Source of the DNA: a virus
Taxonomy: Duplodnaviria > Heunggongvirae > Uroviricota > Caudoviricetes
Strand: one strand, 5' to 3'
IMG/VR virus record: IMGVR_UViG_3300009826_000001
Span: 64,001-127,488 of that record
Length of the DNA stretch: 63,488 bases
Each line of letters opens with the position of its first letter. Positions within the stretch are counted from its first letter, which is position 1. The notes beneath the pieces are model-generated. The model was given only the letters and a program-made list of their open reading frames with translations. It was not told the origin of the DNA and did not search any database. Made by a program: the position numbers and the translations under genes. Positions 1 through 63,488 of the stretch are shown piece by piece.

Positions 1-5
1 TCAGT

Positions 6-1136
6 GTGGATATCAAGATCGTCCAGAGATTCGGCCTCAACGCCGCCTTCAGCGCGTCCTCGCAGCTGGCGGCGGGAATGATGACCGCTTCCCACGCCGC
101 GCAACTATCCACCTATACGGCCTCGGGCAGCTTTAGCGTTCCCGACTGGTGTGACGCCTACGACGAGATCGCGCTGGGCGGCGGCGGCGGCGGCCAGGGC
201 GGTGGCGTGGGCTACGTCGCCGGCAGCGGCGGTGACCGGGGCGCCTGGGGTGCGCTCACGGTGGTACGCGGCCGAGACATCACCATGACCAACAGGTCGG
301 GAACCATCGCGGTCGGCGGTGGTGGTGCAGCCGGTGGTGATGGCGGCCAAGGGAGCAGCTCCACCGTCACTGCATCCGGCACATCTCTGACCGCGACCGG
401 CACGGGTGGTGTGGGCGGCAAAGCAAGAAGCTCCTACGACAACAACAACGCGGGCCGGGGAGCGTATGCGCTGAACTGGACTAACGCCTTCGGCAGCGTG
501 GTATCCATCGCCGGGAGTGCCGACACGGGCACGGTCGGGTCTAACGCCAACGGTCAGGCTGCCAATGCTCCCGGTGGCGGTGGTGGTGGTGGTGGCGGCG
601 GTCTTGTGGTCAACCTCGGCAACGGCATCGTGGGCGCCGCGGGGCGCTGCTTCGTCAACTTCTATCAGACCCAGCCCCGGCCCACGATCCTGATCCCGTC
701 CACGGTGTATTACCAGAGCACGGTCTACGCGGACAACGTACCCGCCACCTGGCAATACATGAACAACTTCAACGCCGATGCCAGCAAGAACGGCGGTCAG
801 ACGGGCACCGATGACACGGGCAACGGCGAGTGGATCATGGCCGATACGAACATGTACGCCAATATCACCCACATCGTGCTGGGCTACGACTATCTCAACA
901 ACCTGGATGGCGGCTGGGGCACGAGCTACACCGAAGGCTGCACGGTCTACGGGTGCAACGATGCCGGGGTGGACTGGCCGACGAGCTGGACGCCGATCAC
1001 CACCACTCCCACCTACGCCAGCACCGGCGTGCAGAACGGCCTCGTCGGTATCCGCATCAACGGGGCTTACCGCTGGATTCTGATCGCCTCGGCCGGCTAT
1101 CTCTGCCTGACCGAGTTCGAGGTGTGGCGGTCATGA
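6..1136 (+). CDS. Glycine-rich minor tail protein with probable C-terminal carbohydrate-binding (F5/8C/discoidin-like) domain; probably 5'-truncated by the window
   Basis: GGGGG-rich repeats typical of mycobacteriophage minor tail proteins; C-terminal W-I-x-x-D ... YRWILI ... L-x-L-x-E-F-E-V pattern; lies upstream of the lysis cassette. Confidence 0.7.
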   Translation: MDIKIVQRFGLNAAFSASSQLAAGMMTASHAAQLSTYTASGSFSVPDWCDAYDEIALGGGGGGQGGGVGYVAGSGGDRGAWGALTVVRGRDITMTNRSGTIAVGGGGAAGGDGGQGSSSTVTASGTSLTATGTGGVGGKARSSYDNNNAGRGAYALNWTNAFGSVVSIAGSADTGTVGSNANGQAANAPGGGGGGGGGGLVVNLGNGIVGAAGRCFVNFYQTQPRPTILIPSTVYYQSTVYADNVPATWQYMNNFNADASKNGGQTGTDDTGNGEWIMADTNMYANITHIVLGYDYLNNLDGGWGTSYTEGCTVYGCNDAGVDWPTSWTPITTTPTYASTGVQNGLVGIRINGAYRWILIASAGYLCLTEFEVWRS

Positions 1137-1212
1137 TCGCGTGCTTACCGCCAAGGGCGAGATACGATCATCGCGTGGGAAATCACACCCTTGTGATTAA
1201 GAAGGATGGACG

Positions 1213-1563
1213 ATGGCCATAGCAGTAGCAACGACCCGGCAGGCGTTGGCGAACGCCTACGTCGCGCTGGGGACCTACATCGGGGCGGCTCCTAGCGACC
1301 CCGGCACGTCTGCCACTCCGGCCAGTGAAGCCACCGGTGGCAGCCCCGCCTACGCACGCCAGGCGACCAGCTGGACGCCAGGCTCCGGTGGCAACGCCGC
1401 CGGCTCCGCGGTCACCCTCGACGTGCCGGCCAACGACTACAACTACATCCTGCTGTGCGGCGACGCAGCCGGGAACACCATGATCGACAAGGTCAGCGTG
1501 TCCCAGGTGTCGATGAGCGGCCAGGGCCAGCTTGTCATTACACCGTCGTTCGTCATCCAGTAA
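1213..1563 (+). CDS. Small tail-associated structural protein
   Basis: DPGT...EATGGSPAYAR...W motif common in small actinophage tail-region proteins; SD AAGGA upstream. Confidence 0.6.
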   Translation: MAIAVATTRQALANAYVALGTYIGAAPSDPGTSATPASEATGGSPAYARQATSWTPGSGGNAAGSAVTLDVPANDYNYILLCGDAAGNTMIDKVSVSQVSMSGQGQLVITPSFVIQ

Positions 1564-1621
1564 CCCGACACTCCCGGCGCGCGTTCACGGTTAACCCGGC
1601 CACGGGCAATACCGTGGAATT

Positions 1622-1975
1622 ATGCAGGTCGGGTCAGCGCGCGGCGCCTTTGGTGTCGTGGTATGGCCCGCCTATATCGGCGTGGTCACCAGCGCCGGCG
1701 TCGAACCCGAATTCGGGTGGGACTACAACCGCGGCCAGATCCGCTGGAGCGTGTGCGACGGCGAGGTCATCGGCGAGGCCAGCGTCGAGGTCCCCGGCTC
1801 CGTCCTGGATTACACCCACGTCATCTACACGCATCACCCCACCAAGATGCCGTACTGGACGGTTCAGAAATTCTCCCATCCCTTTCACCTGCCGCAAGGG
1901 GGCACCATCCGGCTGTCCCGGATCACTGAACGCGACGTGACACCACTACGACCCGATCCGGTGCTCCATGACTAG
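1622..1975 (+). CDS. Hypothetical phage protein (tail/lysis boundary)
   Basis: Good codon bias; WPAYIG...RGQIxW...YTHxxY pattern resembles mycobacteriophage tail-region proteins. Confidence 0.5.
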   Translation: MQVGSARGAFGVVVWPAYIGVVTSAGVEPEFGWDYNRGQIRWSVCDGEVIGEASVEVPGSVLDYTHVIYTHHPTKMPYWTVQKFSHPFHLPQGGTIRLSRITERDVTPLRPDPVLHD

Positions 1976-2120
1976 GCCGCTGTGGCTCGCGCTGCTGATC
2001 GCCTTCATCGTCCTGGCGCTCCTGGCCGCGATGGTCATCCTGGACTACCACCACTCCCTGCCGCAGCTGCCGGAGCCACAGCCCGAACCGGCTATTTACC
2101 CCGGGGCGGTGATGACATGA
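1968..2120 (+). CDS. Small single-TM membrane protein
   Basis: MTRPLWLALLIAFIVLALLAAMVIL hydrophobic run; overlaps both neighbours (ATGA coupling at the 3' end). Confidence 0.5.
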   Translation: MTRPLWLALLIAFIVLALLAAMVILDYHHSLPQLPEPQPEPAIYPGAVMT

Positions 2121-2308
2121 CCAAGGCAGGGCTCTACCTGATTCTCTGCGGGATTGTCGTGCTGATGATCGGCGCAGTGATCCTGCTCAACGCGTGCGCG
2201 CCGCCGCACCGGCCGCGCCATCTCTGCTACGACGACGCCCGGTTCTGCCCACGCGCAGCGATCCTGCACGAACAGCCCCAGCCGCTCGTCGGGTACGGGC
2301 AGCGATGA
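2117..2308 (+). CDS. Small single-TM membrane protein
   Basis: LYLILCGIVVLMIGAVILL TM; ATGA overlap with lysin A. Confidence 0.5.
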   Translation: MTKAGLYLILCGIVVLMIGAVILLNACAPPHRPRHLCYDDARFCPRAAILHEQPQPLVGYGQR

Positions 2309-3786
2309 CCGAGCTGAGATTGGACTACGACCGGAGCCTGGTCCCGCAGGTCACGGCCTGGTCCTGTGGAGCGGCCGCGGCCGAGATCATCTTGGACAGC
2401 CTGGGCCGCAATCCCGGTGAGTGGCAACTCATTTCAGAAATTGGCACCCACACCGGCGGCACCGATCACATCGGATGGATAGTAGATCGCAGCCTGCGCA
2501 AGCGGGTGCCCGAGGCTGACTACCGGGTCGTGGAGATGCCGCGCGACCCGCCGACCGACTCGCAGGCCGAGGCGCTCTGGCAACACATCACCCGCTCGAT
2601 TAGGGCCGGCTTCGGGCTGCCGATGAACTGGGTGGTCCCGGCCAACAACCGCCCGCGCGGCGTCAAGGGCTCCATCAGTCCGGGTTATCCCGCGTCCACC
2701 ACCTACCACTACGTCGCCTGCATGGGTTTCGCCGAACATGAGGCCGCCGCCAACGTGCCGGGTGGGCGCGCGGTGTGGATCGCCGATTCGGCCAACTTCG
2801 GCAACATCCAGGGATTCTGGATCAGCTTCTGGCAGTGCGCGACGCTGATCCCGCCCAAAGGCTACGGCTGGGCCGCGGCCTCGCCGATCGTCGTTGAGCC
2901 GCCGCCGGCGGTCGTCGCGCCGCCGGCGCCCGGTGACGTCGACCGGGTGGGGCTGCTGACCGAGCTGATGGGCAACGCGGTGACCCGCGAGCGGTACGCG
3001 GAGCTGCTGGCGCATGTGGCCGACGCGCTGGTGCGTACCGACTGCCTGACCGTCGACCGCATAGCCATGTGGATCGCCCAGATCGGGCACGAAAGCGTCG
3101 GCTTGAAATACTTCCGCGAGCTCTGGGGGCCCACGCCCGATCAGTTGACCTACCAGGGCAGGATGGGCAACGACCAGCCCGGGGACGGGCAGCGGTACCT
3201 TGGACGGGGCCCCTTGCAGGTCACCGGGAAAAACAACTACCGAAACCTCTCGAAGTGGGCCTTCGACCGCGGTTATATCGAGGACCCGCAGCTGTTCGTG
3301 ACCAACCCCGAGCTGCTGGAAACACCCGAGTTCGGCTTCATGGGCGCCATCTGGTACCTCACCGAATGGCATAACTGGTATTCGGGCCGCGAGCCGATCA
3401 TGGTGATGGCCGACCGACGCGACATCCGGGGCGTCACGCACGCGATCAACGGCGGCTACAACGGGCTGCCCGACCGGGAGGGCCGCTACAACCGGGCGCT
3501 GGGCCGCGGTGATGCCCTCCTGGCACTGGTGAGCGCGCCCGAATCCGGGCAGGAACCGCCCGACCTGGAGCCCGAACTGCCCTATGTGCCGCCCGGGCCG
3601 GAACCCGAGCCGGAATTGCCCTATGTGCCACCGCCCGGGCCGCCTACCACGATTCCGCTGATGCCATCGCCCGAGCAGTGGGACCAGATGATGGCGCTGC
3701 AACGCGAGACACTCGACCTGGTGCGCGACCTGGCCGAGGTCACCGTCCAGATCGCCGGACTGCTCACCGAGCAGGTGAACCGATGA
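2305..3786 (+). CDS. Lysin A (N-terminal C39-like peptidase + GH19 chitinase-like domain + Pro/Glu-rich tail)
   Basis: QVTAWSCGAAAA (Cys-peptidase motif) and HYVA; GH19 motifs AQIGHES, YLGRGPLQVTGKNNY, INGGYNGL; duplicated EPELPYVPPPGP at about 3568-3642. Confidence 0.9.
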   Translation: MTELRLDYDRSLVPQVTAWSCGAAAAEIILDSLGRNPGEWQLISEIGTHTGGTDHIGWIVDRSLRKRVPEADYRVVEMPRDPPTDSQAEALWQHITRSIRAGFGLPMNWVVPANNRPRGVKGSISPGYPASTTYHYVACMGFAEHEAAANVPGGRAVWIADSANFGNIQGFWISFWQCATLIPPKGYGWAAASPIVVEPPPAVVAPPAPGDVDRVGLLTELMGNAVTRERYAELLAHVADALVRTDCLTVDRIAMWIAQIGHESVGLKYFRELWGPTPDQLTYQGRMGNDQPGDGQRYLGRGPLQVTGKNNYRNLSKWAFDRGYIEDPQLFVTNPELLETPEFGFMGAIWYLTEWHNWYSGREPIMVMADRRDIRGVTHAINGGYNGLPDREGRYNRALGRGDALLALVSAPESGQEPPDLEPELPYVPPGPEPEPELPYVPPPGPPTTIPLMPSPEQWDQMMALQRETLDLVRDLAEVTVQIAGLLTEQVNR

Positions 3787-4325
3787 GCATCGAGGACCTG
3801 CGCCGGGCCGCCGAGCGACTGGCGACCGCCGCACGGATACCGCCCACCGAGGCGGCGCCCCAGCTCCCCGTCACCGGCCTGGTCGCCTCCATCCAGGAGG
3901 AGCTACTGGCCCAGCCGTGGCTGCGCGAGGTGTACCCGGGCCTGTCGGTGACGGGGATACTCGACGGCGCGACCAAGGCCGCGCTCACCGAGTTCCAGGA
4001 ACGTGCCGCGCAGTTCGGGGCCCAGCTCACCGCGATCCCGCTCTCACTACCCCAGCCCCAGGCGCAAATGAGCGCCCAGTGGCAGCTGCCGCCGGTGCGC
4101 GCCGCAGCGCGTCAGCCCCGCGGCTGGTTGGCCGCGGTGATCTCGCTGGTGGGGATGCTGATCACGGTGCTGACCCTGATCACCGGCCTGGGCATCCTGT
4201 CGCCCGACGCCCGCGACGCCATTGCGGTCGTGCTGGCCGTGCTGACCCCGATCGCCGTCTTCTACGCACCAACGAAGGGAGTGTCCGATGCCGTCACGAC
4301 TGAGCCGCCGCCGGCTGGACCATAG
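3783..4325 (+). CDS. Probable holin (2 C-terminal TMs) with N-terminal peptidoglycan-binding-like segment
   Basis: ATGA overlap with lysin; TMs WLAAVISLVGMLITVLTLITGLGIL and IAVVLAVLTPIAVFYAP; N-terminal VASIQEEL...LSVTGILDGATKAALTEFQ. Confidence 0.6.
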   Translation: MSIEDLRRAAERLATAARIPPTEAAPQLPVTGLVASIQEELLAQPWLREVYPGLSVTGILDGATKAALTEFQERAAQFGAQLTAIPLSLPQPQAQMSAQWQLPPVRAAARQPRGWLAAVISLVGMLITVLTLITGLGILSPDARDAIAVVLAVLTPIAVFYAPTKGVSDAVTTEPPPAGP

Positions 4326-4764
4326 GCCGCTTTATCTCGCGGTCCTGATCGGGTTCGTCATCGACTCGGGGATCGTCTTGAGCCACGCCGCGCTGGGCAC
4401 CGAGGCCCATGCGCGGCTGTCGACCAGCGCGAGCGACCTGATGGCACTGACGCTGGGCATCTTCTCGCTGGTCTGCCTGTTCGCCGCCGCGTCGGGAACT
4501 CGCTTTAGGCCGCACGCGGATTTGAGGGATACCTACCTGCTGCAAGCGTGGGCCCTGATCCCGGTGGTGCTGGCTGTCGGCGTGTTCGCTGTGGGCATCG
4601 TGGCCACCGTGCCCTGGATCGCCAACATCGAGACGGTGGTGGTGCTGATCTCACTCATCGTCGGGCTGGGCTGGACGGCCGTGCACTTCTACCAGCAGGC
4701 CCACCGGCTCACGCGCGAGCTGGTCGTCCGGGCAGCCGAGGAGGCACGGCGTGAACAGCAATAA
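4288..4764 (+). CDS. Multi-TM lysis-cassette membrane protein
   Basis: About 4 hydrophobic segments; position within the lysis cassette. Confidence 0.6.
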   Translation: MPSRLSRRRLDHRPLYLAVLIGFVIDSGIVLSHAALGTEAHARLSTSASDLMALTLGIFSLVCLFAAASGTRFRPHADLRDTYLLQAWALIPVVLAVGVFAVGIVATVPWIANIETVVVLISLIVGLGWTAVHFYQQAHRLTRELVVRAAEEARREQQ

Positions 4765-5038
4765 CCTCATCGAAATACTGACCCTGGTGTCGGGCATCAT
4801 CGTGAGCGTCACCGGCGCGCTGACCACGATTCGCAACCGCCGGGCCAACGACACCGCACTCGGGGGCACCGACCTGGAGCGTGCCAAGGCCACCCAGGAC
4901 ATCGTGCGCGTCGACCAGAGTTACATCGAGCAGGCCGAGGCGATGCGCAAGGAGCTCATTCGGGTCCAGGCGGAGCTGGTGGCGGCGAGAGCCCGATCGT
5001 CCCAGCAGCAGCCACCGCCCACTTCTCCAGCGCCGTAA
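4751..5038 (+). CDS. Single-TM + coiled-coil lysis-cassette protein
   Basis: N-terminal TM followed by heptad-like AEAMRKELIRVQAELVAAR. Confidence 0.55.
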   Translation: MNSNNLIEILTLVSGIIVSVTGALTTIRNRRANDTALGGTDLERAKATQDIVRVDQSYIEQAEAMRKELIRVQAELVAARARSSQQQPPPTSPAP

Positions 5039-5189
5039 CCCGCTTGTGTAATTTGACCAGTTCAGTCCAGACCAGTGTCTCCACGCCCCAGCGCGGAGGT
5101 TTGCCGCAGGGACAGTCGATCGCCGACTCCCAGCACCAGTCTCGTGGTTCGGGTTTGCCACACTTCGAACAGACCTCGTCTTCACTCAT
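4956..5189 (-). CDS. Small Cys-rich hypothetical protein
   Basis: CxxC...CxC; convergent overlap with the preceding gene lowers confidence. Confidence 0.35.
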   Translation of the reverse strand: MSEDEVCSKCGKPEPRDWCWESAIDCPCGKPPRWGVETLVWTELVKLHKRVTALEKWAVAAAGTIGLSPPPAPPGPE

Positions 5190-5367
5190 CGCCAAATCCT
5201 GCCAGTACCTGCTCGAAGCCGTCATCAAGGTCGGCGGGCTCCGCTATCGGCCCCCCTGGAAAACACCGGGCGACCAGCCTGCTGCGGTCGTCGGGAAAGT
5301 GAAACCAGCCCACCTCATCCGGCGTGATGAGGTGGGCGATCGGTTTCCCACAGTGCGCGCACATCAC
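5182..5367 (-). CDS. Small hypothetical protein (CxxC)
   Basis: CAHCGKPI; overlap coupling with neighbours. Confidence 0.4.
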   Translation of the reverse strand: MMCAHCGKPIAHLITPDEVGWFHFPDDRSRLVARCFPGGPIAEPADLDDGFEQVLAGFGDE

Positions 5368-6014
5368 AGCTCGATCTGCCGCCCGGTCGAAGTCCGGTCG
5401 GCGATAGGGCCGGGCTGGTCGAAGTCGATGGCCCGGGCATTGGGAGCCTCGGGCTTCGGCTTCGCCAGCTCGGCGTAGGCGATCAGCACGTTCTCCAGCT
5501 GCTGGCGGGCCCGCTCCATCGGATCGCGGCCCTCGATGGAGGCATACTTCGTGTATTCCACGCGCTCGCTGTCACGCGACCGGACCGGACCGACGCGCCG
5601 GCCGAGTTCTTCGGTGCGGTACTCGGTGCGGTACTCACCCCACATGCAGGTATTACCCGGCATCTGGCGCCACAGCGGGCCCGGCTTGTCGCGCCACACC
5701 ACCTCGGCGATCCCGTGGGTGCGCACCCGCTGGGTGAGCAGCGGCTCGCCGCCCCATAAACGGAACTCGTCGCGCACGTCGGTGACCTCGACATAGAACG
5801 CCGGCGGGTTGCGGATCTCGAGATTCGACCCGTCGTTGAACACGAACGACACGCTGCGGTACTGGTCTTCGTCGAGGTCAGACACGACCTGCTCGAACAG
5901 CTCGCCACCGGCTGCGGGCAGCCGCAACTGCCACCACCACCAGTCCGGCGGCAGGAGCGATGGCCGGCCCGCGCCCAGGTCGAGCAGCGAGGAGTAGAGC
6001 GTGACCTTGGTCAT
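5364..6014 (-). CDS. Hypothetical protein with C-terminal STGRQIEL tail
   Basis: 216 aa ORF with good codon bias; tail shared with three other proteins in the window. Confidence 0.65.
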   Translation of the reverse strand: MTKVTLYSSLLDLGAGRPSLLPPDWWWWQLRLPAAGGELFEQVVSDLDEDQYRSVSFVFNDGSNLEIRNPPAFYVEVTDVRDEFRLWGGEPLLTQRVRTHGIAEVVWRDKPGPLWRQMPGNTCMWGEYRTEYRTEELGRRVGPVRSRDSERVEYTKYASIEGRDPMERARQQLENVLIAYAELAKPKPEAPNARAIDFDQPGPIADRTSTGRQIEL

Positions 6015-6020
6015 GTCGAG

Positions 6021-6224
6021 TTACCACACCTTGCATGATTTACAGAGACCGATTTCGTAGGAACCCTGGACGATCATGGCAATAATGCCAGCGATAGCCG
6101 CCGTGGCCAAGATCGAAAGGACCAGTGTCGCGATCCAGAATAGGAAGTCCTCGCCGCCCATCGCCACCGCCAGTAGCACGATCATCAGCACCGCCAGGAC
6201 GATCCCGGTCACGAACAGGATCAC
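6021..6224 (-). CDS. Two-TM membrane protein
   Basis: GTGA overlap with the upstream HTH gene; two hydrophobic helices. Confidence 0.55.
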   Translation of the reverse strand: MILFVTGIVLAVLMIVLLAVAMGGEDFLFWIATLVLSILATAAIAGIIAMIVQGSYEIGLCKSCKVW

Positions 6225-6523
6225 TCGCGGGCGCCCTGCTGCTTGACCTGATAGGCCCACTCGCGAGTGCCCTGCTGCTTGATCTGATAGATGCGGCCCA
6301 TCGAGAGGCCCGCAGCTATATGGATCGGCACGGCGGTCAGGCCGGCGTCGAAGGCTTCCACGATCATTTTTTGCAACCGTTCCTCGGCGGTGCGTACCAC
6401 GCTGCGTTTGTGGGCCAGGTCAAGTGCGGCGGCCCGTAACTTTTTACACCAGGCGTCGACGACTTCGGCGCTCGCGCGGGAATGATGCGTCAGCACCCCA
6501 CCCTGCCCGTCTACAATTTGCAT
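6221..6523 (-). CDS. Small HTH DNA-binding protein
   Basis: AFDAGLTAVPIHIAAGLSMGRIYQIK helix-turn-helix pattern. Confidence 0.6.
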   Translation of the reverse strand: MQIVDGQGGVLTHHSRASAEVVDAWCKKLRAAALDLAHKRSVVRTAEERLQKMIVEAFDAGLTAVPIHIAAGLSMGRIYQIKQQGTREWAYQVKQQGARE

Positions 6524-6596
6524 GTCCGTTAGTATGCCACCACTAGTAACCCTGCCGCGATATACGATGGTGAGAAGCCGTTGGCATAGGAGCCGG

Positions 6597-6935
6597 GTGA
6601 ACGACCCCGTTGACGACCTGATCAGCCGGATCGACGCGCTGGTCGACTACCAGATGCACGGCGGCGAGGAAAACGCCGAGTGGCGCGCCCGCAACCATTA
6701 TCCCGTTGATGACGCCGGCCACTGCACCTGCCCGGCGTGTAACCGCTACGCAATCCCGCCTGCCTACGCCGAGCGCCAGGCCGCGCACCACCTCGACCAA
6801 TACCGCTGCTGGCAGTGCCAGAGGTATCTACCCGTGACGCGCGCCATCATCGGATTGCGACCCGGCACCTTTGGCGAGCAGGCGATTTGGTGCCAGGAGT
6901 GCCTTGATGCCTGGAGCCGAAGTCAGGGCCGATAG
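6597..6935 (+). CDS. Hypothetical phage protein (Cys-rich)
   Basis: SD AGGAG before GTG; DDLISRIDALVD N-terminal motif common in actinophages; three CxxC. Confidence 0.55.
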   Translation: MNDPVDDLISRIDALVDYQMHGGEENAEWRARNHYPVDDAGHCTCPACNRYAIPPAYAERQAAHHLDQYRCWQCQRYLPVTRAIIGLRPGTFGEQAIWCQECLDAWSRSQGR

Positions 6936-6967
6936 AGGAGTGCCCGGATTCGGGCGCTCAGATTCCT

Positions 6968-7369
6968 TCAGAAACCACTGAACCGGGGCGGTTCATCCTC
7001 GTCTTTAGCCTCGGTCGGCTCTAACGGCTCTAACGGCTCGGGATCGACCACTTCGGCCTGGACGTCCTCGGCTTCGTCGAGCGGTTGCGACTCAGGTTCG
7101 AATAGCTCAGGCTCGTTTTCGGACTGCCCGGTGGATTCGGGCGTCTCGCCACCTGGAACCTCGCCAAAGTGCTCGGGCGGCTCGTGCACGTCCTCGTTCA
7201 CTACGCCGTGCAGGCGCGCCACAGCGTCGCTGAGCGCGTCGACTGTCTCGGGCCTGACCTGGCCTGCGGCGACATCCTCTTTGAGCGCCTTCACCTGGTC
7301 CTGCACGGCGTCGATGCTGGCGTGCAGATTTTCAGCGATCTCGACGAGCACGTCGTCGATGTGCGACAT
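6968..7369 (-). CDS. Acidic coiled-coil protein
   Basis: SD GGAGG; heptad N-terminus and Glu/Pro-rich tail. Confidence 0.55.
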   Translation of the reverse strand: MSHIDDVLVEIAENLHASIDAVQDQVKALKEDVAAGQVRPETVDALSDAVARLHGVVNEDVHEPPEHFGEVPGGETPESTGQSENEPELFEPESQPLDEAEDVQAEVVDPEPLEPLEPTEAKDEDEPPRFSGF

Positions 7370-7683
7370 GACAAATTCCTCCATACGGCGGCGGGATACG
7401 GGCCAGAACCGGCACACGCGACAAGTATGCGGTCGCGTGATGAACATGGGGTGGATATGGGCCGACGTGTCTAATTCGGGCAGACCGCCAGTCGCGTGAC
7501 GCACGGAATCTTACGCGGCTGGCGGTTGATCGGGTTGATGCACATGTGCCACGGGTCGGCATCGCACGTCGGGCAGCGCCACGCGATGACACGGTAGTAA
7601 GCGCGCGGCCAGCCACGCAAAACGCCCCCGAGGTCGAGGTACGGCTGACTAACGGCGTTCACGCCTACTATTTTACCGTGGCT

Positions 7684-8232
7684 GTGAAGTTCCTGGAGAC
7701 GCGAGAAGTCCCCGTGGGTGACCTCAAGAAACATCCCGAGAATCCCAACCGCGGCGATGTCAACACGATAGCCGAGAGCCTGGAGCAATTCGGTCAGTAC
7801 CGCTCCATCGTGGCGACCAAAGACCTGACCATCCTGGCAGGTCACCACGTCGTGCAGGCCGCCAAGAACATCGGTCTGAAAACCCTGCGTGTCGACATCA
7901 TCTCGGCCAACGCGCAGGACGCCAAGAGGATCATGCTGGCGGACAACCGCATCGCAGACTTGGGCCCAGGGCCCGACATCGAGGTGCTCGTCGAGGTGCT
8001 GCGCAGCATCGAGGACCTGACCGGGACCGGCTATGACCCGGAATACCTGGAGAACTTCGAGGAAGACGACGAGCCGCAAGACGACGGGCCGGAGCCCGAC
8101 GTGGTGCGCCGGCGCATCAGCTTGACCGTCGACTACCGCCTGGCGCGGGCCTGGGATGACCACCGGGCCGGTTACGATAACGACACCGACGCGCTGGGCG
8201 CCGTGCTGAAGTGGGACGAGCAGACGGACTGA
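7684..8232 (+). CDS. ParB/Sulfiredoxin-like N-terminal domain protein
   Basis: LKKHPENPNRGDV...IAESLEQFG...ILAGHH...RIMLADNR ParB-box pattern; exact start uncertain. Confidence 0.8.
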   Translation: MKFLETREVPVGDLKKHPENPNRGDVNTIAESLEQFGQYRSIVATKDLTILAGHHVVQAAKNIGLKTLRVDIISANAQDAKRIMLADNRIADLGPGPDIEVLVEVLRSIEDLTGTGYDPEYLENFEEDDEPQDDGPEPDVVRRRISLTVDYRLARAWDDHRAGYDNDTDALGAVLKWDEQTD

Positions 8233-8233
8233 C

Positions 8234-9022
8234 GTGGCCTCACTGGCAGGACTCGATACCTACATCGAGGCGATGGAGTCGGTGGAGGGTTGGTTCGAGC
8301 CCGAGGACGTCTACCTGTTCGACGGGATGCTCTCGGCGCAGCAGCGCCTCATCGGCTCCGGCGACATTCTGGAGATCGGCACCTACCGCGGCAAGAGCGC
8401 GATCGCACTCGGCTATGGGGTGAACCGGCGCAATAACGAGGAGCTGGTGATCTGCGACCCGTTCGAGCGGTTGCCCGAGCACAAGCACGCCGAGTCCAAC
8501 ATCGCCTCACTAAACCCGGACGGCTGCGACATCAACCACTTCGACGCGGCACATTTCCTGGCGAACTGGGATAAATACCATGACTGGGAGCCTGAAATCT
8601 GGAAGTGCGAGTCGGCCGAACTCAAGCTGCGCCGCCGCGTGCGGTTCGCGCACATCGACGGCTGCCACAGCTATTCGTGTGTGCGCCGCGACATTGGGTT
8701 ATGCGCTGCCGCGCTCACCGACAAGGGCGTTCTGGCGATCGACGATTACCGTAATTCGCGCGTTCCCGGCGTGGCGGCCGCCACCTGGGAGGCTGCCCAG
8801 ATTCGGGCGGATGGGCGCCGCGGCATCTATCCGTTCTGCCTGTCGGTGGGCAAGCTCTACGCTGCGACCTCACCCCAGGCGCAGAAGTTCTGGCTGGATG
8901 TGGCCACTGGCTGGATCGACTATGGGAACTGGCGCGGGAGTGTCTATCCGCTATCCGGCATTGAAGTCGTGACAATCTGGCACGAATACCCGCAAGAGGA
9001 AACGGAAGCCGAAGAAGAATAG
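8234..9022 (+). CDS. Class I SAM-dependent methyltransferase (Methyltransf_24-like)
   Basis: ILEIGTYRGKS, FAHIDGCHSY, GVLAIDDY. Confidence 0.8.
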   Translation: MASLAGLDTYIEAMESVEGWFEPEDVYLFDGMLSAQQRLIGSGDILEIGTYRGKSAIALGYGVNRRNNEELVICDPFERLPEHKHAESNIASLNPDGCDINHFDAAHFLANWDKYHDWEPEIWKCESAELKLRRRVRFAHIDGCHSYSCVRRDIGLCAAALTDKGVLAIDDYRNSRVPGVAAATWEAAQIRADGRRGIYPFCLSVGKLYAATSPQAQKFWLDVATGWIDYGNWRGSVYPLSGIEVVTIWHEYPQEETEAEEE

Positions 9023-9024
9023 CC

Positions 9025-9495
9025 ATGTCCGACTCCGAGCGATGGGTGGCAATCCCGGGCTGGGAGGGACTCTATGAAGTCAGCAACCGTGGACGGGTGC
9101 GCAGTTGCGACCGGGTGGTCGTCAACTGGCGCAAGAACCGCACCGGGCGCCGGCGTGAGATTCGCTCGGTGTGGCGGGGCAGGATTTTGCGGCAGGCCCG
9201 CAAGCGCCGGGCCCATCACATCGGCACGGCCGGCGAGAACTATTACGCGGTCGTCACCCTGATCGACCACAACTCGCATCGCCGCTGGTGTGGCCCGGTG
9301 GCCCATCTCGTGCTCGAAGGCTTTGTCGGACCTCGGCCCTATGGTCTGGTTTGTTGCCACACCGACGATGACGGGATGAACAATGACCTCAGTAATCTCC
9401 GCTGGGATACCAGCGCCGGAAACACTGCCGACGCCTACCGAAACGGCCGCCACAACTTCCTGGCCGCCAATCGGGGCAAGGCTAAATGGCGTTGA
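9025..9495 (+). CDS. NUMOD4-HNH homing endonuclease
   Basis: ERWVAIPGWEGLYEVSNRGRVRS (NUMOD4); VAHLVLEGFVG...CHTDDDGMNNDLSNLRW (HNH). Confidence 0.85.
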   Translation: MSDSERWVAIPGWEGLYEVSNRGRVRSCDRVVVNWRKNRTGRRREIRSVWRGRILRQARKRRAHHIGTAGENYYAVVTLIDHNSHRRWCGPVAHLVLEGFVGPRPYGLVCCHTDDDGMNNDLSNLRWDTSAGNTADAYRNGRHNFLAANRGKAKWR

Positions 9496-9496
9496 G

Positions 9497-10378
9497 ATGA
9501 GGGCCACGACGTCGGTCGCCTACGCCGGTTCAGACGAGTTCATCACGGCCGGCACGCCCGAGCACGCTCAGACCATCAGCCCGTCCAAGGTCGCGGCCAT
9601 CTGCGGGGTGAGCCGCTTCGAATCCCCTTACAGCCTGTGGTGCCGGATGAAGGGATGGACTGAGCCGATACCGCCCAACGACATCTTCGCGGTCGGCCAT
9701 GCTTTTGAGCCGGCCCTAGCAGCGCTGTGGAAGATCGAGAATCCGGGCTGGAAGCTGTCCAAGGGCGAGGTCCAGTACGTCACCGACAAGCTCGGCTTCC
9801 CGGCGGTGGCCACGCTGGACCGCCGCGCGGTGCGCGGCTCCAAGCGGCGCATCGTGGAGTTCAAGACCGCCCGGGACCTGTCCCTGTGGGGCGATCCCGA
9901 CCTGGACGGCGACTGCCCGGCCGACTACGCGCTGCAGGTGATCGCCCAGCAGGTCATCACCGGACTGGCCGAACCGGCGCACCTGATGGTGATGGGCCCG
10001 TTCTTCAAATGGCGCACCTACACGGTCTCCTACGACATCGAGGTCGCGTCCTGGATGCTGGAGAAGTGCCGGGCGTTCTACGCCAGCCTGCAGGCCGATG
10101 AGCCCCCGCCATTGGATAGCCATGTGGCGACCTACGCCAGCGTGCGCGAGCAACATCCCGACATCGAGGAGGGCCTGTCCGCAGAGATTCCCGCGGAGCT
10201 GGCGCGAGCGTGGCGCGAGCAGAGCCGGGTGGTCGAGGACGCCAACACCACCCTGCGCGGAGTGAAGGTCCGGGTGCTCAGCAACGTGCGCAACGCCCAA
10301 TACGTGACGTGTGACGGCCAGACGGTCGGCTCACGACGGCCGCATCGCAGCGGATCTGTGATGTTGGTGCTCAGATAA
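9497..10378 (+). CDS. YqaJ/RecE-like exonuclease
   Basis: ISPSKVAAICGVSRFESPYSLW, GHAFEP, ATLD, IVEFKT, YALQVIAQ; adjacent to RecT. Confidence 0.85.
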   Translation: MRATTSVAYAGSDEFITAGTPEHAQTISPSKVAAICGVSRFESPYSLWCRMKGWTEPIPPNDIFAVGHAFEPALAALWKIENPGWKLSKGEVQYVTDKLGFPAVATLDRRAVRGSKRRIVEFKTARDLSLWGDPDLDGDCPADYALQVIAQQVITGLAEPAHLMVMGPFFKWRTYTVSYDIEVASWMLEKCRAFYASLQADEPPPLDSHVATYASVREQHPDIEEGLSAEIPAELARAWREQSRVVEDANTTLRGVKVRVLSNVRNAQYVTCDGQTVGSRRPHRSGSVMLVLR

Positions 10379-10450
10379 CAAGAAAAAAGAAACCGGGTGG
10401 CCGAGGCGGGCAACCGTTACCACCCGGTTCACCAGAAAGGGTAAGAGGAA

Positions 10451-11395
10451 ATGTCCATCGAGCAAGCCAACCACGCCGAACCAGAAGTCATGGTGAGCCA
10501 GCCGGCCACCAAGATGCAGCTGCGGCTGCGCGCCGAGGTCGAAGCACTCAACGATGCCTACCGCTTCGCATCGGCGCTGAGCAAGACCCAGATGGTGCCG
10601 CGGGAGTACCAGCAGTCCTACATCCCCAAGAACGAGCGGGAGCCGCTCGGCGAGACGGCGATCCAGAACCTCGCCGCCGCGATCATGTACGGGATGGAGA
10701 TCGGCCTATCTGCGGTGCAGTCCGCGCAGAACGTCTTCGTCGTCCAGGGCCGTCCGGCCGTCTACGCGCGCACGATGGCCGGCCAGGTGCGCCAGGCCGG
10801 CTACGTCATCGAGCCGGTCGAGGAATCCGACGATCGGTGCGTCTGGAAGGCGCTGCGCGATGGTGCATGGGCGTTCTCGGAGTGGACGATGGACATGGCC
10901 ACCAAGGCGGGTTACACCACCAACGACATGTACCGCAAGAACCCGCGCGCCATGCTGCGTGCCAAGTGCATCGCCGACGTGTGCCGGATCAAATACCAGG
11001 ACATCCTCTTGGGGATGGCCTACACCGTCGAGGAGCTGCAGCTCGAGCACCAGACGATGACGCGCATCGAGCCCGCATCGGTGGTCAAGGGCCTGGCCAA
11101 GCTGCGCGAGCTGGCCAATAACGGCAACAAGAAGGTGGTTGAAGCCGAAGCCCCGCCCGAATCCGGGCAGGAACCCGAGCCTGAACCCGAGCCCGAAGCC
11201 GACGCACCGGCCGTGGGCGCCCAGCTGGCCGAGATCAAGAAGCTCTACAAGGCCCGCGGCTTCACCGCCAAGGACATGCTCGGCGACATGGCGCAGTACC
11301 TGTGCCGCGACGAGCCGCTGCGGGACTTTACCGAGCTGACCTACGGCGAGGCCGCCGATGTCATCAAGTACCTGACCACCCCGCCGTCGAAATGA
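10451..11395 (+). CDS. recT: RecT-like single-strand annealing protein
   Basis: AAIMYGMEIGL...VFVVQGRP, YRKNPRAML.AKC, LLGMAYTVEEL; follows the YqaJ gene. Confidence 0.8.
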   Translation: MSIEQANHAEPEVMVSQPATKMQLRLRAEVEALNDAYRFASALSKTQMVPREYQQSYIPKNEREPLGETAIQNLAAAIMYGMEIGLSAVQSAQNVFVVQGRPAVYARTMAGQVRQAGYVIEPVEESDDRCVWKALRDGAWAFSEWTMDMATKAGYTTNDMYRKNPRAMLRAKCIADVCRIKYQDILLGMAYTVEELQLEHQTMTRIEPASVVKGLAKLRELANNGNKKVVEAEAPPESGQEPEPEPEPEADAPAVGAQLAEIKKLYKARGFTAKDMLGDMAQYLCRDEPLRDFTELTYGEAADVIKYLTTPPSK

Positions 11396-11616
11396 CAGAC
11401 AAGGAGTTGCTGCAGTGCCTGATCTGCCGGCACCGTATCCGTGGCAACGTCTACGTCACCGAGGCGCAGCAGGTGGTCTGTCCGGTCTGCATAGGGCAGG
11501 CCCAGACGCACGCCCGGCTACACCCGGGCTGCCCGATTCCGGGTCACCTGGCGTCGGATCACTGGGCCAACTTGTGCTCCCAGGATGAAGCGCGGTCCAT
11601 CCTGACCCAGCAGTAA
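11392..11616 (+). CDS. Small Zn-finger hypothetical protein
   Basis: CLIC...CPVC; ATGA overlap with recT. Confidence 0.5.
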   Translation: MTDKELLQCLICRHRIRGNVYVTEAQQVVCPVCIGQAQTHARLHPGCPIPGHLASDHWANLCSQDEARSILTQQ

Positions 11617-11848
11617 GTACCGAAAGTTTACCCGCACGTCAATGTTAATACTAACAGTCTGGGGACAACTCTGTGCATAACGTGTTAGTGCAGGTGGGGA
11701 GTATTTTTTGACGCGCAACACGCCGGGAATAGCCTTGAGATCAGGTTTCGCCAAGGTTAACCTGACCCGATGCCACTAGCCGATCCGCGAGGGGAGGTGG
11801 TGTCTAACGAGGTAATTCCTTCTGGGCAAAGCGATGTGTGTTGCATGC

Positions 11849-11880
11849 AAGAGGCCACGGTTCTGACGCCGTGGCCTCTT
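11849..11880. terminator. 12-bp GC-rich hairpin (terminator/attenuator-like)
   Basis: AAGAGGCCACGG-N8-CCGTGGCCTCTT in an AT-rich intergenic region. Confidence 0.55.
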
Positions 11881-11955
11881 GTGCACAAATGACAATAAAG
11901 AGGTTATCTAATAGATGGGCACGATTCAAGGCGGGGCATATCAGGCGGTGTCCTG

Positions 11956-12804
11956 ATGCCCGATACACGACTTCCGGTCCGCTGGCTCAATGACCGCAGG
12001 ATTCAACGCTTATCGTCGCGCGCCTTCAAATCATTCATCTGTTCGCTCATCTGGTCGGTCGCTAATCGGACTGACGGCGTAATCGAGCCGGCCGACCTGT
12101 CCCTTATTCCAGGCTTTGAACTTGGTGACGAACTTGAGCTGTGCCTGTCAACCCTGTGGCTCCATGTCGAGACAGGGTGGTGCATCGACCAGTTCGAGGC
12201 CACCCAGACGAGCAAAGCTGAGCACGAGGCATTAGAGCATGCTCGGGCCTGTGGTCGTGTGCGTCAGGCCAAATATCGCGCCAAGCAGGCCGAACAACAG
12301 CGTAACGCTACGCCAAACGTCACGGGTGACGTTACGGATGACGTTAGCGACGTTACGGGTGACGTTACTGGTGACGCTACGACCGGCGTTACTACACAGG
12401 AAGGCAGGCAGGCTTCGCCTGCCTGCTCTGCAAAGGACATACACACACAAGCAACTACCCCAGCACTACCAACAGAACCTGGGGTTGCGTTACCGAGCAA
12501 GAAGACCGCGCGTGCGCGAGCAACTCGGCTGCCACAAGGGTGGGACCCTCCACGCAAGGTCATCGAGGAGATGCACGAAAGGTTTCCTGACCTGGACCTC
12601 AAGACCGAGCACGAGCTGTTCTGCAACTACTGGCACGCGAAGTCGGGCCAGGGCGCCACCAAGGTCGATTGGCTGTTGACCTGGCGGAACTGGATCATCA
12701 AGGCCGCACAGCAGGCACCACGGCAAAACGGTCACAACGGACACCAGCTCAATGGTGTCGACGAGAAGGCAGCAGGTTGGCAATCAAGAAAGGATCGCTC
12801 ATGA
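11956..12804 (+). CDS. Phage replication initiator (RepA/lambda-O-like)
   Basis: N-terminal WSVANRTDGVI pattern of actinophage Rep proteins; C-terminal RATRLP.GW...FCNYWHAKSG...KVDW..TWRNWI; internal VTGD repeats. Confidence 0.7.
   Translation: MPDTRLPVRWLNDRRIQRLSSRAFKSFICSLIWSVANRTDGVIEPADLSLIPGFELGDELELCLSTLWLHVETGWCIDQFEATQTSKAEHEALEHARACGRVRQAKYRAKQAEQQRNATPNVTGDVTDDVSDVTGDVTGDATTGVTTQEGRQASPACSAKDIHTQATTPALPTEPGVALPSKKTARARATRLPQGWDPPRKVIEEMHERFPDLDLKTEHELFCNYWHAKSGQGATKVDWLLTWRNWIIKAAQQAPRQNGHNGHQLNGVDEKAAGWQSRKDRS
12328..12392 (+). repeat. Six GACGTTAC-like direct repeats (candidate iterons) inside the rep gene
   Basis: Copies at 12328, 12340, 12349, 12361, 12373, 12385 (mostly 12-bp spacing). 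Confidence 0.6.
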
Positions 12805-13076
12805 CAATCGAATTCCCGTGGCTGCTGCAGAAATCAACAGGTAATCCCTGCGATCACTGCGGCGAGTCGATTGATAACGGCTTTTTGATATTCCAGCCCG
12901 TCGAGGCATTTCACGAATCACCGAATGGCGATTCGTTCCCGTGCAAGCATTGGCTTTGTCTGTCGTGCTGCTCGCGGATCGTCACGAAGTGGACCCGCGA
13001 CTCGGGTGTCGCCTACCGGCCCAGCCGCAAGGAGGACCGGCCGCACTACCAGAACCAGGAGGAACCGCCATTTTAA
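12801..13076 (+). CDS. Cys-rich hypothetical protein
   Basis: SD AAGGA; ATGA overlap; CDHC...CLSC. Confidence 0.55.
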   Translation: MTIEFPWLLQKSTGNPCDHCGESIDNGFLIFQPVEAFHESPNGDSFPCKHWLCLSCCSRIVTKWTRDSGVAYRPSRKEDRPHYQNQEEPPF

Positions 13077-13696
13077 GCCGCAACGACGTCCTTGACGCCA
13101 TCACCAAGTGTGTGGGCTATGACCCCGTGCGTGCACCCAAACAGTCCGAGATCATCGAAAACGCCTGGGCAGAGCACTTCGAGCAATTCCCGAACCTCAC
13201 TCGCACCGACCTGCTGGCCGCGGTCACGGAGTATTACCGGACACCGGGACAGCCGTGGCCGCAGCCGGCAGCGATCAGCTCGATCGCAGTGCTGCTCGCC
13301 GGCAGCCGGGCCGCGATCGAGGGAGCCCCTGAGAGGGACAACCTCGACGCCATCCAAAGCCTGTGCCGCGAAGCCCTGGGTGACGCGAAGTCCGGCGACG
13401 AACAGGCGCTGGCATGGCTGGTGCGCGAGTTCGACTACTACGGCCGCAGCGCGGTGCTGTGGGCGACCAAGCGCAAGATCGACTGGCGCAATACCAGCCT
13501 GGTGATGTCGGGTGGTCCGGTTCACGGTGACCGTGCCGGAGTGGGCGCGCAGAACAGCGGGGGCTGGCAGAACACGCGCCGGGTGCGAACGCCCGATTTC
13601 ATGATCCCTGAGCGGCATCGCGATGCGGTGAACAAGGAGCTGCGCAAGCTGCTCACCGAGGATGAGCGGTGGCAAGTGCTTGGAGATCCGGCATGA
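13070..13696 (+). CDS. Putative helicase-loader-like protein (possible ATT start)
   Basis: SRNDVLDAITKCVGYD...NAWAEHF...DLLAAVTEYY...WPQPAAI pattern seen after actinophage rep genes; AGGAGG 7 nt before ATT. Confidence 0.5.
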   Translation: MLSRNDVLDAITKCVGYDPVRAPKQSEIIENAWAEHFEQFPNLTRTDLLAAVTEYYRTPGQPWPQPAAISSIAVLLAGSRAAIEGAPERDNLDAIQSLCREALGDAKSGDEQALAWLVREFDYYGRSAVLWATKRKIDWRNTSLVMSGGPVHGDRAGVGAQNSGGWQNTRRVRTPDFMIPERHRDAVNKELRKLLTEDERWQVLGDPA

Positions 13697-14037
13697 CCGG
13701 CGCCGGATCTCTCAGGTGCACCTGGTGCGGGGCGCTGCCGGGAACGCCGTGCATGGTCCCGGCCGGCCCGGGCGCCAAGAAGAAACTTTTCCCGCGCGCA
13801 CCGCTGCGCCTGTCGAGTTACCACCCCAGCCGCATCGAGGCCGCAATGAAGCTGGATGGCGCCACAGAGGCCGAAATCGAGCAGCGGGTGACCGGAGTGC
13901 TCGGCGCGGCGGTCAACGCCGCCAGGGAGATCCTGGGGGATCGTAAACCCACGACCTACATCGCTGAGCCAGAGATCAAACCCACCGAGAAACCACAAGA
14001 ACCACAGGCACCGGAAGGAGAACCCACAGATGCCTGA
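13693..14037 (+). CDS. Zn-finger hypothetical protein
   Basis: CTWCGALPGTPC motif; ATGA overlap. Confidence 0.55.
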   Translation: MTGAGSLRCTWCGALPGTPCMVPAGPGAKKKLFPRAPLRLSSYHPSRIEAAMKLDGATEAEIEQRVTGVLGAAVNAAREILGDRKPTTYIAEPEIKPTEKPQEPQAPEGEPTDA

Positions 14038-14380
14038 TGTCACCCTTTCCGGCAAGCTTCCCGGCGGCAACGCCAATGGCCTGTCGCAGATCATCAAGTC
14101 GTTGATCGAGGAGCCCGATCGTGTCCATGCGCTGATGGTGCTGGTGTCCACGGCCAAGCTGGTGACCGAGGTGGATACCGGCGAGACTGTGCCGGCACTG
14201 CGCATCCGTCGCGTCGAGGTCATCCGCGACGAGGACTTGGCCCAGGCCCAAGGGCTCATCCTGCGCTCATGGGAGGAACGCAACGGCGGCCAGGTGTTGC
14301 CCCAGGATGTCGCTGACGAAGTCAGCCAGCTCGGTCTGGGACGTGAGATCGACCTGACGCCACCCGAGGTCGCCGAGTGA
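14030..14380 (+). CDS. Hypothetical protein
   Basis: SD AAGGAG; good codon bias. Confidence 0.6.
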   Translation: MPDVTLSGKLPGGNANGLSQIIKSLIEEPDRVHALMVLVSTAKLVTEVDTGETVPALRIRRVEVIRDEDLAQAQGLILRSWEERNGGQVLPQDVADEVSQLGLGREIDLTPPEVAE

Positions 14381-14655
14381 ACAAACACGACCCCGCCTAC
14401 GCCCAGTCCCTGCGTCTGGTCATGGGGCATCTCGTCGACCCGCACGACGCTGCACCGATCCAAGCGGTCATGGCCGACATCGAGCGCATCGTGGGTGACG
14501 GTTCCGGCAGTCACGAGAAGTTCGTCGGCTGCATCGTGCGGCTCATGCAGGCGCTCACCAGCGCCGCCGGTGCGTTCGCCCTGATCGCCTTCCGCAGCTC
14601 TGACGAGGCGACCAGAGTCCTGGCGCAGATGATCGACATGGAAATCTCGGCGTAG
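14377..14655 (+). CDS. Hypothetical protein
   Basis: GTGA overlap coupling. Confidence 0.5.
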   Translation: MNKHDPAYAQSLRLVMGHLVDPHDAAPIQAVMADIERIVGDGSGSHEKFVGCIVRLMQALTSAAGAFALIAFRSSDEATRVLAQMIDMEISA

Positions 14656-14657
14656 CC

Positions 14658-15647
14658 GTGTACTACCACGACGAGCAGATCACGCTGTATCACGGCGACG
14701 CGCTGGCGATCGCCCGGCAGCTGCCCGAGGACAGCGTGAACTGCATCTGCACCAGCCCGCCCTATTTCGGGCTGCGCAACTACGGCGACCCGGGCCAGTA
14801 CGGGCACGAGCCTTCCGTCGCCGAGTACGTCGAACGGCTGCGCGTGCTGTTCGCCGAGCTGCGCCGGGTGCTGGCCGACGACGGCACGGCGTGGCTCAAC
14901 ATCGGCGAGAGCTACGCGCGCAAGAACATGCTGGGGATTCCCTGGAGTGTGGCGCTCGCGCTCCAGGCCGATGGCTGGTTCCTGCGCAACGCGATCGTGT
15001 GGGAGAAGATCAAGACCGTGCCGGAGTCCGTGGTCGACCGGCTCTCCAACCGCTACGAGCACATCTTCCTGCTTTCCAAGGCCGCGAACTATTGGTTCGA
15101 TCTCGATCCGATCCGTGACGAGCGCAAGGACCCCAAGCCCGACGCCGGCTGGTCACAGTGGGACCAGCATCCCTACCAGCCCAGCGAACGGCTCAAGGGG
15201 ATGCCTGAGCGCAAGGCCAAGTGCCGGGAGCTGCTGAGCCAGGGTGTGGGCCAGGAGAAGGCGGCGGAGCTTGCGGGCGTCAGCAAGGGTGTGGCGTGGG
15301 AGCTGGCCAACGGCATCGAGCGCGGTATTCACAAGCGGTCGCGCAAGGCCACCGGCGACGTCAACCGCGGCACCAACCCCGGCGACGTGTGGAAAATCTG
15401 CACCGAGTCCGTGCCGGGTCACCCGGCGGTGTATCCGCTCGCACTGCCGGCGCGCTGCATCGTCGCCGGCTGTAAACCCGGCGGGACCGTGCTCGATCCG
15501 TTCTCCGGCTCGGGAACGACCGGCCTGGCGGCCCAGCAGCTCGGGCGCAGCTACATCGGCATCGACATCAACGCGCAATACCTCGACCTGTCGCTGCGCA
15601 CCCGGCTGGCCGGGCGGCTGATGGACTTCGGGGAGACGGGAGCCTGA
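14658..15647 (+). CDS. DNA N6-adenine/N4-cytosine methyltransferase (beta class) with HTH-like insertion
   Basis: TSPPYFGLRNY catalytic motif; VLDPFSGSGTTG SAM-binding motif; HPAVYP. Confidence 0.9.
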   Translation: MYYHDEQITLYHGDALAIARQLPEDSVNCICTSPPYFGLRNYGDPGQYGHEPSVAEYVERLRVLFAELRRVLADDGTAWLNIGESYARKNMLGIPWSVALALQADGWFLRNAIVWEKIKTVPESVVDRLSNRYEHIFLLSKAANYWFDLDPIRDERKDPKPDAGWSQWDQHPYQPSERLKGMPERKAKCRELLSQGVGQEKAAELAGVSKGVAWELANGIERGIHKRSRKATGDVNRGTNPGDVWKICTESVPGHPAVYPLALPARCIVAGCKPGGTVLDPFSGSGTTGLAAQQLGRSYIGIDINAQYLDLSLRTRLAGRLMDFGETGA

Positions 15648-15648
15648 C

Positions 15649-15867
15649 GTGGGCGGTGGCCTGAGAGTCAACATCAACGGCGGCGAGGACCAGGGTGGCG
15701 AGCCCACCGGCGAGTTCGAGGCGTTGCAGCGCGACGACGGCCTGTGGCGCTGGCGCTACGTGTCGCCCAACGGCGCGGAATACCTGGGCGCGGACTGGTA
15801 CAAATCTAAGTCCAGCGCGCTCAAGGCCGGTCGCGCGTGGCTCACCAAAAAGCAGAAGCGCCGGTGA
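15649..15867 (+). CDS. DUF1508/YegP-like small protein
   Basis: DGLWRWRYVSPNG...YKSKSSA pattern. Confidence 0.45.
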   Translation: MGGGLRVNINGGEDQGGEPTGEFEALQRDDGLWRWRYVSPNGAEYLGADWYKSKSSALKAGRAWLTKKQKRR

Positions 15868-15879
15868 TACGTTGCCCCA

Positions 15880-16410
15880 ATGCCGCGCCGGAAACGGTCC
15901 GTGGACAGCGACGAGGGCTGGGAGTTCATCATCCCGGAGCGAGTTCCTTTGCCGCTGGGCCGGCGCACCGTGCGGCCTCCCGTCGAGCCGATCTGCCCGG
16001 CCTGCTGCACTCCCGTTGACATTGCTGAGGGCGGCCGTATCGGGCCTCACAAGGACGCAGACGGCCGTTTATGCCCGATGGGTGCCGGAGGGCCAGGATG
16101 GACCGAGCAGGACAGCAGGGACGCTGTAGCGGGCCGCTCCGGCGGCATCTGCGAGTTCTGCCAGATGTGCTCGGCCCGCGACATGCACCACCGCAAGAGC
16201 CGGGGTGTGGGCGGTCCCTGGACGCCGGCCAACCTGCTGCACCTGTGCCGGGGATGTCATCGCCGGGCCACCGAGCACCCGGCCTGGGCGCGCGGCTTTG
16301 GCCTGGTGATCTGGCGCCGCGACGACCCGGCCAAGATTCCCGTAATTCGGGAGAACATGACGCGCTTCCAGCCCAGCGACGACGTAACGACGAGAGGACC
16401 CCGGGGGTGA
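15880..16410 (+). CDS. HNH endonuclease
   Basis: CEFC...HHRKSRGVGG...ANLLHLCRGCH. Confidence 0.8.
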   Translation: MPRRKRSVDSDEGWEFIIPERVPLPLGRRTVRPPVEPICPACCTPVDIAEGGRIGPHKDADGRLCPMGAGGPGWTEQDSRDAVAGRSGGICEFCQMCSARDMHHRKSRGVGGPWTPANLLHLCRGCHRRATEHPAWARGFGLVIWRRDDPAKIPVIRENMTRFQPSDDVTTRGPRG

Positions 16411-16619
16411 AGTTGCTGCTGCGCACGTTCTTTCTGGCGGCGGTGATCGCCAACGTCATCGCCTACATCACCACGCGTGACGTTGATAAACTGGTGGATG
16501 CCGGCCTGGTGTTCACGATCATGCTGTTGGTCGATGCTCTATGGAGGGCCCACGCTTTCAACACCCAATGCCTGCGACTGCTCGAACTCGAGCGATCCAA
16601 CGTCTGGGCCGACGATTAA
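16407..16619 (+). CDS. Two-TM membrane protein
   Basis: GTGA overlap; two hydrophobic segments. Confidence 0.5.
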   Translation: MKLLLRTFFLAAVIANVIAYITTRDVDKLVDAGLVFTIMLLVDALWRAHAFNTQCLRLLELERSNVWADD

Positions 16620-16682
16620 GACCATCGGCGGGCGCGTCAAACCGGGCTTTTACATGTCTGAGTTCACCGGCAAGGGCGGATC

Positions 16683-17018
16683 ATGACCCCCTCCTTTCGG
16701 GGAGAGTCCGTTCCTGCGCGCCCGCCGAACCCCCACATCGCCGATCGCGTCGAGATTCGCCACGAATGTGACTGCCCCAGCGCCACTGTGCGGCCCCGGG
16801 GCGGTCACCCCGAGCACGTCTTCACCGTGGACGGGGTCGACTTCCCCTGGTATATCACCGAGTCCGGCCCGAGCATCGCGCGCGTCTTCGATGACCTCTA
16901 CGAGATCACCGTCACGTTCTACGCGCACGAGGTGGACGCTAGCGGCGTCGACGTGATCGACGCACGATCCAGATCAGCGCCCACAGCAGAAACTTCCACC
17001 ACATCTAGTCATCCATGA
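16683..17018 (+). CDS. Hypothetical protein
   Basis: ORF with phage-like codon bias. Confidence 0.5.
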   Translation: MTPSFRGESVPARPPNPHIADRVEIRHECDCPSATVRPRGGHPEHVFTVDGVDFPWYITESGPSIARVFDDLYEITVTFYAHEVDASGVDVIDARSRSAPTAETSTTSSHP

Positions 17019-17238
17019 ACAGCAGCCGGGTGGCGCCCACCGGGCCGATCGCGATCATCTCGTTGATGTTGTCGTAGATCCCCAGGCGCAGCTGCTCGTC
17101 CCACCAGCGCAGCGCGACCATCCCATCGCTGAACACCACACCCTCGGCCACGGCCAGCTTGCCGTCGAGCACGAACCGGCGCATCGAACCGCGCTGGAAT
17201 TCCCTCAGTCGGCGTGCCACGTCCCCTCCGTAGACCAT
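17005..17238 (-). CDS. Hypothetical phage protein
   Basis: VAEGVVFSDGMVALRW motif recurrent in phage proteins; start uncertain. Confidence 0.5.
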   Translation of the reverse strand: MVYGGDVARRLREFQRGSMRRFVLDGKLAVAEGVVFSDGMVALRWWDEQLRLGIYDNINEMIAIGPVGATRLLFMDD

Positions 17239-17627
17239 GCGGTAGCCACGTTATCGGAGCCGGCCCGAAGTTCGACGCAGACAAGCTGGGTCAGCGGCAG
17301 GGCATGGATGGCACGACGCGCCAGCTCGCAGGCGATCGCCTCGGTGCTGGGCGGTCCCTCGATCACATAGTGCTTGAGCTTGTGCTCGCGCAGATAGGAC
17401 AGGAACTCATCGTCGCGGCCGACCAGGAAGCCATGGTCGAACAGCTCCGCGACCATCACCCGCAGGATGGCCTTGATCGCGTCGAACTCCATCGTGCCGT
17501 GCACGAAACTGAACACCGCACGGTAGGTGTGACCGTGCAGGTTGCCGCACTTAGCCGCCGAACCCGACAGCCCTAGCACGCGATGGCCCGCGGAGAAGTC
17601 GCAGCCCACCGACACCGTGACGGTCAC
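17205..17627 (-). CDS. queD: 6-carboxy-5,6,7,8-tetrahydropterin synthase (QueD/PTPS family)
   Basis: FSAGHR, KCGNLHGHTY, FDHGFL, PSTEAIA. Confidence 0.85.
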   Translation of the reverse strand: MTVTVSVGCDFSAGHRVLGLSGSAAKCGNLHGHTYRAVFSFVHGTMEFDAIKAILRVMVAELFDHGFLVGRDDEFLSYLREHKLKHYVIEGPPSTEAIACELARRAIHALPLTQLVCVELRAGSDNVATAWSTEGTWHAD

Positions 17628-17647
17628 GGCAAGCCACCGCGGCGAGG

Positions 17648-18109
17648 TTACTCGTCGTCGCCGGTGTCCTCGACGTCCTTGTGCTCTTTCTTATCCTTGT
17701 GCTCGCGCTTGCGGTCGTCGTCCTTGTCGGGCTTGTCCTTGTCCTTGTGCTCGCGCTTGCGGTCCTTGTCGTCATCCTTGTCAGGCTCGCGGTCCTTGTG
17801 CTCGCGCTTGCGGTCCTTGTCGTCCTTGTCGTCCTCGCGCTCCTTGTGCTCGCGCTCGGGCTTCTTGTCGTCGTCGACCGTCTCCTCACCGGCACCGTGC
17901 TTGCCGGGGAACTTGTCCTTGTCGGCGCGCTCGGAGCTGATCTTGGTGGTGTTGGTGGCCACCTCGGCATCGGCCCGGAAGCTGCCCTCGGCGGTGCTCT
18001 GGGACAGCTGAGGGTTGGCGCGGATGGTGCTCGGTGGCGGCGCGCTGGCCGTTGAACCGAGCGGGTTGGGGTTGCTCTGGGGAATGTTGAACGAGCGGTA
18101 CTGCGTCAT
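17648..18109 (-). CDS. Highly charged low-complexity (K/D/E/R/H repeat) protein
   Basis: SD AAGGGA before ATG 18109; repeated RKREHKD / DKDDD units. Confidence 0.65.
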   Translation of the reverse strand: MTQYRSFNIPQSNPNPLGSTASAPPPSTIRANPQLSQSTAEGSFRADAEVATNTTKISSERADKDKFPGKHGAGEETVDDDKKPEREHKEREDDKDDKDRKREHKDREPDKDDDKDRKREHKDKDKPDKDDDRKREHKDKKEHKDVEDTGDDE

Positions 18110-18483
18110 CACTGTCCCTTCTGGACGAGGTTGTCGTACGGCAGGAATTCTTGTCCAGCTTCCAGGAGCTGCCTCTCCTGAGTCTTGAGGCGCGTTTGCG
18201 CATGGTGATCGCGGTCGTAAGCAAGATGACACCGCTGGCACATGGCCAGCAGGTTATCGCCGCGACAATTCTCGGGGGTGTGATCCAGGTGGGCGACGGT
18301 CAGGATGATCCGAGCGCCCGTTTCCGGGCTGGTCCCGTAGTCCTCCCGGCCGCACCAGCCGTGGTGGCACCCGCAGTGCCCGGAGCACTCGCAGCGGCTG
18401 TGCGCGCGGTCCAGCCGGATGTGCCGGCTGATGGCCGGCCAGTCCTTGGGGTAGCGATCGCGCTGGCTAGGCCGTATCGGCAT
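18109..18483 (-). CDS. HNH endonuclease-like protein
   Basis: MPIRP...YPKDW...LTVAHLDHTPENC...NLLAMCQRCHLAYD. Confidence 0.8.
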   Translation of the reverse strand: MPIRPSQRDRYPKDWPAISRHIRLDRAHSRCECSGHCGCHHGWCGREDYGTSPETGARIILTVAHLDHTPENCRGDNLLAMCQRCHLAYDRDHHAQTRLKTQERQLLEAGQEFLPYDNLVQKGQ

Positions 18484-18901
18484 TCGCGTCTTCCAGGGTG
18501 ATAGCCGGAGAGGGGACGATCCGCACGCGGGACTGGCCGAACACCGATGCCACCTCGCTAGCCTGCTCCTTGGCGCGCTGTAGTGAGCCGTCCGAGCTGT
18601 AGCGCACCCACTCGTCCTCCACGGACTCGCGCAGCTGCATCGGGCTACTCACCTCGATATGCCACTTGGGGCTGTCCACGTCCTCGATGTCACGCATCCG
18701 ATAGCTGCTCAGGTAGCGATCGAAGCCTTCCATCTCGACCAGCTCGCCGCGGTCGTCTTCCACTCCGACCAGGCACAGGTCCGTGTCCTCATCGCCCTCA
18801 TGGGTGAAGATGGCCGCCGCGCGCCGCAGCGCTGCCTTGCCGTCCTCGGCCAGCTCGACCTCGAGGATGCTGCGATTGCGGTACCACACCTTGTACGCCA
18901 T
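18467..18901 (-). CDS. Hypothetical protein
   Basis: 144 aa, coupled to neighbours. Confidence 0.55.
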   Translation of the reverse strand: MAYKVWYRNRSILEVELAEDGKAALRRAAAIFTHEGDEDTDLCLVGVEDDRGELVEMEGFDRYLSSYRMRDIEDVDSPKWHIEVSSPMQLRESVEDEWVRYSSDGSLQRAKEQASEVASVFGQSRVRIVPSPAITLEDANADTA

Positions 18902-18904
18902 GTG

Positions 18905-19294
18905 TCATCCTACCCGTAGTTGATCTGCTGCGCGTTGGTGCGCCGTGGCAGCACGGCGCCGGTATTCCCAGCGCAGGTTGTCCAGGCTGTTGTTCGTGAC
19001 GTCCCCGTCGATGTTGACCGCGTCCATCCCGAACGGCTGTGGCCCCACGAACGCCAGCAGCATCAGGCGCCGGATGGGCACCTGCTGGCACTCACCGCCG
19101 TGCCACAGGTTGGCCGCCGTCGTGCCACAGGGCCGCTTAGTGAGCGTCAGCGGCCGGCCCGAGATCACGCGCCGGCTCTGCTGGCCCGAGCGCATCAGCT
19201 TGGCGCCGACCTTGCGCGGGATCGAGTAGACAACGCCGTCGTCGGAAATCTTGTACCCCGGGTAACCGGGGATTTTGCGCCACTGCGTCGTCAC
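18905..19294 (-). CDS. NUMOD4-HNH-like protein, catalytic His apparently missing
   Basis: WRKIPGYPGYKISDDG; LMLLAFVG...AVNIDGDVTNNSLDNLRW. Confidence 0.7.
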   Translation of the reverse strand: MTTQWRKIPGYPGYKISDDGVVYSIPRKVGAKLMRSGQQSRRVISGRPLTLTKRPCGTTAANLWHGGECQQVPIRRLMLLAFVGPQPFGMDAVNIDGDVTNNSLDNLRWEYRRRAATAHQRAADQLRVG

Positions 19295-19367
19295 CCCAAC
19301 AGTTTGTCATGGCCGGGCGTGTTCACCGGCACAGCGACACGCACCGCCAATTACCATGAGAAATGCG

Positions 19368-19550
19368 ATGACCGGACCAGCTCCAATCGGCGCTACAACC
19401 AACCTGTGCCCTTGGTGCGGTCACGCCAACTACGTGCACAACGACCGGGGTTGCACCTACGTCAGCGAAGCGCGCTCGTCACATGAAGTGCCCTGGGCCT
19501 GCGACTGCGACCACCCCCACCCGCTACTGAGAGAAGACGATGGCGCATAG
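19368..19550 (+). CDS. Small Cys/His-rich protein
   Basis: CPWCGH...H...C...CDC. Confidence 0.45.
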   Translation: MTGPAPIGATTNLCPWCGHANYVHNDRGCTYVSEARSSHEVPWACDCDHPHPLLREDDGA

Positions 19551-19815
19551 GGACCACCCCACCGTCGATGGCGGGGTCTGCACCGCCGCCGACCTGTGCT
19601 CGTCCTGCCGCGCGATGGCCGAACACGAACGCATAGCGGCTCGCCAGACGAACTGGATCGGCTGTGCGGTCTGCCTGAACCTGACCGGCCAGCGCGTGCC
19701 GGCCGAGTTCATCGCCGGCGGTCTGTCGGTCTGCGAGAAGCATGTCGAGCTGGCGAGCCACAAGAACATCTGGGACATCATCCGGGACAACCCGCGGATA
19801 AAGGGCGCAACTTAG
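19540..19815 (+). CDS. Small Cys-rich protein
   Basis: CSSC...CAVC...CEKH. Confidence 0.5.
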   Translation: MAHRDHPTVDGGVCTAADLCSSCRAMAEHERIAARQTNWIGCAVCLNLTGQRVPAEFIAGGLSVCEKHVELASHKNIWDIIRDNPRIKGAT

Positions 19816-20461
19816 ACCATCGCTTGCGTTGGTAGACGGTGATCTGGTCGTGGATCGCCCACCACTGCACCGGCGTGTGCACGTCTACCTCGCGCCACTG
19901 ATCGTCGAGCAGCTCATGTAGGTCGTCGTCGCCGGTGCAGCCGCCGGAGCCCTCGCCGATGTAGATGATCCGGCTGCCCTTGTACTCGCGCACGGTTCTA
20001 AACCCACCGGGCTCAGAGTAGGGCGGCCATGCCAGCAGCAGCGTGCGGTCGGGATGGTTGTCGATGACCACCTCGCCATAGCCCTGGGCGACCGGGGCCC
20101 ACAACGGGTGCTTCTGATGCCAGGGGTTGTCCTTGGGCGAGGCGTCGTAGCTCACCACGTCGATGCCGCACTGGCCCAGCAGGAACGCCCAGTAGCCGGT
20201 CCCGGCCATCGGGTCGACCAGGCCGTTACGGACATGGCTGGCGACGAACCCCACGCTGTCGGGATCGGTGATCGTCCAGGCGTAGCGCGCGACCAGTTTG
20301 TTGCGATCCGGGATCGCAGCGAACTCCTCGTCGGTCAACTCCAGGCGGCGCCCATACTCGTCACACCGGCCGAACAGCCGGCCCACAGTGCGGCCCTCCC
20401 ACGGCACTTCCGGTGGACGCACATAGTCGCGCACGGTGTCCCAGTAGGGATTGGTCATCAT
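19778..20461 (-). CDS. Putative SAM-dependent methyltransferase
   Basis: LVDPMAGTGYW (motif I), LLLAWPPY, IIYIGEGSGGCTGD. Confidence 0.7.
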   Translation of the reverse strand: MMTNPYWDTVRDYVRPPEVPWEGRTVGRLFGRCDEYGRRLELTDEEFAAIPDRNKLVARYAWTITDPDSVGFVASHVRNGLVDPMAGTGYWAFLLGQCGIDVVSYDASPKDNPWHQKHPLWAPVAQGYGEVVIDNHPDRTLLLAWPPYSEPGGFRTVREYKGSRIIYIGEGSGGCTGDDDLHELLDDQWREVDVHTPVQWWAIHDQITVYQRKRWSKLRPLSAGCPG

Positions 20462-20589
20462 TTGTTCACGCGCCTAATCTTGTCCGCCACGATCTCCCAC
20501 ATCAGCTGGCCCATCCGAAATCCCAGCACCCAGCTGGTCACACCCGCCAGCCAGCAAACCCAGAGCCACATATCAACCACCGCGCTCAT
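20458..20589 (-). CDS. Small TM protein
   Basis: ATGA overlaps; hydrophobic. Confidence 0.4.
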   Translation of the reverse strand: MSAVVDMWLWVCWLAGVTSWVLGFRMGQLMWEIVADKIRRVNK

Positions 20590-20756
20590 TGGTCGATCCC
20601 AAAGATGCGGTTGAGCACCCGTTGCCAGGGCTTCTGGATGAACGCCCCGTACACGATGTGCCCGATCAGCACGCCCAGAAGCAAGCTGGGAATCCAGATC
20701 CACGCCGGGAGTCCGTCACCTATCCAGTCCGAGATCCAGCGCCAGACGCCGCTCAT
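20586..20756 (-). CDS. Small TM protein
   Basis: ATGA overlaps; WIWIPSLLLGVLIGHIVYG. Confidence 0.45.
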   Translation of the reverse strand: MSGVWRWISDWIGDGLPAWIWIPSLLLGVLIGHIVYGAFIQKPWQRVLNRIFGIDQ

Positions 20757-21562
20757 GATCGCGCCTTTGCGATGAGACAGTTCACGGAGGGCTGATCGCG
20801 CCAATAGCCTTGGTAGGTGTCGATCAGCCATTGATCCAGCTGTTCCCGGTCGGCATGGTCAGGCAGATCGGACGAGACTGTGTGCGCAACCAGTTCGTCG
20901 CGCAGATCCTCGATGCTGTCCAGGACGGTCTGCTTGTCGACGCCACCGCGCCGCACGTCAAGTAGCCAGTCGCACTGGGGCTGTGGGATCGGCAGGGTGA
21001 TCTTGCCGCTGCTCAGCAGCTCCACTCCCTGAAACCCGAGCCGTAGCGCGTGGTAGGCGAATTTGGTGTCGAAACCGTGGATTTTGATCAACTCAGGCCG
21101 GTTGGTGCGTTGAGAGCGCAGGCCCAGCATCCGATCGCGCTGCCCGTCGAGGTAGCCGATGAACCGGCGCCCGCAGTCGCGGCTCAAGAACATAGGCGCG
21201 TTCTTCTGCAGCTCCACGCCTGGCAGCCCTACAGACACCACCTCGTGTGCCGGGACGAACAACAGCAGCAGCACGGTGGGATTGCCGGCGGCGGCCAGCC
21301 GTGCCCATTTCCGCAGCGAGTAGATGACCAGGTCCAAGTCGCCCGGTCCCGACCGCACCCCCTCGGGCTGGGTGCGGTATTGGTATTGCTCGAAACGCCG
21401 GAGCCCGATCACGCACTCGGGCGGCTCGATGCAGACCCCCATCTCGTCGCGGTCGTCGGTCCCGGCCACCGTCACGCCGTGCAGCCCGGAACCGACCTGG
21501 GCGCGCAGGATCGTGTTGTCGATGGCGATCTGGCGGTGCCAGTCGCTGGTGTGTGCGCTCAT
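20753..21562 (-). CDS. Nucleotidyltransferase (Pol-beta superfamily)
   Basis: QVGSGLHG...DDRDEMG (GS + DxD), YSLRKW...GNPTVL. Confidence 0.85.
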   Translation of the reverse strand: MSAHTSDWHRQIAIDNTILRAQVGSGLHGVTVAGTDDRDEMGVCIEPPECVIGLRRFEQYQYRTQPEGVRSGPGDLDLVIYSLRKWARLAAAGNPTVLLLLFVPAHEVVSVGLPGVELQKNAPMFLSRDCGRRFIGYLDGQRDRMLGLRSQRTNRPELIKIHGFDTKFAYHALRLGFQGVELLSSGKITLPIPQPQCDWLLDVRRGGVDKQTVLDSIEDLRDELVAHTVSSDLPDHADREQLDQWLIDTYQGYWRDQPSVNCLIAKARS

Positions 21563-21729
21563 ACTGGGATGTCCTTCGGGTCGATACGGACGTAGATGCC
21601 CGAGCGTGTCGTTTTCTTGCACAGCACGCACTGCTCGGTGTCGCGGAATTCCTCTCTCATCCGTATCGGCTCTCCACGGTTGAGGCCGGCGTAGCAGGTG
21701 TCGCAGACAGGATGCGTCCAGCCGGGCAC
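21559..21729 (-). CDS. Small CxxC protein
   Basis: Translated by eye: MPGWTHPVCDTC...CVLC...; overlap-coupled. Confidence 0.4.
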   Translation of the reverse strand: MPGWTHPVCDTCYAGLNRGEPIRMREEFRDTEQCVLCKKTTRSGIYVRIDPKDIPV

Positions 21730-21863
21730 TAGCCAATCTCCTTAAGGTGTCCGCACGCGAGGAGGGCGACGCGCTCGCCGTCCTCGTCGCGGCCTACTTT
21801 GGTGACCTCCTGCTGCCCGTGCTCGGTGCAGTACAGATGCCACGGCGGCAGGTATTGCGCCAT
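21729..21863 (-). CDS. Small hypothetical protein
   Basis: MAQYLPPWHLYCTEHG...LACGH; SD AAGGAGG. Confidence 0.45.
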   Translation of the reverse strand: MAQYLPPWHLYCTEHGQQEVTKVGRDEDGERVALLACGHLKEIG

Positions 21864-21864
21864 G

Positions 21865-22104
21865 TCAGCCCTCCTTCATCTCGGCGAGCTCGCGCCACAG
21901 CTTCGCGGTGTCACGCCAGCAGTTCGACACGCTGCGCCACATGTCCACGGATTTCTGATAGCCGATCATGCTGCACATCAGCAGCGCGATGAGCAGATGA
22001 TTCCAGTCATGGCCAGCCGCAAAGAACGTCCACACGTTCACCACCGCCGCGCACAGGTAGACCGTGATGCAGAAGTGTGACCATTTCAGATGGTTGTCGT
22101 TCAC
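21865..22104 (-). CDS. Two-TM membrane protein
   Basis: SD GGAGGA; hydrophobic segments. Confidence 0.5.
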   Translation of the reverse strand: MNDNHLKWSHFCITVYLCAAVVNVWTFFAAGHDWNHLLIALLMCSMIGYQKSVDMWRSVSNCWRDTAKLWRELAEMKEG

Positions 22105-22292
22105 CGGCCCATCCTCCTTGCCTCGGCGGTGTGCTGGCGGCCCTCGGTCTGAGCACGGTCCCAGGCGAACGCGACGTTCGGAATTGCAAGGTGGTTGCGA
22201 CCCATCCAGTTGCATCCCCGCGCCGTGCACCGGGCGCGACACCCGGCCCCGGTGAAATTGATTGTGGTGTTGTGATATTCAGCCATGTTCAT
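22101..22292 (-). CDS. Small hypothetical protein
   Basis: SD GAAAGGA; CxxxxC-x-W. Confidence 0.4.
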   Translation of the reverse strand: MNMAEYHNTTINFTGAGCRARCTARGCNWMGRNHLAIPNVAFAWDRAQTEGRQHTAEARRMGR

Positions 22293-22297
22293 CCTTT

Positions 22298-22993
22298 CTA
22301 GGTTGTGACGTGGTTACCCGGTTCCGGGCAACGTCGCGGCAAAGCATGAAGCGTGCGAATGTCGTGAACGCGCTCGGGCAGCACGACCACCTCATACTCA
22401 AAGCGGCGCTCGAGATAGGCGATGACGTCGGTGCGGTAGACCCAGCCGTGCGCGACGAAGCTGTCCTCACAGGGCCCACAGCGCGTGGCATACCAGCCGG
22501 CGATCACCGAGTTGGTGGTCCAGCTCAGGCCGTCCTGCGTACCCCGGCTGCTGTACCCGCGGTAGATGAACGCCTTGCCGGGGAATATCTCGACGAACCG
22601 TCGCGACTCGCCCTCGGTCATCATGTGGTCGCTGTGGCGCCGGCGTGACGAGAGCAGCTCGCGCCAGGTCGCCATGTCGCGCCAGAGGCTCTGCGCAGCG
22701 CAGTAGAGCTCACCGAGTAGTCGCCAATACTGCTTGTCGGTCAGGTGATCCTCAATCTCGGCCAGCGCGTCGAGCCGGTGACCCTCAGCGTGTAGCTCGA
22801 TGAACCGCTTCCAGTCCTTATCGACGAACGCGCAGGCGGCCTGGATGCGCTTGTTGCGCAGCATCGCGTTGTAGAACTCGTTGAATTCCGGGCGGTGGGA
22901 CTCCGAGTACACCAAAGGGTGAGTGATGGTCACCGATCCGTCGTCGTGCTCACGGCGGTGAGCTAACAGCTCCGGGTCGAGGTCGACGATCAT
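22298..22993 (-). CDS. Putative ADP-ribosyltransferase-like protein (R-S-E motifs)
   Basis: IYRG, GLSWT, RFEYEVVV in the canonical order; ATGA overlap start. Confidence 0.5.
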   Translation of the reverse strand: MIVDLDPELLAHRREHDDGSVTITHPLVYSESHRPEFNEFYNAMLRNKRIQAACAFVDKDWKRFIELHAEGHRLDALAEIEDHLTDKQYWRLLGELYCAAQSLWRDMATWRELLSSRRRHSDHMMTEGESRRFVEIFPGKAFIYRGYSSRGTQDGLSWTTNSVIAGWYATRCGPCEDSFVAHGWVYRTDVIAYLERRFEYEVVVLPERVHDIRTLHALPRRCPEPGNHVTT

Positions 22994-23184
22994 CGCCGAA
23001 CCACCTTGATGCCGTTGGTGCGCCAGGCGTTCAGCAACTTCACCGCAGCGCGTTCGGCGCCGCTCTCGGTGGTGTAATGCCGGCACGACCGGGCCACCGT
23101 GGCGTTGTTGGGCGCATTGATCCACCACATCCACCACCCGTCCATCGACTGCTGGGTGCTGATCTCATACGGCCTTACGCTCAC
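22990..23184 (-). CDS. DUF1508/YegP-like small protein
   Basis: WWMWWINAPNNATVARS..Y...GAERA. Confidence 0.45.
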   Translation of the reverse strand: MSVRPYEISTQQSMDGWWMWWINAPNNATVARSCRHYTTESGAERAAVKLLNAWRTNGIKVVRR

Positions 23185-23351
23185 AGCACCGGCTCCTGAA
23201 TCCGCACCCACAACTCGACCTGGTAGTTGCAGCTGATCTTGTAGTCACCGGCCAACTGGTGGTGGCGCAGTGTGGCGCAGAACGTCTCCAGGTCGGCCAG
23301 CGTGAAGGGCGTCTTGAGCTCTAACTGCCGGAAATGATTGATCGCGGTCAT
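23181..23351 (-). CDS. Small hypothetical protein
   Basis: Overlap-coupled at both ends; SD GAAAGGA. Confidence 0.4.
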   Translation of the reverse strand: MTAINHFRQLELKTPFTLADLETFCATLRHHQLAGDYKISCNYQVELWVRIQEPVL

Positions 23352-23698
23352 GGCGTTCCTTTCAGTCGCGCCGCGGCCTGCTCGACAGCGTCCAGTCTCC
23401 GTAGCCGCTCGTTTTCCTCGCGGATCGCCTGGCCGAACTCAATGTGGTCAAGCTGGTGCCGCAGGGCCTCAACAGCAGGAATGTCCTCCAGGCTTACCGG
23501 GGGATACGCACCGTGGATACCGGCCGTCAGATCACCCGACATCAGCGCGTTGTGTTGAGCATCGGCGCGTTCGGCCAACGCCGCCAGATGCTTGTGCTCT
23601 AGCCGCCGTGTGATCCGCCGGTCATCAATCAGCATCAAGCAGAACGGGACGAGCGCGATGAAGACCAGCAAGAGTAGTCCGAACACGTCTTTGCTCAT
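23348..23698 (-). CDS. Membrane-anchored protein with RADxQH...G.HG.YPP motif
   Basis: N-terminal TM; motif shared with 62101-62283. Confidence 0.6.
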   Translation of the reverse strand: MSKDVFGLLLLVFIALVPFCLMLIDDRRITRRLEHKHLAALAERADAQHNALMSGDLTAGIHGAYPPVSLEDIPAVEALRHQLDHIEFGQAIREENERLRRLDAVEQAAARLKGTP

Positions 23699-24171
23699 GC
23701 GGTTTCCAGTCCTTTCCCGGTAGGTATGCCCGGCTGCCAGTCGCGCTGGCGTGCCGCCGTGCGGCCGTACTGCGCCTCCATCTCCTCCTGTGTGCCCACG
23801 TTGCTCACCCAGAGCAGGAACGGGAACTGTTCCTCCCAGCCCTCCGGCACGACCCACAGGTGGTACTCGTTGGCCGCGTCGGTGAGCGCGGACTCCGGTG
23901 GAAACACCTCGCAGGCCAGCCGTTCAGGGCCAGCGACCTCGTTCTTGATCGCCTGGAAATGGCGCCAGTCGCGTACCGCGGCCCGGTTGTGCCGATGGAA
24001 GCTGATGTGCAGCGCACCCTCGCCGATCTCACGGACAAACACCGAGTACAGATCGTTGACGTAGGTGCGGTCGGGAACGGATAGGCCGTTGCTGACGAAC
24101 GGCTCCGGGTCGGCCGGCGCGCACAGCCGTAAGGGCTGCCAACGCCGCACGGGTTTGCGCTTGGCCTTCAT
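23695..24171 (-). CDS. Conserved hypothetical phage protein
   Basis: LHISF...DWRHFQAIKNEVAGPE...EVFPPES.L.D.AN.YHLWV, a widespread phage domain. Confidence 0.7.
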   Translation of the reverse strand: MKAKRKPVRRWQPLRLCAPADPEPFVSNGLSVPDRTYVNDLYSVFVREIGEGALHISFHRHNRAAVRDWRHFQAIKNEVAGPERLACEVFPPESALTDAANEYHLWVVPEGWEEQFPFLLWVSNVGTQEEMEAQYGRTAARQRDWQPGIPTGKGLETA

Positions 24172-24320
24172 CGCGGCTCACCCGTGGGTTCCGCTTCCGG
24201 CTGCTCCTTGTCGGCACGCCGGAGTCGGCGATTGCAGCTCGCGACGTTGGTACAGCTACCCTCGACCATTCCACTTGTCGAGCGGCGTCCGCATCGGTTG
24301 CACTCGACCAACTCCCTCAT
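24168..24320 (-). CDS. Small Cys-rich protein
   Basis: CNRC...C...C; ATGA overlaps. Confidence 0.4.
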   Translation of the reverse strand: MRELVECNRCGRRSTSGMVEGSCTNVASCNRRLRRADKEQPEAEPTGEPR

Positions 24321-24748
24321 GAGTGCGTCCCGTTCAGTTCGGCAGTCCCGACGCGATAGCGATCGCGATCCACCTTGTGTGCCATGTCGCGGTCGATCAG
24401 CTTCCGCAGCCGGTAGAGCGCCCCGGCGTGGGAGAGCCCGAACGCCTTGGCCATCTCATCGGCAGCCACGCCCTCGGCGCGATCGGCAGCGGCCAACCAC
24501 GCCCAGCTCTCGTCCATCTCCTTGGTCAGCGGCCGGTCGGCCTTGGGTGCTACCAGTTGCTTACGGATCTGCTCGGCTGATCGCGCCCGCTTCTGCTTGC
24601 GCTTGGGCGCCTCGGCGCGCTGGAGCTTGACCGGCTTGGGTGCGGCGATCGGAGCCGGCGCGTAGAGCTCACGCACGAACTCGGCGGCGGTCGGGCTATC
24701 GGGAGTTTCGACGGTGATAGTGCCGTCCGGGCTGATGGTCAGTTTCAT
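24317..24748 (-). CDS. Winged-HTH DNA-binding protein
   Basis: GVAADEMAKAFGLSHAGALYRLRKL. Confidence 0.6.
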   Translation of the reverse strand: MKLTISPDGTITVETPDSPTAAEFVRELYAPAPIAAPKPVKLQRAEAPKRKQKRARSAEQIRKQLVAPKADRPLTKEMDESWAWLAAADRAEGVAADEMAKAFGLSHAGALYRLRKLIDRDMAHKVDRDRYRVGTAELNGTHS

Positions 24749-25110
24749 GCCGTCTTCCTCTTTCGGGGTTGGACCTTCTTAGGCTTGGGCGTCTTAGTCA
24801 CACCACCGCGCAGTGCGATGTTGCGTGCCCTGATACGGGCCCGGTCGTCGGCCGTCATGATGTAGCCGCGGTGACCTTCAACCTTGTAGCCGGGCGGGTA
24901 GTCGTATGTGGGACTGGTTACCGGCCGAAACGCCTTGTCGAGTTTCTGTGTTTTGTGCGTGCCGCAGTTATCGCACCGGACGGTGCGCCATATCTCCCAG
25001 TGCTCCGTGCGCCTGTTGAACACCTCGCGGGCGACCTCGCTGTCGGGACTCCACGCGTGCCGCATGTCCTTGCACCACAGGTACTCGGGGGGGATCTCGT
25101 CGGCGAACAT
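24745..25110 (-). CDS. Hypothetical protein with basic tail
   Basis: Strong SD in CCCCACGAAAGGAG; WCKDMRHAW, CDNC. Confidence 0.65.
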   Translation of the reverse strand: MFADEIPPEYLWCKDMRHAWSPDSEVAREVFNRRTEHWEIWRTVRCDNCGTHKTQKLDKAFRPVTSPTYDYPPGYKVEGHRGYIMTADDRARIRARNIALRGGVTKTPKPKKVQPRKRKTA

Positions 25111-25180
25111 CGAACTCCTTTCGTGGGGCTATTTTTGCCGTGATTGTACGACAGGATTGCCAACGCGTTAGTAGACACGC

Positions 25181-25393
25181 TCATCGGTAGTCGATCCCCC
25201 ACCCCTCGGGGATGGGCCAGACTTCGAGGCAGGTGCTGCACTGCAAGTGCTCGTCGCCAGCACCCTCCTCGCTGAAATCTTCGGAGCCGCTGTAGAAAGC
25301 AATGAGTGTTCGCGACTTCTCATCGAACTGGGTGTGCCACGTCCTGATGTAGCCGGTCTCGGTGAGTCGCCAGTTGTGGTCGCAGTCGCTCAT
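25181..25393 (-). CDS. Small hypothetical protein
   Basis: CDH...CSTC; ATGA overlap. Confidence 0.5.
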   Translation of the reverse strand: MSDCDHNWRLTETGYIRTWHTQFDEKSRTLIAFYSGSEDFSEEGAGDEHLQCSTCLEVWPIPEGWGIDYR

Positions 25394-25809
25394 AGCCCTG
25401 GCACCTGGATGATCTGACTCCACCCGGGTGCCTCGATGACCTCGGGGCCGATCTGGCGGGTGGTCAGCGTGCGCAGATCGCGCGTCGGCAGGTACTGCGT
25501 GCCGGGCGCACCCAGATCCGGGAATCGTGTCTGGCCGTTCTCCGCAGACCAGCGCGCCCAGGTCTGCAGCGTGGCGATCGCAGCCGGGAAGTTGTCGTCG
25601 ATGGCCACCAGCTCGGCGTTGCCCTGGTCGATGAGATGCAGCTGGTAGCTCACCCGGTCGCCCTTACGCAGCGCGAGCAGCACCAGCGCCGGTGCGCTCA
25701 TGTCGCCGCCGACGTTGTGCCAGATCACCTCCTCCTTCGCCGCCGGCGGCTTAAGCAGTGCGTAGGCGATCCCGGCGCCGATCAGTCCGGGGATCACTGC
25801 TCCACCCAA
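25390..25809 (-). CDS. Hypothetical protein (possible N-terminal TM)
   Basis: ORF track; start uncertain. Confidence 0.45.
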   Translation of the reverse strand: MGGAVIPGLIGAGIAYALLKPPAAKEEVIWHNVGGDMSAPALVLLALRKGDRVSYQLHLIDQGNAELVAIDDNFPAAIATLQTWARWSAENGQTRFPDLGAPGTQYLPTRDLRTLTTRQIGPEVIEAPGWSQIIQVPGL

Positions 25810-26159
25810 GCCGGCCGGGGCCCAGTGATCGCGGGGCCGCGCTCATCGCCGAGTGGACCGAAATACTTCTCGGCGACCGGGATGCCCGCGTTCTGGATGA
25901 GCCAGTTCAGCGCCAGCTTCTCATCGACGAAATGCCACGTCGGGACGGTGCCTTCCCATTGCGACCAGCAATGCAATACCCAGCGCCCCTGGCCTGTTCG
26001 GTAGAGCCGCTGGTGGTCCCATTGCGAGCCGGTGGCCGCGGAGATGTTGTTATGGCCGTCCCAGTGAGTGTCCTCGTCGAACGCCGTGGCGGCGTCCCGG
26101 TCGAACCACCCCACCTGGAGCTCGCCGTCTTCCTCGTACTGCACGTCGATCCTGTCCAT
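25794..26159 (-). CDS. Hypothetical phage protein
   Basis: SD AAGGGAG; LYRTGQGRWVL motif common in phage proteins. Confidence 0.6.
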   Translation of the reverse strand: MDRIDVQYEEDGELQVGWFDRDAATAFDEDTHWDGHNNISAATGSQWDHQRLYRTGQGRWVLHCWSQWEGTVPTWHFVDEKLALNWLIQNAGIPVAEKYFGPLGDERGPAITGPRPAWVEQ

Positions 26160-26176
26160 GTCAGTTCTCCCTTCTG

Positions 26177-26764
26177 TCAGTTCTGCTCGAATTGCTCAAC
26201 ACCTGTGCGTACCTTGCGAAACGCGTTCATGGCCGGCCGTAACACTTCGTCGAACTTGCCGGCCGCGATGCGCTCCTGGCACCACTGCTGGAAGTCCTCG
26301 GGGATGGCAGCGCCCACCTTCATCCCGGCATGGATGGCGTCGGCGAAGCGACCACCCGTGGCCTCGGCGCCGAGCCGGTCCCACGCTCCCAATAGCACCC
26401 GGTTGTCGCGGCGGTGCAGCGCAGCCGAGTACATGCAGCTTCCATCGCGGGTGACGTGCAGAACCATGACCACCTCCTTTCGGTCGGGATGCTCTGAGGG
26501 CCGGAACTCAGGGTTGGTGCCCTTGGGCGCTTGGACCATCCAGGTCACCGAGGCGAAGACCGCCTCGTCGGGTTGGGTGACCGTGACGGCAGCCCCCATC
26601 AGGTCGGCAATGTCGTTCTTGGTTTCGTCGGCCATCGCCGCCAGGCCGAAGTAGAACTCCTGGCCACCGCGCCGGGTGATCAAAAACGGCATGAAGTCGG
26701 CTTCGCCCCGCAGGTCTTGCACCAGGGACTCGATGTGCTGTTGGGCATTGGTCAATGTGCTCAT
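26177..26764 (-). CDS. Hypothetical protein
   Basis: SD AAAGGAG; PSEHPDRKEVV motif. Confidence 0.65.
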   Translation of the reverse strand: MSTLTNAQQHIESLVQDLRGEADFMPFLITRRGGQEFYFGLAAMADETKNDIADLMGAAVTVTQPDEAVFASVTWMVQAPKGTNPEFRPSEHPDRKEVVMVLHVTRDGSCMYSAALHRRDNRVLLGAWDRLGAEATGGRFADAIHAGMKVGAAIPEDFQQWCQERIAAGKFDEVLRPAMNAFRKVRTGVEQFEQN

Positions 26765-26852
26765 GCTGCTCCTTTGTCTGAATTGTCGTGGGTTGGTAAG
26801 CTGATCGCGGTTCTCACGAGGAACCTTCTCCTTTGTCGTGGGGATAAAGGTG

Positions 26853-26880
26853 GACGGCCCCGGCTTTCGCCGGGGCCGTC
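26853..26880 (-). terminator. Hairpin downstream of the clamp gene
   Basis: GACGGCCCCGG-N6-CCGGGGCCGTC; weak U-tract. Confidence 0.55.
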
Positions 26881-26885
26881 ATTCT

Positions 26886-28004
26886 TTAGGCGGGCATCCG
26901 AATCGGCATCATCATGTGGAAATCGTCGTCGTAGCCGGCGCCGGTGAGCACCACCGGCTTGTGCGGGTGGTTGGCGTCGAGTTGCAGTGCCCCCGACGCG
27001 ATACCCTTGGCACACTCCTCGAGGCTGGTGCGCGCCAGCCGAACCGTGAACGGCAGCTCACCCGCGAACGCGAGATAGGTCACTTCGATCGACTGCTCGA
27101 TCTCGGTGTCGCCGGCGCGGTCGGTACTGACCACCCGCATCACACCCTGTCCTTCGTCGTCGGGTTCCTCAAGAGTCAGGGTGACGTCTTCACCCTTGCC
27201 CATCGCCGCCAGCAGATCGCGCCGCCGGAACATCACCGACACCGCAGCCGACTCCGGGATCAGGTTCTGCCACTTCGGGAAATCAGCGTCGAGCACCCGC
27301 GTGATGCTGATCCGTTCATCAGCACTGCGCAGCCGCAGCGCACCGATGCCGATGCGCGCCCCGTCACCGGCAAGCCGGCCGCCTTCGATGAAGATGGCCT
27401 CGTCGCCGGCAGCGAACGGCCGCAGGGCCGCACCGCTGACCGACGCCGTGATGCCGCCCTCCCTGTCATAACGGATGCGCGACAGTCGGATGCGGTTCGT
27501 GGACACCATCATGCCCTCGTCGAACCGCAGCGCGGTCAGCGCCGGCAAGGTGTCGTCGGTGCCGATCGACACCAGCGCACGGGCCAGCTGCCGCGCGCTG
27601 ATCAACGTTTCATCGGCGTCATCAGGAATGAACTTCGGCCAGGTCGGAAACTCGGCCCCGCCCACATTCATTGCCTTGAGCTTGACCGTCCGCTCTGCCG
27701 ACGAGATCGTCAGATGGGTGTCGGTGATCGTGAGATCGGCCACCCCTGTCACCGTTTTGGCGATGGGCTTGAGCTGGGCCACCAGATTGCCGGGATCAAT
27801 CAGGATGGTCGCGTTGGCGCCCCCATCGGCATCGAGCACCGCCTCGACGAACACCTCGTAATCGGTGCGCCGCAGCCGCAGTCCACCGACGAGCGCTGTG
27901 ACTTCCACAGCACCTAGCACGGGGACGCTGCGTGACGGCGGCACAGCCCTGGCGATCCAGGTCGCCTGCCGTGCCAAGTCAGCGGCGTTCACTGTGAGAT
28001 TCAT
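26886..28004 (-). CDS. dnaN: DNA polymerase III beta sliding clamp-like protein
   Basis: 372 aa; PVLGAV, RTDYEV, EFPTWP, STNRIRL, DFPKWQNLIP, KPVVL...MMMPIR. Confidence 0.85.
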   Translation of the reverse strand: MNLTVNAADLARQATWIARAVPPSRSVPVLGAVEVTALVGGLRLRRTDYEVFVEAVLDADGGANATILIDPGNLVAQLKPIAKTVTGVADLTITDTHLTISSAERTVKLKAMNVGGAEFPTWPKFIPDDADETLISARQLARALVSIGTDDTLPALTALRFDEGMMVSTNRIRLSRIRYDREGGITASVSGAALRPFAAGDEAIFIEGGRLAGDGARIGIGALRLRSADERISITRVLDADFPKWQNLIPESAAVSVMFRRRDLLAAMGKGEDVTLTLEEPDDEGQGVMRVVSTDRAGDTEIEQSIEVTYLAFAGELPFTVRLARTSLEECAKGIASGALQLDANHPHKPVVLTGAGYDDDFHMMMPIRMPA

Positions 28005-28064
28005 GGAGTTACCCTCTTTCTGTTTGTGTGGAAAAACCGATACCCGGATTCGGGTAACGGCGTG

Positions 28065-28571
28065 TCACTCGTAAACCACTCGGGCACGCTGCACCGTGAC
28101 GGCGTTGTCCTTCACGGAGATGCGGCCCTGGTCACTACGGTCTTCACCGACCCACTCCACCTCGCCGTTGAGCTCATAGCCCCACGGCACGATGAACTTG
28201 GCGATCAGATACTCCAGCCATGAGACGTAGTTGTAGAACTTCTCGACGCCGTCCCACTCGATGCACCGGCCGGCGTCATCGGGCACCCAACCACACCACA
28301 GGCCCGGCTGAGAGCCGGGTGGCCGGTTGCTGTTGAGCACGTCGTCGCCCTCGTCCTGGCCCATCATCCCGGTCTCGCCGACGAAATACTCGCCCTGCTC
28401 CCCGATCGGCAGCCCTACCGCCTCCCGCACCGGATCAGGCCGCGTTGCCGTCACCGCCGCGTTACGCACCACGCGCCGTGTCTTGTTGAAGAACAGCAGA
28501 TAAGCCCGCTGCTCGTCGGTCAGTGGCTTGTCCAGCTCGAACTCGCCGTAGAAATCGGTCGTGTAACCCAT
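28065..28571 (-). CDS. Conserved hypothetical phage protein
   Basis: MGYTTDFYGEF.LDKPL...LWCGW...IEWDGVEKFYNYVSWLEYLI; SD AAGGAG. Confidence 0.7.
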   Translation of the reverse strand: MGYTTDFYGEFELDKPLTDEQRAYLLFFNKTRRVVRNAAVTATRPDPVREAVGLPIGEQGEYFVGETGMMGQDEGDDVLNSNRPPGSQPGLWCGWVPDDAGRCIEWDGVEKFYNYVSWLEYLIAKFIVPWGYELNGEVEWVGEDRSDQGRISVKDNAVTVQRARVVYE

Positions 28572-28795
28572 CAGTTCTCCTTCACTAGTGGTTGATCGCC
28601 GTTGAGGTCGACGATCCGTCCGTAGGTGTGCTGCTCTAGCACTTCGGAGGGCCATTGGCCGTCCTGCACCATATCGACCAGGTCAAAAAGTCCCTGGCGA
28701 TCGAAATCCGATGCCACCGGCACGCGGTAGGTAATCCGCTCGTGTGTGGTCACCGTGATGGTTAACAGCCGGCCAGCATCATCGACGGGACTCAC
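28571..28795 (-). CDS. Small hypothetical protein
   Basis: GTGA overlap with the SWIM gene. Confidence 0.45.
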   Translation of the reverse strand: MSPVDDAGRLLTITVTTHERITYRVPVASDFDRQGLFDLVDMVQDGQWPSEVLEQHTYGRIVDLNGDQPLVKEN

Positions 28796-29166
28796 AGGTC
28801 GATCTGCCGTCCAGTCGATGCCCGGTGCGCGACCGGGACGCTTCCGCCCAGGTCCAAGAACGCGGTACGGGCGCTGGCCAGCATCGCCAGCGTGGCCGCA
28901 TCGAGCTCCATCTTCGCCTCGAACTCGACCTTGACCAGCCGCGCCAGAATGTCCGTCAAGTGCTTGCACTTGCGGTGCCGTTTCCAGCCCCAGCAGTCGC
29001 AGCCCCAGCTCCCATCGCTGCGGCGTTGAGCCACCCGGTAGACCGACGACGAGCTGGTGGACTTCACCATGAAGCGGTTGATCCATTGCGCGTTGTTGTC
29101 ATCCAGCGAGCTGCCGATCTGCGCGGCGATCTTCTCGACCTGGCTACGTGGTGTGTGTGTCATCAC
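28792..29166 (-). CDS. SWIM zinc-finger protein with C-terminal RTAFLDL...STGRQIDL tail
   Basis: WGCDCWGW...CKHL (CxC-xn-CxH). Confidence 0.8.
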   Translation of the reverse strand: MMTHTPRSQVEKIAAQIGSSLDDNNAQWINRFMVKSTSSSSVYRVAQRRSDGSWGCDCWGWKRHRKCKHLTDILARLVKVEFEAKMELDAATLAMLASARTAFLDLGGSVPVAHRASTGRQIDL

Positions 29167-29336
29167 GCCTCCGCCTCGTAGCCATCGAAGGCGGTGACGT
29201 CACCAACCGCGTTCCTGTAGCTCGTGGCAGGGTCCTGGCACCACGCCTGCGCTTGTTCGAGCGTGAGCCCGGTCTTGACCACTTCGCGCGGCCGATCGCT
29301 GCGGTAGAACCGGACAATCCTGTAGGTATCGCTCAT
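29163..29336 (-). CDS. Small hypothetical phage protein
   Basis: YRIVRFY...KTGLTLEQAQAWC.DP.TS. Confidence 0.55.
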   Translation of the reverse strand: MSDTYRIVRFYRSDRPREVVKTGLTLEQAQAWCQDPATSYRNAVGDVTAFDGYEAEA

Positions 29337-29641
29337 CGCTTGTTCACCCACTCGTTCTCGTCGTAGCTGCGGAACATGCCAGCGAAGTACGCGGCCTGCG
29401 CGACCTCGAAGCAGTCCACGTCGGTGCGCTGACCCTTGATCCACTCCTGGCCACCGCGCCGGAACACCCGCGTGACGGTGTAGTAGTCCATCGGGGTCAG
29501 CTCGACGCGCACCGCATAACCGTTGGACACGGGCAGCTCGATGCCATCGGCGATGGCCTTCACCCGGCCGCCCGAGATCGAGGCGATGTTCATTCGCCCG
29601 ATCTGGCGCGCGATCTCCTGTCGCTGTTCTGGGTCGATCAT
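29333..29641 (-). CDS. Hypothetical phage protein
   Basis: QIGRMNIASISGG...LPVSNGY.V...DYYTV.R. Confidence 0.65.
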   Translation of the reverse strand: MIDPEQRQEIARQIGRMNIASISGGRVKAIADGIELPVSNGYAVRVELTPMDYYTVTRVFRRGGQEWIKGQRTDVDCFEVAQAAYFAGMFRSYDENEWVNKR

Positions 29642-29971
29642 TTTGTTCCTTTCATCGTGGGTTGGTTGTCGTGTCGTAGTTTGTCGATGACCACCGACAG
29701 CTGCGCCTCGGCGGCTGCGGCCCAGGCTTTGCGCTCCCGGTTCTGGGCGGCCCCTCCGACTGGCCGCGGACCAGCAGCCCGTACCCAGTCCTGCACGGCC
29801 AGCTGGACCTCGAACATTGTGTTCTCTCCTAGGTGGTTGGGCTCTAGTCTTGTGTGATGGTTTGCTCGGGTATGGTGACGGTTACTCCGCCGTCGTGTGG
29901 GAAGTCAACGCTGTACTCGATACCTAGGTAGTCGAGTAGTTCTGTCAGACATGCCTGGTTTAGGTCCACGG

Positions 29972-30187
29972 TTACACTCCTAACGCTTTCAGTAGTTCGG
30001 TGGCGTCTGCCAGTTCCCCCGAAGCCAGCTCCTGGTCGATCAGCGCGATCTTGAGCTCCGCGAGCTGGCGCTCCGCGTCGGTGGTGTGCTCCAGTTCGAG
30101 CCACGCCTGCCACTGCCGGCGATAGTTCAGCAGTGCCTCACGAGCGATGTCGATTGTTGTTGTCACGTTCTTCCTTCCGATCTTCAT
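29972..30187 (-). CDS. Hypothetical protein
   Basis: Overlap-coupled; helical. Confidence 0.5.
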   Translation of the reverse strand: MKIGRKNVTTTIDIAREALLNYRRQWQAWLELEHTTDAERQLAELKIALIDQELASGELADATELLKALGV

Positions 30188-30405
30188 GACGGGTCCTCTC
30201 GTACCGGACGCTTGCCGACCGCTTTGCGCGCGGCCATGTGCCGGTCGTAACGGGCCATGCGCTCAGGCAAGCTGTCCCACTGGCGGCGCGCATCGCGCAC
30301 CGCCGGGTCGGTTCGTTCCAGCTTGTCCAACTCGGCCTTGAGCTTGCTGTAACCAATCGGTTTCAGCCGGCCGATCGCCTTCCCGTTGCGGCGTTTGCTG
30401 CTCAT
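30184..30405 (-). CDS. Small basic protein
   Basis: SD GAGGG; ATGA overlap. Confidence 0.5.
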   Translation of the reverse strand: MSSKRRNGKAIGRLKPIGYSKLKAELDKLERTDPAVRDARRQWDSLPERMARYDRHMAARKAVGKRPVREDPS

Positions 30406-30791
30406 GACGCACCCTCAATGAGGACGTCAGCCGGGTCCACCTTGAGCAGACCGCGGCGCGCCGACCGCAGGTATTGACCGTTCGCGCCGCCCAGCCTGGC
30501 GAGGCTGACCGTTGCACCGCCGCGATCAGTGATCACCACCCACAACCCGGCGTACTTGCCGCTAGTGATCCGCACCAGCTCGCCGGGGTGGTAGTACGTC
30601 TCAGCGGTCACCGCACTGACGTGCGTGCCGGGCTCGATCAAGATCCGGTACGGCGCCCGTAGGCCGCGGCCGCCGCCGTCAGGCATGAGCACCGCGTTGA
30701 CCGGGTTGAGCGCCTTGATCGTCCAGGTGCCCGGGAACTTCGGGTCGTCGACGCTGACCTTGTCGCCGACGCGCAATTTCGCTCTGTCCAT
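30402..30791 (-). CDS. Hypothetical protein (two SH3/KOW-like repeats)
   Basis: LRVGDKVSV and YHPGELVRI..GKYAG patterns. Confidence 0.55.
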   Translation of the reverse strand: MDRAKLRVGDKVSVDDPKFPGTWTIKALNPVNAVLMPDGGGRGLRAPYRILIEPGTHVSAVTAETYYHPGELVRITSGKYAGLWVVITDRGGATVSLARLGGANGQYLRSARRGLLKVDPADVLIEGAS

Positions 30792-30816
30792 TCTGGTTCT
30801 CCATTCCTTGAGTTGG

Positions 30817-31140
30817 TTACTTGAATCCTGGGAATCCTGGGATATCTTTCGGGTCGAGGCCGAGCTCCCTCAGTCGCTCAACTTCTTCCCAGATGCCGAG
30901 CGCCTGCAGTCGTTCGACCACTTCGTAGGGAAGTTGCCGGGCCTGTGCTGCGCGGTGTGCTTCGCTGCCGGCCTCCGCCCACGCCGGCAGGGGCTCGTCC
31001 GGCGGATCACCGGGGAGCAGCGATCCGATGAGCGAGTGCGCCTGGATGGGACGTCGTTGCGCATCCTCGAACTCCGCGCGGCTGAACTTGATCTCGTCCA
31101 ACAGCGTCACGCCGTCGTCGTCGATCAGTAGTAACTTCAT
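30817..31140 (-). CDS. Hypothetical protein
   Basis: SD AAGGAGG. Confidence 0.55.
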   Translation of the reverse strand: MKLLLIDDDGVTLLDEIKFSRAEFEDAQRRPIQAHSLIGSLLPGDPPDEPLPAWAEAGSEAHRAAQARQLPYEVVERLQALGIWEEVERLRELGLDPKDIPGFPGFK

Positions 31141-31685
31141 GCGACGAACCCTCCTTGTAGGAATTTCTGCAGTTTGGCGCCACAGTCAGGACAGAGCACC
31201 TTCTTCTCGCCGGTCGCACGGTTGAGCTTCCACACCTGGACGTCAAGCCTGGTCAGCTCACCGCTGTAGTCGATCGGTTTGTAGCACCCGGCACAGCGCT
31301 CGCCACCCACCCGGATTCGGGTCTCCAGTGCCTCGATGAGCTCGCGCATCACCAGATCGGGCAGCTCGGCGGTATGAGCCATCGGATGGTCGGCATAGGC
31401 GATCTGGGTATCGCCCGCATCGCGGTAGACGCCGATAGCGAATCCCACCGTCGATACCAGCGCAGGCTGTTCCCGGTCCAGCCGGTCGCGCGTCGGCTGG
31501 TCGGTGATAGTTGCCTCGTGGCCGTTCGGGCTTTTCGCCGAGTCGGTGATCATCACCGTGGTGTCCGTGCCGAAGTACCCGACCAGGGCCGTACAGCCGC
31601 CGCCGGTATCCCACAGCTGGAACGTCACGCCCAGCGTTTCCTCCAGCACGTCGACCATCGGCGCGTACAGCGATGGCTCACTCAT
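31137..31685 (-). CDS. Hypothetical protein (WDTGGGC family) with C-terminal Zn ribbon
   Basis: SD GGAGG; paralog of 49225-49629. Confidence 0.6.
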   Translation of the reverse strand: MSEPSLYAPMVDVLEETLGVTFQLWDTGGGCTALVGYFGTDTTVMITDSAKSPNGHEATITDQPTRDRLDREQPALVSTVGFAIGVYRDAGDTQIAYADHPMAHTAELPDLVMRELIEALETRIRVGGERCAGCYKPIDYSGELTRLDVQVWKLNRATGEKKVLCPDCGAKLQKFLQGGFVA

Positions 31686-31918
31686 CACGCCTCCGCACAA
31701 ACGCGGTGACGCCACTCGCTCGCAGGCAGGACGTCCCAGCAGTCGCCGGAGCCCTCCTCGATCCGCAGTCCGAGGCGTGCCGCCACGGTCTTGGGCTGCG
31801 CCGCTTCGATCTCGGCGACCTCCGCACACGCGCCGTCGAGCGTGCGGAAGTTGACCCGCGCCACGAACTGCGCGGTATCACCTTGCTTGAGCCCGAGGTT
31901 GACTGTCACTCGATACAT
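31685..31918 (-). CDS. Small hypothetical protein
   Basis: SD in CCCCACGAAAGGAG. Confidence 0.55.
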   Translation of the reverse strand: MYRVTVNLGLKQGDTAQFVARVNFRTLDGACAEVAEIEAAQPKTVAARLGLRIEEGSGDCWDVLPASEWRHRVCAEA

Positions 31919-31944
31919 CTGATTCTCCTTTCGTGGGGTGATGG

Positions 31945-32928
31945 TTAGGACGCCGCTGCCTTGCGGGGAGCGGCCTTGCGGGGAGCTGCCTTCTTGGCGG
32001 GTGCCTTCTTGGCCGGAGCTTTTCCCTTGGCGGGATGCGCCGCGATGGACGCCTCCAATGCGGTGTCTTCGTCCAGGCTGACCGCCGGCTTGCTTCCCTT
32101 CTTGGCCGCCACGCTGGCTTCCAGCTTGGCGATCAGGTCGCTCACGTCGTCCGGTGGTGCGTCGGGAGCGTCCGCAGTGACCTCAATGGACTGTCCAGCC
32201 GCCCTGGCCTCGATCGCCTTGGACAACTGCTGCTGGTACACGTCGACGTATTCAGCAGGGTTCCAGTCCTCGATCATGGCTTGCACGACCGACCGGCCCA
32301 CCGGCAACAGCCGCTGATCCACTGGCACATCCTTGGCCTCGGTGAGCACGGAGAACGCCGGGGAGCGCACCTCGTCGGGCCACAGCATGTTCTGGACCAC
32401 CAGGATGCCGCCGAACTCAGTGGGTTCGGGCCGCAAGATCGCGATCCGGTTGGTGGTTCGCATGGTGTACTGCACGACCGCGACCAGGTCTTCTTCGGTC
32501 ATGATCTGCAGGATCATCTTGTAGGTGGCGATCGCCGCGTTGCCGCCGCGCTTCGGGTTCTTGTCAGGCAACAGGTAGTACGCCTTCTCGCCGGAGAACA
32601 TCAGCGACTTGATCTCCTTGAGCCGCACGAAGCGCAGGATCTCCATGCCACCGCCGGCGTTCGTGACGATGGCGTCCTTGTCGGCCGGCGTGAGAAACAC
32701 GATGCCGTCGTCGTGCTCATAGCCGCTGACCAGATCGCCCTGCTGGACGGTCACTTCGCAGGTGGCACACATGCGGGGCATCGTGATCCGCGTGTAGCTG
32801 CCATCGGCGTGGGGGCCGTGATAGTTGCCAGCAGGCCGATCGTGGTTGTCGATCGCGGTCATCAGCTGGATGGGGAAGTTGACCAGCCCCATTCCCAGGC
32901 TGCCGTTATAGATGGATCGAGGACTCAT
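31945..32928 (-). CDS. ku: Ku-like DNA end-binding protein with PAKK-rich tail
   Basis: RSIYNGSLGMGLVNFPIQL, YYLLPD, AVVQYTMR, MLWPDEVR, WNPAEYVDVY; basic AKKAP repeats. Confidence 0.9.
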   Translation of the reverse strand: MSPRSIYNGSLGMGLVNFPIQLMTAIDNHDRPAGNYHGPHADGSYTRITMPRMCATCEVTVQQGDLVSGYEHDDGIVFLTPADKDAIVTNAGGGMEILRFVRLKEIKSLMFSGEKAYYLLPDKNPKRGGNAAIATYKMILQIMTEEDLVAVVQYTMRTTNRIAILRPEPTEFGGILVVQNMLWPDEVRSPAFSVLTEAKDVPVDQRLLPVGRSVVQAMIEDWNPAEYVDVYQQQLSKAIEARAAGQSIEVTADAPDAPPDDVSDLIAKLEASVAAKKGSKPAVSLDEDTALEASIAAHPAKGKAPAKKAPAKKAAPRKAAPRKAAAS

Positions 32929-32980
32929 TTTCGTTTCTCCATTTCGTGGGGATTTGGATTTACCCGTTTCCGGGTGGGTG

Positions 32981-33262
32981 TTACTGGTGTTGCTTACGCC
33001 GTTTTCTTCGGCGCTCTTGCTGGTAGAGCCTTGCCCAGCGGCTGCACGCATCACAGCCGCACTTATAGAACCCGTAGCCACTGGCGGTGCCGTGTTTGTC
33101 GTCGGGGCATCCCCGCACGGCCGCACGACGCTTTGCCCGCTGGCTGATGACACTCGTGCGCTGGCGCCGGCACTCCGGTGAACACGTCACCGATGGCCGG
33201 CCCGTGGGTGCGGGGCTGTATTGACGACCGCAGACCACGCACACACGGGTTGGCGCGTCCAT
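32981..33262 (-). CDS. Small basic Zn-binding protein
   Basis: CVVCG...TCSPEC and HGTASGY..YKCGCDAC; first gene after promoter copy 1. Confidence 0.6.
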   Translation of the reverse strand: MDAPTRVCVVCGRQYSPAPTGRPSVTCSPECRRQRTSVISQRAKRRAAVRGCPDDKHGTASGYGFYKCGCDACSRWARLYQQERRRKRRKQHQ

Positions 33263-33309
33263 TTTCGAACTCCTTTCTGTCGATTCCGATTTCTCAACCT
33301 TCAACTACT

Positions 33310-33338
33310 ATTATACCGCACTTGACGCCTTATGTCAA
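33310..33338 (-). promoter_or_regulatory. SigA-type promoter, copy 1
   Basis: TTGACA-N17-TATAAT followed by the AGTAGTTGAAGGTTGAGAAA leader. Confidence 0.9.
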
Positions 33339-33344
33339 GTGTTT

Positions 33345-34955
33345 TCAATGTGCCAGATACTCGTTGTAAACCTTGTCGGCCTTGAGTTTGCCGGTCATAA
33401 CCTCCTCAACGGGTGCCAGCGTGTAGCCGTTGGCGGCGAGGAACTCCAGGTAGCACTTGGCGCCCACAGCACGCGACCACTCGTTGACCGACTTGCGCCA
33501 CTCGTCCTTGGGCGTGCGATTCTCCAACGCGCCCAGCACCAGCCCAAGCGTGATCACCAGTGCGCGGGGATCGCCGGTGTCGGGCAACGCGTCCAGCACC
33601 GCACCCAGACTGGCCGCCTGCGACTCGTCCTTGTCCTTGCGTACCCCGTACTCAAACCGGCTGCGCCTGACGCTGTCGACGCCGAGCAGCTCCGCGGTCA
33701 CGTCGCCGGCATGGTAGTCGGACAGCAGATGGCCGTCGTCGGTCAGGCATTTGGCGATGAAGATCGCCGCGCCCTGAGGCGGTGTCTTGCGCTCCAGCAT
33801 GGCCTTGACGAACTCGCGGCGGACCTGCTGGGCCGCATCGCCCAGTCGGTTGAGCGCGATCACCTTGCGCCGTTCGCGCTTCTCAGCCTTGGCCGCTTCG
33901 GCTGCCGCCATTGGCGTCTGCTGACCGGCCTCACCGGCCCTCGTCGGTCGGTCGGGACGCTTACGCAGCCGCAGTCCCGCACCCTCGACGTCGATGCAGT
34001 AGTAGTCGGCGACGAAAGCCTCCCGTTCCTCGACGCTGTCGGCATGACGCAGACCTTCCTCGGGCTCGGCATCGGGCCGACCTTCGGTTGTCCAGTCGAC
34101 CCATTCCTCGTCGAGGAACTCGCCGGTCTTCTTGTCGACCAGCACGGTTTCCTCGATCAGATGCACCGCCCACAGCTTCGGATTGGCGGTAGTGGCGTCC
34201 TTGGTCACGTCCCCGCCGTCGCTGGTTTCCAGCCGGTCTAGCGCGATGTACTTCTCGTCAAAGCTGCTGGGCCAGTGGTCGACAGTGGTGAACCCGACCT
34301 CGCGGTAGCTTTCTGCGGCCTTGTCCAGCTTCTCGTCGCGCTTGCGCCGCTCGCGCAGCTGCGCGGCGACGTGCTCGAAGCTGGAATGACCCACGCTGTT
34401 GCGCAGCCGGACCAGGGCCTGCTCGTCGCCATCGAACTCCGCGAGCACTGCGGCCTCGGCGAACGTGAGCTGGCTGTTCTCTTTGAGCTCGTCGAGCGCG
34501 AGCTGTGAGGCGCCGATCGCCTTGGCCGCTTTGATCGTCGCTGGCGGGACCGACAGCTTCTTGGCGATCTTGGCCTGCGACATTCCGACGCCCAGCAACT
34601 CCTGGATGCCCAGCACCCGCTCCACGTTGGTGAGCTCCTGGCGTTGATCGTTTTCGACGATCTGAGTGGTCACCCGCTCGACCGTGTTCTCGATCAGCTC
34701 CAGCGGCGCCTCGGTGATGTAGACCGGGATGCTGGCTAATCCGGCCTTGCGCGCCGCAAGAGTGCGGCGCTGGCCTAGTCGGACCCTGACCGTCCCGTCC
34801 GCATCACGCGTGGCGCCCACCGGCTCCAGCACGCCGTGCTCGGCGATGCTGGCCAGGAAGTCCTTGGTCAGATTCGCCTCGGTGCGGACGTTGGTGTCCA
34901 GCACCAGCGTGTTCGGGTCGAGAAATTCGAGGTGGCCGTTGTCCTGGTTACTCAT
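33345..34955 (-). CDS. parB: ParB/RepB/Spo0J family partition protein
   Basis: LDTNVR...SIAEHGVLEP...GQRRTLAA...ENDQRQELTNVER, HTH GMSQAKIAKKL; SD GAAAGGAAG. Confidence 0.85.
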   Translation of the reverse strand: MSNQDNGHLEFLDPNTLVLDTNVRTEANLTKDFLASIAEHGVLEPVGATRDADGTVRVRLGQRRTLAARKAGLASIPVYITEAPLELIENTVERVTTQIVENDQRQELTNVERVLGIQELLGVGMSQAKIAKKLSVPPATIKAAKAIGASQLALDELKENSQLTFAEAAVLAEFDGDEQALVRLRNSVGHSSFEHVAAQLRERRKRDEKLDKAAESYREVGFTTVDHWPSSFDEKYIALDRLETSDGGDVTKDATTANPKLWAVHLIEETVLVDKKTGEFLDEEWVDWTTEGRPDAEPEEGLRHADSVEEREAFVADYYCIDVEGAGLRLRKRPDRPTRAGEAGQQTPMAAAEAAKAEKRERRKVIALNRLGDAAQQVRREFVKAMLERKTPPQGAAIFIAKCLTDDGHLLSDYHAGDVTAELLGVDSVRRSRFEYGVRKDKDESQAASLGAVLDALPDTGDPRALVITLGLVLGALENRTPKDEWRKSVNEWSRAVGAKCYLEFLAANGYTLAPVEEVMTGKLKADKVYNEYLAH

Positions 34956-35122
34956 GGTTGTTGCTTCCTTTCGGTGTTGGTTTCCTGGTTGCCCGGATTT
35001 GGGTCGGGCTGGTCGAGCTTGTTGACGGCCTGGTGGAACCGCTTGTCCTCGAGCGGCCCGTGGTGCCACGCCCGCCGCCGCTTCCAGTGCTTGCCCTTCT
35101 GCGGTTTGCCATCGCCGCCCAC
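34952..35122 (-). CDS. Small basic hypothetical protein
   Basis: SD GAAAGGAG before GTG; ATGA overlap with parB. Confidence 0.4.
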   Translation of the reverse strand: MGGDGKPQKGKHWKRRRAWHHGPLEDKRFHQAVNKLDQPDPNPGNQETNTERKQQP

Positions 35123-35185
35123 CTGAAATCTCCTTTCATCGCGCCGGCCGCGACGCCGCGACGCCGGCAAATTTTTCATGCGTTG

Positions 35186-35587
35186 TCATCGCGCGATTCC
35201 CACGAGGGTGCCGCGCGGGGGCACCGGAGCGGGCACGTTCGCCTGCTCTGTTTGCGCCCCCGGCGCATCCGGGCACAGATAGCGCCCGGCGTCGGTGACC
35301 AGGCACTCCACATAGATGTGCGGCCACTGCGCCATGATCGTTGTCTCGTAGATCAACTGGTTGGCGGGCATGTGCTGCAGCTCGTCGCACAGCATCCGGC
35401 CCTTGTCCAGCGTGGCCCACGCCGGACTCGGGTCGATTCCCTGGCTGCGCAGCGCGCTGATATAGGCGCTGTCCTGCGCTGTGTCAGCCTTGGCCATGCC
35501 GGCGGCGATGACCAGGCCGGCCGCGGTCAGCATCGCGCCGGCGGCGATGCCGCCACCAATGACGAGCCGCTTTGTTGAGGTATCCAT
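35186..35587 (-). CDS. DUF732-like exported protein
   Basis: Signal peptide ending AKA-D; DSAYISALRSQGI...GRMLCDEL...YLCP. Confidence 0.75.
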   Translation of the reverse strand: MDTSTKRLVIGGGIAAGAMLTAAGLVIAAGMAKADTAQDSAYISALRSQGIDPSPAWATLDKGRMLCDELQHMPANQLIYETTIMAQWPHIYVECLVTDAGRYLCPDAPGAQTEQANVPAPVPPRGTLVGIAR

Positions 35588-35588
35588 G

Positions 35589-35825
35589 TCAGTTTCCTTT
35601 CAATCCGAATCCGTCGAGCCAACCGATGCCCAGCTCGTCGAGTGTGAGTTCCTGTAGGTCGATCTGATACCGCTTACCCTCCTTGTCGCGGACCACGAAG
35701 CACACCGCTGTGCTCTGTGGATCACGCATGATCGCCAGCGCTGCCTTCGCAGCGTCGGTCGGCGTCTTGCCGGGGACGCTGATCGCCCAGTAGACGTCGA
35801 ACTCCTGTTCTTCCGGGGATTCCAA
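35589..35825 (-). CDS. Small hypothetical protein
   Basis: SD AAGGAG; AKAALAIMRDPQSTAVCF. Confidence 0.55.
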   Translation of the reverse strand: MESPEEQEFDVYWAISVPGKTPTDAAKAALAIMRDPQSTAVCFVVRDKEGKRYQIDLQELTLDELGIGWLDGFGLKGN

Positions 35826-35899
35826 TTGACACTCCTTCTTCTCGTGGGGTTAACTTCGGCGCGGCGTTGCCAGGACGGCAACAACAGGCGGTTGATACT

Positions 35900-36013
35900 G
35901 AGGCGGCGGACCCGCCGTCTGCTGAGGAACAGCTTTGACCACAGCTGAGAGAGGCACAGGGTAAAGCCGACCGCAGAGGGAAACCACCGCGGACGGGGCG
36001 ACGGGTCCGCCTC
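35900..36013. ncRNA. Candidate structured RNA in an apparently non-coding gap
   Basis: Bulged closing stem GAGG/CGGACCCG/CCGTC pairs with 35991-36013; internal hairpins; no convincing ORF. Confidence 0.3.
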
Positions 36014-36051
36014 GTCATCAATATTCCAGAACCATCTGACATCTCCTTTCG

Positions 36052-36363
36052 TCACTCATTGATCCAGTCCAGAACGATCTTCAACGGGGCTTCGGAGTCG
36101 TCCTCGTCGTAGCCGTGGTCCTCGGGATAGGTTTCGTAGCAGCTCGCTGCCACCTGTTCCAAGGTCATTTCGGGATCGGTGAACAGGCGTTGACCAACCG
36201 CGTTGACCAGCAGGTTGAGCGCATCGCGCGTCCCGGCGTCCGGTAATTCGGCCGCCTCACAGATTGCGTCGGCCGCCCAGTTCAGGGCATCGCTGATCTC
36301 CTTCTGGGTATGGAGTCCAGCGAAGCGGCCACCGCTGCGACCCTGCTCGTTGTACCCGCTCAT
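36052..36363 (-). CDS. Hypothetical protein
   Basis: Acidic, phage-like codon bias. Confidence 0.55.
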   Translation of the reverse strand: MSGYNEQGRSGGRFAGLHTQKEISDALNWAADAICEAAELPDAGTRDALNLLVNAVGQRLFTDPEMTLEQVAASCYETYPEDHGYDEDDSEAPLKIVLDWINE

Positions 36364-36533
36364 GTCACTTCCCTGCCCTCGTTCCAGGCCGCGACCAGTG
36401 CTTGCGCCCAGCCACGGTCCATGCACTGTGCGACCACATCGCCGTCGACGGTGTAGACCGTGGCGAGTTCGGATTTGAGGTCCGTCGCATACCTCAAGAC
36501 ACTGCGAACCTCGGCCGGCTGCCAGCCACTCAC
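36360..36533 (-). CDS. Small hypothetical protein
   Basis: GTGA/ATGA overlap-coupled; translated by eye. Confidence 0.4.
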   Translation of the reverse strand: MSGWQPAEVRSVLRYATDLKSELATVYTVDGDVVAQCMDRGWAQALVAAWNEGREVT

Positions 36534-36865
36534 CAGATACCCCTAACTTCGTCGCGGTAGGTCGACATGGCGCGAAACTCCGCGTCATGCCAGTCCAGTC
36601 CAGCGGCATCACACAGGTGCCGCAGGTCGCACAGGAGATCACACATCGCCGTTTCGATGTCTTCTCCTGCTTCGGTCATGTTCGTGCGCTCAGCGAACGC
36701 TGACAGTGCGGTAGCTGCCCAGCTCGCGCGGGCGCTGTTGTCGGCTACCTCGTCGCCATCAGGTGACAGCTTGCGTGTCGCCAACTTGCCCGAGAAGCCA
36801 TAGAAGCGCAGATCGGCAAGGCTTCCCAGGTTCGGCAGTACCGCCTTGTATTCCGGTTCGGTCAC
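36530..36865 (-). CDS. Conserved hypothetical phage protein
   Basis: NSARASWAATAL...DLLCDLRHLC motif. Confidence 0.65.
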   Translation of the reverse strand: MTEPEYKAVLPNLGSLADLRFYGFSGKLATRKLSPDGDEVADNSARASWAATALSAFAERTNMTEAGEDIETAMCDLLCDLRHLCDAAGLDWHDAEFRAMSTYRDEVRGIW

Positions 36866-37092
36866 AATTCCTCCTCGTCAAAATCGTCGAAGAACCTGCC
36901 GTCGTTGCCGAGTGCCAAGAGCTCAGCGACGACACGTTCGGGTGGTACCGCGGTGGTTTCCGACCCCGTTTCGAAGCCGCACGCATCACCGTCGTAGGAC
37001 TCCGCGAGCGCGTGCTGGATGTTGTGTAACGGCGCATCGCTGCGGTGCAGCACTGTGAACGTGAACGTGGTCTTGCTGATGTCTGGGGTCAT
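36862..37092 (-). CDS. Hypothetical protein
   Basis: SD GAAAGGGA; overlap. Confidence 0.55.
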   Translation of the reverse strand: MTPDISKTTFTFTVLHRSDAPLHNIQHALAESYDGDACGFETGSETTAVPPERVVAELLALGNDGRFFDDFDEEEL

Positions 37093-37283
37093 GATTCCCT
37101 TTCTCGCTTGGTGTTGATGAGTTCATGCAACTGGCGTTCGGTGGTCCTGAGTTTGTCGTTGAGCAGCCCGATGCCCCTGAGGTCTGGCCGCTGCACGAAC
37201 GCGCGTTCCAGTGCTTGGCGCGCACCGCGCAGACATTCCGACGCCATGCCCAGCTCACTGTCCGTGTCACTCATGGCACCCAC
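37089..37283 (-). CDS. Small coiled-coil protein
   Basis: Overlap-coupled. Confidence 0.45.
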   Translation of the reverse strand: MGAMSDTDSELGMASECLRGARQALERAFVQRPDLRGIGLLNDKLRTTERQLHELINTKRERES

Positions 37284-37549
37284 TCCACGGTCGCGTCTGC
37301 GCTGTGTTCGTCCTGCGGCACCAGGTCGGGCTGGCGCAGATCACCCCAATGGATGAACCGCAGTGGGCATGTTTCGGCCCACACGTCGGGCAGCTCGGAC
37401 GGATGCCGGAAATCCGACTCTGACCAGCCCAGCTCATCGACAAAGCGCCGCCGCGCCTCCTCGTTGTCGATGATGTAGACCTTGTGGCATCCGTCGTAGA
37501 CGAACACCATCCCCTCGGCCGGCACCGGCTTGCCGTTGATCCTCAACAT
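37271..37549 (-). CDS. Hypothetical phage protein
   Basis: FVYDGCHKVYII...W..TCPLRFI..GDL. Confidence 0.65.
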   Translation of the reverse strand: MLRINGKPVPAEGMVFVYDGCHKVYIIDNEEARRRFVDELGWSESDFRHPSELPDVWAETCPLRFIHWGDLRQPDLVPQDEHSADATVEWVP

Positions 37550-37550
37550 T

Positions 37551-37802
37551 TCAAAATCCCCATTTCTCGTAGACGGGTTTCATCTGGTCATAGATATCCG
37601 CGATGGTGTCCTTGAGGAACTCAGGCGCCGCCTCCACGTCCTCGCGTCTGCTCTCCTCGAACTCATCCATGTCGTAGCCGGCACCGGGATCGAAGCTCCA
37701 GTAATGAAAATCGGTGTCGGCCGCGAGCGGCTTGCCATCGACGTAGACCTCGACGTCGCAACTGCTGTCGGGGTCGCGCTGGTGGATGATGTCAATTCGC
37801 AC
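37551..37802 (-). CDS. Acidic hypothetical protein
   Basis: SD GGAGGAA before GTG. Confidence 0.55.
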   Translation of the reverse strand: MRIDIIHQRDPDSSCDVEVYVDGKPLAADTDFHYWSFDPGAGYDMDEFEESRREDVEAAPEFLKDTIADIYDQMKPVYEKWGF

Positions 37803-38094
37803 GCTGGTTCCTCCCTCGCTGGTAGTAGTTGTGGATACTGATGCCGAACGCCGCCCGGAAATGGGTGGCGCACAGTCCGCGCAGCTGCGCCTGTAGGTTG
37901 CACTCACGGCAGCGAGCGTGAGTCCTGTGACGGTCACGCTGGCGGCGTGCGGCCGCCTGCCTGCAGGCCCGGCACGGCTGCTCGCCACGCCGCTGATGGG
38001 CCCGGTAGTTGGCCTCGGTCCCACACGCCGCCCAATCGAGCGGCGTGGCAGGGAATCGCCCGTGCTTGGCGCCATACAAAATGGGCGGACTCAT
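37792..38094 (-). CDS. Zn-finger protein
   Basis: CGTEANYRAHQRRGEQPCRACR (common actinophage motif); CxxC...LCxxH. Confidence 0.6.
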   Translation of the reverse strand: MSPPILYGAKHGRFPATPLDWAACGTEANYRAHQRRGEQPCRACRQAAARRQRDRHRTHARCRECNLQAQLRGLCATHFRAAFGISIHNYYQRGRNQRAN

Positions 38095-38327
38095 GACGCA
38101 CCCAGCTCACGACGCACATGCGCGTGCAGCGCGTCGACGTAGGTCAGAATGTCCTCGGCATCGCCTTCGAGGATCATTCCGTCGCCATTGTCGGTGAACA
38201 GTCCCAGCACAAACGGCGACTCGAACGGGACTTCGAGCCCCAGGGCCCATTGCTCGTCGGCTTTGCCGGCCGGCAGTAATCCATAGCCCGCTCCGTTGAC
38301 GCCACCGTATTCGATGTGGGTACTCAT
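38091..38327 (-). CDS. Hypothetical protein
   Basis: ATGA overlaps. Confidence 0.5.
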   Translation of the reverse strand: MSTHIEYGGVNGAGYGLLPAGKADEQWALGLEVPFESPFVLGLFTDNGDGMILEGDAEDILTYVDALHAHVRRELGAS

Positions 38328-38728
38328 GACGCCACCGGGCTGCGCAGCTCGTCCTGCACCCAGGCGACGGCTGCGGCCATCTCGGTCAGCACCGGGCTCT
38401 CCGCGGTGACAATGGCGACACCCTTTCCCATAATCGGGTCCTTGGTCGGGTCGACCATGTACATGATCGCGTGGGCGTAGTTCTCCCAGACCTCGAAGCC
38501 GACGCCCCATTGCGTGCCCGCGTACTTGCTGGTGGCGGGAATCTCGAATGTGAGCCTGCTTGCACCGCCCCGTTCCCAGGCGTCGGGCAGGAAACCGCCC
38601 TTGGTCAGCCAGTCATCTAGTGCGCCGACTAGGTCGGCTAACGTCTGGCCATCTGCAAGATCGAACGTTTCCGTGTCAGCACGAGCGAACAGCTCACGGA
38701 TGCTGTCCAGTGTTGCGTTCGGGTCCAT
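38324..38728 (-). CDS. Hypothetical phage protein
   Basis: MDPNATL...LDDWLTKGGFLPDAW motif; SD AAGGAG. Confidence 0.7.
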   Translation of the reverse strand: MDPNATLDSIRELFARADTETFDLADGQTLADLVGALDDWLTKGGFLPDAWERGGASRLTFEIPATSKYAGTQWGVGFEVWENYAHAIMYMVDPTKDPIMGKGVAIVTAESPVLTEMAAAVAWVQDELRSPVAS

Positions 38729-38802
38729 CAGTTCTCCTTCGGTGTGTGTGTGGGGATGAAATTGGTCTGGGGGGTACCCGAATTTCGGGACACCCACCGT
38801 GG

Positions 38803-39144
38803 TTAACCTCGTGGGTGCCAGCTGGCGCCCCCGTCGTGGGAGTGAACTCCCTTCTGGACGGCCTTCTGGCTGATCTTGCGACCGGCCCGCTGCTCGGCCT
38901 CGATGACCCGCTGCATGGTTCCTTCCGAACCGCGGTTCATGAGCATCTGGTAGATGCACACGTCCGTCATGCCGGCGCGCAGCTGCTCGTCGAGCCCCGT
39001 GAATGTCACGGCACCCTGTGGGCCCACCTTGATGCCCACCTTGCGTTTGGCGACCAGTTTGTCGATGTCGGTGACCGCCTTTTTGACCTCGGCCCGTCGC
39101 TGCGCCTGCGTCTGGTTGCGCCTGGGCCGCGAATAGCACGGCAT
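38803..39144 (-). CDS. Small basic protein of the AAA ATPase module
   Basis: KVGPQGAVTF...TDVCIY...GVHSHDGGASWH; SD GAAGGGA. Confidence 0.7.
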   Translation of the reverse strand: MPCYSRPRRNQTQAQRRAEVKKAVTDIDKLVAKRKVGIKVGPQGAVTFTGLDEQLRAGMTDVCIYQMLMNRGSEGTMQRVIEAEQRAGRKISQKAVQKGVHSHDGGASWHPRG

Positions 39145-39146
39145 GG

Positions 39147-39368
39147 TTATTTCCCTTCCTCGTCGTCGTCCTGGCTGAACCAGCCGGGATCTTTGGGCAA
39201 GTCGCCGCCCATTTTGCGGATCTCGTCCTCGGCTAACTGGACGAATTCGTACAGCACGTCGTGTTCCGCGTCGTTGGAGCCACCCTCGCTCATGGCGTCA
39301 TAGGCGCGAGCCAAGAGATCCTGTACATAGCGCAGATGCGTGCCCTTCTCGGCCAGCTCGTGTGCCAT
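39147..39368 (-). CDS. Small acidic protein
   Basis: TGATG overlap with the upstream gene. Confidence 0.55.
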   Translation of the reverse strand: MAHELAEKGTHLRYVQDLLARAYDAMSEGGSNDAEHDVLYEFVQLAEDEIRKMGGDLPKDPGWFSQDDDEEGK

Positions 39369-40108
39369 CAGATCACCAGCTCCAGTGAGCGGCCGGCGCC
39401 CGACACCGGCTCGGCGATCTCGTCGGCGGAGTCGAGGTCCAGGAACGCCGTGCGCGACTCGGCGATGAGCCGGATGGTGGATCGCTCCATCTCCCCGACG
39501 ATCGCGTCGCCGCGCTTCTTGATCCGCGTGGCCGCCCCGCGCGCCGCTTTGATGACTTCCTCCAGCTCGGCCTTGGCCTCGCCGTCGAGCATCTGGCCGA
39601 CGTTCTGCGCCTCGTTGGCGATCTGGCGCACCCGCTTGACGTCGAGCTTCTCCAGGCCGATCTCCATCTGGCGCATGAACTCGCCGACCTTGTTGAAGAT
39701 CGTCTTGGCCGCCTCGACGTCGTCCTGCTGGACCTCGCCACAGATCAGATTGAGCTGGATGTGGTTGTAGATCGCCATCGAGTTGAAGTCGTTGACCAAC
39801 TGCCGCGCGTCGGCAATGCCCTTCTCCAATTCGTCTCTGCGGTCGAGTGGGCAGATATACCACCCCTTCGATTTCGAGCACGGTCGCAGGATCAGCGTGC
39901 GCGCCCTGTTGCGGATCTTCTCGGCCGATCGCTGCTCGTCGGGGTCGGCGACGCGCTTGCGCACGTTCATCTCGGACTCGACCGAACCGTCGTCCTGCTC
40001 GGTCGGGTACTCGATCACCTCCCTGGTATAGCTCGTGTTGCCGCGGTTCGATGTGCCCAGCGACACGAGGATTCCGGGCTTGACCCGGGCGACGAAAGTG
40101 GTGCTCAT
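39368..40108 (-). CDS. Coiled-coil partner of the AAA ATPase with RTAFLDLD...GRSLEL tail
   Basis: 246 aa, helical C-terminal half; SD AGGAG. Confidence 0.7.
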   Translation of the reverse strand: MSTTFVARVKPGILVSLGTSNRGNTSYTREVIEYPTEQDDGSVESEMNVRKRVADPDEQRSAEKIRNRARTLILRPCSKSKGWYICPLDRRDELEKGIADARQLVNDFNSMAIYNHIQLNLICGEVQQDDVEAAKTIFNKVGEFMRQMEIGLEKLDVKRVRQIANEAQNVGQMLDGEAKAELEEVIKAARGAATRIKKRGDAIVGEMERSTIRLIAESRTAFLDLDSADEIAEPVSGAGRSLELVI

Positions 40109-40163
40109 TTCTTTCTCCTGTTCATTTCCGTGGGGTTTGTGCGATACCCGGATTCGGGTGTCG

Positions 40164-41849
40164 TCACAGGTCGAGCTGACGGCTCTGTGAGGCGACCGAC
40201 CGTGTCATGGTCAAGACCTGCTCAGTTCTGGTGGCCGGCTTGGCACGCCCGGCCCATTCCTCGCGCAGATCCCTGATCTCCTTGTCCTTGGTCTTGGCCA
40301 GCGGCACCACGTCGCGCGCCGCCATCAACAGATCCTTTGTGGTGATCTCGCGCTGGCCGTCCGCGAACGCGGTGTACATGCCGTCACGCACCAGTGCGGC
40401 GATCTCTGCGCCGGTGAACGTGTTGGTGGCCGAGGCGATCTCGTCCAGGTCCATGTCGGCCATCGCGTCGGCATCGCGCTTGCGCTCCCGCAACGCCGCC
40501 CGTGCCACGGCCACCCGCTCGGTCTCGTTGGGCAGATCGACCCAGAAGATTTCGTCGAAGCGGCCCTTACGCATGAACTCCGGCGGGAGCGCCGAGGCGT
40601 CGTTGGCCGTGGCCATGACGAACGCCTGTCCGTTGCGTTCCTGCATCCACGTCAGGACCGCACCCAGCATGTCCGCAGACACGCCGCCGTCAGCACTCCC
40701 TGACGTGGCGCCCTGCAGCGCCTTCTCGATCTCGTCCCACCAGACGATGCACCGGCCCAGCGCCTCGATCACGCTGAACGCCTTGCGCAAGTTCTGCTCG
40801 GAGTCGCCGACGAACTTGCTCTTGAGCGCACCCAGGTCGAGCCGGATGACCGGCACGCCCCACTCGATGCCGGTGCATTTGACGATGAGCGACTTCCCGC
40901 AGCCCGAGATGCCGATCAACAGGATGCCCAGCGGGGTGGGCAGGTTGTACTCGCGCGCCGCGTCGCTCCAGGCCATCTCGAGGCGTTTGAGGAACAGTTT
41001 GGTGTTCTCATGGCCGCCGACGCACTCGAAGCCACCGGGGCCCTCGATCCATTCCAGTGCCGGATTGCTGGCGATCACCTGCTTTTTCTCCTGGGCGACC
41101 ATCGCCGGGTCGATCACCTGCTTGAGCACCAACGAGGTCGCAAAACACGACGCGGCCTCGTTCTCGGTGAGCCCGATCGAGGCGTCGATCGCCGCTGTGC
41201 GCGCCTCGCCGCTGATGGATGCCCGAATCGCTGCCTTCATGTCCGCGGTGATCCTCGCTTCACCCGTTTCCGGGTCGACCGCTTCGCTGTTGAGCAGCGG
41301 CTCGCAGGCGTCATCGAGGATCTTGCCCATCTCGAATCGGTCGGGCATCGGCCAGTCGACGACCTGGGCGTCACTGGCGATCTCCGGCGGGATGTCGGGA
41401 TTGGCGGTGACGATGATGATGGTCTGGGCTCGGTCGCTGGGCAGCTTGGGCAGGTCGTTGATCAGGTTCCGCAAGGCACGCTGGTTGATCCAGAACGGCT
41501 CCTTGAGGTAGGGGATCAGGTCGAACATCACCCATACACAGCGGCTGCGGTTCTCGCGGATCACAGTGAACGCCTCGCGCACGTCTTCGACACCGCGATC
41601 ACCCATCAGCTGCCTGCCGGCCAAGTCGGTGAAACCGCGGGCGACGTCGTAGTAACGGGTTTCGTACTGCGGCCGGATGGATGCGGCCATCTCGAACAGA
41701 TACCGGCCGGCGCGAGCTTCTTGGGCGGTACGGACGATGATGAGGCCGGTGCGTGCTCGGACCTTTGCCTGGACCATCGTTGCGGCGACTTTCGAGGCGA
41801 ATTGGGGCGCCTCGGGCTTCGCACTCTTGCGGGGGGACTTAACGGACAT
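40164..41849 (-). CDS. AAA+ ATPase (Ycf46/Vps4-like; degenerate N-terminal plus active C-terminal AAA domain)
   Basis: Walker A GISGCGKS, Walker B VWWDEIEK, ATAN sensor, PPEFMRKGRFDE arginine finger; C-terminus SRQLDL. Confidence 0.9.
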   Translation of the reverse strand: MSVKSPRKSAKPEAPQFASKVAATMVQAKVRARTGLIIVRTAQEARAGRYLFEMAASIRPQYETRYYDVARGFTDLAGRQLMGDRGVEDVREAFTVIRENRSRCVWVMFDLIPYLKEPFWINQRALRNLINDLPKLPSDRAQTIIIVTANPDIPPEIASDAQVVDWPMPDRFEMGKILDDACEPLLNSEAVDPETGEARITADMKAAIRASISGEARTAAIDASIGLTENEAASCFATSLVLKQVIDPAMVAQEKKQVIASNPALEWIEGPGGFECVGGHENTKLFLKRLEMAWSDAAREYNLPTPLGILLIGISGCGKSLIVKCTGIEWGVPVIRLDLGALKSKFVGDSEQNLRKAFSVIEALGRCIVWWDEIEKALQGATSGSADGGVSADMLGAVLTWMQERNGQAFVMATANDASALPPEFMRKGRFDEIFWVDLPNETERVAVARAALRERKRDADAMADMDLDEIASATNTFTGAEIAALVRDGMYTAFADGQREITTKDLLMAARDVVPLAKTKDKEIRDLREEWAGRAKPATRTEQVLTMTRSVASQSRQLDL

Positions 41850-41932
41850 ACTCTCTCCTATTTGTTGGATGGATTACCCGAATTCGGGTTTTCCGGTGGG
41901 GATTCAAAGGTATATTTCAACCTTCACTACTA

Positions 41933-41961
41933 ATTATACGCCATTTTGACGCTTATGTCAA
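41933..41961 (-). promoter_or_regulatory. SigA-type promoter, copy 2
   Basis: TTGACA-N17-TATAAT plus leader hairpin 41906-41925. Confidence 0.9.
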
Positions 41962-42086
41962 GTGTTTTGAAGTAAAATTCCTGGCGTGGGAATGATGGAG
42001 GTTTGCGCCGGTACTTACGTCAGCCAACAGCGTATCGGCGCGCCTGAGACCGGCTCGGCGCCTAACTCCATCACTCGCCACGGACC

Positions 42087-42458
42087 CTAGCACCGTGCCA
42101 CGTCAGCCTCGCAGCAATTGGATACCAGCTTGCGTTCGACGTCGCCGTCGCAGCAATTGGACACCCACTCCAGGCGCACGTCGTTGCCGGGGATGCCCCA
42201 ATACTCATAAGGCCCGATACCGAAATCGCGCTGGACCTCACGGCACTCCTTCTCGCAGGATTTGCACCTGAGCACCCAGACGCCTTCGTCGTCGCACCGA
42301 CCGCAGGTTTTGCACTTGAGCACAGGGGCAGTATCGCCGGGTCCTCCGACATGCGGCACGATGTCATCCCAGTTGCAGGCTTGGCACCACCAACCGTTGA
42401 TGACGAACGCGCAGGTTGCGCCGCAACGCGGACACAGCATCTCGTCGCTTTTGCTCAT
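42087..42458 (-). CDS. Cys-rich protein with duplicated VSNCC tail
   Basis: Four CxxC; near-identical 17-nt repeat at 42110 and 42149. Confidence 0.55.
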   Translation of the reverse strand: MSKSDEMLCPRCGATCAFVINGWWCQACNWDDIVPHVGGPGDTAPVLKCKTCGRCDDEGVWVLRCKSCEKECREVQRDFGIGPYEYWGIPGNDVRLEWVSNCCDGDVERKLVSNCCEADVARC

Positions 42459-42754
42459 CGCCACACCGGCTCCCGATGCCACCAGTAGTCGGCGTCCCAG
42501 TCCCAGGACCAGGCCGCCGCCGCCTGCCGTGCCGCGCGCTCGTCGGCGACTTGGGCGATCATCTTGTCCAGGTCACCGATCGGGTCTTTGAGCCGCTTGA
42601 TGTCGCACTCGACGTCGTAGATGGCGTAGTTGAGCCGGTTGAACGTCACTGCGTAGAGATGGTCCATCCGCATGGCCGCGCAGTGCTGTTCCAGCGTGGA
42701 GCTGCCCGCGCCGTTGGGGTTCATCAGGTTGATGATGCGTTCGTAGTCGCTCAC
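42455..42754 (-). CDS. Hypothetical protein
   Basis: SD GAGGAGG. Confidence 0.55.
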   Translation of the reverse strand: MSDYERIINLMNPNGAGSSTLEQHCAAMRMDHLYAVTFNRLNYAIYDVECDIKRLKDPIGDLDKMIAQVADERAARQAAAAWSWDWDADYWWHREPVWR

Positions 42755-42993
42755 GAATCCTCCTCGGTGATTTGATAGTCGCGATTGTGTTCGCCCTTGG
42801 CGACGTGGGCGTCCATGTCAGCAGTGCTGCCCTCAAACGAGCAACCCGTTTCCGGGCAGCCGCAGTAGTCGCCGTAGTCGCCGTCCTCGTCGCGGTCGAA
42901 CGGATCGGTGGTCAGCCACCGATCCAGCGCGTTGTCCAGGTGCCGATCGCCGAAGCTCATGCCGGTACGTCCTATTCTTCTGACGTGGGCCAT
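42751..42993 (-). CDS. Small acidic Zn-finger-like protein
   Basis: CPETGCSF...H...H; start may be 42961. Confidence 0.5.
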   Translation of the reverse strand: MAHVRRIGRTGMSFGDRHLDNALDRWLTTDPFDRDEDGDYGDYCGCPETGCSFEGSTADMDAHVAKGEHNRDYQITEEDS

Positions 42994-43063
42994 TGGGATG
43001 GGGCCACAGGCAGGATGATTCGGTGGCCTTCCACCACGATCCTGCCGACCATGCCCATCTCGC

Positions 43064-43282
43064 TCATCGCTCCTCCTCCCATAGGCTCAGTGTGTCGCGC
43101 AGCGTGACGCCACGGCGCACCAGCTCGGCCTGGATCAAGTCCAGGTCGGCGCTGTCCTCGTCGCTGTCCACCGGCATCGTCCAGTAGTGGTGGACCAGAT
43201 CCTTGGTCGGGACTCGGGCCGGACCGGCGAATGGGTTGTCGCCGGTGTCGACCAGGGCTTCCAGAACTTCGTTGAGCGTCAT
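43064..43282 (-). CDS. Small hypothetical protein
   Basis: ATGA overlap. Confidence 0.5.
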   Translation of the reverse strand: MTLNEVLEALVDTGDNPFAGPARVPTKDLVHHYWTMPVDSDEDSADLDLIQAELVRRGVTLRDTLSLWEEER

Positions 43283-43719
43283 GAGCTGGAGCTCCCATCC
43301 GGTGCCACGCCGACCCAGATCGTCTTCGGATCGGCGCCGACGTAGCCCTCGACGTAGCCCGGCAAGAAGGTCGCGTCCGGCGCGTGCAGCACGTAGTCGT
43401 CTTCCCGGAACGCCATGTTGTAGCCCGCGCACAGCTCCCATAGCCGATCGCGTTGCGCAAGCGTCATGCGCTGCCGACCATCCGCGCGCTTGCCGGCCAC
43501 ATCGCGGCCCGGCAACGGGTGCTGATCGAAGTTGACCGTCAGGCACTCGCCGTCGATGAGTAGGCCAGCCGCCGTTTCCGTTGCCTCGTCGCCGTAGATG
43601 CCAGCCTGGTTGTAGTTCGCGAACAGGCATTTGATGGCATCGTCGCGGGTCGCGTGCACCGTCGTGGCGGCCTCACACGGGTTGTCCGCGTCGATGGTCA
43701 TTGTCCAGATGGTTTCCAT
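43279..43719 (-). CDS. Hypothetical protein
   Basis: SD AGGAAGGAA. Confidence 0.6.
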   Translation of the reverse strand: METIWTMTIDADNPCEAATTVHATRDDAIKCLFANYNQAGIYGDEATETAAGLLIDGECLTVNFDQHPLPGRDVAGKRADGRQRMTLAQRDRLWELCAGYNMAFREDDYVLHAPDATFLPGYVEGYVGADPKTIWVGVAPDGSSSS

Positions 43720-43731
43720 GTCAGTTCCTTC

Positions 43732-43986
43732 CTAGATTCCCTTGGTGAAGTAGCGGATGCCGGCCATGTAGAGAGCTTCGCTGAGCTCGCTGTTGAGCTG
43801 GAGCTCTTTGATGGCGAGCTCGAAGACTCCGCCCTCGTCATAGAGCACCGTGGACGTCCGCACGTCCAGGTGCGCCCGGTTGAGCAGGTCATCGTTGATG
43901 AACGCGACCATCAGGCCGCGGTTGACCTCCCGGCGCATTACGCTGCGCAGCTCGTCGGGCAGCTCGGTGATGGTTTTGTCGGACAT
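43732..43986 (-). CDS. Hypothetical protein
   Basis: SD AGGAG. Confidence 0.6.
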   Translation of the reverse strand: MSDKTITELPDELRSVMRREVNRGLMVAFINDDLLNRAHLDVRTSTVLYDEGGVFELAIKELQLNSELSEALYMAGIRYFTKGI

Positions 43987-44023
43987 GTTGTTCTCCTGTT
44001 CTGTGTAAATGCCCGGATCTGGG

Positions 44024-44488
44024 TTAGCGGGGTACTACTTCGACTTCGGGTATGCCGATTTCCTCCTTCCACAAGTTGATGATCGGCGGGTTGTCGTCGA
44101 TGGCGGCGACGAACTGGTAGTTGCGCACCAGGTAGCGGTACATGCGCCGCTTGATCGCCACGTCGGAGATGCGCTCGCCCGGCTCGCGCACCATGATCGG
44201 ACCGTCGAACGGCGTGACCATGTGCCGGTCGAGCCACAGCCGGCTGACTTCCTCGTGCTGCTGGGCCCGCGCCGTGGCCACGACGATGACGTGGCCCAGC
44301 TCGTGATGACGCACGCAGAAGTCCAGCGCCTGCTGGTTGGCAGGGCAGGACAACGACTCGCGGTGAAAGCTATCGAAATCTTTCTCCGCGCTCGGCCGCT
44401 CGACGTAGTGCAGGATCGAGCGCACGTCGACCAGCGTGCCGTCCATGTCGACCAGGACGGCCTTGGGTCTGATATGTCGGTTCATCAT
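44024..44488 (-). CDS. HAD-superfamily phosphatase (T4 PNK 3'-phosphatase-like)
   Basis: VLVDMDGTL (DxDxT), VATAR, K, AAIDDNP. Confidence 0.85.
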   Translation of the reverse strand: MMNRHIRPKAVLVDMDGTLVDVRSILHYVERPSAEKDFDSFHRESLSCPANQQALDFCVRHHELGHVIVVATARAQQHEEVSRLWLDRHMVTPFDGPIMVREPGERISDVAIKRRMYRYLVRNYQFVAAIDDNPPIINLWKEEIGIPEVEVVPR

Positions 44489-44619
44489 CAGACCTCCGCC
44501 CGTTCCAGCCCGTAGCACTCCTGCGGCTCAGGCAAATGAATGCTGGCCTCTCGCTCGGTGGCGGCTTCGATGGTTTGGCCCGTGGGTTCGCCGAACTCGT
44601 CGACTACGTTCCAGATCAT
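44488..44619 (-). CDS. Small acidic protein
   Basis: SD AGGAG; TGATG overlap. Confidence 0.45.
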   Translation of the reverse strand: MIWNVVDEFGEPTGQTIEAATEREASIHLPEPQECYGLERAEV

Positions 44620-44642
44620 TGCTTGCTCCTGTCTCGTTGTTC

Positions 44643-45008
44643 TCATCTTCCGAATGGTCCTGACAGATACTGCGGGCAAAAGTGAAACTCGGCGTGCAAG
44701 ACCGAATCAATGGCGATGTCGCTGGGCGATACGCCGTAGGCGCCCAGCTCAGCCCTGCTGGCAGCGCGCAGCGCCTTGGCGACCAGCTGGCTTTCGCTAT
44801 ACCCCTGCGCACGCTGGCTGCACAGGCTCAGTCCCATCTGGTAGACGTCGCTGTACTCGCTGTACGGCCACCCATCCCGCGCCAGCTCCGACATATATGC
44901 CCAGCCATTGCGGTCACCCGCATACCCGTAGGTGCTCGCGTCGGCGTTTGCCACCGGGCTGGCGACCAGCGCCGCGGTCAATACCGCGGCCGCGATCCTG
45001 ACGGCCAT
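44643..45008 (-). CDS. DUF732-like exported protein
   Basis: Signal peptide ending ANA-D; YMSELARDG...GLSLC...HFCPQY. Confidence 0.65.
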   Translation of the reverse strand: MAVRIAAAVLTAALVASPVANADASTYGYAGDRNGWAYMSELARDGWPYSEYSDVYQMGLSLCSQRAQGYSESQLVAKALRAASRAELGAYGVSPSDIAIDSVLHAEFHFCPQYLSGPFGR

Positions 45009-45370
45009 CACGACGCGCCGCCCTTCTGCGCCAGCCCGATCACGAAAACCGCCAGGCAGTCCAGCGCGCCAAACGCCCACAGATCGTCGGCAATGGTCAG
45101 CGATTGGCGTGTGGCGGCAATGTCGTCGAGCACCGCCTCGTGATCGACTTCGGCGCCCGACGCGAGTGCGGCCAGGGCTGAACCGATCGCGCCCGACGAT
45201 TGCCACTGGCCGGCGATCGTGGCCGCGACCTCGGGCCTGATCTCGGTCTGTGTGATCGGGTTGCCACCGGGCCCCCGAAGCCAGTCGGCGTCCTTGTGCT
45301 GAACGCGCCAGACGTCCAGCTGAACGTCGTCGTTGCTGACGAACTTCACATCTTTCAGGCGTATTTTCAT
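45008..45370 (-). CDS. Hypothetical phage protein
   Basis: AATIAGQWQSSG..G..LA.LASG motif. Confidence 0.6.
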   Translation of the reverse strand: MKIRLKDVKFVSNDDVQLDVWRVQHKDADWLRGPGGNPITQTEIRPEVAATIAGQWQSSGAIGSALAALASGAEVDHEAVLDDIAATRQSLTIADDLWAFGALDCLAVFVIGLAQKGGAS

Positions 45371-45630
45371 GACCCGCTCTCCATTTCGACGAAGTTGTCA
45401 ATGACCGCGCGCCGGATGCCCTGGCGGTCGCGCTTCCAGCGCATGTGCCCGATCGCTGCCAGCGACGCCGATCTGTACTCCTCCACCACCCGGCTCTGCA
45501 GGTCGTTGTTCCAGAACAGGGAGGTTTTCCAACCCAGTTCCGGGCGGGGACTCGCCACGTCGTGCTGCGGGACCGGGGTGGTGTAGATCCGCACCGTCAA
45601 TCCCGATACCCTCACCGTGCTCTTGTGCAT
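45367..45630 (-). CDS. Hypothetical protein
   Basis: SD AGGAG. Confidence 0.5.
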   Translation of the reverse strand: MHKSTVRVSGLTVRIYTTPVPQHDVASPRPELGWKTSLFWNNDLQSRVVEEYRSASLAAIGHMRWKRDRQGIRRAVIDNFVEMESGS

Positions 45631-45639
45631 ATTTATCTC

Positions 45640-45927
45640 CTAACCTGGACTTTTGTAGCGTTTCTTGGCGTCGGCCAGCTCAGACATGCGTTCGGCCTGA
45701 GCCAGCCGCCATTTCCGTGTGGGGTTGTTGATCGGCGGCTTCGGCCCAGGTAGGACCCGCACCGTCGCCTCGATCACCTTGACCCGCAGCCGCGGCTGGC
45801 GCCATCGCAGCGCTTCCGCGTGCTCATGCGCGTCACCGGCGACGCGGTGGGTGGAACGCACCGTCCAGACGAACCGGACGGGGTTCCACGCCACCACGCG
45901 CCATACCGTGGTGCTAGCCGCGCTCAT
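45640..45927 (-). CDS. Basic hypothetical protein
   Basis: Start re-assigned to MSAAS; overlap with the upstream gene. Confidence 0.4.
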   Translation of the reverse strand: MSAASTTVWRVVAWNPVRFVWTVRSTHRVAGDAHEHAEALRWRQPRLRVKVIEATVRVLPGPKPPINNPTRKWRLAQAERMSELADAKKRYKSPG

Positions 45928-46381
45928 CCCGGCACTGCTCGGCGCGGCCCAGCAGGTGGTCGATGTACTCCACCACCACCTCGGTTGTGTTGGTGCTGTG
46001 GAACAACGTGTCGGCCTCGATGATGGAGAGCCCGAGCAGCTCGCGGGCGTACTCGGAGACCCCCCGCACATCGCCGTCCGCGGTGATGCACTGGTCGCAC
46101 GACACCACGTCACCGTCTTCGGGAGTGCCGACCCGCTCGAGGTCGAGCACCATCTTGGCGCCGGCCTCCAGTACGGTATGCCCGGCTGCACACGCCGCAG
46201 TCGGGCAGGCCACCACCAGCCTGGTCACCTGGCTGGTCCCGACTCGCATCGGTTTCAGGGCGGCAGCGACCTCCTGGCTCCAGCGCACATAGGCCCAGTC
46301 GCCTTGGTCGTGCCGGCCCGCCTCGGCTTCCAGCAGGATGTTGTCGCGCAACCGCTTGAGCGCATCAATGTTGTAGGTCAT
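45914..46381 (-). CDS. Hypothetical phage protein
   Basis: SD AAGGAG; HDQGDW...TAACAAGHTV...ARELLGL motif. Confidence 0.65.
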   Translation of the reverse strand: MTYNIDALKRLRDNILLEAEAGRHDQGDWAYVRWSQEVAAALKPMRVGTSQVTRLVVACPTAACAAGHTVLEAGAKMVLDLERVGTPEDGDVVSCDQCITADGDVRGVSEYARELLGLSIIEADTLFHSTNTTEVVVEYIDHLLGRAEQCRDERG

Positions 46382-46503
46382 GCTGATGTTCTCCTTCTGT
46401 TGTTGTTTTGGCCCAGCTCCCGAATTTCGGGAGCTGGGTTTTTCCTGAGTTCCTCGACGGCTAATCCGATCCAGACCGTGAAACACAATGCGGCCCATAA
46501 CAT
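46378..46503 (-). CDS. 41-aa single-TM peptide coupled to the voltage-sensor gene
   Basis: MLWAALCFTVWIGLAVEELRK...; TGATG overlap upstream and ATGA overlap downstream. Confidence 0.5.
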   Translation of the reverse strand: MLWAALCFTVWIGLAVEELRKNPAPEIRELGQNNNRRRTSA

Positions 46504-46910
46504 CACAGCCACCGCCTACCGAATCGGCCGGCTCGCGACGCGAGCCTTCCTGCACGCACGGAACGAGCCACCAGGCCGACCGCCCGCAGATGCGTGACGT
46601 GCCGGCCGAAATGCAACAGCCGTGCGATCCTGGCCACCCGCAGCACCGACACGTCCACGCCCATCATCGGCAGCAGCGCCAGCACGATCACGACGGAATC
46701 GAACCAGCACCACGCCGAGCGCAGAAATCCCTTGAACCCGTGCGAATGCAATCGCACGGCGAGCTCCACGCAGAAGAACAGCAAGCAGCCGTTCTCGACG
46801 TTCTCCCACAGCTCCCGGTGATCCTCGTCCAGCGCCGAGGCCACCAGGAGCAACGAGTTCAAGATGATCACGCCGATGACCGCGACGTGGAAGTAGCGGT
46901 GGAATCGCAA
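46503..46910 (-). CDS. Stand-alone voltage-sensor domain (S1-S4) protein, no pore domain
   Basis: S1 IILNSLL, S2 E..CLLFFCVELAVRL, S3 WCWFDSVVIV, S4 LRVARIARLLH; SD GGAAGGAAAG before TTG. Confidence 0.8.
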   Translation of the reverse strand: MRFHRYFHVAVIGVIILNSLLLVASALDEDHRELWENVENGCLLFFCVELAVRLHSHGFKGFLRSAWCWFDSVVIVLALLPMMGVDVSVLRVARIARLLHFGRHVTHLRAVGLVARSVRAGRLASRAGRFGRRWL

Positions 46911-46955
46911 CAGCTTTCCTTCCGTGTGGTGGGGAATTGCCCAGATTCGGGTGGT

Positions 46956-47249
46956 TCAGCTTGTGCATGGCCGTGCCGCCTGACGAGCCAGCCGCTCCCA
47001 ATGAAAGGCGGCCTCCGCGCTGACCCGCATCAGCTCCGCGCTCTGGCGGATCTGCACCACAATGCCGGCGGTGGACATGAGCTGGATGTAGCGCCCACTG
47101 CGGTCACGGACGACCTCGGGTGGCTCCGTGATCGCCCACAGCTTGTTGGCGTAGACGATCACGTCGCCCGGTTTGACGTCGGTGACCTTGACCGGCTCCT
47201 GGGTCACCGCAGCGTCGTCGAAAACGATCCTTGTCTGAATTTCTGACAC
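46956..47249 (-). CDS. Hypothetical protein (KOW-like VKPGDVI)
   Basis: First gene after promoter copy 3; SD GGAG. Confidence 0.55.
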   Translation of the reverse strand: MSEIQTRIVFDDAAVTQEPVKVTDVKPGDVIVYANKLWAITEPPEVVRDRSGRYIQLMSTAGIVVQIRQSAELMRVSAEAAFHWERLARQAARPCTS

Positions 47250-47314
47250 GACTATCTCCAATTCATTTATCGTGGGGATTTCTGAATGAAGGTATTTCTC
47301 AACCTTCAACTACT

Positions 47315-47343
47315 ATTATACCCTATTCTGACCCTTATGTCAA
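47315..47343 (-). promoter_or_regulatory. SigA-type promoter, copy 3
   Basis: TTGACA-N17-TATAAT; leader hairpin 47287-47308; 20-bp inverted repeat 47317-47336/47352-47371. Confidence 0.9.
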
Positions 47344-47380
47344 GTCTTTTAAAGGGTCAGAATAGGGTATATTTGCCGGC

Positions 47381-47692
47381 TTAGACGACGCCCCGGCACG
47401 CCTCACACTCCCAGCCGCCCGGCTGCTTGGTGCAGGTGCGCCGTTGCTCGCACAGCCAGCACAGCTGGTTGCGCTTGGGCTCGCGCCCATCGGCGATGCG
47501 TAACGTGCGTTGCTGCTCGGCGTAAGCGGCGTGCACCGCAGCATCGCGGTCGGCGATCTCGTCGGCGGTCATCGGCTCTCCAACCCGCAGACTGGGCCCG
47601 AACGCCGTCACACACTCGGGACACGGATGGCCGATGAGCTCGACCAAGTTCTTGCAGCCGGGCAGTACGCACTCCGGCAACAGAGTGGTCAC
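47381..47692 (-). CDS. Cys-rich hypothetical protein
   Basis: CVLPGC...CPEC...CWLCEQRRTC...WECEAC. Confidence 0.65.
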   Translation of the reverse strand: MTTLLPECVLPGCKNLVELIGHPCPECVTAFGPSLRVGEPMTADEIADRDAAVHAAYAEQQRTLRIADGREPKRNQLCWLCEQRRTCTKQPGGWECEACRGVV

Positions 47693-48099
47693 CGCGGGTC
47701 CTCCGCGAGAACCGACGACGCCGGGTCCTCCGCGAGAATCTTTTCCAGCAGCTCGGCGGTGGCCGGCATCGCCCGGTATTGCAGCCCGGCGATGGCGACG
47801 GTTACCCGGTCATCATCGTCCGGGGTGGTCACAGGTGGGGTGGTCAACGGTGGGTTCTCACCACGTTCGGCGTGCCACCGTGAGCACCAAGCCTGGTGCT
47901 CATTGGGCGCGCCACACTCAGTGCACTTGATCTTGGACACGGCATCGGTGTTGTCCGCGCCCCCGCGCACGATATGGAGATCCTTGGCGGCCAGCTGACG
48001 GATGATCGCGTCGGTGGCGGCTTCGAGATTGCTGCCCTGTGGCAAACCCTGGAGAGCCTTGAGGATGATGTCGCGGCTGTAGACGTTCTTGCGTTGCAT
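47689..48099 (-). CDS. Hypothetical protein
   Basis: SD AAGGAG; CTECG..H..WC. Confidence 0.55.
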   Translation of the reverse strand: MQRKNVYSRDIILKALQGLPQGSNLEAATDAIIRQLAAKDLHIVRGGADNTDAVSKIKCTECGAPNEHQAWCSRWHAERGENPPLTTPPVTTPDDDDRVTVAIAGLQYRAMPATAELLEKILAEDPASSVLAEDPR

Positions 48100-48126
48100 G
48101 TCAGTTCTCCTTATTCGTTCGAGGGC

Positions 48127-48327
48127 TCACAATTGAACAGCCGAGAGGCTGATGACGACATCAGCGGGAATGACCTCATGCGGGGTCCAGACGACCTGGT
48201 ACACCACGAACACCAGCGGACTGCCATCGGCTGCGGTCAGCTCGACCAGCTCATTGCATCGAGGTACTGCCGGCATCTCATGGTCTTGCTCGGGCTGTCC
48301 GGGGATGAAGAAGCGGACTTTTATCAC
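48127..48327 (-). CDS. Small hypothetical protein
   Basis: SD AGGAG before GTG. Confidence 0.5.
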   Translation of the reverse strand: MIKVRFFIPGQPEQDHEMPAVPRCNELVELTAADGSPLVFVVYQVVWTPHEVIPADVVISLSAVQL

Positions 48328-48337
48328 CTGGGTTCTC

Positions 48338-48901
48338 CTATTTCTCGTGGGTTGATTTGAAGCTGAGCTGGTAGGCGCGCACGACGCCCAGCGCAGCGAT
48401 GATCTCGCGCGGCAGCGGATCACCGTAGGTATCGGTGTCGCCCTCGTAGATGTAGACGCTGGCCAGCGCGTCATCGAGTGCTGCGACCGCGGCGCGCCGC
48501 CGCCGGCCCAGCTCGGCGCTGGTCAGGCCGCCCCGGTATTCCAGCTCAGCGTTACGCGCGGCCTTCCACCTGACGTTGGACTCCAGTCCGGTCCAGCCGT
48601 TGACGGTCCACTGGTGGCGGTTGATGCCGGATTCACCCATCTCGTCTATCTCGCGGGTGACCGTCCTGGTGCACTCGCACTCGCTTAACCGGTCGTTGAG
48701 CCGTTCGGCGAGGTAGAAGGCCAGGTCGACGTCGGGCAGCTCGCCCCAGGCCGCGCGGCCCTGCTCGGGGTCCTCGAACACGGCACCAGGACTATTGCCG
48801 TATTCGTCGTCCTCGAGCAGCAGCGCGATCGCGTCGGCCCGGTTGTAGGAAATCTGCTCCACCGTGGTCTTACGAACGTGAAAGATCAGCTCATCGGTCA
48901 T
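48338..48901 (-). CDS. Hypothetical protein
   Basis: SD GAAAGGAA. Confidence 0.6.
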   Translation of the reverse strand: MTDELIFHVRKTTVEQISYNRADAIALLLEDDEYGNSPGAVFEDPEQGRAAWGELPDVDLAFYLAERLNDRLSECECTRTVTREIDEMGESGINRHQWTVNGWTGLESNVRWKAARNAELEYRGGLTSAELGRRRRAAVAALDDALASVYIYEGDTDTYGDPLPREIIAALGVVRAYQLSFKSTHEK

Positions 48902-48941
48902 GGTGTTCCTTTCGTTGTGGTTGTTACCCGAGTTCGGGTAG

Positions 48942-49232
48942 TCAGTGGCGCCGGCCGCGACCCAGGCCGGGCAATCCACCGCGCACGGTGGCGGGGTGGT
49001 AGCCCACATCGCGGCCATCGCGGTCATCAGGCGGGTCCTCCAACACGGTCGGCCGGCTCAGCTTGGTCCGGTCGGGCTCGACCGGCTTGGCGTTAACCGG
49101 ACGCCGCGAGTTGGGGCAGCGTTCCCAGCCCGGATGGTTTTCCTTGCGCCGGCGGTGGTGGCTGAGCACGCCGTCGATCGCCCCAACATTGCGGCCACAC
49201 ACCTTGCACAGCGCGAGCGTCGCCTTACTCAT
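48942..49232 (-). CDS. Small basic Zn-binding protein
   Basis: CKVC...H...CPNS; C-terminal VRGGLPGLGR motif. Confidence 0.55.
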   Translation of the reverse strand: MSKATLALCKVCGRNVGAIDGVLSHHRRRKENHPGWERCPNSRRPVNAKPVEPDRTKLSRPTVLEDPPDDRDGRDVGYHPATVRGGLPGLGRGRRH

Positions 49233-49629
49233 CGCGCCGGCGCTCCGGCTCGCCCCAGTGGTCGGTGCCGTAGCGAATCCACAGGCCGCGCTGGTATTCC
49301 TGGCGCTCGCTGGCCGGCACGCCTGCCAGCGCATCCAGCGCATCGCGCACCAGCGTGATCACGTCAGGGATATCCGCCTCGTCATCGGCGTTGGCGTAGA
49401 CGAACTCGGCACCCTCGTCATCGGCGAACACCGTAACGCCGAAGCCGTGATAACAAGGGGTGTGGCCGATCGCGGGCGACAGCGATCCGAAGGCGTCGGT
49501 GATGTGGACCCAGTGACCGCTCTCGGTGACGGCACGCAGGCACATCTCGCCACCGCCGGTGTTGTACTCGACGAAGCTCATCCCGAACTTGTCGTGCAGC
49601 GCCCGAATCAGGGTGTCGTAGCCCATCAT
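49225..49629 (-). CDS. Hypothetical protein (TGGG family)
   Basis: YNTGGGEMCL...HITDA; paralog of 31137-31685. Confidence 0.6.
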   Translation of the reverse strand: MMGYDTLIRALHDKFGMSFVEYNTGGGEMCLRAVTESGHWVHITDAFGSLSPAIGHTPCYHGFGVTVFADDEGAEFVYANADDEADIPDVITLVRDALDALAGVPASERQEYQRGLWIRYGTDHWGEPERRRDE

Positions 49630-49850
49630 GCGAGCACCAGGCCGGCGGGGTGGTGATTCTTCACTGCGCCCAGTGGATACCGCCAGTACACACGCACCAG
49701 GTCGTCGCCGATCAGATCAACGACGGTGCCATCCCACGTCGGCGTCGTCTGGTTGACGATCGTGACGTGATCGCCGATGCGCCACGGCCGGCGCAGCGGC
49801 CTATGGCCCGCCATGTAGCGAACCAGCTCCATCGGATGCCGCTTCGTCAT
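49626..49850 (-). CDS. Small hypothetical protein
   Basis: SD GGAGGAG; WRIGDHV. Confidence 0.5.
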   Translation of the reverse strand: MTKRHPMELVRYMAGHRPLRRPWRIGDHVTIVNQTTPTWDGTVVDLIGDDLVRVYWRYPLGAVKNHHPAGLVLA

Positions 49851-50545
49851 GCCGACTCCTCCAGCTGCGAACCACGCGCGAGCGCCCGACGTTCGCGTTC
49901 GGAGCGACCACCCCAGATGCCGAACCGCTGCTCGTTGTCCAAGGCAAACTGTAGGCACTCCTGTGTCACCGGACACCGCTCACACACCTTCTTGGCGCCA
50001 GCTGTCGAGCCGCCCTTTTCGGGAAACCACAGGTCGGGATCGACCTGGGCGCATAGTGCTGCGCGCACCCAATCACCCGGCATCGCGGCTGCCAGTGACA
50101 GCAACGGGTCCAGCACGCCGCGGCGCTGCCTGATCCCGTAGCAGGATTTGCACAGCCGCCGGTGTGTCGCACGAGTAGGCCGGCCACAGATCGCGCAGGC
50201 CAACAAGGGTGTGACCGGCGGCGGTGGGTCGGGTTCCCGAATTTCGGGAACCGGCTCGGGGTCGACCTGCTGCTGCTCTGCCGCCTTGGTGCGCCGCCAG
50301 GGATGGCGACCGCGCACCACTGCCGCTGCGGCCTCGCGCTTGGCATCGCCAGGACGGCGATCGGGGTCAATACAGCACAAAAAAAAGGCGATATCGGGGT
50401 CGATTTTGCGCCGGCCGTTGACGATGAAGGCGATGGTGATCTCGTCGGCTGGACCGGCCGAAGCTATCTCTCGATAGCTCCAGCCGGCCGCCACCAGCCG
50501 TGCGATGTGCTCACGCGCACGCCGCGCCGGCACCAGGGCGCTCAT
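49847..50545 (-). CDS. whiB: WhiB-family transcription factor fused to N-terminal HTH and Zn finger
   Basis: C-terminal ALCAQVDPDLWFPEKG...AKKVCERCPVTQECL...GIWGG; N-terminal LVAAGWSYREIAS; middle CAIC...LCKSC. Confidence 0.85.
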   Translation of the reverse strand: MSALVPARRAREHIARLVAAGWSYREIASAGPADEITIAFIVNGRRKIDPDIAFFLCCIDPDRRPGDAKREAAAAVVRGRHPWRRTKAAEQQQVDPEPVPEIREPDPPPPVTPLLACAICGRPTRATHRRLCKSCYGIRQRRGVLDPLLSLAAAMPGDWVRAALCAQVDPDLWFPEKGGSTAGAKKVCERCPVTQECLQFALDNEQRFGIWGGRSERERRALARGSQLEESA

Positions 50546-50880
50546 GGCAGTTCCATAAGCGACTCGTTGAACTCGATCGCCTCGTTGATGGCGTCGTCGA
50601 TGAGCTCCTGCGCCAGCCGGTCGTACTTGGCGAAGTCGATGTTGTTCGGGTCGATGTCCTCAGGCTTCTCGACATAGATCAGCCGGTGCGGCCACCACTC
50701 CTGGTGGACACGAGCGAACCGCTCGGCGGATTCCTTGGTCGGGAACGGAATCCGGTCGGGCTCGCCGGACCAGTTCTGCTCGTCGAGGTAGACGTACCAA
50801 TACTGCTTGCCCGGCGTCATAATCGGGCCGCCGCGCTTGTGCGGCGCCATGTACTCGTGCCAGCCGCGGAATGTGGTCAT
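50542..50880 (-). CDS. Hypothetical protein
   Basis: ATGA overlaps. Confidence 0.55.
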   Translation of the reverse strand: MTTFRGWHEYMAPHKRGGPIMTPGKQYWYVYLDEQNWSGEPDRIPFPTKESAERFARVHQEWWPHRLIYVEKPEDIDPNNIDFAKYDRLAQELIDDAINEAIEFNESLMELP

Positions 50881-51017
50881 GGCTTGGGCTGCGCTTCCAC
50901 TACCTGCCGCCGCCCGGATTCGGGTCGTGGGTCTGCCGGCTTGGGTATGACCTGCTGCCGGCTGCGTTCGATGATCCTGGCCCAGCCAGCCAGTGATCGG
51001 TTGTCGTTGTTCTGCAT
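50877..51017 (-). CDS. Small protein, first gene after promoter copy 4
   Basis: CCCCACGAAAGG SD. Confidence 0.45.
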   Translation of the reverse strand: MQNNDNRSLAGWARIIERSRQQVIPKPADPRPESGRRQVVEAQPKP

Positions 51018-51105
51018 CGCAGTGCCTTTCGTGGGGAAAACGGTAGGGGTGGTCACCGACACGCCCTGGATTTGTCGAAGTTGACATTTATCAACTTCAA
51101 CTACT

Positions 51106-51134
51106 ATTATACGCCATTTCAACGGTTAAGTCAA
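51106..51134 (-). promoter_or_regulatory. SigA-type promoter, copy 4
   Basis: TTGACT-N17-TATAAT; 11-bp leader hairpin 51074-51101. Confidence 0.85.
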
Positions 51135-51216
51135 GTGTTTGTAATGCTAGCGTAAGGGGTGGTCAACGCGCCGCTGAACGCGAAAAATTTTTCGGCAACG
51201 CATGAAGCTTGTGCAC

Positions 51217-51251
51217 AAAAAAACCCCGCGACCGTAGTCGCGGGGCTTCTT
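51217..51251 (-). terminator. Intrinsic terminator
   Basis: CCCCGCGAC/GTCGCGGGG stem plus T7 on the minus strand. Confidence 0.85.
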
Positions 51252-51261
51252 ACTGTTCGAG

Positions 51262-51534
51262 CTAGATCGAGGCGCCGTAGCTGCTGATCGGATTGCCGTA
51301 GCTGCCGGGTTCAGGCGGCTCGTAGGGCGGCCGCTCGTCGTCCTCCATGAAGTTGAGCTCAGTTCGGATGTAGCTCTTGAGCGCCGGCGTCACCGCCTCG
51401 TCACCGCTGAACACTTGAGCTGCCACGTCACCGCTGTCCACACCCAGGTACTCCTGGATGCACAGACACGCGGCGTCGAGCGCTCGTTGGGCCAGCTTGT
51501 CGATATCGACTCCCTTGTAAATCTCGCCGGTCAT
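51262..51534 (-). CDS. Acidic hypothetical protein (YKGVD paralog)
   Basis: YKGVDIDKLA shared with the upstream gene. Confidence 0.6.
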   Translation of the reverse strand: MTGEIYKGVDIDKLAQRALDAACLCIQEYLGVDSGDVAAQVFSGDEAVTPALKSYIRTELNFMEDDERPPYEPPEPGSYGNPISSYGASI

Positions 51535-51935
51535 GATTCCTCCTTCATCTCTGCCCGGATCTGCTCCACCAGGTCGATCTCAGCACGGACATATTTCTTG
51601 AGCAGGTCCAGGATCAGCTCGTGGTGCTCGTCGGAGAATATCCGGCAGAACACCGCGTCGGCGCGCTCACCCTGTGGGTCACCGTAGCCGCGGGTGTCGT
51701 CGACCTGCTCTTGCACATAGAAAATGGCCTTCTCGAGCGCGTCGAACGCCAGCTTGCCGGTGTCCACGCCTTTGTAGGTGTCGGCCACGATGCGCGTGTT
51801 CTCGATCTTGCGGAGCGCGGCCATCAGTGCGTTGCCGTCGATCCCGGCGACGAGCTTGACGCCCTCGAAGCCGCTGGCCGCGAGCTTGGCCACAGCCTCG
51901 CGTTCGTCGTTGTTGAGGTTGGGTCCGGTCATCAT
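51531..51935 (-). CDS. Hypothetical protein (YKGVD paralog)
   Basis: SD AGGAG; YKGVDTGKLA. Confidence 0.6.
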   Translation of the reverse strand: MMTGPNLNNDEREAVAKLAASGFEGVKLVAGIDGNALMAALRKIENTRIVADTYKGVDTGKLAFDALEKAIFYVQEQVDDTRGYGDPQGERADAVFCRIFSDEHHELILDLLKKYVRAEIDLVEQIRAEMKEES

Positions 51936-51937
51936 GT

Positions 51938-52147
51938 TCAGTTCTCCTGTTCGGTGGGGTGGTTGATCACTACCGACGCGATCGCACGCGCCGACTCGAG
52001 CTCGACCTCGCGCACGATCTCCATCGCCCGCGTGATGCCGGCCGGGTCAAAGCGCAGACCTTCGGCGCAGATCCGGCGGGACGCTCTCAGCGAGAGGCCG
52101 CGTTCGCTGGGTGTGAGTTCGGTCGGGGGCATCTTGATTTCGCTCAT
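51938..52147 (-). CDS. Small protein, first gene after promoter copy 5
   Basis: SD AGGAG. Confidence 0.5.
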   Translation of the reverse strand: MSEIKMPPTELTPSERGLSLRASRRICAEGLRFDPAGITRAMEIVREVELESARAIASVVINHPTEQEN

Positions 52148-52210
52148 CACTGTCTCCTGTATCTGTGGGGTGGGAATTTGAATGAAGGTATTTCTCAACC
52201 TTCAACTACT

Positions 52211-52239
52211 ATTATACCGCACTTGACGCCTTAAGTCCA
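52211..52239 (-). promoter_or_regulatory. SigA-type promoter, copy 5
   Basis: TGGACT-N17-TATAAT; leader hairpin 52183-52204. Confidence 0.8.
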
Positions 52240-52298
52240 GCAAAGGCCCAGGTCAGGCTCTCCTGTTTCCCCGGATTCGGGCGGAACGAGGGCATAAG

Positions 52299-52331
52299 AA
52301 AACCCCCGCACCTGGCTGGTGCGGGGGTTTT
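52299..52331. terminator. Bidirectional intrinsic terminator
   Basis: AAAACCCCCGCACC-N5-GGTGCGGGGGTTTT. Confidence 0.85.
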
Positions 52332-52344
52332 CCTTATTCAGTTG

Positions 52345-53238
52345 TTAGGCAACGCCCTCGCCGTTGGACTCGACGGTGACCGGGGCCGGAGCCTTGGCCG
52401 CGACCTCGGCCTTGGCCGCCTCGACGTCGGCCTTGGTCGGGACGACCTTGGCCTTGCCGGCGTTGGCCTTGCGCGCCTCCGCCCGCTTCTTGGCGGCTTC
52501 CTTGGCCTCCTGCTTGCGGTTCATCAGCCCGACGACGGCCAGGAAGCCGTCCTCGTAGATCCGCTTGGCCTTGAGCAGCTGGTCGAGCGTCATGCCGCTG
52601 GCGCCCTCCAGGTTCTCCATGACCGGACCGCTGGCCGCCTGCAACGCCTCGAGCCGCTTGTCGTTCAGCTCGGCCTTGGTCGGCTCCTTGGCTTCCGGCT
52701 TCTTGGCAGCGCCGGTCTTCTTGGAGTTCCGGGTTTCGGCCGACTGCTCGACGTCCTCCGGGCTGGAGTTCTCGTCGACGCCCATCGCCTTCTGGTTCTG
52801 GGAGATGTCGTTGACGATGCCCTTGCTCGCGCCCGAGCCCTCGATCGCCTGGGCGTGGGTTGCGCCCTTGGACAACAGGACCGCAGCGGTGATCTTCTTC
52901 ACCGCGAGCGCGGCGTCCGGCGAGCCCTCCAGCCGGTTGGCGAGGTAGGCACCCAGGTTCTTGAACAGCTGCTTGCCCTCGTCGTCCTTGAAGGTCTTCC
53001 AGACGCGGGTCTTCTCGCCCTGGAACTCGACCTCGGCGTCGGCCATCGCGACGGCCGTGGCCATCTGGCCGAGCGCCTTCTGGACGGACGTACCCGCAGA
53101 GACGACCTGCTTGTCGATCTTGTCCCGGCCCTTGACCGTGAGCTTGATGCTGACGATCTTGACCGCGGCGTTCTCGGCGGTGGTGCCCGCGCCTTCGACG
53201 TTGTTCTCGACGACCGGGGCGATTGTGGTGCTTGTCAT
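52345..53238 (-). CDS. Ala/Lys-rich probable DNA-binding protein (HTH), monocistronic; paralog of 59519-60277
   Basis: LLSKGATHAQAIEGSGASKGIVND HTH-like; strong codon bias; own promoter and terminator. Confidence 0.7.
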   Translation of the reverse strand: MTSTTIAPVVENNVEGAGTTAENAAVKIVSIKLTVKGRDKIDKQVVSAGTSVQKALGQMATAVAMADAEVEFQGEKTRVWKTFKDDEGKQLFKNLGAYLANRLEGSPDAALAVKKITAAVLLSKGATHAQAIEGSGASKGIVNDISQNQKAMGVDENSSPEDVEQSAETRNSKKTGAAKKPEAKEPTKAELNDKRLEALQAASGPVMENLEGASGMTLDQLLKAKRIYEDGFLAVVGLMNRKQEAKEAAKKRAEARKANAGKAKVVPTKADVEAAKAEVAAKAPAPVTVESNGEGVA

Positions 53239-53371
53239 GTCGTTCTTCTTTCGTTGGACCCGTTTCCGGGTGTTTGGTTCCCGTCTCCCGAATTTCGGGA
53301 AATCGGCCTGGCGTCGCGTGCTTTCCGGCCAGGTCTGAAAGCCGTTATGTCTATTTCGACCTTCAACTACT

Positions 53372-53400
53372 ATTCTACACCATTCTTGCACTTATGTCAA
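53372..53400 (-). promoter_or_regulatory. SigA-type promoter, copy 6
   Basis: TTGACA-N17-TAGAAT; leader hairpin 53336-53365. Confidence 0.85.
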
Positions 53401-53429
53401 GTGTCAAGAAGCTTTTTTAACGCCATTTA

Positions 53430-54026
53430 TTAGGCGTGTTGTGCGGGCTTGGGCATCTCCCGCGCGACCGGACGAGCCGCGCGCTTGCGCGGCTTCTCCT
53501 CGACCGCCTCGGCAACCTCGGCGATGTCAATGCCGTCGAGTGGTTCCCTGGCTTTCCCGACGCTGTTGATCGGCAGACCCGCTTGCCTGGCGACGGCCTG
53601 GGCGGCGACCCCGAACGCGAACGCACAGCCCAGGTTCTCGGCCTTTTCCTCGACTGAGGCGCCGGGACGTTCGGCCGCGCGCTGGTAGCGGTCCTCTTTG
53701 GAGAGGAACTGCTTGTGCAGCCGGATGAGCTCGGGCGACATCCTGCGCAGCAGCATCTTGCAGCCCTGATGCCCACAGCTCTCGTGCTCAGGGACGGCGA
53801 GCAGCAGCGTCTCGCGCACGATGCGGCCGCCGCCATACGACGTGGTGGCGCGTATGCGGTGAACCTTGTGCGGCGTGTCACCAGCGCCTTTGATCTGGAT
53901 CGGGTGGGTGCCCAGGCACCGCTTGCTCACTGTTGCGTCGTGCATGTTGTTCTCACTTTCTGGTTGGGGTTTGGCCGCCCGGATCTGGGTGAACCATTCT
54001 TGCGGGAGGGTGACGTAATCGGTCAT
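53430..54026 (-). CDS. Hypothetical protein (alternative start 53945)
   Basis: ATGA overlap at 54026; second SD-supported ATG at 53945. Confidence 0.55.
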   Translation of the reverse strand: MTDYVTLPQEWFTQIRAAKPQPESENNMHDATVSKRCLGTHPIQIKGAGDTPHKVHRIRATTSYGGGRIVRETLLLAVPEHESCGHQGCKMLLRRMSPELIRLHKQFLSKEDRYQRAAERPGASVEEKAENLGCAFAFGVAAQAVARQAGLPINSVGKAREPLDGIDIAEVAEAVEEKPRKRAARPVAREMPKPAQHA

Positions 54027-54355
54027 CGACGCCGTCCTCGTGTGATCGGGGTGACGCGAGCGCGGTGACCGTTGGTCCAGACCGGCTCGCCGCGGACGAC
54101 GAAGATGTGCTCGCCGGCGCGCACGATGTCGCACTCACAGCCGGGGTCGCCCATCGTGCACTGGTGATTGACGACGTAGATCGCGGCTGGCTCGCTGGCG
54201 TCGGGGATGGTCTTGAACCGCGCCATGCAGTTCTCGAAACCGACCTTGTCCTCGAAGGCGAAGCCACCCAGGTCGTAGCAGGATTCATTGACGTCGAGAA
54301 TGATCTCTCGCCACACGGGGTGGTCAACGACCGGCTTTGTTTTTGTTGCTGGCAT
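54023..54355 (-). CDS. Hypothetical protein, first gene after promoter copy 7
   Basis: SD AAGGAG; HQCTMGDPGCEC. Confidence 0.6.
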   Translation of the reverse strand: MPATKTKPVVDHPVWREIILDVNESCYDLGGFAFEDKVGFENCMARFKTIPDASEPAAIYVVNHQCTMGDPGCECDIVRAGEHIFVVRGEPVWTNGHRARVTPITRGRRR

Positions 54356-54430
54356 TGCTTTCTCCTTCCCGAAATTCGGGTGATTTGTTGTGGGATTTGA
54401 AGGTCTTCGATTTCTCAACCTTCAACTACT

Positions 54431-54459
54431 ATTCTACCCTATTTGGACGCTTATGTCAA
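54431..54459 (-). promoter_or_regulatory. SigA-type promoter, copy 7
   Basis: TTGACA-N17-TAGAAT; leader hairpin 54397-54425. Confidence 0.85.
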
Positions 54460-54474
54460 GTCTTTTAAAGTCCT

Positions 54475-54557
54475 GGGGTGGTCAAACGTGGGGTGGTCAA
54501 CGACGGGTACACGCAAAAAATTTTGGCGGCAGCGCATGAATCGTGCCCGGATCTGGG
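54475..54557. repeat. Upstream cassette: 2x GGGGTGGTCAA, A6T4 tract, CAGCGCATGAA, CCCGGATCTGGG
   Basis: Near-identical to 56824-56921; partial copy at 51156-51206. Confidence 0.85.
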
Positions 54558-54570
54558 TGAACCAGGGCAA

Positions 54571-54606
54571 CAAAAAACCCCGCGGCTTGCGCTGCGGGGT
54601 TTTTTG
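54571..54606. terminator. Bidirectional intrinsic terminator
   Basis: AAAAAACCCCGC...GCGGGGTTTTTT. Confidence 0.85.
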
Positions 54607-54618
54607 TTTCGTCGCCGG

Positions 54619-54777
54619 CTACTCGTAGCCGGCCATGTGGCGTTCATAGCTGGCCACTTCGGCGGCGGCCTTTTCCTCCTTCATCTCGGCGATCTCGTGC
54701 TCCAACTTCTCTACCCGCTCACGCAACCGGCAGAACTCGATCGTGAGCTGCGCCAGGAGCTCCTTGTTGGTGCTCAT
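54619..54777 (-). CDS. Small coiled-coil protein
   Basis: MSTNKELLAQLTIEFCRLRERVEKLEHEI; SD AAGGCG. Confidence 0.5.
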   Translation of the reverse strand: MSTNKELLAQLTIEFCRLRERVEKLEHEIAEMKEEKAAAEVASYERHMAGYE

Positions 54778-54782
54778 GCGAC

Positions 54783-55040
54783 TCACGCCTTCCGGTATTC
54801 GTCGCGGAGCACCGGGTTGACGTCGGGCACATACGAGACGACGATCCTCGTCTCGATCCGGTAACCCTTGGGGCAGTGCTCTGACATGTGCGCAACGGCG
54901 TTGCGCAGGTGCAGCGCGTTGGCCCGCTGGCGGTCGCGCACGTGGGTGAATCCCTCGCGCGCTGCCCGGTCGGCCTCGCAGTCGAACGCCACCGACGTGT
55001 CCTGTGCGCTGACGGTGAACGAGTAGTCGTCCATGGTCAT
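54783..55040 (-). CDS. Hypothetical protein
   Basis: SD AAGGAG. Confidence 0.55.
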   Translation of the reverse strand: MTMDDYSFTVSAQDTSVAFDCEADRAAREGFTHVRDRQRANALHLRNAVAHMSEHCPKGYRIETRIVVSYVPDVNPVLRDEYRKA

Positions 55041-55042
55041 TT

Positions 55043-55192
55043 TCAGTTCTCCTTCTGGTATTCGATCAGTGCGTGCTCGCTGGCGCGACGATGCTGCGCC
55101 AGCCGTTCACCCAGCTCGCCGATGATCTCGTCGGCGAGCTGGGTGCCAGTCATTCCACTGCGGTCGACACCGCCCAGAATGATTTGGGTCAT
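55043..55192 (-). CDS. Small hypothetical protein
   Basis: SD GGAG; ATGA overlap. Confidence 0.4.
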   Translation of the reverse strand: MTQIILGGVDRSGMTGTQLADEIIGELGERLAQHRRASEHALIEYQKEN

Positions 55193-55281
55193 CGGCTTCT
55201 CCACTCCAGGTACTTCTGGAGTCCGACCACAAGCCACGCCGGCCACGCGATCGCGGCGGCGAGCTCGAGCAGGGTGGTCAT
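55189..55281 (-). CDS. 30-aa TM peptide
   Basis: MTTLLELAAAIAWPAWLVVGL; ATGA overlaps at both ends. Confidence 0.35.
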   Translation of the reverse strand: MTTLLELAAAIAWPAWLVVGLQKYLEWRSR

Positions 55282-55715
55282 GCGTCGGCGTCCAGGAACC
55301 TGGTGCTGGGCACCGGCACCGCAATGCTGACGACATCGCTGAGATACAGGTTGTGCACGAATCCCCAGCGGTGCAATCGCAGGTACGACGACGTCGGCGG
55401 GTTGACGGTGACCGACTCGATCATGGCCGCGTCCACGGTCTGCTCGACCGAGTTCTCCCGCACGTAGCGGCTCAGCCGGGTGTTGAAGGTGATGATCACC
55501 GGCAGCTGCGAGCCGATGGCGTTGACGACGACGCGCCAGGTGTCCGCGTCGAGCCGCGGCTCGGTGGCGCACAGCGAGTTGGCCAGCGTCAGCCGGCCCA
55601 TCCAGTCGTTGCACTGGGCCTTGATCGTGCGCTTGGTGATGGCCTGCTCGAAGGTCACGCCATGCGTGTGACCATCGGGCCGGTGGGTGCCGCAAACTGC
55701 GCAATCTCTAATCAT
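55278..55715 (-). CDS. Hypothetical protein
   Basis: SD GAAAGGA. Confidence 0.55.
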   Translation of the reverse strand: MIRDCAVCGTHRPDGHTHGVTFEQAITKRTIKAQCNDWMGRLTLANSLCATEPRLDADTWRVVVNAIGSQLPVIITFNTRLSRYVRENSVEQTVDAAMIESVTVNPPTSSYLRLHRWGFVHNLYLSDVVSIAVPVPSTRFLDADA

Positions 55716-55770
55716 CGTTCTCGATTCCTTTCGTTGTTTCCCGAATTTCGGGGTTACCCGGATCTGGGTA

Positions 55771-56073
55771 TCAGTCGGTGATCTTGACGTCGGCGGAGTT
55801 GACGTCGGGCGCGGCGTCGTACCAGCCCCTGAAACGCTCCCGTTCCAGGCGCTCATTGGCCGCGATGACGTCATGCGCGTAATCGCCGAGCCGGTTGAGC
55901 GCGGCCAGCATGTCGCCGGCCTCGATCGCGGACACGATCCAGGCCGCAGCCAGGTAGCGTCCCTGCGCGTGGCCCAGCAGTGCGAGCCGCTCGGCCACCG
56001 TGTCCACGGTGTTGCCACCATCGCCGGCCAGGATGGACACGACGGCCTTGCGCTTGACGGTGTTGATGTTCAT
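55771..56073 (-). CDS. Hypothetical protein
   Basis: SD GAAAGGAAAG. Confidence 0.55.
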   Translation of the reverse strand: MNINTVKRKAVVSILAGDGGNTVDTVAERLALLGHAQGRYLAAAWIVSAIEAGDMLAALNRLGDYAHDVIAANERLERERFRGWYDAAPDVNSADVKITD

Positions 56074-56307
56074 CTACTTTCCTTTCTCCGTGTATTCCTT
56101 GACGTAGTTGGCGTGCTTGAGCTCGGCCTCGAGCTTCTCGACCCGGTAGCGGTCCTTGCGCAGCACCCGCTCGTAGCCGGGCTGCGCCTGGTGGCGTGGG
56201 TTGGATTCCATGTCGGCGAGTACCTCACGCGCCCGCTCGAGCTCACGCTCGATGCGCTCGATGCGGGCCTCGTGCAGCACCGCAGTGATGTCGACAAGAT
56301 GTTTCAC
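56074..56307 (-). CDS. Coiled-coil protein
   Basis: SD AGGAG. Confidence 0.55.
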   Translation of the reverse strand: MKHLVDITAVLHEARIERIERELERAREVLADMESNPRHQAQPGYERVLRKDRYRVEKLEAELKHANYVKEYTEKGK

Positions 56308-56335
56308 GGCATTCTCCTGTTCTTGTGGGGTGGTT

Positions 56336-56671
56336 TTAGATGACGACGGACTCAGGGCTGTATTTCTCGAGGGCCTCGTCGCTGTGGTCGGCGCACAGCC
56401 ACTCGTGGCGGACGTTCTTCTCGTTCCTGACTGGACCGCTGGTCATCTCGACGTCCCGGCAGCCGCAGTCGCGGACGCTGACCACGAGCTGCAAGTCCTG
56501 CGGAACGCCGTGACCGATCTCGGATTCCTTGAGCCAGAACACGCGTCGGGTGGCGAACTGCTCCAGCTGCTCGATGCGGAAACCCGAAATTCGGGAAGCC
56601 AGCTCGATCGCGGCCGCGTCGTTGTCGTGCTCGGGCTGGCCGGTTCCGGCCGGCGTGGAATTGGCGTGCAT
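56336..56671 (-). CDS. Hypothetical protein, first gene after promoter copy 8
   Basis: SD AAAGGAG. Confidence 0.55.
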   Translation of the reverse strand: MHANSTPAGTGQPEHDNDAAAIELASRISGFRIEQLEQFATRRVFWLKESEIGHGVPQDLQLVVSVRDCGCRDVEMTSGPVRNEKNVRHEWLCADHSDEALEKYSPESVVI

Positions 56672-56731
56672 CAATAACTCCTTTGTTTTGTGGGATTTGA
56701 AGGGACTTCGATTTCTCAACCTTCAACTACC

Positions 56732-56760
56732 ATTCTACTCGCAAAAGGCGCTTAAGTCAA
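56732..56760 (-). promoter_or_regulatory. SigA-type promoter, copy 8
   Basis: TTGACT-N17-TAGAAT; leader hairpin 56697-56726. Confidence 0.85.
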
Positions 56761-56823
56761 GTGTTTTAAAGTCTGGCGACGAGCTGGGTTGGAGCGCTGT
56801 AATTTCGCTGTTCAGCGCCTGCT

Positions 56824-56921
56824 GGGGTGGTCAACGCGGGGTGGTCAACGCGGGGTGGTCAACGTGCGGTACACGCAAAAAAATTTTGCGCGGCAGCGCA
56901 TGAATCGTGCCCGGATCTGGG
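56824..56921. repeat. Upstream cassette: 3 tandem 14-bp GGGGTGGTCAACG(C) repeats, A7T4 tract, CAGCGCATGAA, CCCGGATCTGGG
   Basis: Boxes at 56824, 56838, 56852; matches 54475-54557. Confidence 0.85.
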
Positions 56922-56930
56922 TGACGCCAA

Positions 56931-56966
56931 CAAAAAACCCCGCGACCGAAGCCGCGGGGTTTTTTG
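56931..56966. terminator. Bidirectional intrinsic terminator
   Basis: AAAAAACCCCGCG...CGCGGGGTTTTTT. Confidence 0.85.
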
Positions 56967-56974
56967 GTTGACGA

Positions 56975-57238
56975 TCAGCGCACGTTGCGAGCGCGCTGCT
57001 GCTTGTACTCCTTGCTCTCGGTGACCAGCTTGTGGCCGGTGTAGCGGTCCACATCGTCGGGCATCCCCGACTCGTACCAGGCGCTGAGGTTCGCGCCCTC
57101 GCGCTCCCGGCGCGCCTTGCGCGCGGCGTATGCGGCCGCCTCACGCGCCTGGTCGGCCTCACGGCGCGCGATCGTCGCGGCCGTGATCTGCGCTTGCGTG
57201 GCCCCGATCTTGGCCAGCATGTCCTTCGGTGTTGTCAT
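56975..57238 (-). CDS. Ala/Arg-rich hypothetical protein
   Basis: SD AAAGGAG. Confidence 0.55.
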   Translation of the reverse strand: MTTPKDMLAKIGATQAQITAATIARREADQAREAAAYAARKARREREGANLSAWYESGMPDDVDRYTGHKLVTESKEYKQQRARNVR

Positions 57239-57251
57239 CCTGTTCTCCTTT

Positions 57252-57689
57252 TCAGCGGATCTCGTTGGCGTGCATCATCGCCGCCTCGGCCTCGTTGGCG
57301 TCGGCGTCCTCGTCGTACTCGGGGTTGCTGAAGTGCAGCGTCGTCTCCTCGATCGCCGGCGCCCAGGTCTGACTGAAGCGCCACGCTTCGGCTTCCTCCT
57401 GGCTGGTCGTGACCTTGCAGATCGACTGCGGGTTGTACTCGTCCTCACTGCCCGACGTCAGCACCCACGCCCGATAGGTCGCGCCGACAATGGTCGCGGT
57501 CGGGACATTCTCGATCGCCCACAGCGTGTCGTGGTGATCGCCGTAGTCGTCGCTGTAGCTGTAGTCCACCTTCCAGCGCGGCTCATGCTCGGTGACGGAC
57601 TCGACGGCGCCCACCACATCGCCCAGCTGGATGAGATCGCCGGGGCTCAGGTTGGACGGGTGGGTGTAGCTGTTGATTATTCGGATCAC
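57252..57689 (-). CDS. Hypothetical protein (KOW-like LSPGDLI)
   Basis: SD GAAAGGAA before GTG 57689. Confidence 0.6.
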   Translation of the reverse strand: MIRIINSYTHPSNLSPGDLIQLGDVVGAVESVTEHEPRWKVDYSYSDDYGDHHDTLWAIENVPTATIVGATYRAWVLTSGSEDEYNPQSICKVTTSQEEAEAWRFSQTWAPAIEETTLHFSNPEYDEDADANEAEAAMMHANEIR

Positions 57690-57735
57690 TGCAGTTCCTT
57701 TCAATGGATGGTTGTCGCCGTTCCCGAATTTCGGG

Positions 57736-57855
57736 GCCGGAGGGTTGGTCGGCAGCCGGAGGGTCCGGTGCTGCCGGAGGGTTCGATCGCCAAGGAGGGT
57801 CACTCTCACAAGGAGGGTCATACCGCCAAGGAGGGTCACACTGCCGGAGGGTCAC
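57736..57855. repeat. Seven GGAGGGT cores at 16-19 nt period with variable spacers
   Basis: Cores at 57739, 57758, 57776, 57794, 57812, 57830, 57846. Confidence 0.85.
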
Positions 57856-58196
57856 ATATCCGCCAGTCGGCGCAGCGCCTCGCCATGCTGCTCGGTCACG
57901 CGCTTGAGCGCCGCTTTGAACACCTCCTCTCGCGTGTACCAGTTGAACGGGTCGGCCGCGATCTGCTCGGCCCGCTCGAACAGCTGCGGCACGGTCACAT
58001 TGAGCTTGCGTGCGATGTCGGCCAGCATGATCCCGCTGGCCTCGCGCACGCCGCTCTCGACGTTGCCCAGATGCGAGTTGGAGATCACCGACCGCAGATC
58101 ATCGCGAGACAGCCCGCGCTCCATGCGGATCGCCTGGATCGCACGCCCCATTGCCTGACGGCGACGCTGCTCGTCGGCCACCCATTGCACGGTCAT
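57852..58196 (-). CDS. XRE-family HTH regulator
   Basis: AIQAIRMERGLSRDDL..VISNSHLGNVESGVREAS..ML.DIA..LNV. Confidence 0.85.
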   Translation of the reverse strand: MTVQWVADEQRRRQAMGRAIQAIRMERGLSRDDLRSVISNSHLGNVESGVREASGIMLADIARKLNVTVPQLFERAEQIAADPFNWYTREEVFKAALKRVTEQHGEALRRLADM

Positions 58197-58615
58197 GCGG
58201 TCACCCGGTAACGGGCGGCGTGGTGAACTGTGGTCATCGGGCCGGCCAGCACGCGCTCGCCGCGCTCGTTGCGCGCCCACTTGGTGCGCTCGTCGGTCCG
58301 CACGCACGGCTGGTGCGCCAGCACATTGCATCGCGGGCACGGCCGCGCCGCGGCTGCGGCGAAGTCCGGGTTAGTCGCCATCAGCTGCACGCGCGCCTCG
58401 TTGGCGCAGCACGGCCGACCACAGCTCTCGCCCAGCGGGCGCAGCACCTGGACCTGCTTGCCACGCACGCCGCACGTGCGCGGGTTGTCCTCGACCACGA
58501 CCAGCGTGTGGCTGCAATAGATGACCGCGCCCGGCGCGGCCTCCGGGTCGATGATCGGATTGCCGATCTGCATGCACCGCTCGCTGGCGATGACCCAATC
58601 ACTTTTCTTTGCCAT
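58193..58615 (-). CDS. Cys-rich protein with C-terminal Zn finger
   Basis: RPCPRCNVLAHQPC; SD AGGAG. Confidence 0.55.
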   Translation of the reverse strand: MAKKSDWVIASERCMQIGNPIIDPEAAPGAVIYCSHTLVVVEDNPRTCGVRGKQVQVLRPLGESCGRPCCANEARVQLMATNPDFAAAAARPCPRCNVLAHQPCVRTDERTKWARNERGERVLAGPMTTVHHAARYRVTA

Positions 58616-58638
58616 GTTCATTCTCCTAACTGGTTGTT

Positions 58639-58920
58639 TTATTTGCTGACGTTGAACTGCTTGCGCAGCCAGATGATCGACGAGCCGCTCACTGCGCCCG
58701 TGCGCTCGGCCCACGCGATGCGCGCCGCTTGACTGTCACCGTGCGCCTCGATCTGCTCGCGCACCTGCTTGCGTAGCCAGCCCGCGACTCCGCTGGTGAC
58801 AACGCCTTCGTACTCCGCGTCGGCGATCGACGACTCGAGGATGTCGTCGCGGTCGTTGTGCGCCGCCATGTGGATGATCCGCAACAACACCTCGTCGCGG
58901 CTGATCTGTGGTCTTGCCAT
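58639..58920 (-). CDS. Hypothetical protein
   Basis: SD AAAGGAA. Confidence 0.55.
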   Translation of the reverse strand: MARPQISRDEVLLRIIHMAAHNDRDDILESSIADAEYEGVVTSGVAGWLRKQVREQIEAHGDSQAARIAWAERTGAVSGSSIIWLRKQFNVSK

Positions 58921-58983
58921 TTCGTTCCTTTACGGGTTGTGCCCCGCGCTCCCCGAATTTCGGGAAGCGCGGGGCTGAATTGG

Positions 58984-59094
58984 TCAGTCGTTGATGATGA
59001 GCACTGGTGGCAACGGCGCCATCCAGACGATGCCGACGCCGGCGATGCAACCGCAGATCCACGGCCAGCGCGTCGTCCAGTCGATGCTTGGCAT
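58984..59094 (-). CDS. 36-aa TM peptide, first gene after promoter copy 9
   Basis: MPSIDWTTRWPWICGCIAGVGIVWMAP...; SD GGAAGGAG. Confidence 0.5.
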   Translation of the reverse strand: MPSIDWTTRWPWICGCIAGVGIVWMAPLPPVLIIND

Positions 59095-59137
59095 GTCGTT
59101 CTCCTTCCTTGTTCGTTTTCTCAACCTTTCAACTACC

Positions 59138-59166
59138 ATTATATAGCAAACCTATACTTATGTCAA
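59138..59166 (-). promoter_or_regulatory. SigA-type promoter, copy 9
   Basis: TTGACA-N17-TATAAT followed by GGTAGTTGAAAGGTTGAGAAA. Confidence 0.9.
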
Positions 59167-59476
59167 GTGATGTTAAGTATGCTGCAGCGTATCTCTGCAC
59201 GCCGTTTCCCGAATTTCGGGAACCGACTGCCGAAAAACATTTCGTTTCGTAAAAACATTTGTGCGTTTGTCGAACAAATCGACAACGCATGAATTTCACC
59301 CAGAACCGGGTGGGACGCATGACACGATCCCGATCCCGCGGCGCGGCGCGCGCGCGCGGTGGCGGCGCGGCGTGGGGACCGGGAGCCTTGGCCTGCGCGA
59401 AAAAGCCCGGTCCCGTTTCCCCCCGAATTTCGGGGCGGGGGCCGGGCTTCCCGAAATTCGGGAAATCCGAGCGCTG

Positions 59477-59510
59477 AAAAAGCCCCGCCGCTGGATGCGG
59501 CGGGGCTTTT
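59477..59510. terminator. Intrinsic terminator (bidirectional-looking)
   Basis: AAAAAGCCCCGCCGC-N4-GCGGCGGGGCTTTT. Confidence 0.85.
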
Positions 59511-59518
59511 GTCAGTGA

Positions 59519-60277
59519 CTAGGCGCTGGCCTTGGCCTTGGTCGCCCGGCTCGTGCGAGTCGCGGCGGTCTTTTGGACCTTGGTGATCTCGCCCTTGCTC
59601 TCGCGCATGGCGTTGACCATGTTCAGCGCTTCGGCCAAGGTCAACGCGTACTTGGCACGCTCTGCCTTGGTCATATCGGCGATGTTGTCATTGGCCTTGG
59701 TGGTCGCGGAAATCGCCTGGTCAAGCGACTTCTTGGCCTTGGCCTTGACGTCGGTGGTCCCGCCGGTGGTCCGTTGCTTGCGCGGCGGAGCGGCGGCGGC
59801 CACGATTTCGTCGGAGGTCAACTCTTTGCCCTCGCTGGCAGCCTGGGCTTTTGCTGCCTTGATTCGCTTGTTCACCTCATAGACCGAGCTGGCAGGCATC
59901 CCGGACGCTTCCATCGCTTCCGCATAGCCTTTGCCCAAGTCAAGAGTGATTCCGGCGATGGCCTTACGAACAATGTCAGTGTTCTCTACCTCAAACGCTG
60001 CCATCTGGTACGCAAGGAACTTTGACCAGCTACCGAATGTCTTGCCATTGCTGTCCTTTGCGAATCGCCAGACTTCCGCGACCTTGCCCGACTCAACGTC
60101 GGTCACCTTGCGGTTGACCTGGTAGAAACCCGCCGCAAGAGTCTTGACGGACTTGCCAGTCCCGACCATCGCCCGACCGAAGATCGTGACGCTGTTCACG
60201 ATGGCCTTGGCATCTGCAAAGACTGCCTCGCCCGCCGCGGCCGCGGCGGCGTTCTCAATTGCCTTGTTCTCAGACAC
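59519..60277 (-). CDS. Ala/Lys-rich probable DNA-binding protein (HTH); paralog of 52345-53238
   Basis: EVWRFAKDSNGK...FLA and LDLGKGYAEAMEASGMPASSVYEV. Confidence 0.65.
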   Translation of the reverse strand: MSENKAIENAAAAAAGEAVFADAKAIVNSVTIFGRAMVGTGKSVKTLAAGFYQVNRKVTDVESGKVAEVWRFAKDSNGKTFGSWSKFLAYQMAAFEVENTDIVRKAIAGITLDLGKGYAEAMEASGMPASSVYEVNKRIKAAKAQAASEGKELTSDEIVAAAAPPRKQRTTGGTTDVKAKAKKSLDQAISATTKANDNIADMTKAERAKYALTLAEALNMVNAMRESKGEITKVQKTAATRTSRATKAKASA

Positions 60278-60393
60278 TTCAATCTCTTTTCTTTGTGTTG
60301 GTTGTCGGTATCAGGTGATCCCGACATATCCGATAGATCGTGTCTAGCGTGCAATGTCAACCCTCTATTGTGCGAGGTCTCTACCAGCGGTTA

Positions 60394-60537
60394 TGGGAGC
60401 GCTCCCACGATCCCGAAATTCGGGGAGCAAAATCGCGCAATTCTGCACGATCGGCCCGCCAGCGAGCGCTCGCTGGCGACGCCAATCGGCGACCGGGTAG
60501 GCCATGCGAATCTTCAGCGCCGCCGCCGGCGGCGCTG
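60394..60537. repeat. Palindrome cluster: 14-bp and 22-bp perfect palindromes plus a 10-bp-stem hairpin
   Basis: TGGGAGCGCTCCCA 60394-60407; CGCCAGCGAGCGCTCGCTGGCG 60457-60478; CAGCGCCGCC-gcc-GGCGGCGCTG 60515-60537. Confidence 0.85.
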
Positions 60538-60789
60538 GCCGAAGGCCGCCAAATGTATCCCCGCCGGTTCTTGTGCGTTTTCGATGCGTTTTGCCCAAAT
60601 ACGGTGTCATCGGCCTGGATCAGCCCCGATTCGCCCCGATTCGCGCGGATTCGATGGGACTTCCAGCAGCTAACAGGGCCGCGGTTGTCTGGCACCGTGA
60701 ATTTTGAGCCTTCGCCCAGCTCGGTATCAAGCCGGTTGACACCGGCAGCAAATGTCTAGTGCGGCCTAGACGAGTCCGTCAACCACGCA

Positions 60790-61359
60790 CTAGACAACGG
60801 CGATCGGGGGCTCAGCAGCGTGGCCGCTGCCCGGCCGGTGCATCACCACCAGGCCGGAGTCCATGATCGCCATCACGCCACCGTTGCGCAGCCGCTCATT
60901 GCCGCCATCGGGCTCCCATTCCTCCAGGCTCTTGCCGCCCAGGCGCAGTGGCAGCGGCCCCGCGGTCTTCTCTAGGTAGGACACTGTGGAGCGGTGCGCG
61001 ACGATCAGCGGCACGCGGGTGCCCGACAGCAGCGGTTCCAGCGCGAGCTGGCAGCGGTTGGCGTACTGGTTGAGGGTCTCGTCGTCCTCGTTGTAGGCGC
61101 GCAGTTCCCAGATCGGCGTGGCCGGTGCGGTGCCCAGCGTGCGCGCGGTGATCGCGGCAGTCTCGCGGGTGCGCGCCAGGTCGCTGGAAACCAGGTAATC
61201 CGGGGCCCGGTGTCCCTCCTCGATGGCGTTCTTGAGGTAGTCGGCACCGGACTGCACGCTGGCGCGCCCGGCGTCAGTGAGGCCGATCTGGAGCCATTTC
61301 TCCGGGGTGGGACTCAGCGCCGTCTCGCCGTGGCGCATCAGGTACGCGAGTAGCTTCAC
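60790..61359 (-). CDS. Histidine phosphatase (phosphoglycerate mutase-like)
   Basis: YLMRHGET, GLTDAG, VSSDLARTRETA, LIVAH. Confidence 0.85.
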   Translation of the reverse strand: MKLLAYLMRHGETALSPTPEKWLQIGLTDAGRASVQSGADYLKNAIEEGHRAPDYLVSSDLARTRETAAITARTLGTAPATPIWELRAYNEDDETLNQYANRCQLALEPLLSGTRVPLIVAHRSTVSYLEKTAGPLPLRLGGKSLEEWEPDGGNERLRNGGVMAIMDSGLVVMHRPGSGHAAEPPIAVV

Positions 61360-61508
61360 TCGCCGACGCCGGCCACGCCACCGCCGCCCATCCCCGGCGG
61401 TGCTTCGGTGGGCTCGTCGTCTTCGCCGGCGCTCATGACGCGGTCGAATTCAGCGCGAGCGTCGTCGGCCCATTGCGCCCAAGACTTGGGGTGCTCACCG
61501 GATGTCAT
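61356..61508 (-). CDS. Small acidic protein
   Basis: GTGA overlap with the phosphatase gene. Confidence 0.4.
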   Translation of the reverse strand: MTSGEHPKSWAQWADDARAEFDRVMSAGEDDEPTEAPPGMGGGGVAGVGE

Positions 61509-61912
61509 GGCAGCAGAATAGGCCGTGGCGCGCCCGGATTCGGGCAGATCCACCGCTACACTTTCGTGTTGTCCACCTGGAAGCGCGCCGTTAACACCTG
61601 GATGCGGAGCACCTGGCTTTCTCGCCGAAATCCACTTCCAGGTGGACCTATCCGAAGATCGGGTTGGGCGGGATGACGATGACCTTCATCGTGTGCATCG
61701 GACACACCCCGTCGATGAGCGCCCGACGTGGCCGGGCCTGACCACACTCCGCACAGTTGGCGTAGTCGGCGAACCACGGCTTGCGATGCGGCATCCACCA
61801 GTTCATCTGCCGATACTATCGAGGTCATGAGCTGGAACGACATGTGGTGGTGGTGCGAGGCGTGCCAGACCTATCACCCGAGTGGCAACAGTTGTTATGG
61901 ACCGAGGACATC

Positions 61913-62098
61913 ATGAGCTCAAGCTATGGCGAATATCCGGCGCCGAAAGCTACCGGCACACCGATAGCCGGGATGGGCCGCAGAGACAACAACCCGCAGC
62001 AGCCCGAGCAGCCGGATGCGCCACCGGACCTGGGAAGTGGCTACCCGGCGCAGAATCCCGGCACGTATGAGGCCGATCCAGAGGAACCTGAGCCCTAG
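61913..62098 (+). CDS. Small Pro/Gly/acidic disordered protein
   Basis: SD GAGGA. Confidence 0.5.
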   Translation: MSSSYGEYPAPKATGTPIAGMGRRDNNPQQPEQPDAPPDLGSGYPAQNPGTYEADPEEPEP

Positions 62099-62100
62099 AC

Positions 62101-62283
62101 GTGGGCGTTGCGCTGGCCTGGTCCCTGATTCTCCTGCCCCTTCCCCTGTTCTTCCTACTCCAGCGCGCCCGGCGCAGCGAATCCGCGTGCGAGCTGGCGC
62201 GCCGCGCCGACGAGCAACACGCCGCGCTGGTGCGCGGTGACAGAATTCAGGGCATTCACGGGCTCTACCCACCTAGCATTTAA
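62101..62283 (+). CDS. Membrane-anchored protein with RADxQH...G.HG.YPP motif
   Basis: N-terminal TM; paralog of 23348-23698. Confidence 0.55.
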   Translation: MGVALAWSLILLPLPLFFLLQRARRSESACELARRADEQHAALVRGDRIQGIHGLYPPSI

Positions 62284-62286
62284 CCC

Positions 62287-62553
62287 ATGCCATCTCACAC
62301 ATACAGCCCCTTCCCCGAGGGCATTCCCAACCCGGCCAACGGCTTCTACGCGCGCACCACGCGGTCCAAGGACAAGGACGAGGACGACGACGAGCGCCAG
62401 GGCGTCAAGAACTTCGGCGGCAAGCAGGCCAAGCCGTTCGGCAAGAAGGATGACGACAAGCGTGACGCCGGCGATGACATCGCCGCCGGCGACGCCGCCG
62501 GGGGTGACATCGGCGCCGAACCCGCGGTCGGTGGCGAGGGCGAGTGGGCTTAG
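62287..62553 (+). CDS. Small disordered charged protein (KNFGGKQAKPFGKK)
   Basis: Strong codon bias, low complexity. Confidence 0.55.
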   Translation: MPSHTYSPFPEGIPNPANGFYARTTRSKDKDEDDDERQGVKNFGGKQAKPFGKKDDDKRDAGDDIAAGDAAGGDIGAEPAVGGEGEWA

Positions 62554-62584
62554 GAAACCCGCTCGGGTGTAGCAAAATAGACCC

Positions 62585-62863
62585 ATGACGACAGCTACAG
62601 AGACGGTCAACGAGGTATCGCCCGTCTGGGGAAACACCCCGCATCCCACCGGCGTGCCGGCCAACCCGATCCCCGAGCCCGAGTTCGACTCCAACAGCCA
62701 GGGCGGGACGCCGACTGAGCCCGGCACCGGCGTATGTGCCGACACCTTCCACACTGTCGAGGACCGGCTGGCGGCCGATCCCGGCCTGGGCCCGGTGGCC
62801 GCGCGCGAGGGCGCTGCAGCCTACGTCGCCAGCCTGGACACCGCGCCGAGTTCACCGACCTGA
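62585..62863 (+). CDS. Small Pro/Thr/acidic protein
   Basis: ORF track; codon bias. Confidence 0.5.
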   Translation: MTTATETVNEVSPVWGNTPHPTGVPANPIPEPEFDSNSQGGTPTEPGTGVCADTFHTVEDRLAADPGLGPVAAREGAAAYVASLDTAPSSPT

Positions 62864-63087
62864 TCAGACCACGCACCAAACAATCAGCGCCGCGCGGCAT
62901 AGCGCCGCGATGAGCACGGCGTTGGGCCAGCTCACCGCACCACCTCCACTGTGCTGTCTGCAGGTGCCGAGTAGACGACAGTGGTCTTACCGTCTTTGGA
63001 CCGGCAGTAAATCGTGACGGTCTTCCCATCTTCGGAATGCACGATGCGCTCCACCGTAAGCAGCATTAGCCCTCCCTCTCCATCCGG

Positions 63088-63333
63088 TCATCGCTGCCCG
63101 CTTCCGGGCAGCTTGGCCAGCGCCAGCCGGTGCACGGCCAGTGCCACCAGGATCTGCGCCAGATCAGCGGGCATGTCACTGATCGAATTCAGCAGCCGGC
63201 CTGAGGCGGCGGCGTTGTCGCCGTCGTAGTTTTTCTCCAGCGTCTTAACCCAGTGATCGACCATCGTCGAGAGAATCTGGTTCCACTCGGCGTGAATCTG
63301 GTCGGATAGCGCCAGCCGTTCTGCCTCGTTCAT
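63088..63333 (-). CDS. Hypothetical helical protein
   Basis: SD AGGAGG. Confidence 0.55.
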   Translation of the reverse strand: MNEAERLALSDQIHAEWNQILSTMVDHWVKTLEKNYDGDNAAASGRLLNSISDMPADLAQILVALAVHRLALAKLPGSGQR

Positions 63334-63488
63334 CTATCCTCCTAAGTGTTCACCTTGCGCGAGTCCCCACGGTGAGGAGCCGGTAACCAACGCGGTGATT
63401 GGCAGGGGCAAACTCCGCTGCTCGCGCGGGTTCAAGCTCTACCCTTAGAGCTATGCCGTGGCACATTGACAAGAAATCCGATCGCTGC

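What the first reader, a model, noticed from the sequence alone, without database searches (positions are those of the whole stretch)
1706..61544. About 38 dispersed CCC(G)...(C)GGG dyad sites concentrated in the early region: candidate stoperator, parS or nucleoid-protein sites
Seen in sequence: about 25 12-mers (CCCGGATTCGGG, CCCGGATCTGGG, CCCGTTTCCGGG, CCCGAATTCGGG etc.) and 13 13-mers (CCCGAAWTTCGGG). Density rises sharply from 38 to 61 kb. Many sit just upstream of an SD (28043, 40147, 41877, 44012, 48927, 53259/53287, 54368, 55740/55757, 57723, 58952), and others lie inside CDSs, producing PESG or PEIR peptides. The asymmetric GAATCC variant follows transcription direction: CCCGAATCCGGG on + in the rightward lysin and recT genes, and its reverse complement at the seven copies lying in or at the end of leftward units. 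My rough estimate is far below one expected copy of the exact 13-mer by chance in 63 kb. Established: cluster A mycobacteriophage stoperators are dispersed, transcription-oriented repressor sites, and ParB binds palindromic parS. Inference: a phage protein (ParB 33345-34955, XRE 57852-58196, or the HTH paralogs 52345/59519) binds these genome-wide. The mixed 12/13-bp spacing is unusual and could instead indicate small RNA hairpins (e.g. CCCG-GAAA-CGGG).
Basis: partly seen in the sequence, partly recalled or inferred. Interest (0 to 1): 0.8.

Follow-up and report, generated by a model that had tools for sequence, protein, structure and literature searches.

The report
Gene-boundary dyad repeats in a phage
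An uncultured relative of Corndog-type mycobacteriophages carries about 45 copies of a short GC-clamped palindrome, mostly in the gaps just ahead of its early genes. It is this lineage's own version of a repeat already known, and still unexplained, in related phages.

Summary
CCCG-N4-CGGG occurs 24 times and CCCG-N5-CGGG 16 times, against about 4.4 expected for each. The exact 13-mer CCCGAAWTTCGGG occurs 13 times, all between 38.8 and 60.4 kb. The window is the right half of a complete 127-kb phage from termite-gut metagenomes. The phage shares the Cluster O (Corndog) early-gene core: AAA ATPase, ParB-like protein, Ku and clamp. In the leftward early arm most copies lie after a stop codon and 12-48 nt ahead of the next start. 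The commonest 12-mer reads CCCGAAUCCGGG in the mRNA sense in all 9 window copies. Eight related lineages carry different dyads at the same syntenic gene boundaries, so this is the lineage-specific form of the known, unexplained Cluster O 17-bp repeat. This scan has met the same class several times on other DNA. Mechanism is open. I favour an RNA stem-loop at cistron boundaries read by a co-evolving phage factor (0.4) over a duplex-DNA operator (0.3). The ParB reading is not supported: its helix-turn-helix does not track the dyad across lineages, and there is no ParA, parS or integrase.

The parts
38777..38789 (-). 13-mer
   Evidence: intergenic; 48 nt before ATG at 38728
46419..46431 (-). 13-mer at tip of a longer stem
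   Evidence: 7 extra perfect pairs each side; 37 nt before ATG 46381
50236..50248 (-). 13-mer inside a gene
   Evidence: Pro-rich N-terminal part of WhiB-domain ORF 49847-50545
53287..53299 (-). 13-mer in a 5' leader
   Evidence: downstream of promoter 53400-53372; 16 nt 5' of the 12-mer at 53259
54368..54380 (-). 13-mer in a 5' leader
   Evidence: about 45 nt after promoter 54459-54431; abuts AAGGAG; ATG 54355
55740..55752 (-). 13-mer, second of a tandem pair
   Evidence: 24 nt before ATG 55715 of a CxxC protein
56583..56595 (-). 13-mer inside a gene
   Evidence: within ORF 56336-56671
57723..57735 (-). 13-mer
   Evidence: 33 nt before GTG 57689, after a Pro-rich ORF tail
58952..58964 (-). 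13-mer at tip of a longer stem
   Evidence: about 10 further pairs incl. one U-G in the sense strand; 31 nt before ATG 58920
59208..59220 (-). 13-mer upstream of a promoter
   Evidence: 39 nt before the -35 of consensus promoter 59166-59138
59422..59434 (-). 13-mer at tip of a terminator-like hairpin
   Evidence: outer GCCCGG/CCGGGC arms, then five T
59450..59462 (-). 13-mer between two terminators
   Evidence: follows the terminator of gene 59519-60277
60412..60424 (-). 13-mer upstream of a promoter-like site
   Evidence: about 45 nt before a TTGACA ahead of gene 60277
3538..3549 (+). 12-mer, AATC loop, coding
   Evidence: in frame as PESG in the linker of lysin-like gene 2194-3786
11156..11167 (+). 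12-mer, AATC loop, coding
   Evidence: PESG in Pro/Glu linker of gene 10451-11395
6943..6954 (-). 12-mer, AATC loop
   Evidence: 14 nt after the stop of leftward gene 6968-7504, between convergent genes
28043..28054 (-). 12-mer, AATC loop
   Evidence: 38 nt before ATG 28004 of the clamp gene
31310..31321 (-). 12-mer, AATC loop, coding
   Evidence: inside ORF 31137-31685
40147..40158 (-). 12-mer, AATC loop
   Evidence: between AAA stop (40164) and ATG 40108; syntenic dyad in all 9 lineages
50913..50924 (-). 12-mer, AATC loop, coding
   Evidence: inside ORF 50542-51087
52270..52281 (-). 12-mer, AATC loop
   Evidence: 18 nt after a terminator, 30 nt before promoter 52239-52211
61533..61544 (-). 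12-mer, AATC loop
   Evidence: non-coding stretch 61359-61648
18317..18328 (-). 12-mer, GAAA loop
   Evidence: gap between called genes 18241 and 18467; context unclear
32963..32974 (-). 12-mer, GAAA loop
   Evidence: 34 nt before ATG 32928 of Ku; syntenic dyad in all 9 lineages
41263..41274 (-). 12-mer, GAAA loop, coding
   Evidence: inside the AAA ATPase gene as PETG
42845..42856 (-). 12-mer, GAAA loop, coding
   Evidence: inside ORF 42751-42960
53259..53270 (-). 12-mer, GAAA loop
   Evidence: 20 nt before ATG 53238
44012..44023 (-). 12-mer, AGATCC centre
   Evidence: directly after a TAA stop; 25 nt before ATG 43986
53978..53989 (-). 12-mer, AGATCC centre
   Evidence: 32 nt before ATG 53945
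54546..54557 (-). 12-mer, AGATCC centre
   Evidence: inside a repeated terminator-to-promoter module
55757..55768 (-). 12-mer, AGATCC centre
   Evidence: 2 nt after a TGA stop; 4 nt 5' of the 13-mer at 55740
56910..56921 (-). 12-mer, AGATCC centre
   Evidence: same terminator-to-promoter module as 54546
41877..41888 (-). 12-mer, perfect palindrome
   Evidence: in the 5' leader of the AAA gene, 27 nt before ATG 41849; syntenic dyad in all 9 lineages
1706..1717 (+). 12-mer, perfect palindrome, coding
   Evidence: inside ORF 1622-1975
48927..48938 (-). 12-mer variant, AACT loop
   Evidence: after a TGA stop; 25 nt before ATG 48901
22317..22328 (-). 12-mer variant, GAAC loop
   Evidence: 30 nt before an ATG with AAAGGA
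34992..35003 (-). 12-mer variant (CCCA arm)
   Evidence: 36 nt before ATG 34955 of the ParB-like gene
46940..46951 (-). 12-mer variant (TGGG arm)
   Evidence: 29 nt before TTG 46910
59299..59310 (-). 12-mer variant
   Evidence: non-coding, in the promoter-upstream module of 59166

Best explanation
What it is (about 0.9): the sites are this lineage's version of the dispersed dyad repeat of Cluster O mycobacteriophages and their uncultured relatives.

How it most likely works (0.4): the repeat acts in the transcript. Each copy folds into a short stem-loop with a CCCG/CGGG clamp, often lengthened by one or two flanking pairs, and a 3-5 nt A-rich loop (about -5 to -8 kcal/mol). The stem-loop sits just after the stop codon of one gene, at the 5' edge of an A/C-rich unstructured leader that carries the next gene's Shine-Dalgarno. 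A phage-encoded factor that has co-evolved with the stem sequence would read these stem-loops. It would use them to mark cistron boundaries, either by protecting or creating mRNA ends or by gating ribosome access. This would tune expression of the many small early genes.

Shown: enrichment, placement, orientation, synteny, and lineage-specific replacement of the sequence. Inferred: that RNA is the active form, that a dedicated reader exists, and what the effect is.
For: 1. Placement. By reading the sense strand, 19 of 35 copies in the leftward arm lie between a stop codon and an SD, 12-48 nt from the start. With crude automatic gene calls, 13 of 41 copies fall 8-61 nt upstream of a start, against 8% expected (p = 1.6e-5). 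27 of 41 are non-coding, against 31% expected (p = 4.5e-6).
2. Synteny with changed sequence. All nine lineages carry their own dyad upstream of the AAA ATPase gene, between the AAA and gp95-like genes, and upstream of Ku. The dyads are:
- L106/L117: GTGTCCR..YGGACAC
- L107/L109: GTTCA-N5-TGAAC
- Cluster O: TGTTCGG-N3-CCGAACA
- L112: GTTGC-N5-GCAAC
- L113: GTCCGG-N3-CCGGAC
- L119: GTTCAAC-N-GTTGAAC
.
3. Arms fixed but loop length variable. Here the spacing is N4 or N5. In L117 it is N6 x7, N7 x9 and N8 x1 between GTCC and GGAC. That is trivial for a hairpin and awkward for a rigid dimer.
4. Nesting in longer hairpins. At least 8 of about 190 sites sit at the tip of perfect hairpins with 6-9 extra pairs of unrelated sequence (about 0.05 expected). 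These include terminator-like hairpins (window 59422; L106 position 424).
5. Orientation. The AATC-loop 12-mer is in the mRNA sense 9 of 9 times in the window. The GAAA (GNRA-type) loop is 5 of 5.
6. Corndog re-analysis. Sites 21-32 nt upstream of annotated starts read AAA in the sense strand 11:0. Other sites are TTT 6:3 (Fisher p = 0.002).
7. Predicted stability is adequate in most lineages, at -5 to -13 kcal/mol.
Against: - The arms are invariant within a genome while the loops vary. That is the signature of base-specific reading of duplex DNA; RNA-binding proteins usually read loops.
- In eight lineages the outer 5-bp arms keep a constant N7 spacing (17-bp site), as classic dimer operators do.
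- The L107/L109 hairpin is weak, at -2.2 kcal/mol.
- Five sense-strand copies read CCCAGAUCCGGG, an A.C mismatch rather than G.U.
- Several copies lie between a terminator and the next promoter, or 39-50 nt upstream of a -35. Little transcript is expected there.
- Loop A/T content equals that of the flanks, 0.55 against 0.58, so part of the orientation signal could be compositional.
- No RNA data exist, and no RNA-binding protein was identified.
Confidence: 0.4

Rival explanations
1. Duplex-DNA operators. A dimeric (or, for the asymmetric 12-mer, monomeric and polar) phage DNA-binding protein other than ParB binds the sites genome-wide. It acts as a global regulator or elongation roadblock for early genes, in the manner of Cluster A stoperators.
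For: - Invariant arms with variable centres, and a 17-bp overall geometry shared across lineages: TTCCC-N7-GGGAA here against TGTYC-N7-GRACA in relatives.
- Only one 1-mismatch variant of the 13-mer exists.
- Some copies lie 39-50 nt upstream of promoters or between terminators and promoters.
- Concerted, lineage-specific change implies a co-evolving specific binder.
- The Cluster O authors proposed dimeric regulators (PMC4351075).
- From my own knowledge, not checked here: the 17-bp conserved inverted repeats bound by the phiC31 repressor are a precedent.
Against: - Two spacings occur in this genome and three in L117.
- The sites are tightly coupled to stop codons and SDs.
- The sites nest inside longer hairpins.
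- No integrase was found, so no lysogenic silencing is needed.
- No core DNA-binding protein tracks the dyad.
Confidence: 0.3
2. parS- or KorB-operator-like loading sites for the phage ParB-like CTPase (33345-34955). The protein would load at the dyads and spread or slide to silence or organise the genome.
For: - The protein has the GQRRTLAARKAGL arginine patch and an HTH that aligns to Spo0J, ParB, KorB and Noc structures.
- It is a core gene of every dyad-bearing lineage.
- From my own knowledge: the copy number and 13-bp palindrome resemble the 12 KorB operators of RK2.
Against: - HTH recognition residues do not co-vary with the dyad, in two independent discordances.
- No ParA and no parS consensus.
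- A 42%-identical ParB-like gene occurs in a contig (L116) without any dyad.
- The variable spacing argues against it.
Confidence: 0.06
3. Recombination or cassette-boundary elements, or self-spreading hairpin repeats of the REP type. On this reading the dyads mark the joints at which small genes are gained and lost, and they are kept uniform by copying rather than by a reader.
For: - Cluster O genomes show insertions and deletions bounded by two repeats (PMC4351075).
- Tandem pairs at 53287/53259, 55757/55740 and 59450/59422 look like joints.
- Identical 17-20 nt stretches around coding copies occur in unrelated late genes.
Against: - Loops differ while arms stay fixed, so simple copying or gene conversion does not explain the pattern.
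- No IS200/RAYT-type transposase and no integrase.
- The syntenic positions are old, being shared by nine lineages.
Confidence: 0.1
4. Chance, codon usage or peptide repeats.
For: Four coding copies give the same PESG peptide in Pro-rich linkers.
Against: - No shuffle reaches the observed counts.
- The coding copies use identical rare codons (GAA, GGG).
- Most copies are non-coding.
Confidence: 0.01

Closest known systems
17-bp dyad repeat of Cluster O mycobacteriophages (TGTTCGG-N3-CCGAACA; Cresawn et al. 2015, PMC4351075; Ryadel, PMC6439249)
   Same: - More than 30 copies per genome with invariant arms and an A/T-rich centre.
- Mostly in short gaps of the leftward early arm, 21-33 nt before starts.
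- Same gene neighbourhood (AAA ATPase, ParB-like, Ku, clamp), with dyads at the same gene boundaries.
- Function unknown.
   Different: - The sequence is unrelated in the inner arm (0 matches with up to 2 mismatches).
- Arms are shorter.
- There are two spacings and several discrete sub-types.
- One asymmetric sub-type has strict sense orientation.
Extended start-associated sequences (ESAS) of Cluster K mycobacteriophages (Pope et al. 2011, PMC3203893), and the 18-bp inverted repeat of Microbacterium Cluster EG phages (Jacobs-Sera et al. 2020, PMC7302621)
   Same: - Inverted repeats just upstream of ribosome-binding sites.
- The consensus differs between sub-lineages.
- In ESAS the spacer is variable.
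- Conserved by gene family.
- Function unknown.
   Different: - Unrelated phages and unrelated sequences.
- ESAS arms are 17 bp and imperfect, and are linked to a conserved SD-like SAS that is not seen here.
Stoperators of Cluster A mycobacteriophages (own knowledge)
   Same: Dispersed short sites, mostly intergenic, oriented with transcription. The site and its reader co-evolve between sub-lineages.
   Different: - Stoperators are asymmetric and are bound by the immunity repressor of temperate phages.
- This phage has no integrase, and most of its sites are dyads.
parS / KorB operators of ParB-family proteins (own knowledge, plus structures matched)
   Same: Short palindromes in several dispersed copies. 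A ParB-family CTPase plus HTH is encoded.
   Different: No ParA and no parS consensus. The HTH does not track the site, and the spacing is variable.

Membership tests
Cluster O-type dispersed dyad repeat | Dozens of copies of one short inverted repeat with invariant arms | tested here: met
   13 exact 13-mers and about 30 12-mers; these are the top repeated words of the genome
Cluster O-type dispersed dyad repeat | Concentrated in short gaps of the leftward early arm, close to gene starts | tested here: met
Cluster O-type dispersed dyad repeat | Carried by a phage with the Cluster O early-gene core, with dyads at the same gene boundaries | tested here: met
   AAA ATPase 45% identical to Cluster O; ParB-like, Ku and clamp present; syntenic dyads in 9 lineages
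Cluster O-type dispersed dyad repeat | Sequence TGTTCGG-N3-CCGAACA with a fixed 3-bp spacer | tested here: not met
   0 matches with up to 2 mismatches; two spacings here
Cluster A stoperators | Asymmetric 13-14 bp site in one orientation relative to transcription | tested here: inconclusive
   The AATC 12-mer is oriented 9 of 9 in the window, but the 13-mer is a perfect palindrome
Cluster A stoperators | Temperate phage with integrase and immunity repressor | tested here: not met
   No tyrosine or serine integrase; an XRE-type HTH exists but its role was not tested
parS / ParABS or KorB operators | ParB-family CTPase plus HTH encoded | tested here: met
parS / ParABS or KorB operators | ParA partner and parS-type consensus | tested here: not met
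   This phage and L107 have a similar helix and different dyads; L106 and L117 have the same dyad and different helices
parS / ParABS or KorB operators | Direct binding of the protein to the site | not testable with these tools
   needs EMSA or ChIP
Intrinsic terminators | G+C-rich hairpin followed by a U tract | tested here: not met
   Only 59422 (sense) and 46419 (opposite strand) have a T run; the rest are followed by A/C-rich leaders
REP / RAYT-type hairpin repeats | Cognate IS200-like (Y1) transposase | tested here: not met
   No PF01797 match in the genome
Known RNA families (Rfam) | Match to a curated covariance model | tested here: not met
   0 matches at gathering score in the window

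The most novel reading that the evidence does not exclude
Corndog-type phages use a 'cistron punctuation code'. A phage-encoded protein specific for a hairpin stem (or a processing enzyme) has co-evolved with a lineage-specific stem-loop placed at gene boundaries. It cuts, caps or shields polycistronic early mRNA at each boundary. The closest analogies are Cas6 acting on CRISPR repeats and tRNA punctuation in mitochondria.
Probability: 0.12. Interest if true: 0.8.

Novelty: new variant of a known kind. Interest (0 to 1): 0.4.

Why it matters
Dispersed start-associated palindromes have been described in several actinobacteriophage clusters since 2011-2015 without any function. This window adds a strongly diverged member. 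Combined with eight related lineages, it supports three points that make the question testable:
- The position of the dyads is conserved while their sequence is replaced in concert, so a co-evolving reader must exist.
- Loop length can vary while the arms stay fixed.
- The obvious candidate, the ParB-like protein, does not track the site.

Cultivable Cluster O phages could settle the RNA-versus-DNA question with standard experiments. If the RNA reading holds, these elements would be compact, orthogonal cistron insulators for mycobacterial genetics.

Tried and rejected
- Close relatives. Megablast and blastn against isolated phages found none. Scanning IMG/VR for the 15-mer core gave 101 contigs with a single chance copy each, so no other record shares this dyad. 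IMG/VR held no AAA relative by single-protein search.
- Relatives without DNA. The two nearest metagenomic relatives (P0002 at 65% and P0004 at 62% AAA identity) have no DNA on hand. Synonymous-site conservation of the coding copies could therefore not be tested.
- Expression. No RNA holder is listed; the DNA holders are termite-gut metagenomes.
- Sense versus antisense folding energy of dyad plus/minus 12 nt. Antisense is more stable at 116 of 164 sites, as expected from the A/C-rich sense flanks. The test is confounded and uninformative.
- Loop A/T skew against the flanks shows no excess.
- Closing-pair covariation in L106/L117 shows a trend only (hand tally).
- The whole 195-kb relative G001 has only 20 sites, too few for an orientation test.
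- The copy near the Y RNA array (outside the window) lies outside the YrlA matches. The stretch is not unusually structured (z = 0.11) and may sit in a small rightward ORF.
- Pfam/PHROG scans of about 50 early ORFs found no RNA-binding or hairpin-specific protein. There is no RNase III.
- A weak KOW hit in 30402-30791 is below the family cut-off.
- Literature search found no functional follow-up of the Cluster O repeat.

Full report
**What the window is.** It is the second half (64001-127488) of a complete 127,488-bp virus record with direct terminal repeats and 64.9% G+C. The DNA is held by termite-gut metagenome runs. My GC3-based gene calls put rightward late, tail and lysis genes at 1-16.4 kb and a long leftward arm of small genes at 17-63.4 kb. 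No isolated phage is similar at the DNA level.

The leftward arm carries the early-gene core of Cluster O mycobacteriophages:
- an AAA ATPase 45% identical to those of Dylan, Firecracker and Catdawg;
- a ParB-like protein, Ku and a beta clamp;
- homologues of Corndog gp89, gp93 and gp95.

It also has near-consensus SigA-type promoters on the leftward strand, as Cluster O does (PMC4351075).

**Observation.** The counts hold.
- CCCG-N4-CGGG: 24 hits against 4.5 expected. CCCG-N5-CGGG: 16 against 4.3.
- CCCGAAWTTCGGG: 13 exact copies and only one 1-mismatch copy, against 0.05 expected.
- CCCGAATCCGGG with up to 1 mismatch: 18 hits against 0.62 expected.

These words top the list of repeated 12- and 13-mers in the genome. 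All 13-mers lie at 38.8-60.4 kb. The 12-mers occur genome-wide but are densest in the same arm. The 13-mer extends to a 17-bp palindrome, TTCCCGAAWTTCGGGAA.

The 12-mers fall into discrete sub-types. Read on the sense strand they are CCCGAATCCGGG (14 in the genome), CCCGGAAACGGG (5), CCCAGATCCGGG (5, plus 2 in the opposite sense), CCCGAATTCGGG (2), and singletons.

**Anatomy.** On the transcribed strand the typical arrangement is as follows. The stop codon comes first, then 0-15 nt, then the dyad. An A/C-rich stretch follows, often containing CCCCACGAAA, then the SD and the start codon. By hand, 19 of 35 copies in the leftward arm are of this kind, 12-48 nt from the start. Three of them lie in the 5' leaders of strong promoters (41877, 53287/53259, 54368).

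Nine or ten further copies are non-coding but not start-associated:
- four between a terminator and the next promoter (52270, 54546, 56910, 59450);
- two 39-50 nt upstream of a -35 (59208, 60412);
- one at the tip of a terminator-like hairpin (59422).

Six copies are in genes. With deliberately crude automatic gene calls the enrichment remains: 13 of 41 within 8-61 nt upstream of a start, against 8% expected (p = 1.6e-5), and 27 of 41 non-coding, against 31% (p = 4.5e-6).

The asymmetric AATC-loop 12-mer is in the mRNA sense in all nine window copies and in 13 of 14 genome-wide. Allowing for strand composition, this has a probability of roughly 0.004-0.005 (my calculation). The four late-gene coding copies are all in frame as PESG in proline-rich linkers with identical rare codons, so the nucleotide word is what is kept, not the peptide.

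**Relatives.** Protein searches found syntenic relatives in metagenomes. None has the CCCG dyad. Each has its own dyad, in similar numbers and in the same kind of place:

| Lineage | Dyad |
|---|---|
| L106, L117 | GTGTCCR..YGGACAC |
| L107/L109 | GTTCA-N5-TGAAC |
| Corndog and a Ryadel-like record | TGTTCGG-N3-CCGAACA |
| L112 | GTTGC-N5-GCAAC |
| L113, L118 | GTCCGG-N3-CCGGAC |
| L119 | GTTCAAC-N-GTTGAAC |

.

All nine lineages place their own dyad upstream of the AAA ATPase gene, between the AAA and gp95-like genes, and upstream of Ku. Six of nine also place one upstream of the ParB-like gene. Position is therefore old and conserved, while the sequence has been replaced in concert within each lineage. 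That requires either a co-evolving specific reader or a homogenising process. More distant ParB-like loci (L114, L116, L120-L122) have no such dyad.

**RNA or DNA?**

For a hairpin:
- The arms are fixed but the loop length varies. Here it is N4 or N5. In L117 it is N6 x7, N7 x9 and N8 x1, and L106 and L112 each have one off-length copy.
- At least eight of about 190 sites across lineages sit at the tip of perfect hairpins with 6-9 extra pairs of unrelated sequence. About 0.05 such sites are expected by chance. Window examples are 46419 and 58952; two are terminators.
- Orientation follows transcription.
- In Corndog, sites 21-32 nt upstream of annotated starts have AAA in the sense strand 11:0, while other sites are mostly TTT (Fisher p = 0.002). 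This is a correlation the original paper did not report.
- Predicted stabilities are -5 to -13 kcal/mol.

For a duplex operator:
- Invariant arms with free centres are the classic pattern for a dimeric DNA-binding protein.
- The outer arms keep an N7 spacing (a 17-bp site) in eight lineages. The 13-mer fits that geometry as TTCCC-N7-GGGAA.
- The L107-type hairpin is weak, at -2.2 kcal/mol.
- The CCCAGAUCCGGG sub-type has an A.C mismatch in the sense strand.
- Some copies lie where little transcript is expected.

Two further tests were uninformative: sense versus antisense folding energy and loop A/T skew. I therefore rank the RNA stem-loop reading first at 0.4 and the duplex operator at 0.3 (ParB excluded).

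**Candidate readers.** The ParB-like protein has the arginine patch GQRRTLAARKAGL and an HTH that aligns with Spo0J, ParB, KorB and Noc structures. It is a core gene. Its recognition helix, however, does not follow the dyad. This phage and L107/L109 are almost identical there but have unrelated dyads. L106 and L117 share a dyad but differ at five or more helix positions.

The genome has no ParA, no parS consensus, no integrase, no serine recombinase, no IS200-type transposase and no RNase III. No RNA-binding domain was found among about 50 early ORFs.

**Comparison with what is known.** The element is a homologue in kind and in place of the Cluster O 17-bp repeat, whose function is unknown (PMC4351075). 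The same class includes the Cluster EG 18-bp repeat (PMC7302621) and the Cluster K ESAS, which also has a variable spacer and a sub-lineage-specific consensus (PMC3203893). It fails the sequence and fixed-spacer criteria of the Cluster O repeat itself, so I file it as a new variant of a known kind. This scan has reported the same class at least eight times on other DNA, including the GTTCA-N5 lineage. That does not change the evidence, but it shows the phenomenon is common.

**Verdict.** This is an ordinary member of an unexplained class, with some added value for choosing experiments. Interest 0.4.

Noticed in passing
window 54480-54510, 56824-56864, 51156, 47837 (leftward strand): GTTGACCACCCC occurs in tandem (2-3 copies, 14-bp period) 20-60 nt upstream of the -35 of strong promoters. 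L106 has an analogous tandem array of TGGACCCTCC upstream of a promoter (L106 1790-1873). These are better operator candidates for a transcription regulator than the dyads.
   Followed up: partly
window 33330, 41950, 47343, 51134, 52239, 53400, 54459, 56760, 59166 (leftward): Near-consensus TTGACA-17-TATAAT promoters, each followed by a conserved start ATAGTAGTTGAAGGTTGAG that can fold into a 5' stem-loop. The same cassette is present in L106, L112, L113 and L119.
   Followed up: partly
window 54520-54600 and 56880-56960; also 59380-59510: A repeated operon-end module: strong terminator, then a dyad, then a second weaker terminator (TGCGCTGCCGCGCA followed by an A/T run), then the next promoter.
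   Followed up: no
window 49847-50545 (-): A WhiB domain (E = 8e-24) fused behind a 150-aa proline-rich N-terminal part that carries a 13-mer.
   Followed up: no
window 44024-44485 (-), 20753-21736 (-), 60790-61359 (-): An RNA-repair-flavoured gene set: PNKP-type HAD phosphatase, RlaP nucleotidyltransferase and a histidine phosphatase. The first half of the genome holds Ro and YrlA-like RNAs (Rfam match at genome 7960-8074).
   Followed up: partly
window 40164-40190 and the homologous gene ends in L106, L107, L109 and L117: The AAA ATPase ends in R-Q-L-D-[LI] in all lineages, which looks like a clamp-binding tail.
   Followed up: no
window 33017-33247 (-) and 55278-55715 (-): Small CxxC proteins of the Corndog gp89 family (motif HGTxxGYxxYxCxCxxC). 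This is a core gene placed right after the ParB-like gene in all lineages, and it is an untested nucleic-acid-binding candidate.
   Followed up: partly
Corndog NC_004685 47.5-68.8 kb (L110): The central triplet of the 17-bp repeat is AAA in the mRNA sense at all start-associated sites that have a homopolymer centre (11:0). It is mostly TTT elsewhere. The 2015 paper saw no meaningful orientation.
   Followed up: yes
window 30402-30791 (-): A 129-aa protein, 58% identical to its L107 counterpart, with a sub-threshold KOW motif hit (E = 5e-4).
   Followed up: no

What the first reader, a model, noticed from the sequence alone, without database searches (positions are those of the whole stretch)
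5364..41849. Four unrelated proteins share a C-terminal docking-like tail (R-[QS]-[IL]-[DE]-L): candidate AAA-ATPase/sliding-clamp interaction network
Seen in sequence. AAA ATPase (40164-41849) ends ...SVASQSRQLDL*. Its neighbour (39368-40108) ends ...ESRTAFLDLD...VSGAGRSLELVI*. The SWIM protein (28792-29166) ends ...SARTAFLDLG...RASTGRQIDL*. The unknown protein at 5364-6014 ends ...NARAIDFDQ...RTSTGRQIEL*. Two share RTAFLDL exactly, and 5364-5390 vs 28792-28818 match at 24/27 nt, although the genes are 23 kb apart and otherwise unrelated. Established: short C-terminal peptides mediate hub binding, and the bacterial beta-clamp motif is QL[SD]LF. This window encodes its own clamp (26886-28004) about 800 bp from the SWIM gene. 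Inference: the tails form a phage-specific address tag that plugs several proteins into one hub (the phage clamp, the AAA ring itself, or a host protease/adaptor). The motif lacks the terminal F of the canonical clamp motif, so clamp binding is a hypothesis only.
Basis: partly seen in the sequence, partly recalled or inferred. Interest (0 to 1): 0.85.

Follow-up and report, generated by a model that had tools for sequence, protein, structure and literature searches.

The report
Shared docking tails of phage AAA system
Four proteins of this Mycobacterium-type phage really do end in the same short peptide, and that peptide is the conserved signature of a widespread, uncharacterised Ycf46-like AAA+ ATPase system, not of the phage's sliding clamp, so it most likely recruits partner proteins to that ATPase machine.

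Summary
All four tails read as printed, and 4 of 215 predicted proteins end in R-x-[IL]-[DE]-L where about 0.1 is expected. The tails are conserved in relatives. Roughly 88% of the AAA ATPase relatives sampled end in R-x-[LI]-D-[LIF]. The neighbour family P2 has an invariant ARTAFLDL helix end plus one or two R-x-Φ-[DE]-Φ motifs. The closest SWIM relatives carry the same two-part tail and more distant ones lack it. The fourth protein has no relatives; its tail looks like a recent copy of the SWIM tail.

The AAA is a Ycf46-family ATPase with a degenerate first domain and an intact second one. It sits in a conserved module (AAA, P2, His-motif protein) in 77-79 of 82 phage loci. Only 2 of 18 near-complete module-bearing phage genomes encode a clamp, so the phage clamp is not the general hub. 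In cellular relatives the tail tracks an adjacent DUF1257/Ycf35-like gene (25/30 versus 9/47), and operon partners carry the same motif.

The tails are therefore best read as a portable docking motif of the Ycf46-like AAA system. The receptor was not identified; the one co-folding job gave no answer. A sibling note in this scan had flagged the same operon.

The parts
40164..41849 (-). Ycf46-family AAA+ ATPase (561 aa). Residues about 18-260 form a degenerate D1-like domain; the D2 domain has intact Walker A/B, pore loop and Arg fingers; residues about 540-561 form a disordered tail.
   Evidence: Pfam AAA and AAA_lid_3; phrog_8638; AF2 model with pLDDT 93 and tail pLDDT about 50; whole-length match to plastid Ycf46, TM 0.80/0.90; invariant residues listed.
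40167..40181 (-). Terminal motif of the AAA, R557-Q-L-D-L561.
   Evidence: R557 and D560 are conserved in at least 90% of 120 relatives. Nearly all of the 120 best relatives end in R-x-[LI]-D-[LIF] followed by 0-3 residues.
39368..40108 (-). P2, the conserved neighbour of the AAA (246 aa, phrog_11021, function unknown). N-terminal beta-sheet, then a helical bundle, then a disordered tail.
   Evidence: AF2 model pLDDT 89; no convincing match to a solved fold.
39431..39454 (-). P2 motif A, R219-TAFLDL-D226, at the end of the last helix (204-226).
   Evidence: F222 is invariant and R219, L223 and D224 are at least 90% conserved in 79 sequences. A221, F222 and L223 are invariant in 20 sequences.
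39371..39394 (-). P2 terminal motif B, G-R-S-L-E-L-V-I.
   Evidence: Relatives carry GR-x-[LIV]-D-[LF], usually with a second terminal x-[LIV]-E-[LIM].
38803..39144 (-). HSH protein (113 aa, phrog_11784), the third core gene of the module. It has no tail and ends in an HSHDGGxxWH motif.
   Evidence: Present in 77 of 82 loci. C3, C63 and H103 are invariant and H101 nearly so.
28792..29166 (-). SWIM-like CxCx8CxH zinc-finger protein (124 aa) with the two-part tail.
28849..28872 (-). SWIM protein motif A, A99-RTAFLD-L106.
   Evidence: A99, R100, A102, L104 and D105 are invariant in 15 tail-bearing relatives.
28795..28812 (-). SWIM protein terminal motif B, G-R-Q-I-D-L.
5364..6014 (-). Protein with no relatives (216 aa) that carries the tail.
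   Evidence: Codon score 81.7 and GC3 0.89. No relative in the phage records or the 5.8-billion-protein search.
5421..5435 (-). Internal B-type motif of that protein, R194-A-I-D-F198.
   Evidence: Same form as Corndog gp95 GRAIDFE.
5367..5384 (-). Terminal motif of that protein, G-R-Q-I-E-L. It is near-identical at the DNA level to the SWIM tail.
   Evidence: 24/27, 28/33 and 36/45 nt.
26886..28004 (-). It is not part of the conserved system.
   Evidence: It co-occurs with the module in only 3 strong matches and 1 weak match among 25 records, and in 2 of 18 near-complete records.

Best explanation
The tails are a conserved, portable short linear motif that belongs to a Ycf46-family AAA+ ATPase system. 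The system has three core genes: the AAA, its partner P2 and the small His-motif protein HSH. The motif module has up to three elements: a helix end [AS]-R-x-A-[FY]-L-D-[LF] (motif A), a flexible linker of 8-25 residues, and one or two copies of R-x-Φ-[DE]-Φ (motif B), the last at or near the C-terminus. The AAA carries one motif B on a disordered tail of about 20 residues, so a hexamer would display six. P2 carries motif A plus one or two B copies. In some phages, including this one, a SWIM zinc-finger protein carries A plus B.

In this genome the tail has also been copied onto a protein that has no relatives. The most likely mechanism is tethering: every bearer docks on one receptor site of the AAA machine. 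That site could be the AAA ring or pore, or a tail-less partner. The bearers would then be recruited as adaptors or clients of an active protein translocase, and the AAA's own tails would either compete with them or bind the same partner.

What is shown: the motif is real, conserved and modular, and it is linked to the AAA system by co-occurrence. What is inferred: that it is a binding peptide, that all bearers share one receptor, and that the receptor lies inside the system. The receptor itself was not identified.
For: The enrichment is far beyond chance.

Conservation in relatives:
- AAA tail: R557 and D560 are at least 90% conserved, and nearly all of the 120 best relatives carry the motif. 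A further set gave 68 of 76 viral-locus relatives and 35 of 40 sampled metagenome relatives.
- P2: motif A is invariant and one or two B motifs follow in 64 distinct relatives.
- Corndog gp95 has three motifs and gp96 ends RVLDL*.
- The closest SWIM relatives carry A plus B, with A99, R100, A102, L104 and D105 invariant. More distant SWIM proteins of about 90 aa stop before it.

Properties of a linear motif: the tails are disordered in AF2 models (pLDDT 50-65) and follow confidently folded domains. Codons differ between families, so selection acts on the peptide.

Link to the AAA system:
- AAA, P2 and HSH occur together in 77-79 of 82 loci, and no other gene family is core.
- Tail-bearing SWIM genes lie beside the module (L172, L175, L035/L036). 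None of 9 records with tail-less SWIM genes has P2, and the positive control found P2 in 5 of 5.
- In cellular relatives of the AAA the tail tracks an adjacent DUF1257 gene: 25/30 versus 9/47, p = 2.6e-8.
- Unrelated operon partners there carry the same R-F-[DE]-K-L-E-Φ motif at an N- or C-terminus. A motif shared with partners therefore recurs in the cellular branch of the family too.

The D2 domain has intact Walker A/B, sensor-1 Asn, Arg fingers and a K-F-V-G pore loop, so the AAA can plausibly act as a translocase.
Against: No receptor was identified. No column in the AAA body tracks the presence of the tail, so a tail-specific pocket in the AAA itself is not evident. Cellular relatives with tails lack P2 and HSH. 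The phage loci lack DUF1257, and neither P2 nor HSH is detectably homologous to it. If there is one receptor across the family, it would have to be the AAA itself or a host factor. In monomer models the tail does not dock on its own chain. The motif in this phage and its closest relatives (R-Q-L-D-Φ) resembles the first four positions of the bacterial clamp-binding pentapeptide, so a host hub cannot be ruled out.
Confidence: 0.5

Rival explanations
1. The tails are variant clamp-binding motifs that dock the AAA hexamer, P2, the SWIM protein and the 216-aa protein on the host beta sliding clamp (DnaN). This would recruit a protein-remodelling ATPase to replication forks or to loaded clamps.
For: In this phage and its closest relatives the AAA ends RQLDL, RQLDI, RQLDF, RQLDIL or RQLDII, and some P2 relatives end RTLDLFAF* or RALDLFA*. 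By established knowledge (recalled, not tested here) the clamp motif is QL[SD]LF or QLxLxL, often at a C-terminus after a flexible linker, and the clamp pocket is conserved across bacteria. That would explain why the motif persists in phages of varied GC content and in cellular relatives from many phyla.
Against: Across the family the position of the defining Gln is usually A, V, K, S or T, and the aromatic fifth position is usually missing. The conserved residues are instead an Arg before the motif and an Asp/Glu. Motif A has no counterpart in clamp motifs. In cellular genomes the tail tracks DUF1257, not any replication gene. MAGs labelled archaeal carry it too (L096, L119). No replication function is known for Ycf46 in the papers found.
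Confidence: 0.12
2. The hub is the phage's own DnaN-like clamp (26886-28004).
For: The clamp gene lies 788 bp from the SWIM gene. Corndog and one close relative (G001) also carry both a clamp and the module.
Against: No clamp lies within 10 kb of the module in 82 loci. A clamp was found in 3 strong matches and 1 weak match among 25 whole records, and in only 2 of 18 records at least 90% complete. Phages with Q-type tails (L042, L057) have none. The tail is also present in cellular relatives of the AAA.
Confidence: 0.03
3. The tails bind an unidentified host protein other than the clamp, or act as a C-terminal degradation or threading tag read by a host protease (ClpXP, Lon or FtsH type). This would co-regulate the lifetime of the bearers.
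For: The motif is conserved across phages and cells of many phyla although the known partners differ: P2/HSH in phages and DUF1257 in cells. The terminal position with a hydrophobic last residue is typical of C-terminal degrons (established knowledge). No pocket signature was found in the AAA.
Against: Many copies are internal or followed by 1-4 residues: the first B motif in P2 tails, RVLDIA*, RSLELVI*. Cellular partners carry the motif at the N-terminus. A free C-terminal carboxylate is therefore not required. Several copies per protein suggest avidity in binding, not a degron. The tail co-occurs with specific partner genes, not independently of them.
Confidence: 0.25
4. The resemblance is chance or reflects shared DNA (a terminator or regulatory site overlapping the 3' ends) without any protein function.
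For: Two of the four tails (5364-5390 and 28792-28818) are near-identical at the DNA level.
Against: Enrichment has p below 1e-4. The motif is conserved at the protein level across hundreds of relatives that use different codons.
Confidence: 0.01

Closest known systems
Bacterial beta-clamp-binding motif (QL[SD]LF / QLxLxL)
   Same: A short, often C-terminal peptide after a flexible linker, shared by unrelated proteins. In this phage the AAA tail QLDL matches positions 1-4.
   Different: Across the family Gln is not conserved and the aromatic fifth residue is mostly absent; the invariant residues are Arg and Asp/Glu. The motif comes with a second helical element, motif A. It co-occurs with an AAA system and not with a clamp.
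Adaptor-tethering peptides of AAA+ machines (SspB XB peptide on the ClpX N-domain; SHP/VIM/VBM motifs of p97 cofactors; the p97 C-terminal tail bound by PUB/PUL domains; HbYX tails of proteasomal ATPases). Recalled from established knowledge.
   Same: Short motifs on flexible tails connect several unrelated proteins to one AAA+ hexamer. As with p97 and the proteasomal ATPases, the ATPase carries a docking tail at its own extreme C-terminus. The D2 domain here is most similar in sequence to p97/Cdc48 D2.
   Different: The motif sequence is different: no Tyr as in HbYX, and no likeness to XB or SHP. The ATPase and its partners carry the same motif. The receptor is unknown. The ATPase has no separate N-domain ahead of its D1-like domain.
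Ycf46 (AAA+) and Ycf35/DUF1257, conserved genes of unknown function in cyanobacteria and plastids
   Same: The phage AAA matches Ycf46 over its whole length (TM 0.80/0.90, 25-29% identity). Cellular relatives with the tail sit next to DUF1257 genes.
   Different: Plastid Ycf46 proteins stop where the phage tail begins (aligned to query residues 22-542). The phage system has P2 and HSH in place of DUF1257, with no detectable homology to it.
Red-type Rubisco activase CbbX, which pulls the C-terminal tail of RbcL into its pore (recalled from established knowledge)
   Same: An AAA+ of the same broad SpoVK/Ycf46/Vps4 group that engages a client through its C-terminal tail.
   Different: CbbX has a single AAA domain and a known single client. 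Here several clients and the ATPase itself share the tail, and no client function is known.

Membership tests
Beta-clamp-binding motif (QL[SD]LF / QLxLxL) | Consensus with conserved Gln at position 1 and hydrophobic/aromatic residues at positions 4-5 | tested here: not met
   This phage's AAA tail is QLDL*, which fits positions 1-4 only. Across the family position 1 is A, V, K, S, T or Q, position 5 is usually absent, and the conserved residues are Arg and Asp/Glu.
Beta-clamp-binding motif (QL[SD]LF / QLxLxL) | Bearers occur together with the clamp they bind (here the phage-encoded clamp) | tested here: not met
   No clamp within 10 kb in any of 82 loci; 2 of 18 near-complete module-bearing phage genomes have a clamp. 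The host clamp is always present, so this says nothing about it.
Beta-clamp-binding motif (QL[SD]LF / QLxLxL) | Physical binding in the hydrophobic pocket of DnaN | not testable with these tools
The clamp was not folded with a tail.
Ycf46-family AAA+ ATPase | Whole-length fold match to Ycf46: a D1-like domain followed by a classic-clade AAA domain with lid | tested here: met
   Foldseek gave TM 0.79-0.80 by query and 0.88-0.90 by hit to five Swiss-Prot Ycf46 entries, E 1e-34 to 1e-38. Pfam AAA and AAA_lid_3.
Ycf46-family AAA+ ATPase | Intact ATPase and translocation motifs in the second domain | tested here: met
   Invariant G313/G316/G318/K319 (Walker A), D372/E373 (Walker B), V347/G348 (pore loop KFVG), N416, R427/R430. 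The first domain has no P-loop.
SWIM zinc finger | CxCxnCxH signature | tested here: met
   C56-x-C58-x8-C67-x-H69, invariant in 15 relatives.
SWIM zinc finger | Match to a curated Pfam family model | tested here: not met
   No Pfam family at E <= 0.01 for this protein.
HbYX docking tail of proteasomal ATPases | Hydrophobic-Tyr-X at the extreme C-terminus | tested here: not met
   None of the four tails in this genome contains a Tyr, and the terminal motifs listed for AAA relatives show none. The analogy is in manner of working only.
Short linear docking motif (general) | A short conserved peptide in a disordered region, conserved in orthologues and transferable between unrelated proteins | tested here: met
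   Tail pLDDT is 50-65 after well-folded domains. The motif is conserved in three families and present on unrelated proteins, including one with no relatives that acquired it through a DNA-level copy.
Short linear docking motif (general) | A demonstrated binding partner | tested here: inconclusive
   The partner is inferred from co-occurrence only. No receptor was identified.

The most novel reading that the evidence does not exclude
The R-x-Φ-[DE]-Φ tail, together with motif A, is the recruitment code of the Ycf46-family AAA+ translocases. Each lineage would write this peptide onto whatever proteins it wants handled by the machine: P2, SWIM and lineage-specific proteins in phages; TPR, zinc-ribbon and other operon partners in bacteria. 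A small tail-less partner would be the receptor or co-factor (DUF1257/Ycf35 in cells, HSH or the P2 body in phages). If so, the client list of a conserved but functionally unknown ATPase family of bacteria, cyanobacteria, plastids and phages could be read directly from genomes.
Probability: 0.3. Interest if true: 0.8.

Novelty: new variant of a known kind. Interest (0 to 1): 0.66.

Why it matters
Ycf46 and Ycf35/DUF1257 are conserved genes of cyanobacteria, plastids and many bacteria, and no mechanism is known for them. The phage version (phrog_8638, phrog_11021 and phrog_11784, all 'unknown function') occurs in thousands of metagenomic sequences and in all 34 cluster O mycobacteriophage records matched. 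A shared, easily recognised peptide that marks the ATPase and its partners gives a direct experimental handle. Peptide pull-downs, tail deletions and two-hybrid tests in M. smegmatis with Corndog could identify the receptor and the clients. Genome scans for the motif could then predict clients in other lineages. The result also shows that a likeness to the clamp-binding motif can mislead when only one genome is read.

Tried and rejected
- Co-folding of the AAA (residues 1-540, alignment A2) with the P2 tail (residues 200-246, alignment A3) returned 'no answer': score 0.00 and no controls run. It counts neither for nor against binding.
- I looked for the tail docking in cis in monomer AF2 models of the AAA and P2. 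Both tails stayed disordered.
- I searched for AAA body columns that track tail presence, as a pocket signature. None is shared by cellular and phage tail-bearers.
- I tested whether P2 or HSH is a hidden DUF1257. hhalign probabilities were 0.06% and 0.44%, and hmmsearch with a DUF1257 profile found nothing in the genome or the 82 phage loci.
- Fold and sequence searches for P2, HSH and DUF1257 against PDB, AFDB and the Atlas gave no convincing match, only weak DUF3150-like rows for P2.
- The 216-aa protein has no relatives, so conservation of its tail cannot be tested.
- The terminal residues of the AAA and P2 tails show no visible co-variation across loci.
- A strict R-K-Φ-E-[LF]-stop DNA pattern in five cellular genomes hit only the AAA itself and two spurious short frames.
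- Contigs of two tail-bearing SWIM representatives were too short to show context.
- Literature searches on Corndog gp95/gp96, Ycf46 and DUF1257/Ycf35 found no functional or structural work on the tails.
- Considered from memory and set aside:
  - PDZ class II ligands, because internal and N-terminal copies exist.
  - The ParB N-terminal LGRGLxALL peptide, which matches only R-x-L-D.
  - HbYX, because there is no Tyr.
  - The SSB tail, because these tails are not acidic.

Full report
**The observation**

The window is the second half of a complete 127,488-bp, 65% G+C phage genome with direct terminal repeats.
- AAA ATPase, 40164-41849: ends ...SRQLDL*.
- Its neighbour P2, 39368-40108: ...ESRTAFLDLD...GAGRSLELVI*.
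- CxCx8CxH (SWIM-like) protein, 28792-29166: ...SARTAFLDLG...TGRQIDL*.
- 216-aa protein, 5364-6014: ...ARAIDFDQ...TGRQIEL*.

I predicted 215 genes for the whole genome with a codon-usage gene caller. R-x-[IL]-[DE]-L occurs only nine times in 37,809 residues. Four of these lie within two residues of a C-terminus, against 0.06-0.15 expected. In 2,000 shuffles the count never exceeded two, and the Poisson p is 2e-5 or lower.

The two tails that lie 23 kb apart are 24/27, 28/33 and 36/45 identical at the DNA level. The AAA tail matches them at only 18-19/27. One pair is therefore a recent DNA copy. Across families the likeness is kept at the protein level.

**Relatives and conservation**

The nearest cultured relatives are the cluster O mycobacteriophages such as Corndog: AAA 45% identical, P2 40%. 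Corndog gp96 (the AAA) ends RVLDL*. gp95 (P2) carries SSFLDFE, GRAIDFE and GYALDFEEVV*.

In the 5.8-billion-protein collection the AAA has more than 4,000 relatives. Nearly all of the best 120 (48-65% identical) end in R-x-[LI]-D-[LIF] followed by 0-3 residues. R557 and D560 are at least 90% conserved.

The P2 family has an essentially invariant [AS]-R-T-A-F-L-D-L. One or two R-x-[LIV]-[DE]-[LFIM] motifs follow, the last at or near the C-terminus.

An exhaustive HMMER search with the SWIM protein shows that most of the roughly 17 closest cluster representatives carry the two-part tail. Within 15 tail-bearing relatives A99, R100, A102, L104 and D105 are as invariant as the zinc ligands. More distant SWIM proteins of about 90 aa end just before it.

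The 216-aa protein has no relative anywhere. The refutation test 'tails not conserved in homologs' therefore fails for three of the four proteins and cannot be applied to the fourth.

**What the proteins are**

The AAA gives a confident AF2 model (pLDDT 93) with three parts:
- A degenerate P-loop-like first domain (about residues 18-260) with no Walker A.
- A classic-clade AAA domain with intact Walker A/B, a KFVG pore loop, sensor-1 and Arg fingers.
- A disordered last 20 residues.

It matches plastid Ycf46 proteins over the whole length (TM 0.80/0.90). Those proteins stop where the phage tail begins. The second domain is closest in sequence to p97/Cdc48 D2.

P2 (pLDDT 89) has a beta-sheet and a helical bundle. 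Motif A is the end of its last helix and the rest of the tail is disordered. It has no convincing structural or sequence relative of known function.

**The conserved module**

I fetched 80 IMG/VR loci with the P2 profile and two further metagenome loci.
- The AAA is present in 79 of the 82 loci and P2 in 79.
- A 113-aa protein ending HSHDGGxxWH (here 38803-39144) is present in 77.
- No other gene family is core.
- This third protein (HSH) has invariant C3, C63 and H103, which suggests a metal site, and it has no tail.

Tail-bearing SWIM genes lie directly after the module in several phages. Their tails are conserved, for example SARTAYLDLD...RVLDL*.

**Is the clamp the hub?**

No clamp gene lies within 10 kb of the module in any of the 82 loci. 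I searched 25 whole module-bearing virus records with the phage clamp family phrog_947.
- Three gave strong matches and one a weak match.
- Only 2 of the 18 records at least 90% complete encode a clamp.
- Records whose tails contain the clamp-like Gln (L042, L057) have none.

At family level the defining Gln and the aromatic fifth residue of QL[SD]LF are not conserved. An Arg and an Asp/Glu are conserved instead.

The phage clamp is thus not the general hub. The host clamp remains possible but is not favoured.

**Link to the AAA system**

Of the nine virus records that hold tail-less SWIM genes, none has the P2 family; three of these records are at least 94% complete. The same search found P2 in five of five positive controls. 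Tail-bearing SWIM genes, by contrast, lie with the module.

The AAA family also exists in cellular genomes of many phyla at about 35% identity. About 30 of 80 of these end in R-K-[LIM]-E-[LF]* or a loose form of it.
- The tail goes with an adjacent DUF1257 (Ycf35-like) gene: 25 of 30 tail-bearers against 9 of 47 tail-less relatives, Fisher p = 2.6e-8.
- Unrelated partners in those operons carry the same motif. A TPR protein begins MARFDKLEF. A zinc-ribbon protein has RRFEKLEN and RRFERLEI near its N-terminus. A 945-aa protein ends RFEKLEI*, and a 398-aa protein ends RFKKLEMD*.

A peptide shared between the AAA and its partners therefore recurs in the cellular branch of this ATPase family too; it is not a quirk of one phage.

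**What remains open**

The receptor is unknown.
- Cellular tail-bearers lack P2 and HSH.
- The phage loci lack DUF1257, and neither P2 nor HSH is detectably related to it.
- No AAA body column tracks the presence of the tail.
- The tails do not dock in cis in monomer models.
- The one co-folding job (AAA with the P2 tail) gave no answer and is not used as evidence.

**Reading**

The best-supported account is that the tails are a portable docking module of the Ycf46-like AAA system. They would tether adaptors or clients, together with the ATPase's own tails, to a common site on that machine. This resembles the way SspB, p97 cofactors or HbYX tails work in other AAA+ systems (recalled knowledge), but with a different motif and the unusual feature that the ATPase and its partners carry the same peptide.

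In this phage the network has four members. The SWIM protein belongs to a tail-bearing subfamily. The protein without relatives gained its tail by a recent intragenomic copy.

Rivals are a host hub (the beta clamp or another protein), a degradation tag, and the phage clamp.

I found no paper describing these tails. A sibling note of this scan had noted the AAA, coiled-coil and His-motif operon and the Ycf46 likeness. I checked both here and they hold.

Noticed in passing
window 14030-14380 (+), motif at 14342-14359: A 116-aa protein ends ...LGLGREIDLTPPEVAE*, that is G-R-E-I-D-L seven residues from the C-terminus. It may be a fifth tail bearer, in a different operon (rightward, next to a DNA methylase). 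Its only phage-database relative is a weak Microbacterium phage hit.
   Followed up: partly
window 38803-39144 (-): The HSH protein family has invariant C3, C63 and H103, nearly invariant H101, and the HSHDGGxxWH end. This looks like a metal-binding site built from both termini. No relative of known function was found.
   Followed up: partly
L186:8391-11108: A 124-kb viral contig carries a different arrangement: a distant AAA (24% identical), then a SWIM protein, then a DUF1257 protein. SWIM proteins thus recur beside Ycf46-type systems of both kinds.
   Followed up: no
L102:5830-11306, L117:5866-11310, L128: Planctomycete operon: tailed Ycf46-like AAA, DUF1257, a zinc-ribbon/S26-like protein, a TPR protein starting MARFDKLEF, and a T2SSE-type ATPase. 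A radical SAM gene lies upstream in L102 and L117.
   Followed up: partly
L003:9593-11632: In one phage the AAA and P2 genes are separated by a 154-aa protein with ...SGLDFEDDKPKE* and a 253-aa protein whose C-terminal sequence suggests an HNH/AP2-type homing endonuclease. An 80-aa Lys-rich protein upstream ends RFANLDID*.
   Followed up: no
L001 (Corndog) gp120, 23518-24123: Corndog gp120 ends ...EDDDELVDF*, an acidic tail with a terminal Phe that recalls the SSB C-terminal tail.
   Followed up: no
window 9497-10378, 14658-15647, 20753-21562, 31945-32928, 33345-34955: Other annotated genes in the window: YqaJ-like exonuclease, N6/N4 DNA methylase, RlaP-family nucleotidyltransferase (RNA repair), Ku with a Lys/Ala-rich tail, and a large ParB-like protein.
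   Followed up: no
window 39147-39368 (-): A small, very acidic 73-aa protein (...WFSQDDDEEGK*) sits between P2 and HSH. It was not recovered as a core family in the other loci.
   Followed up: no
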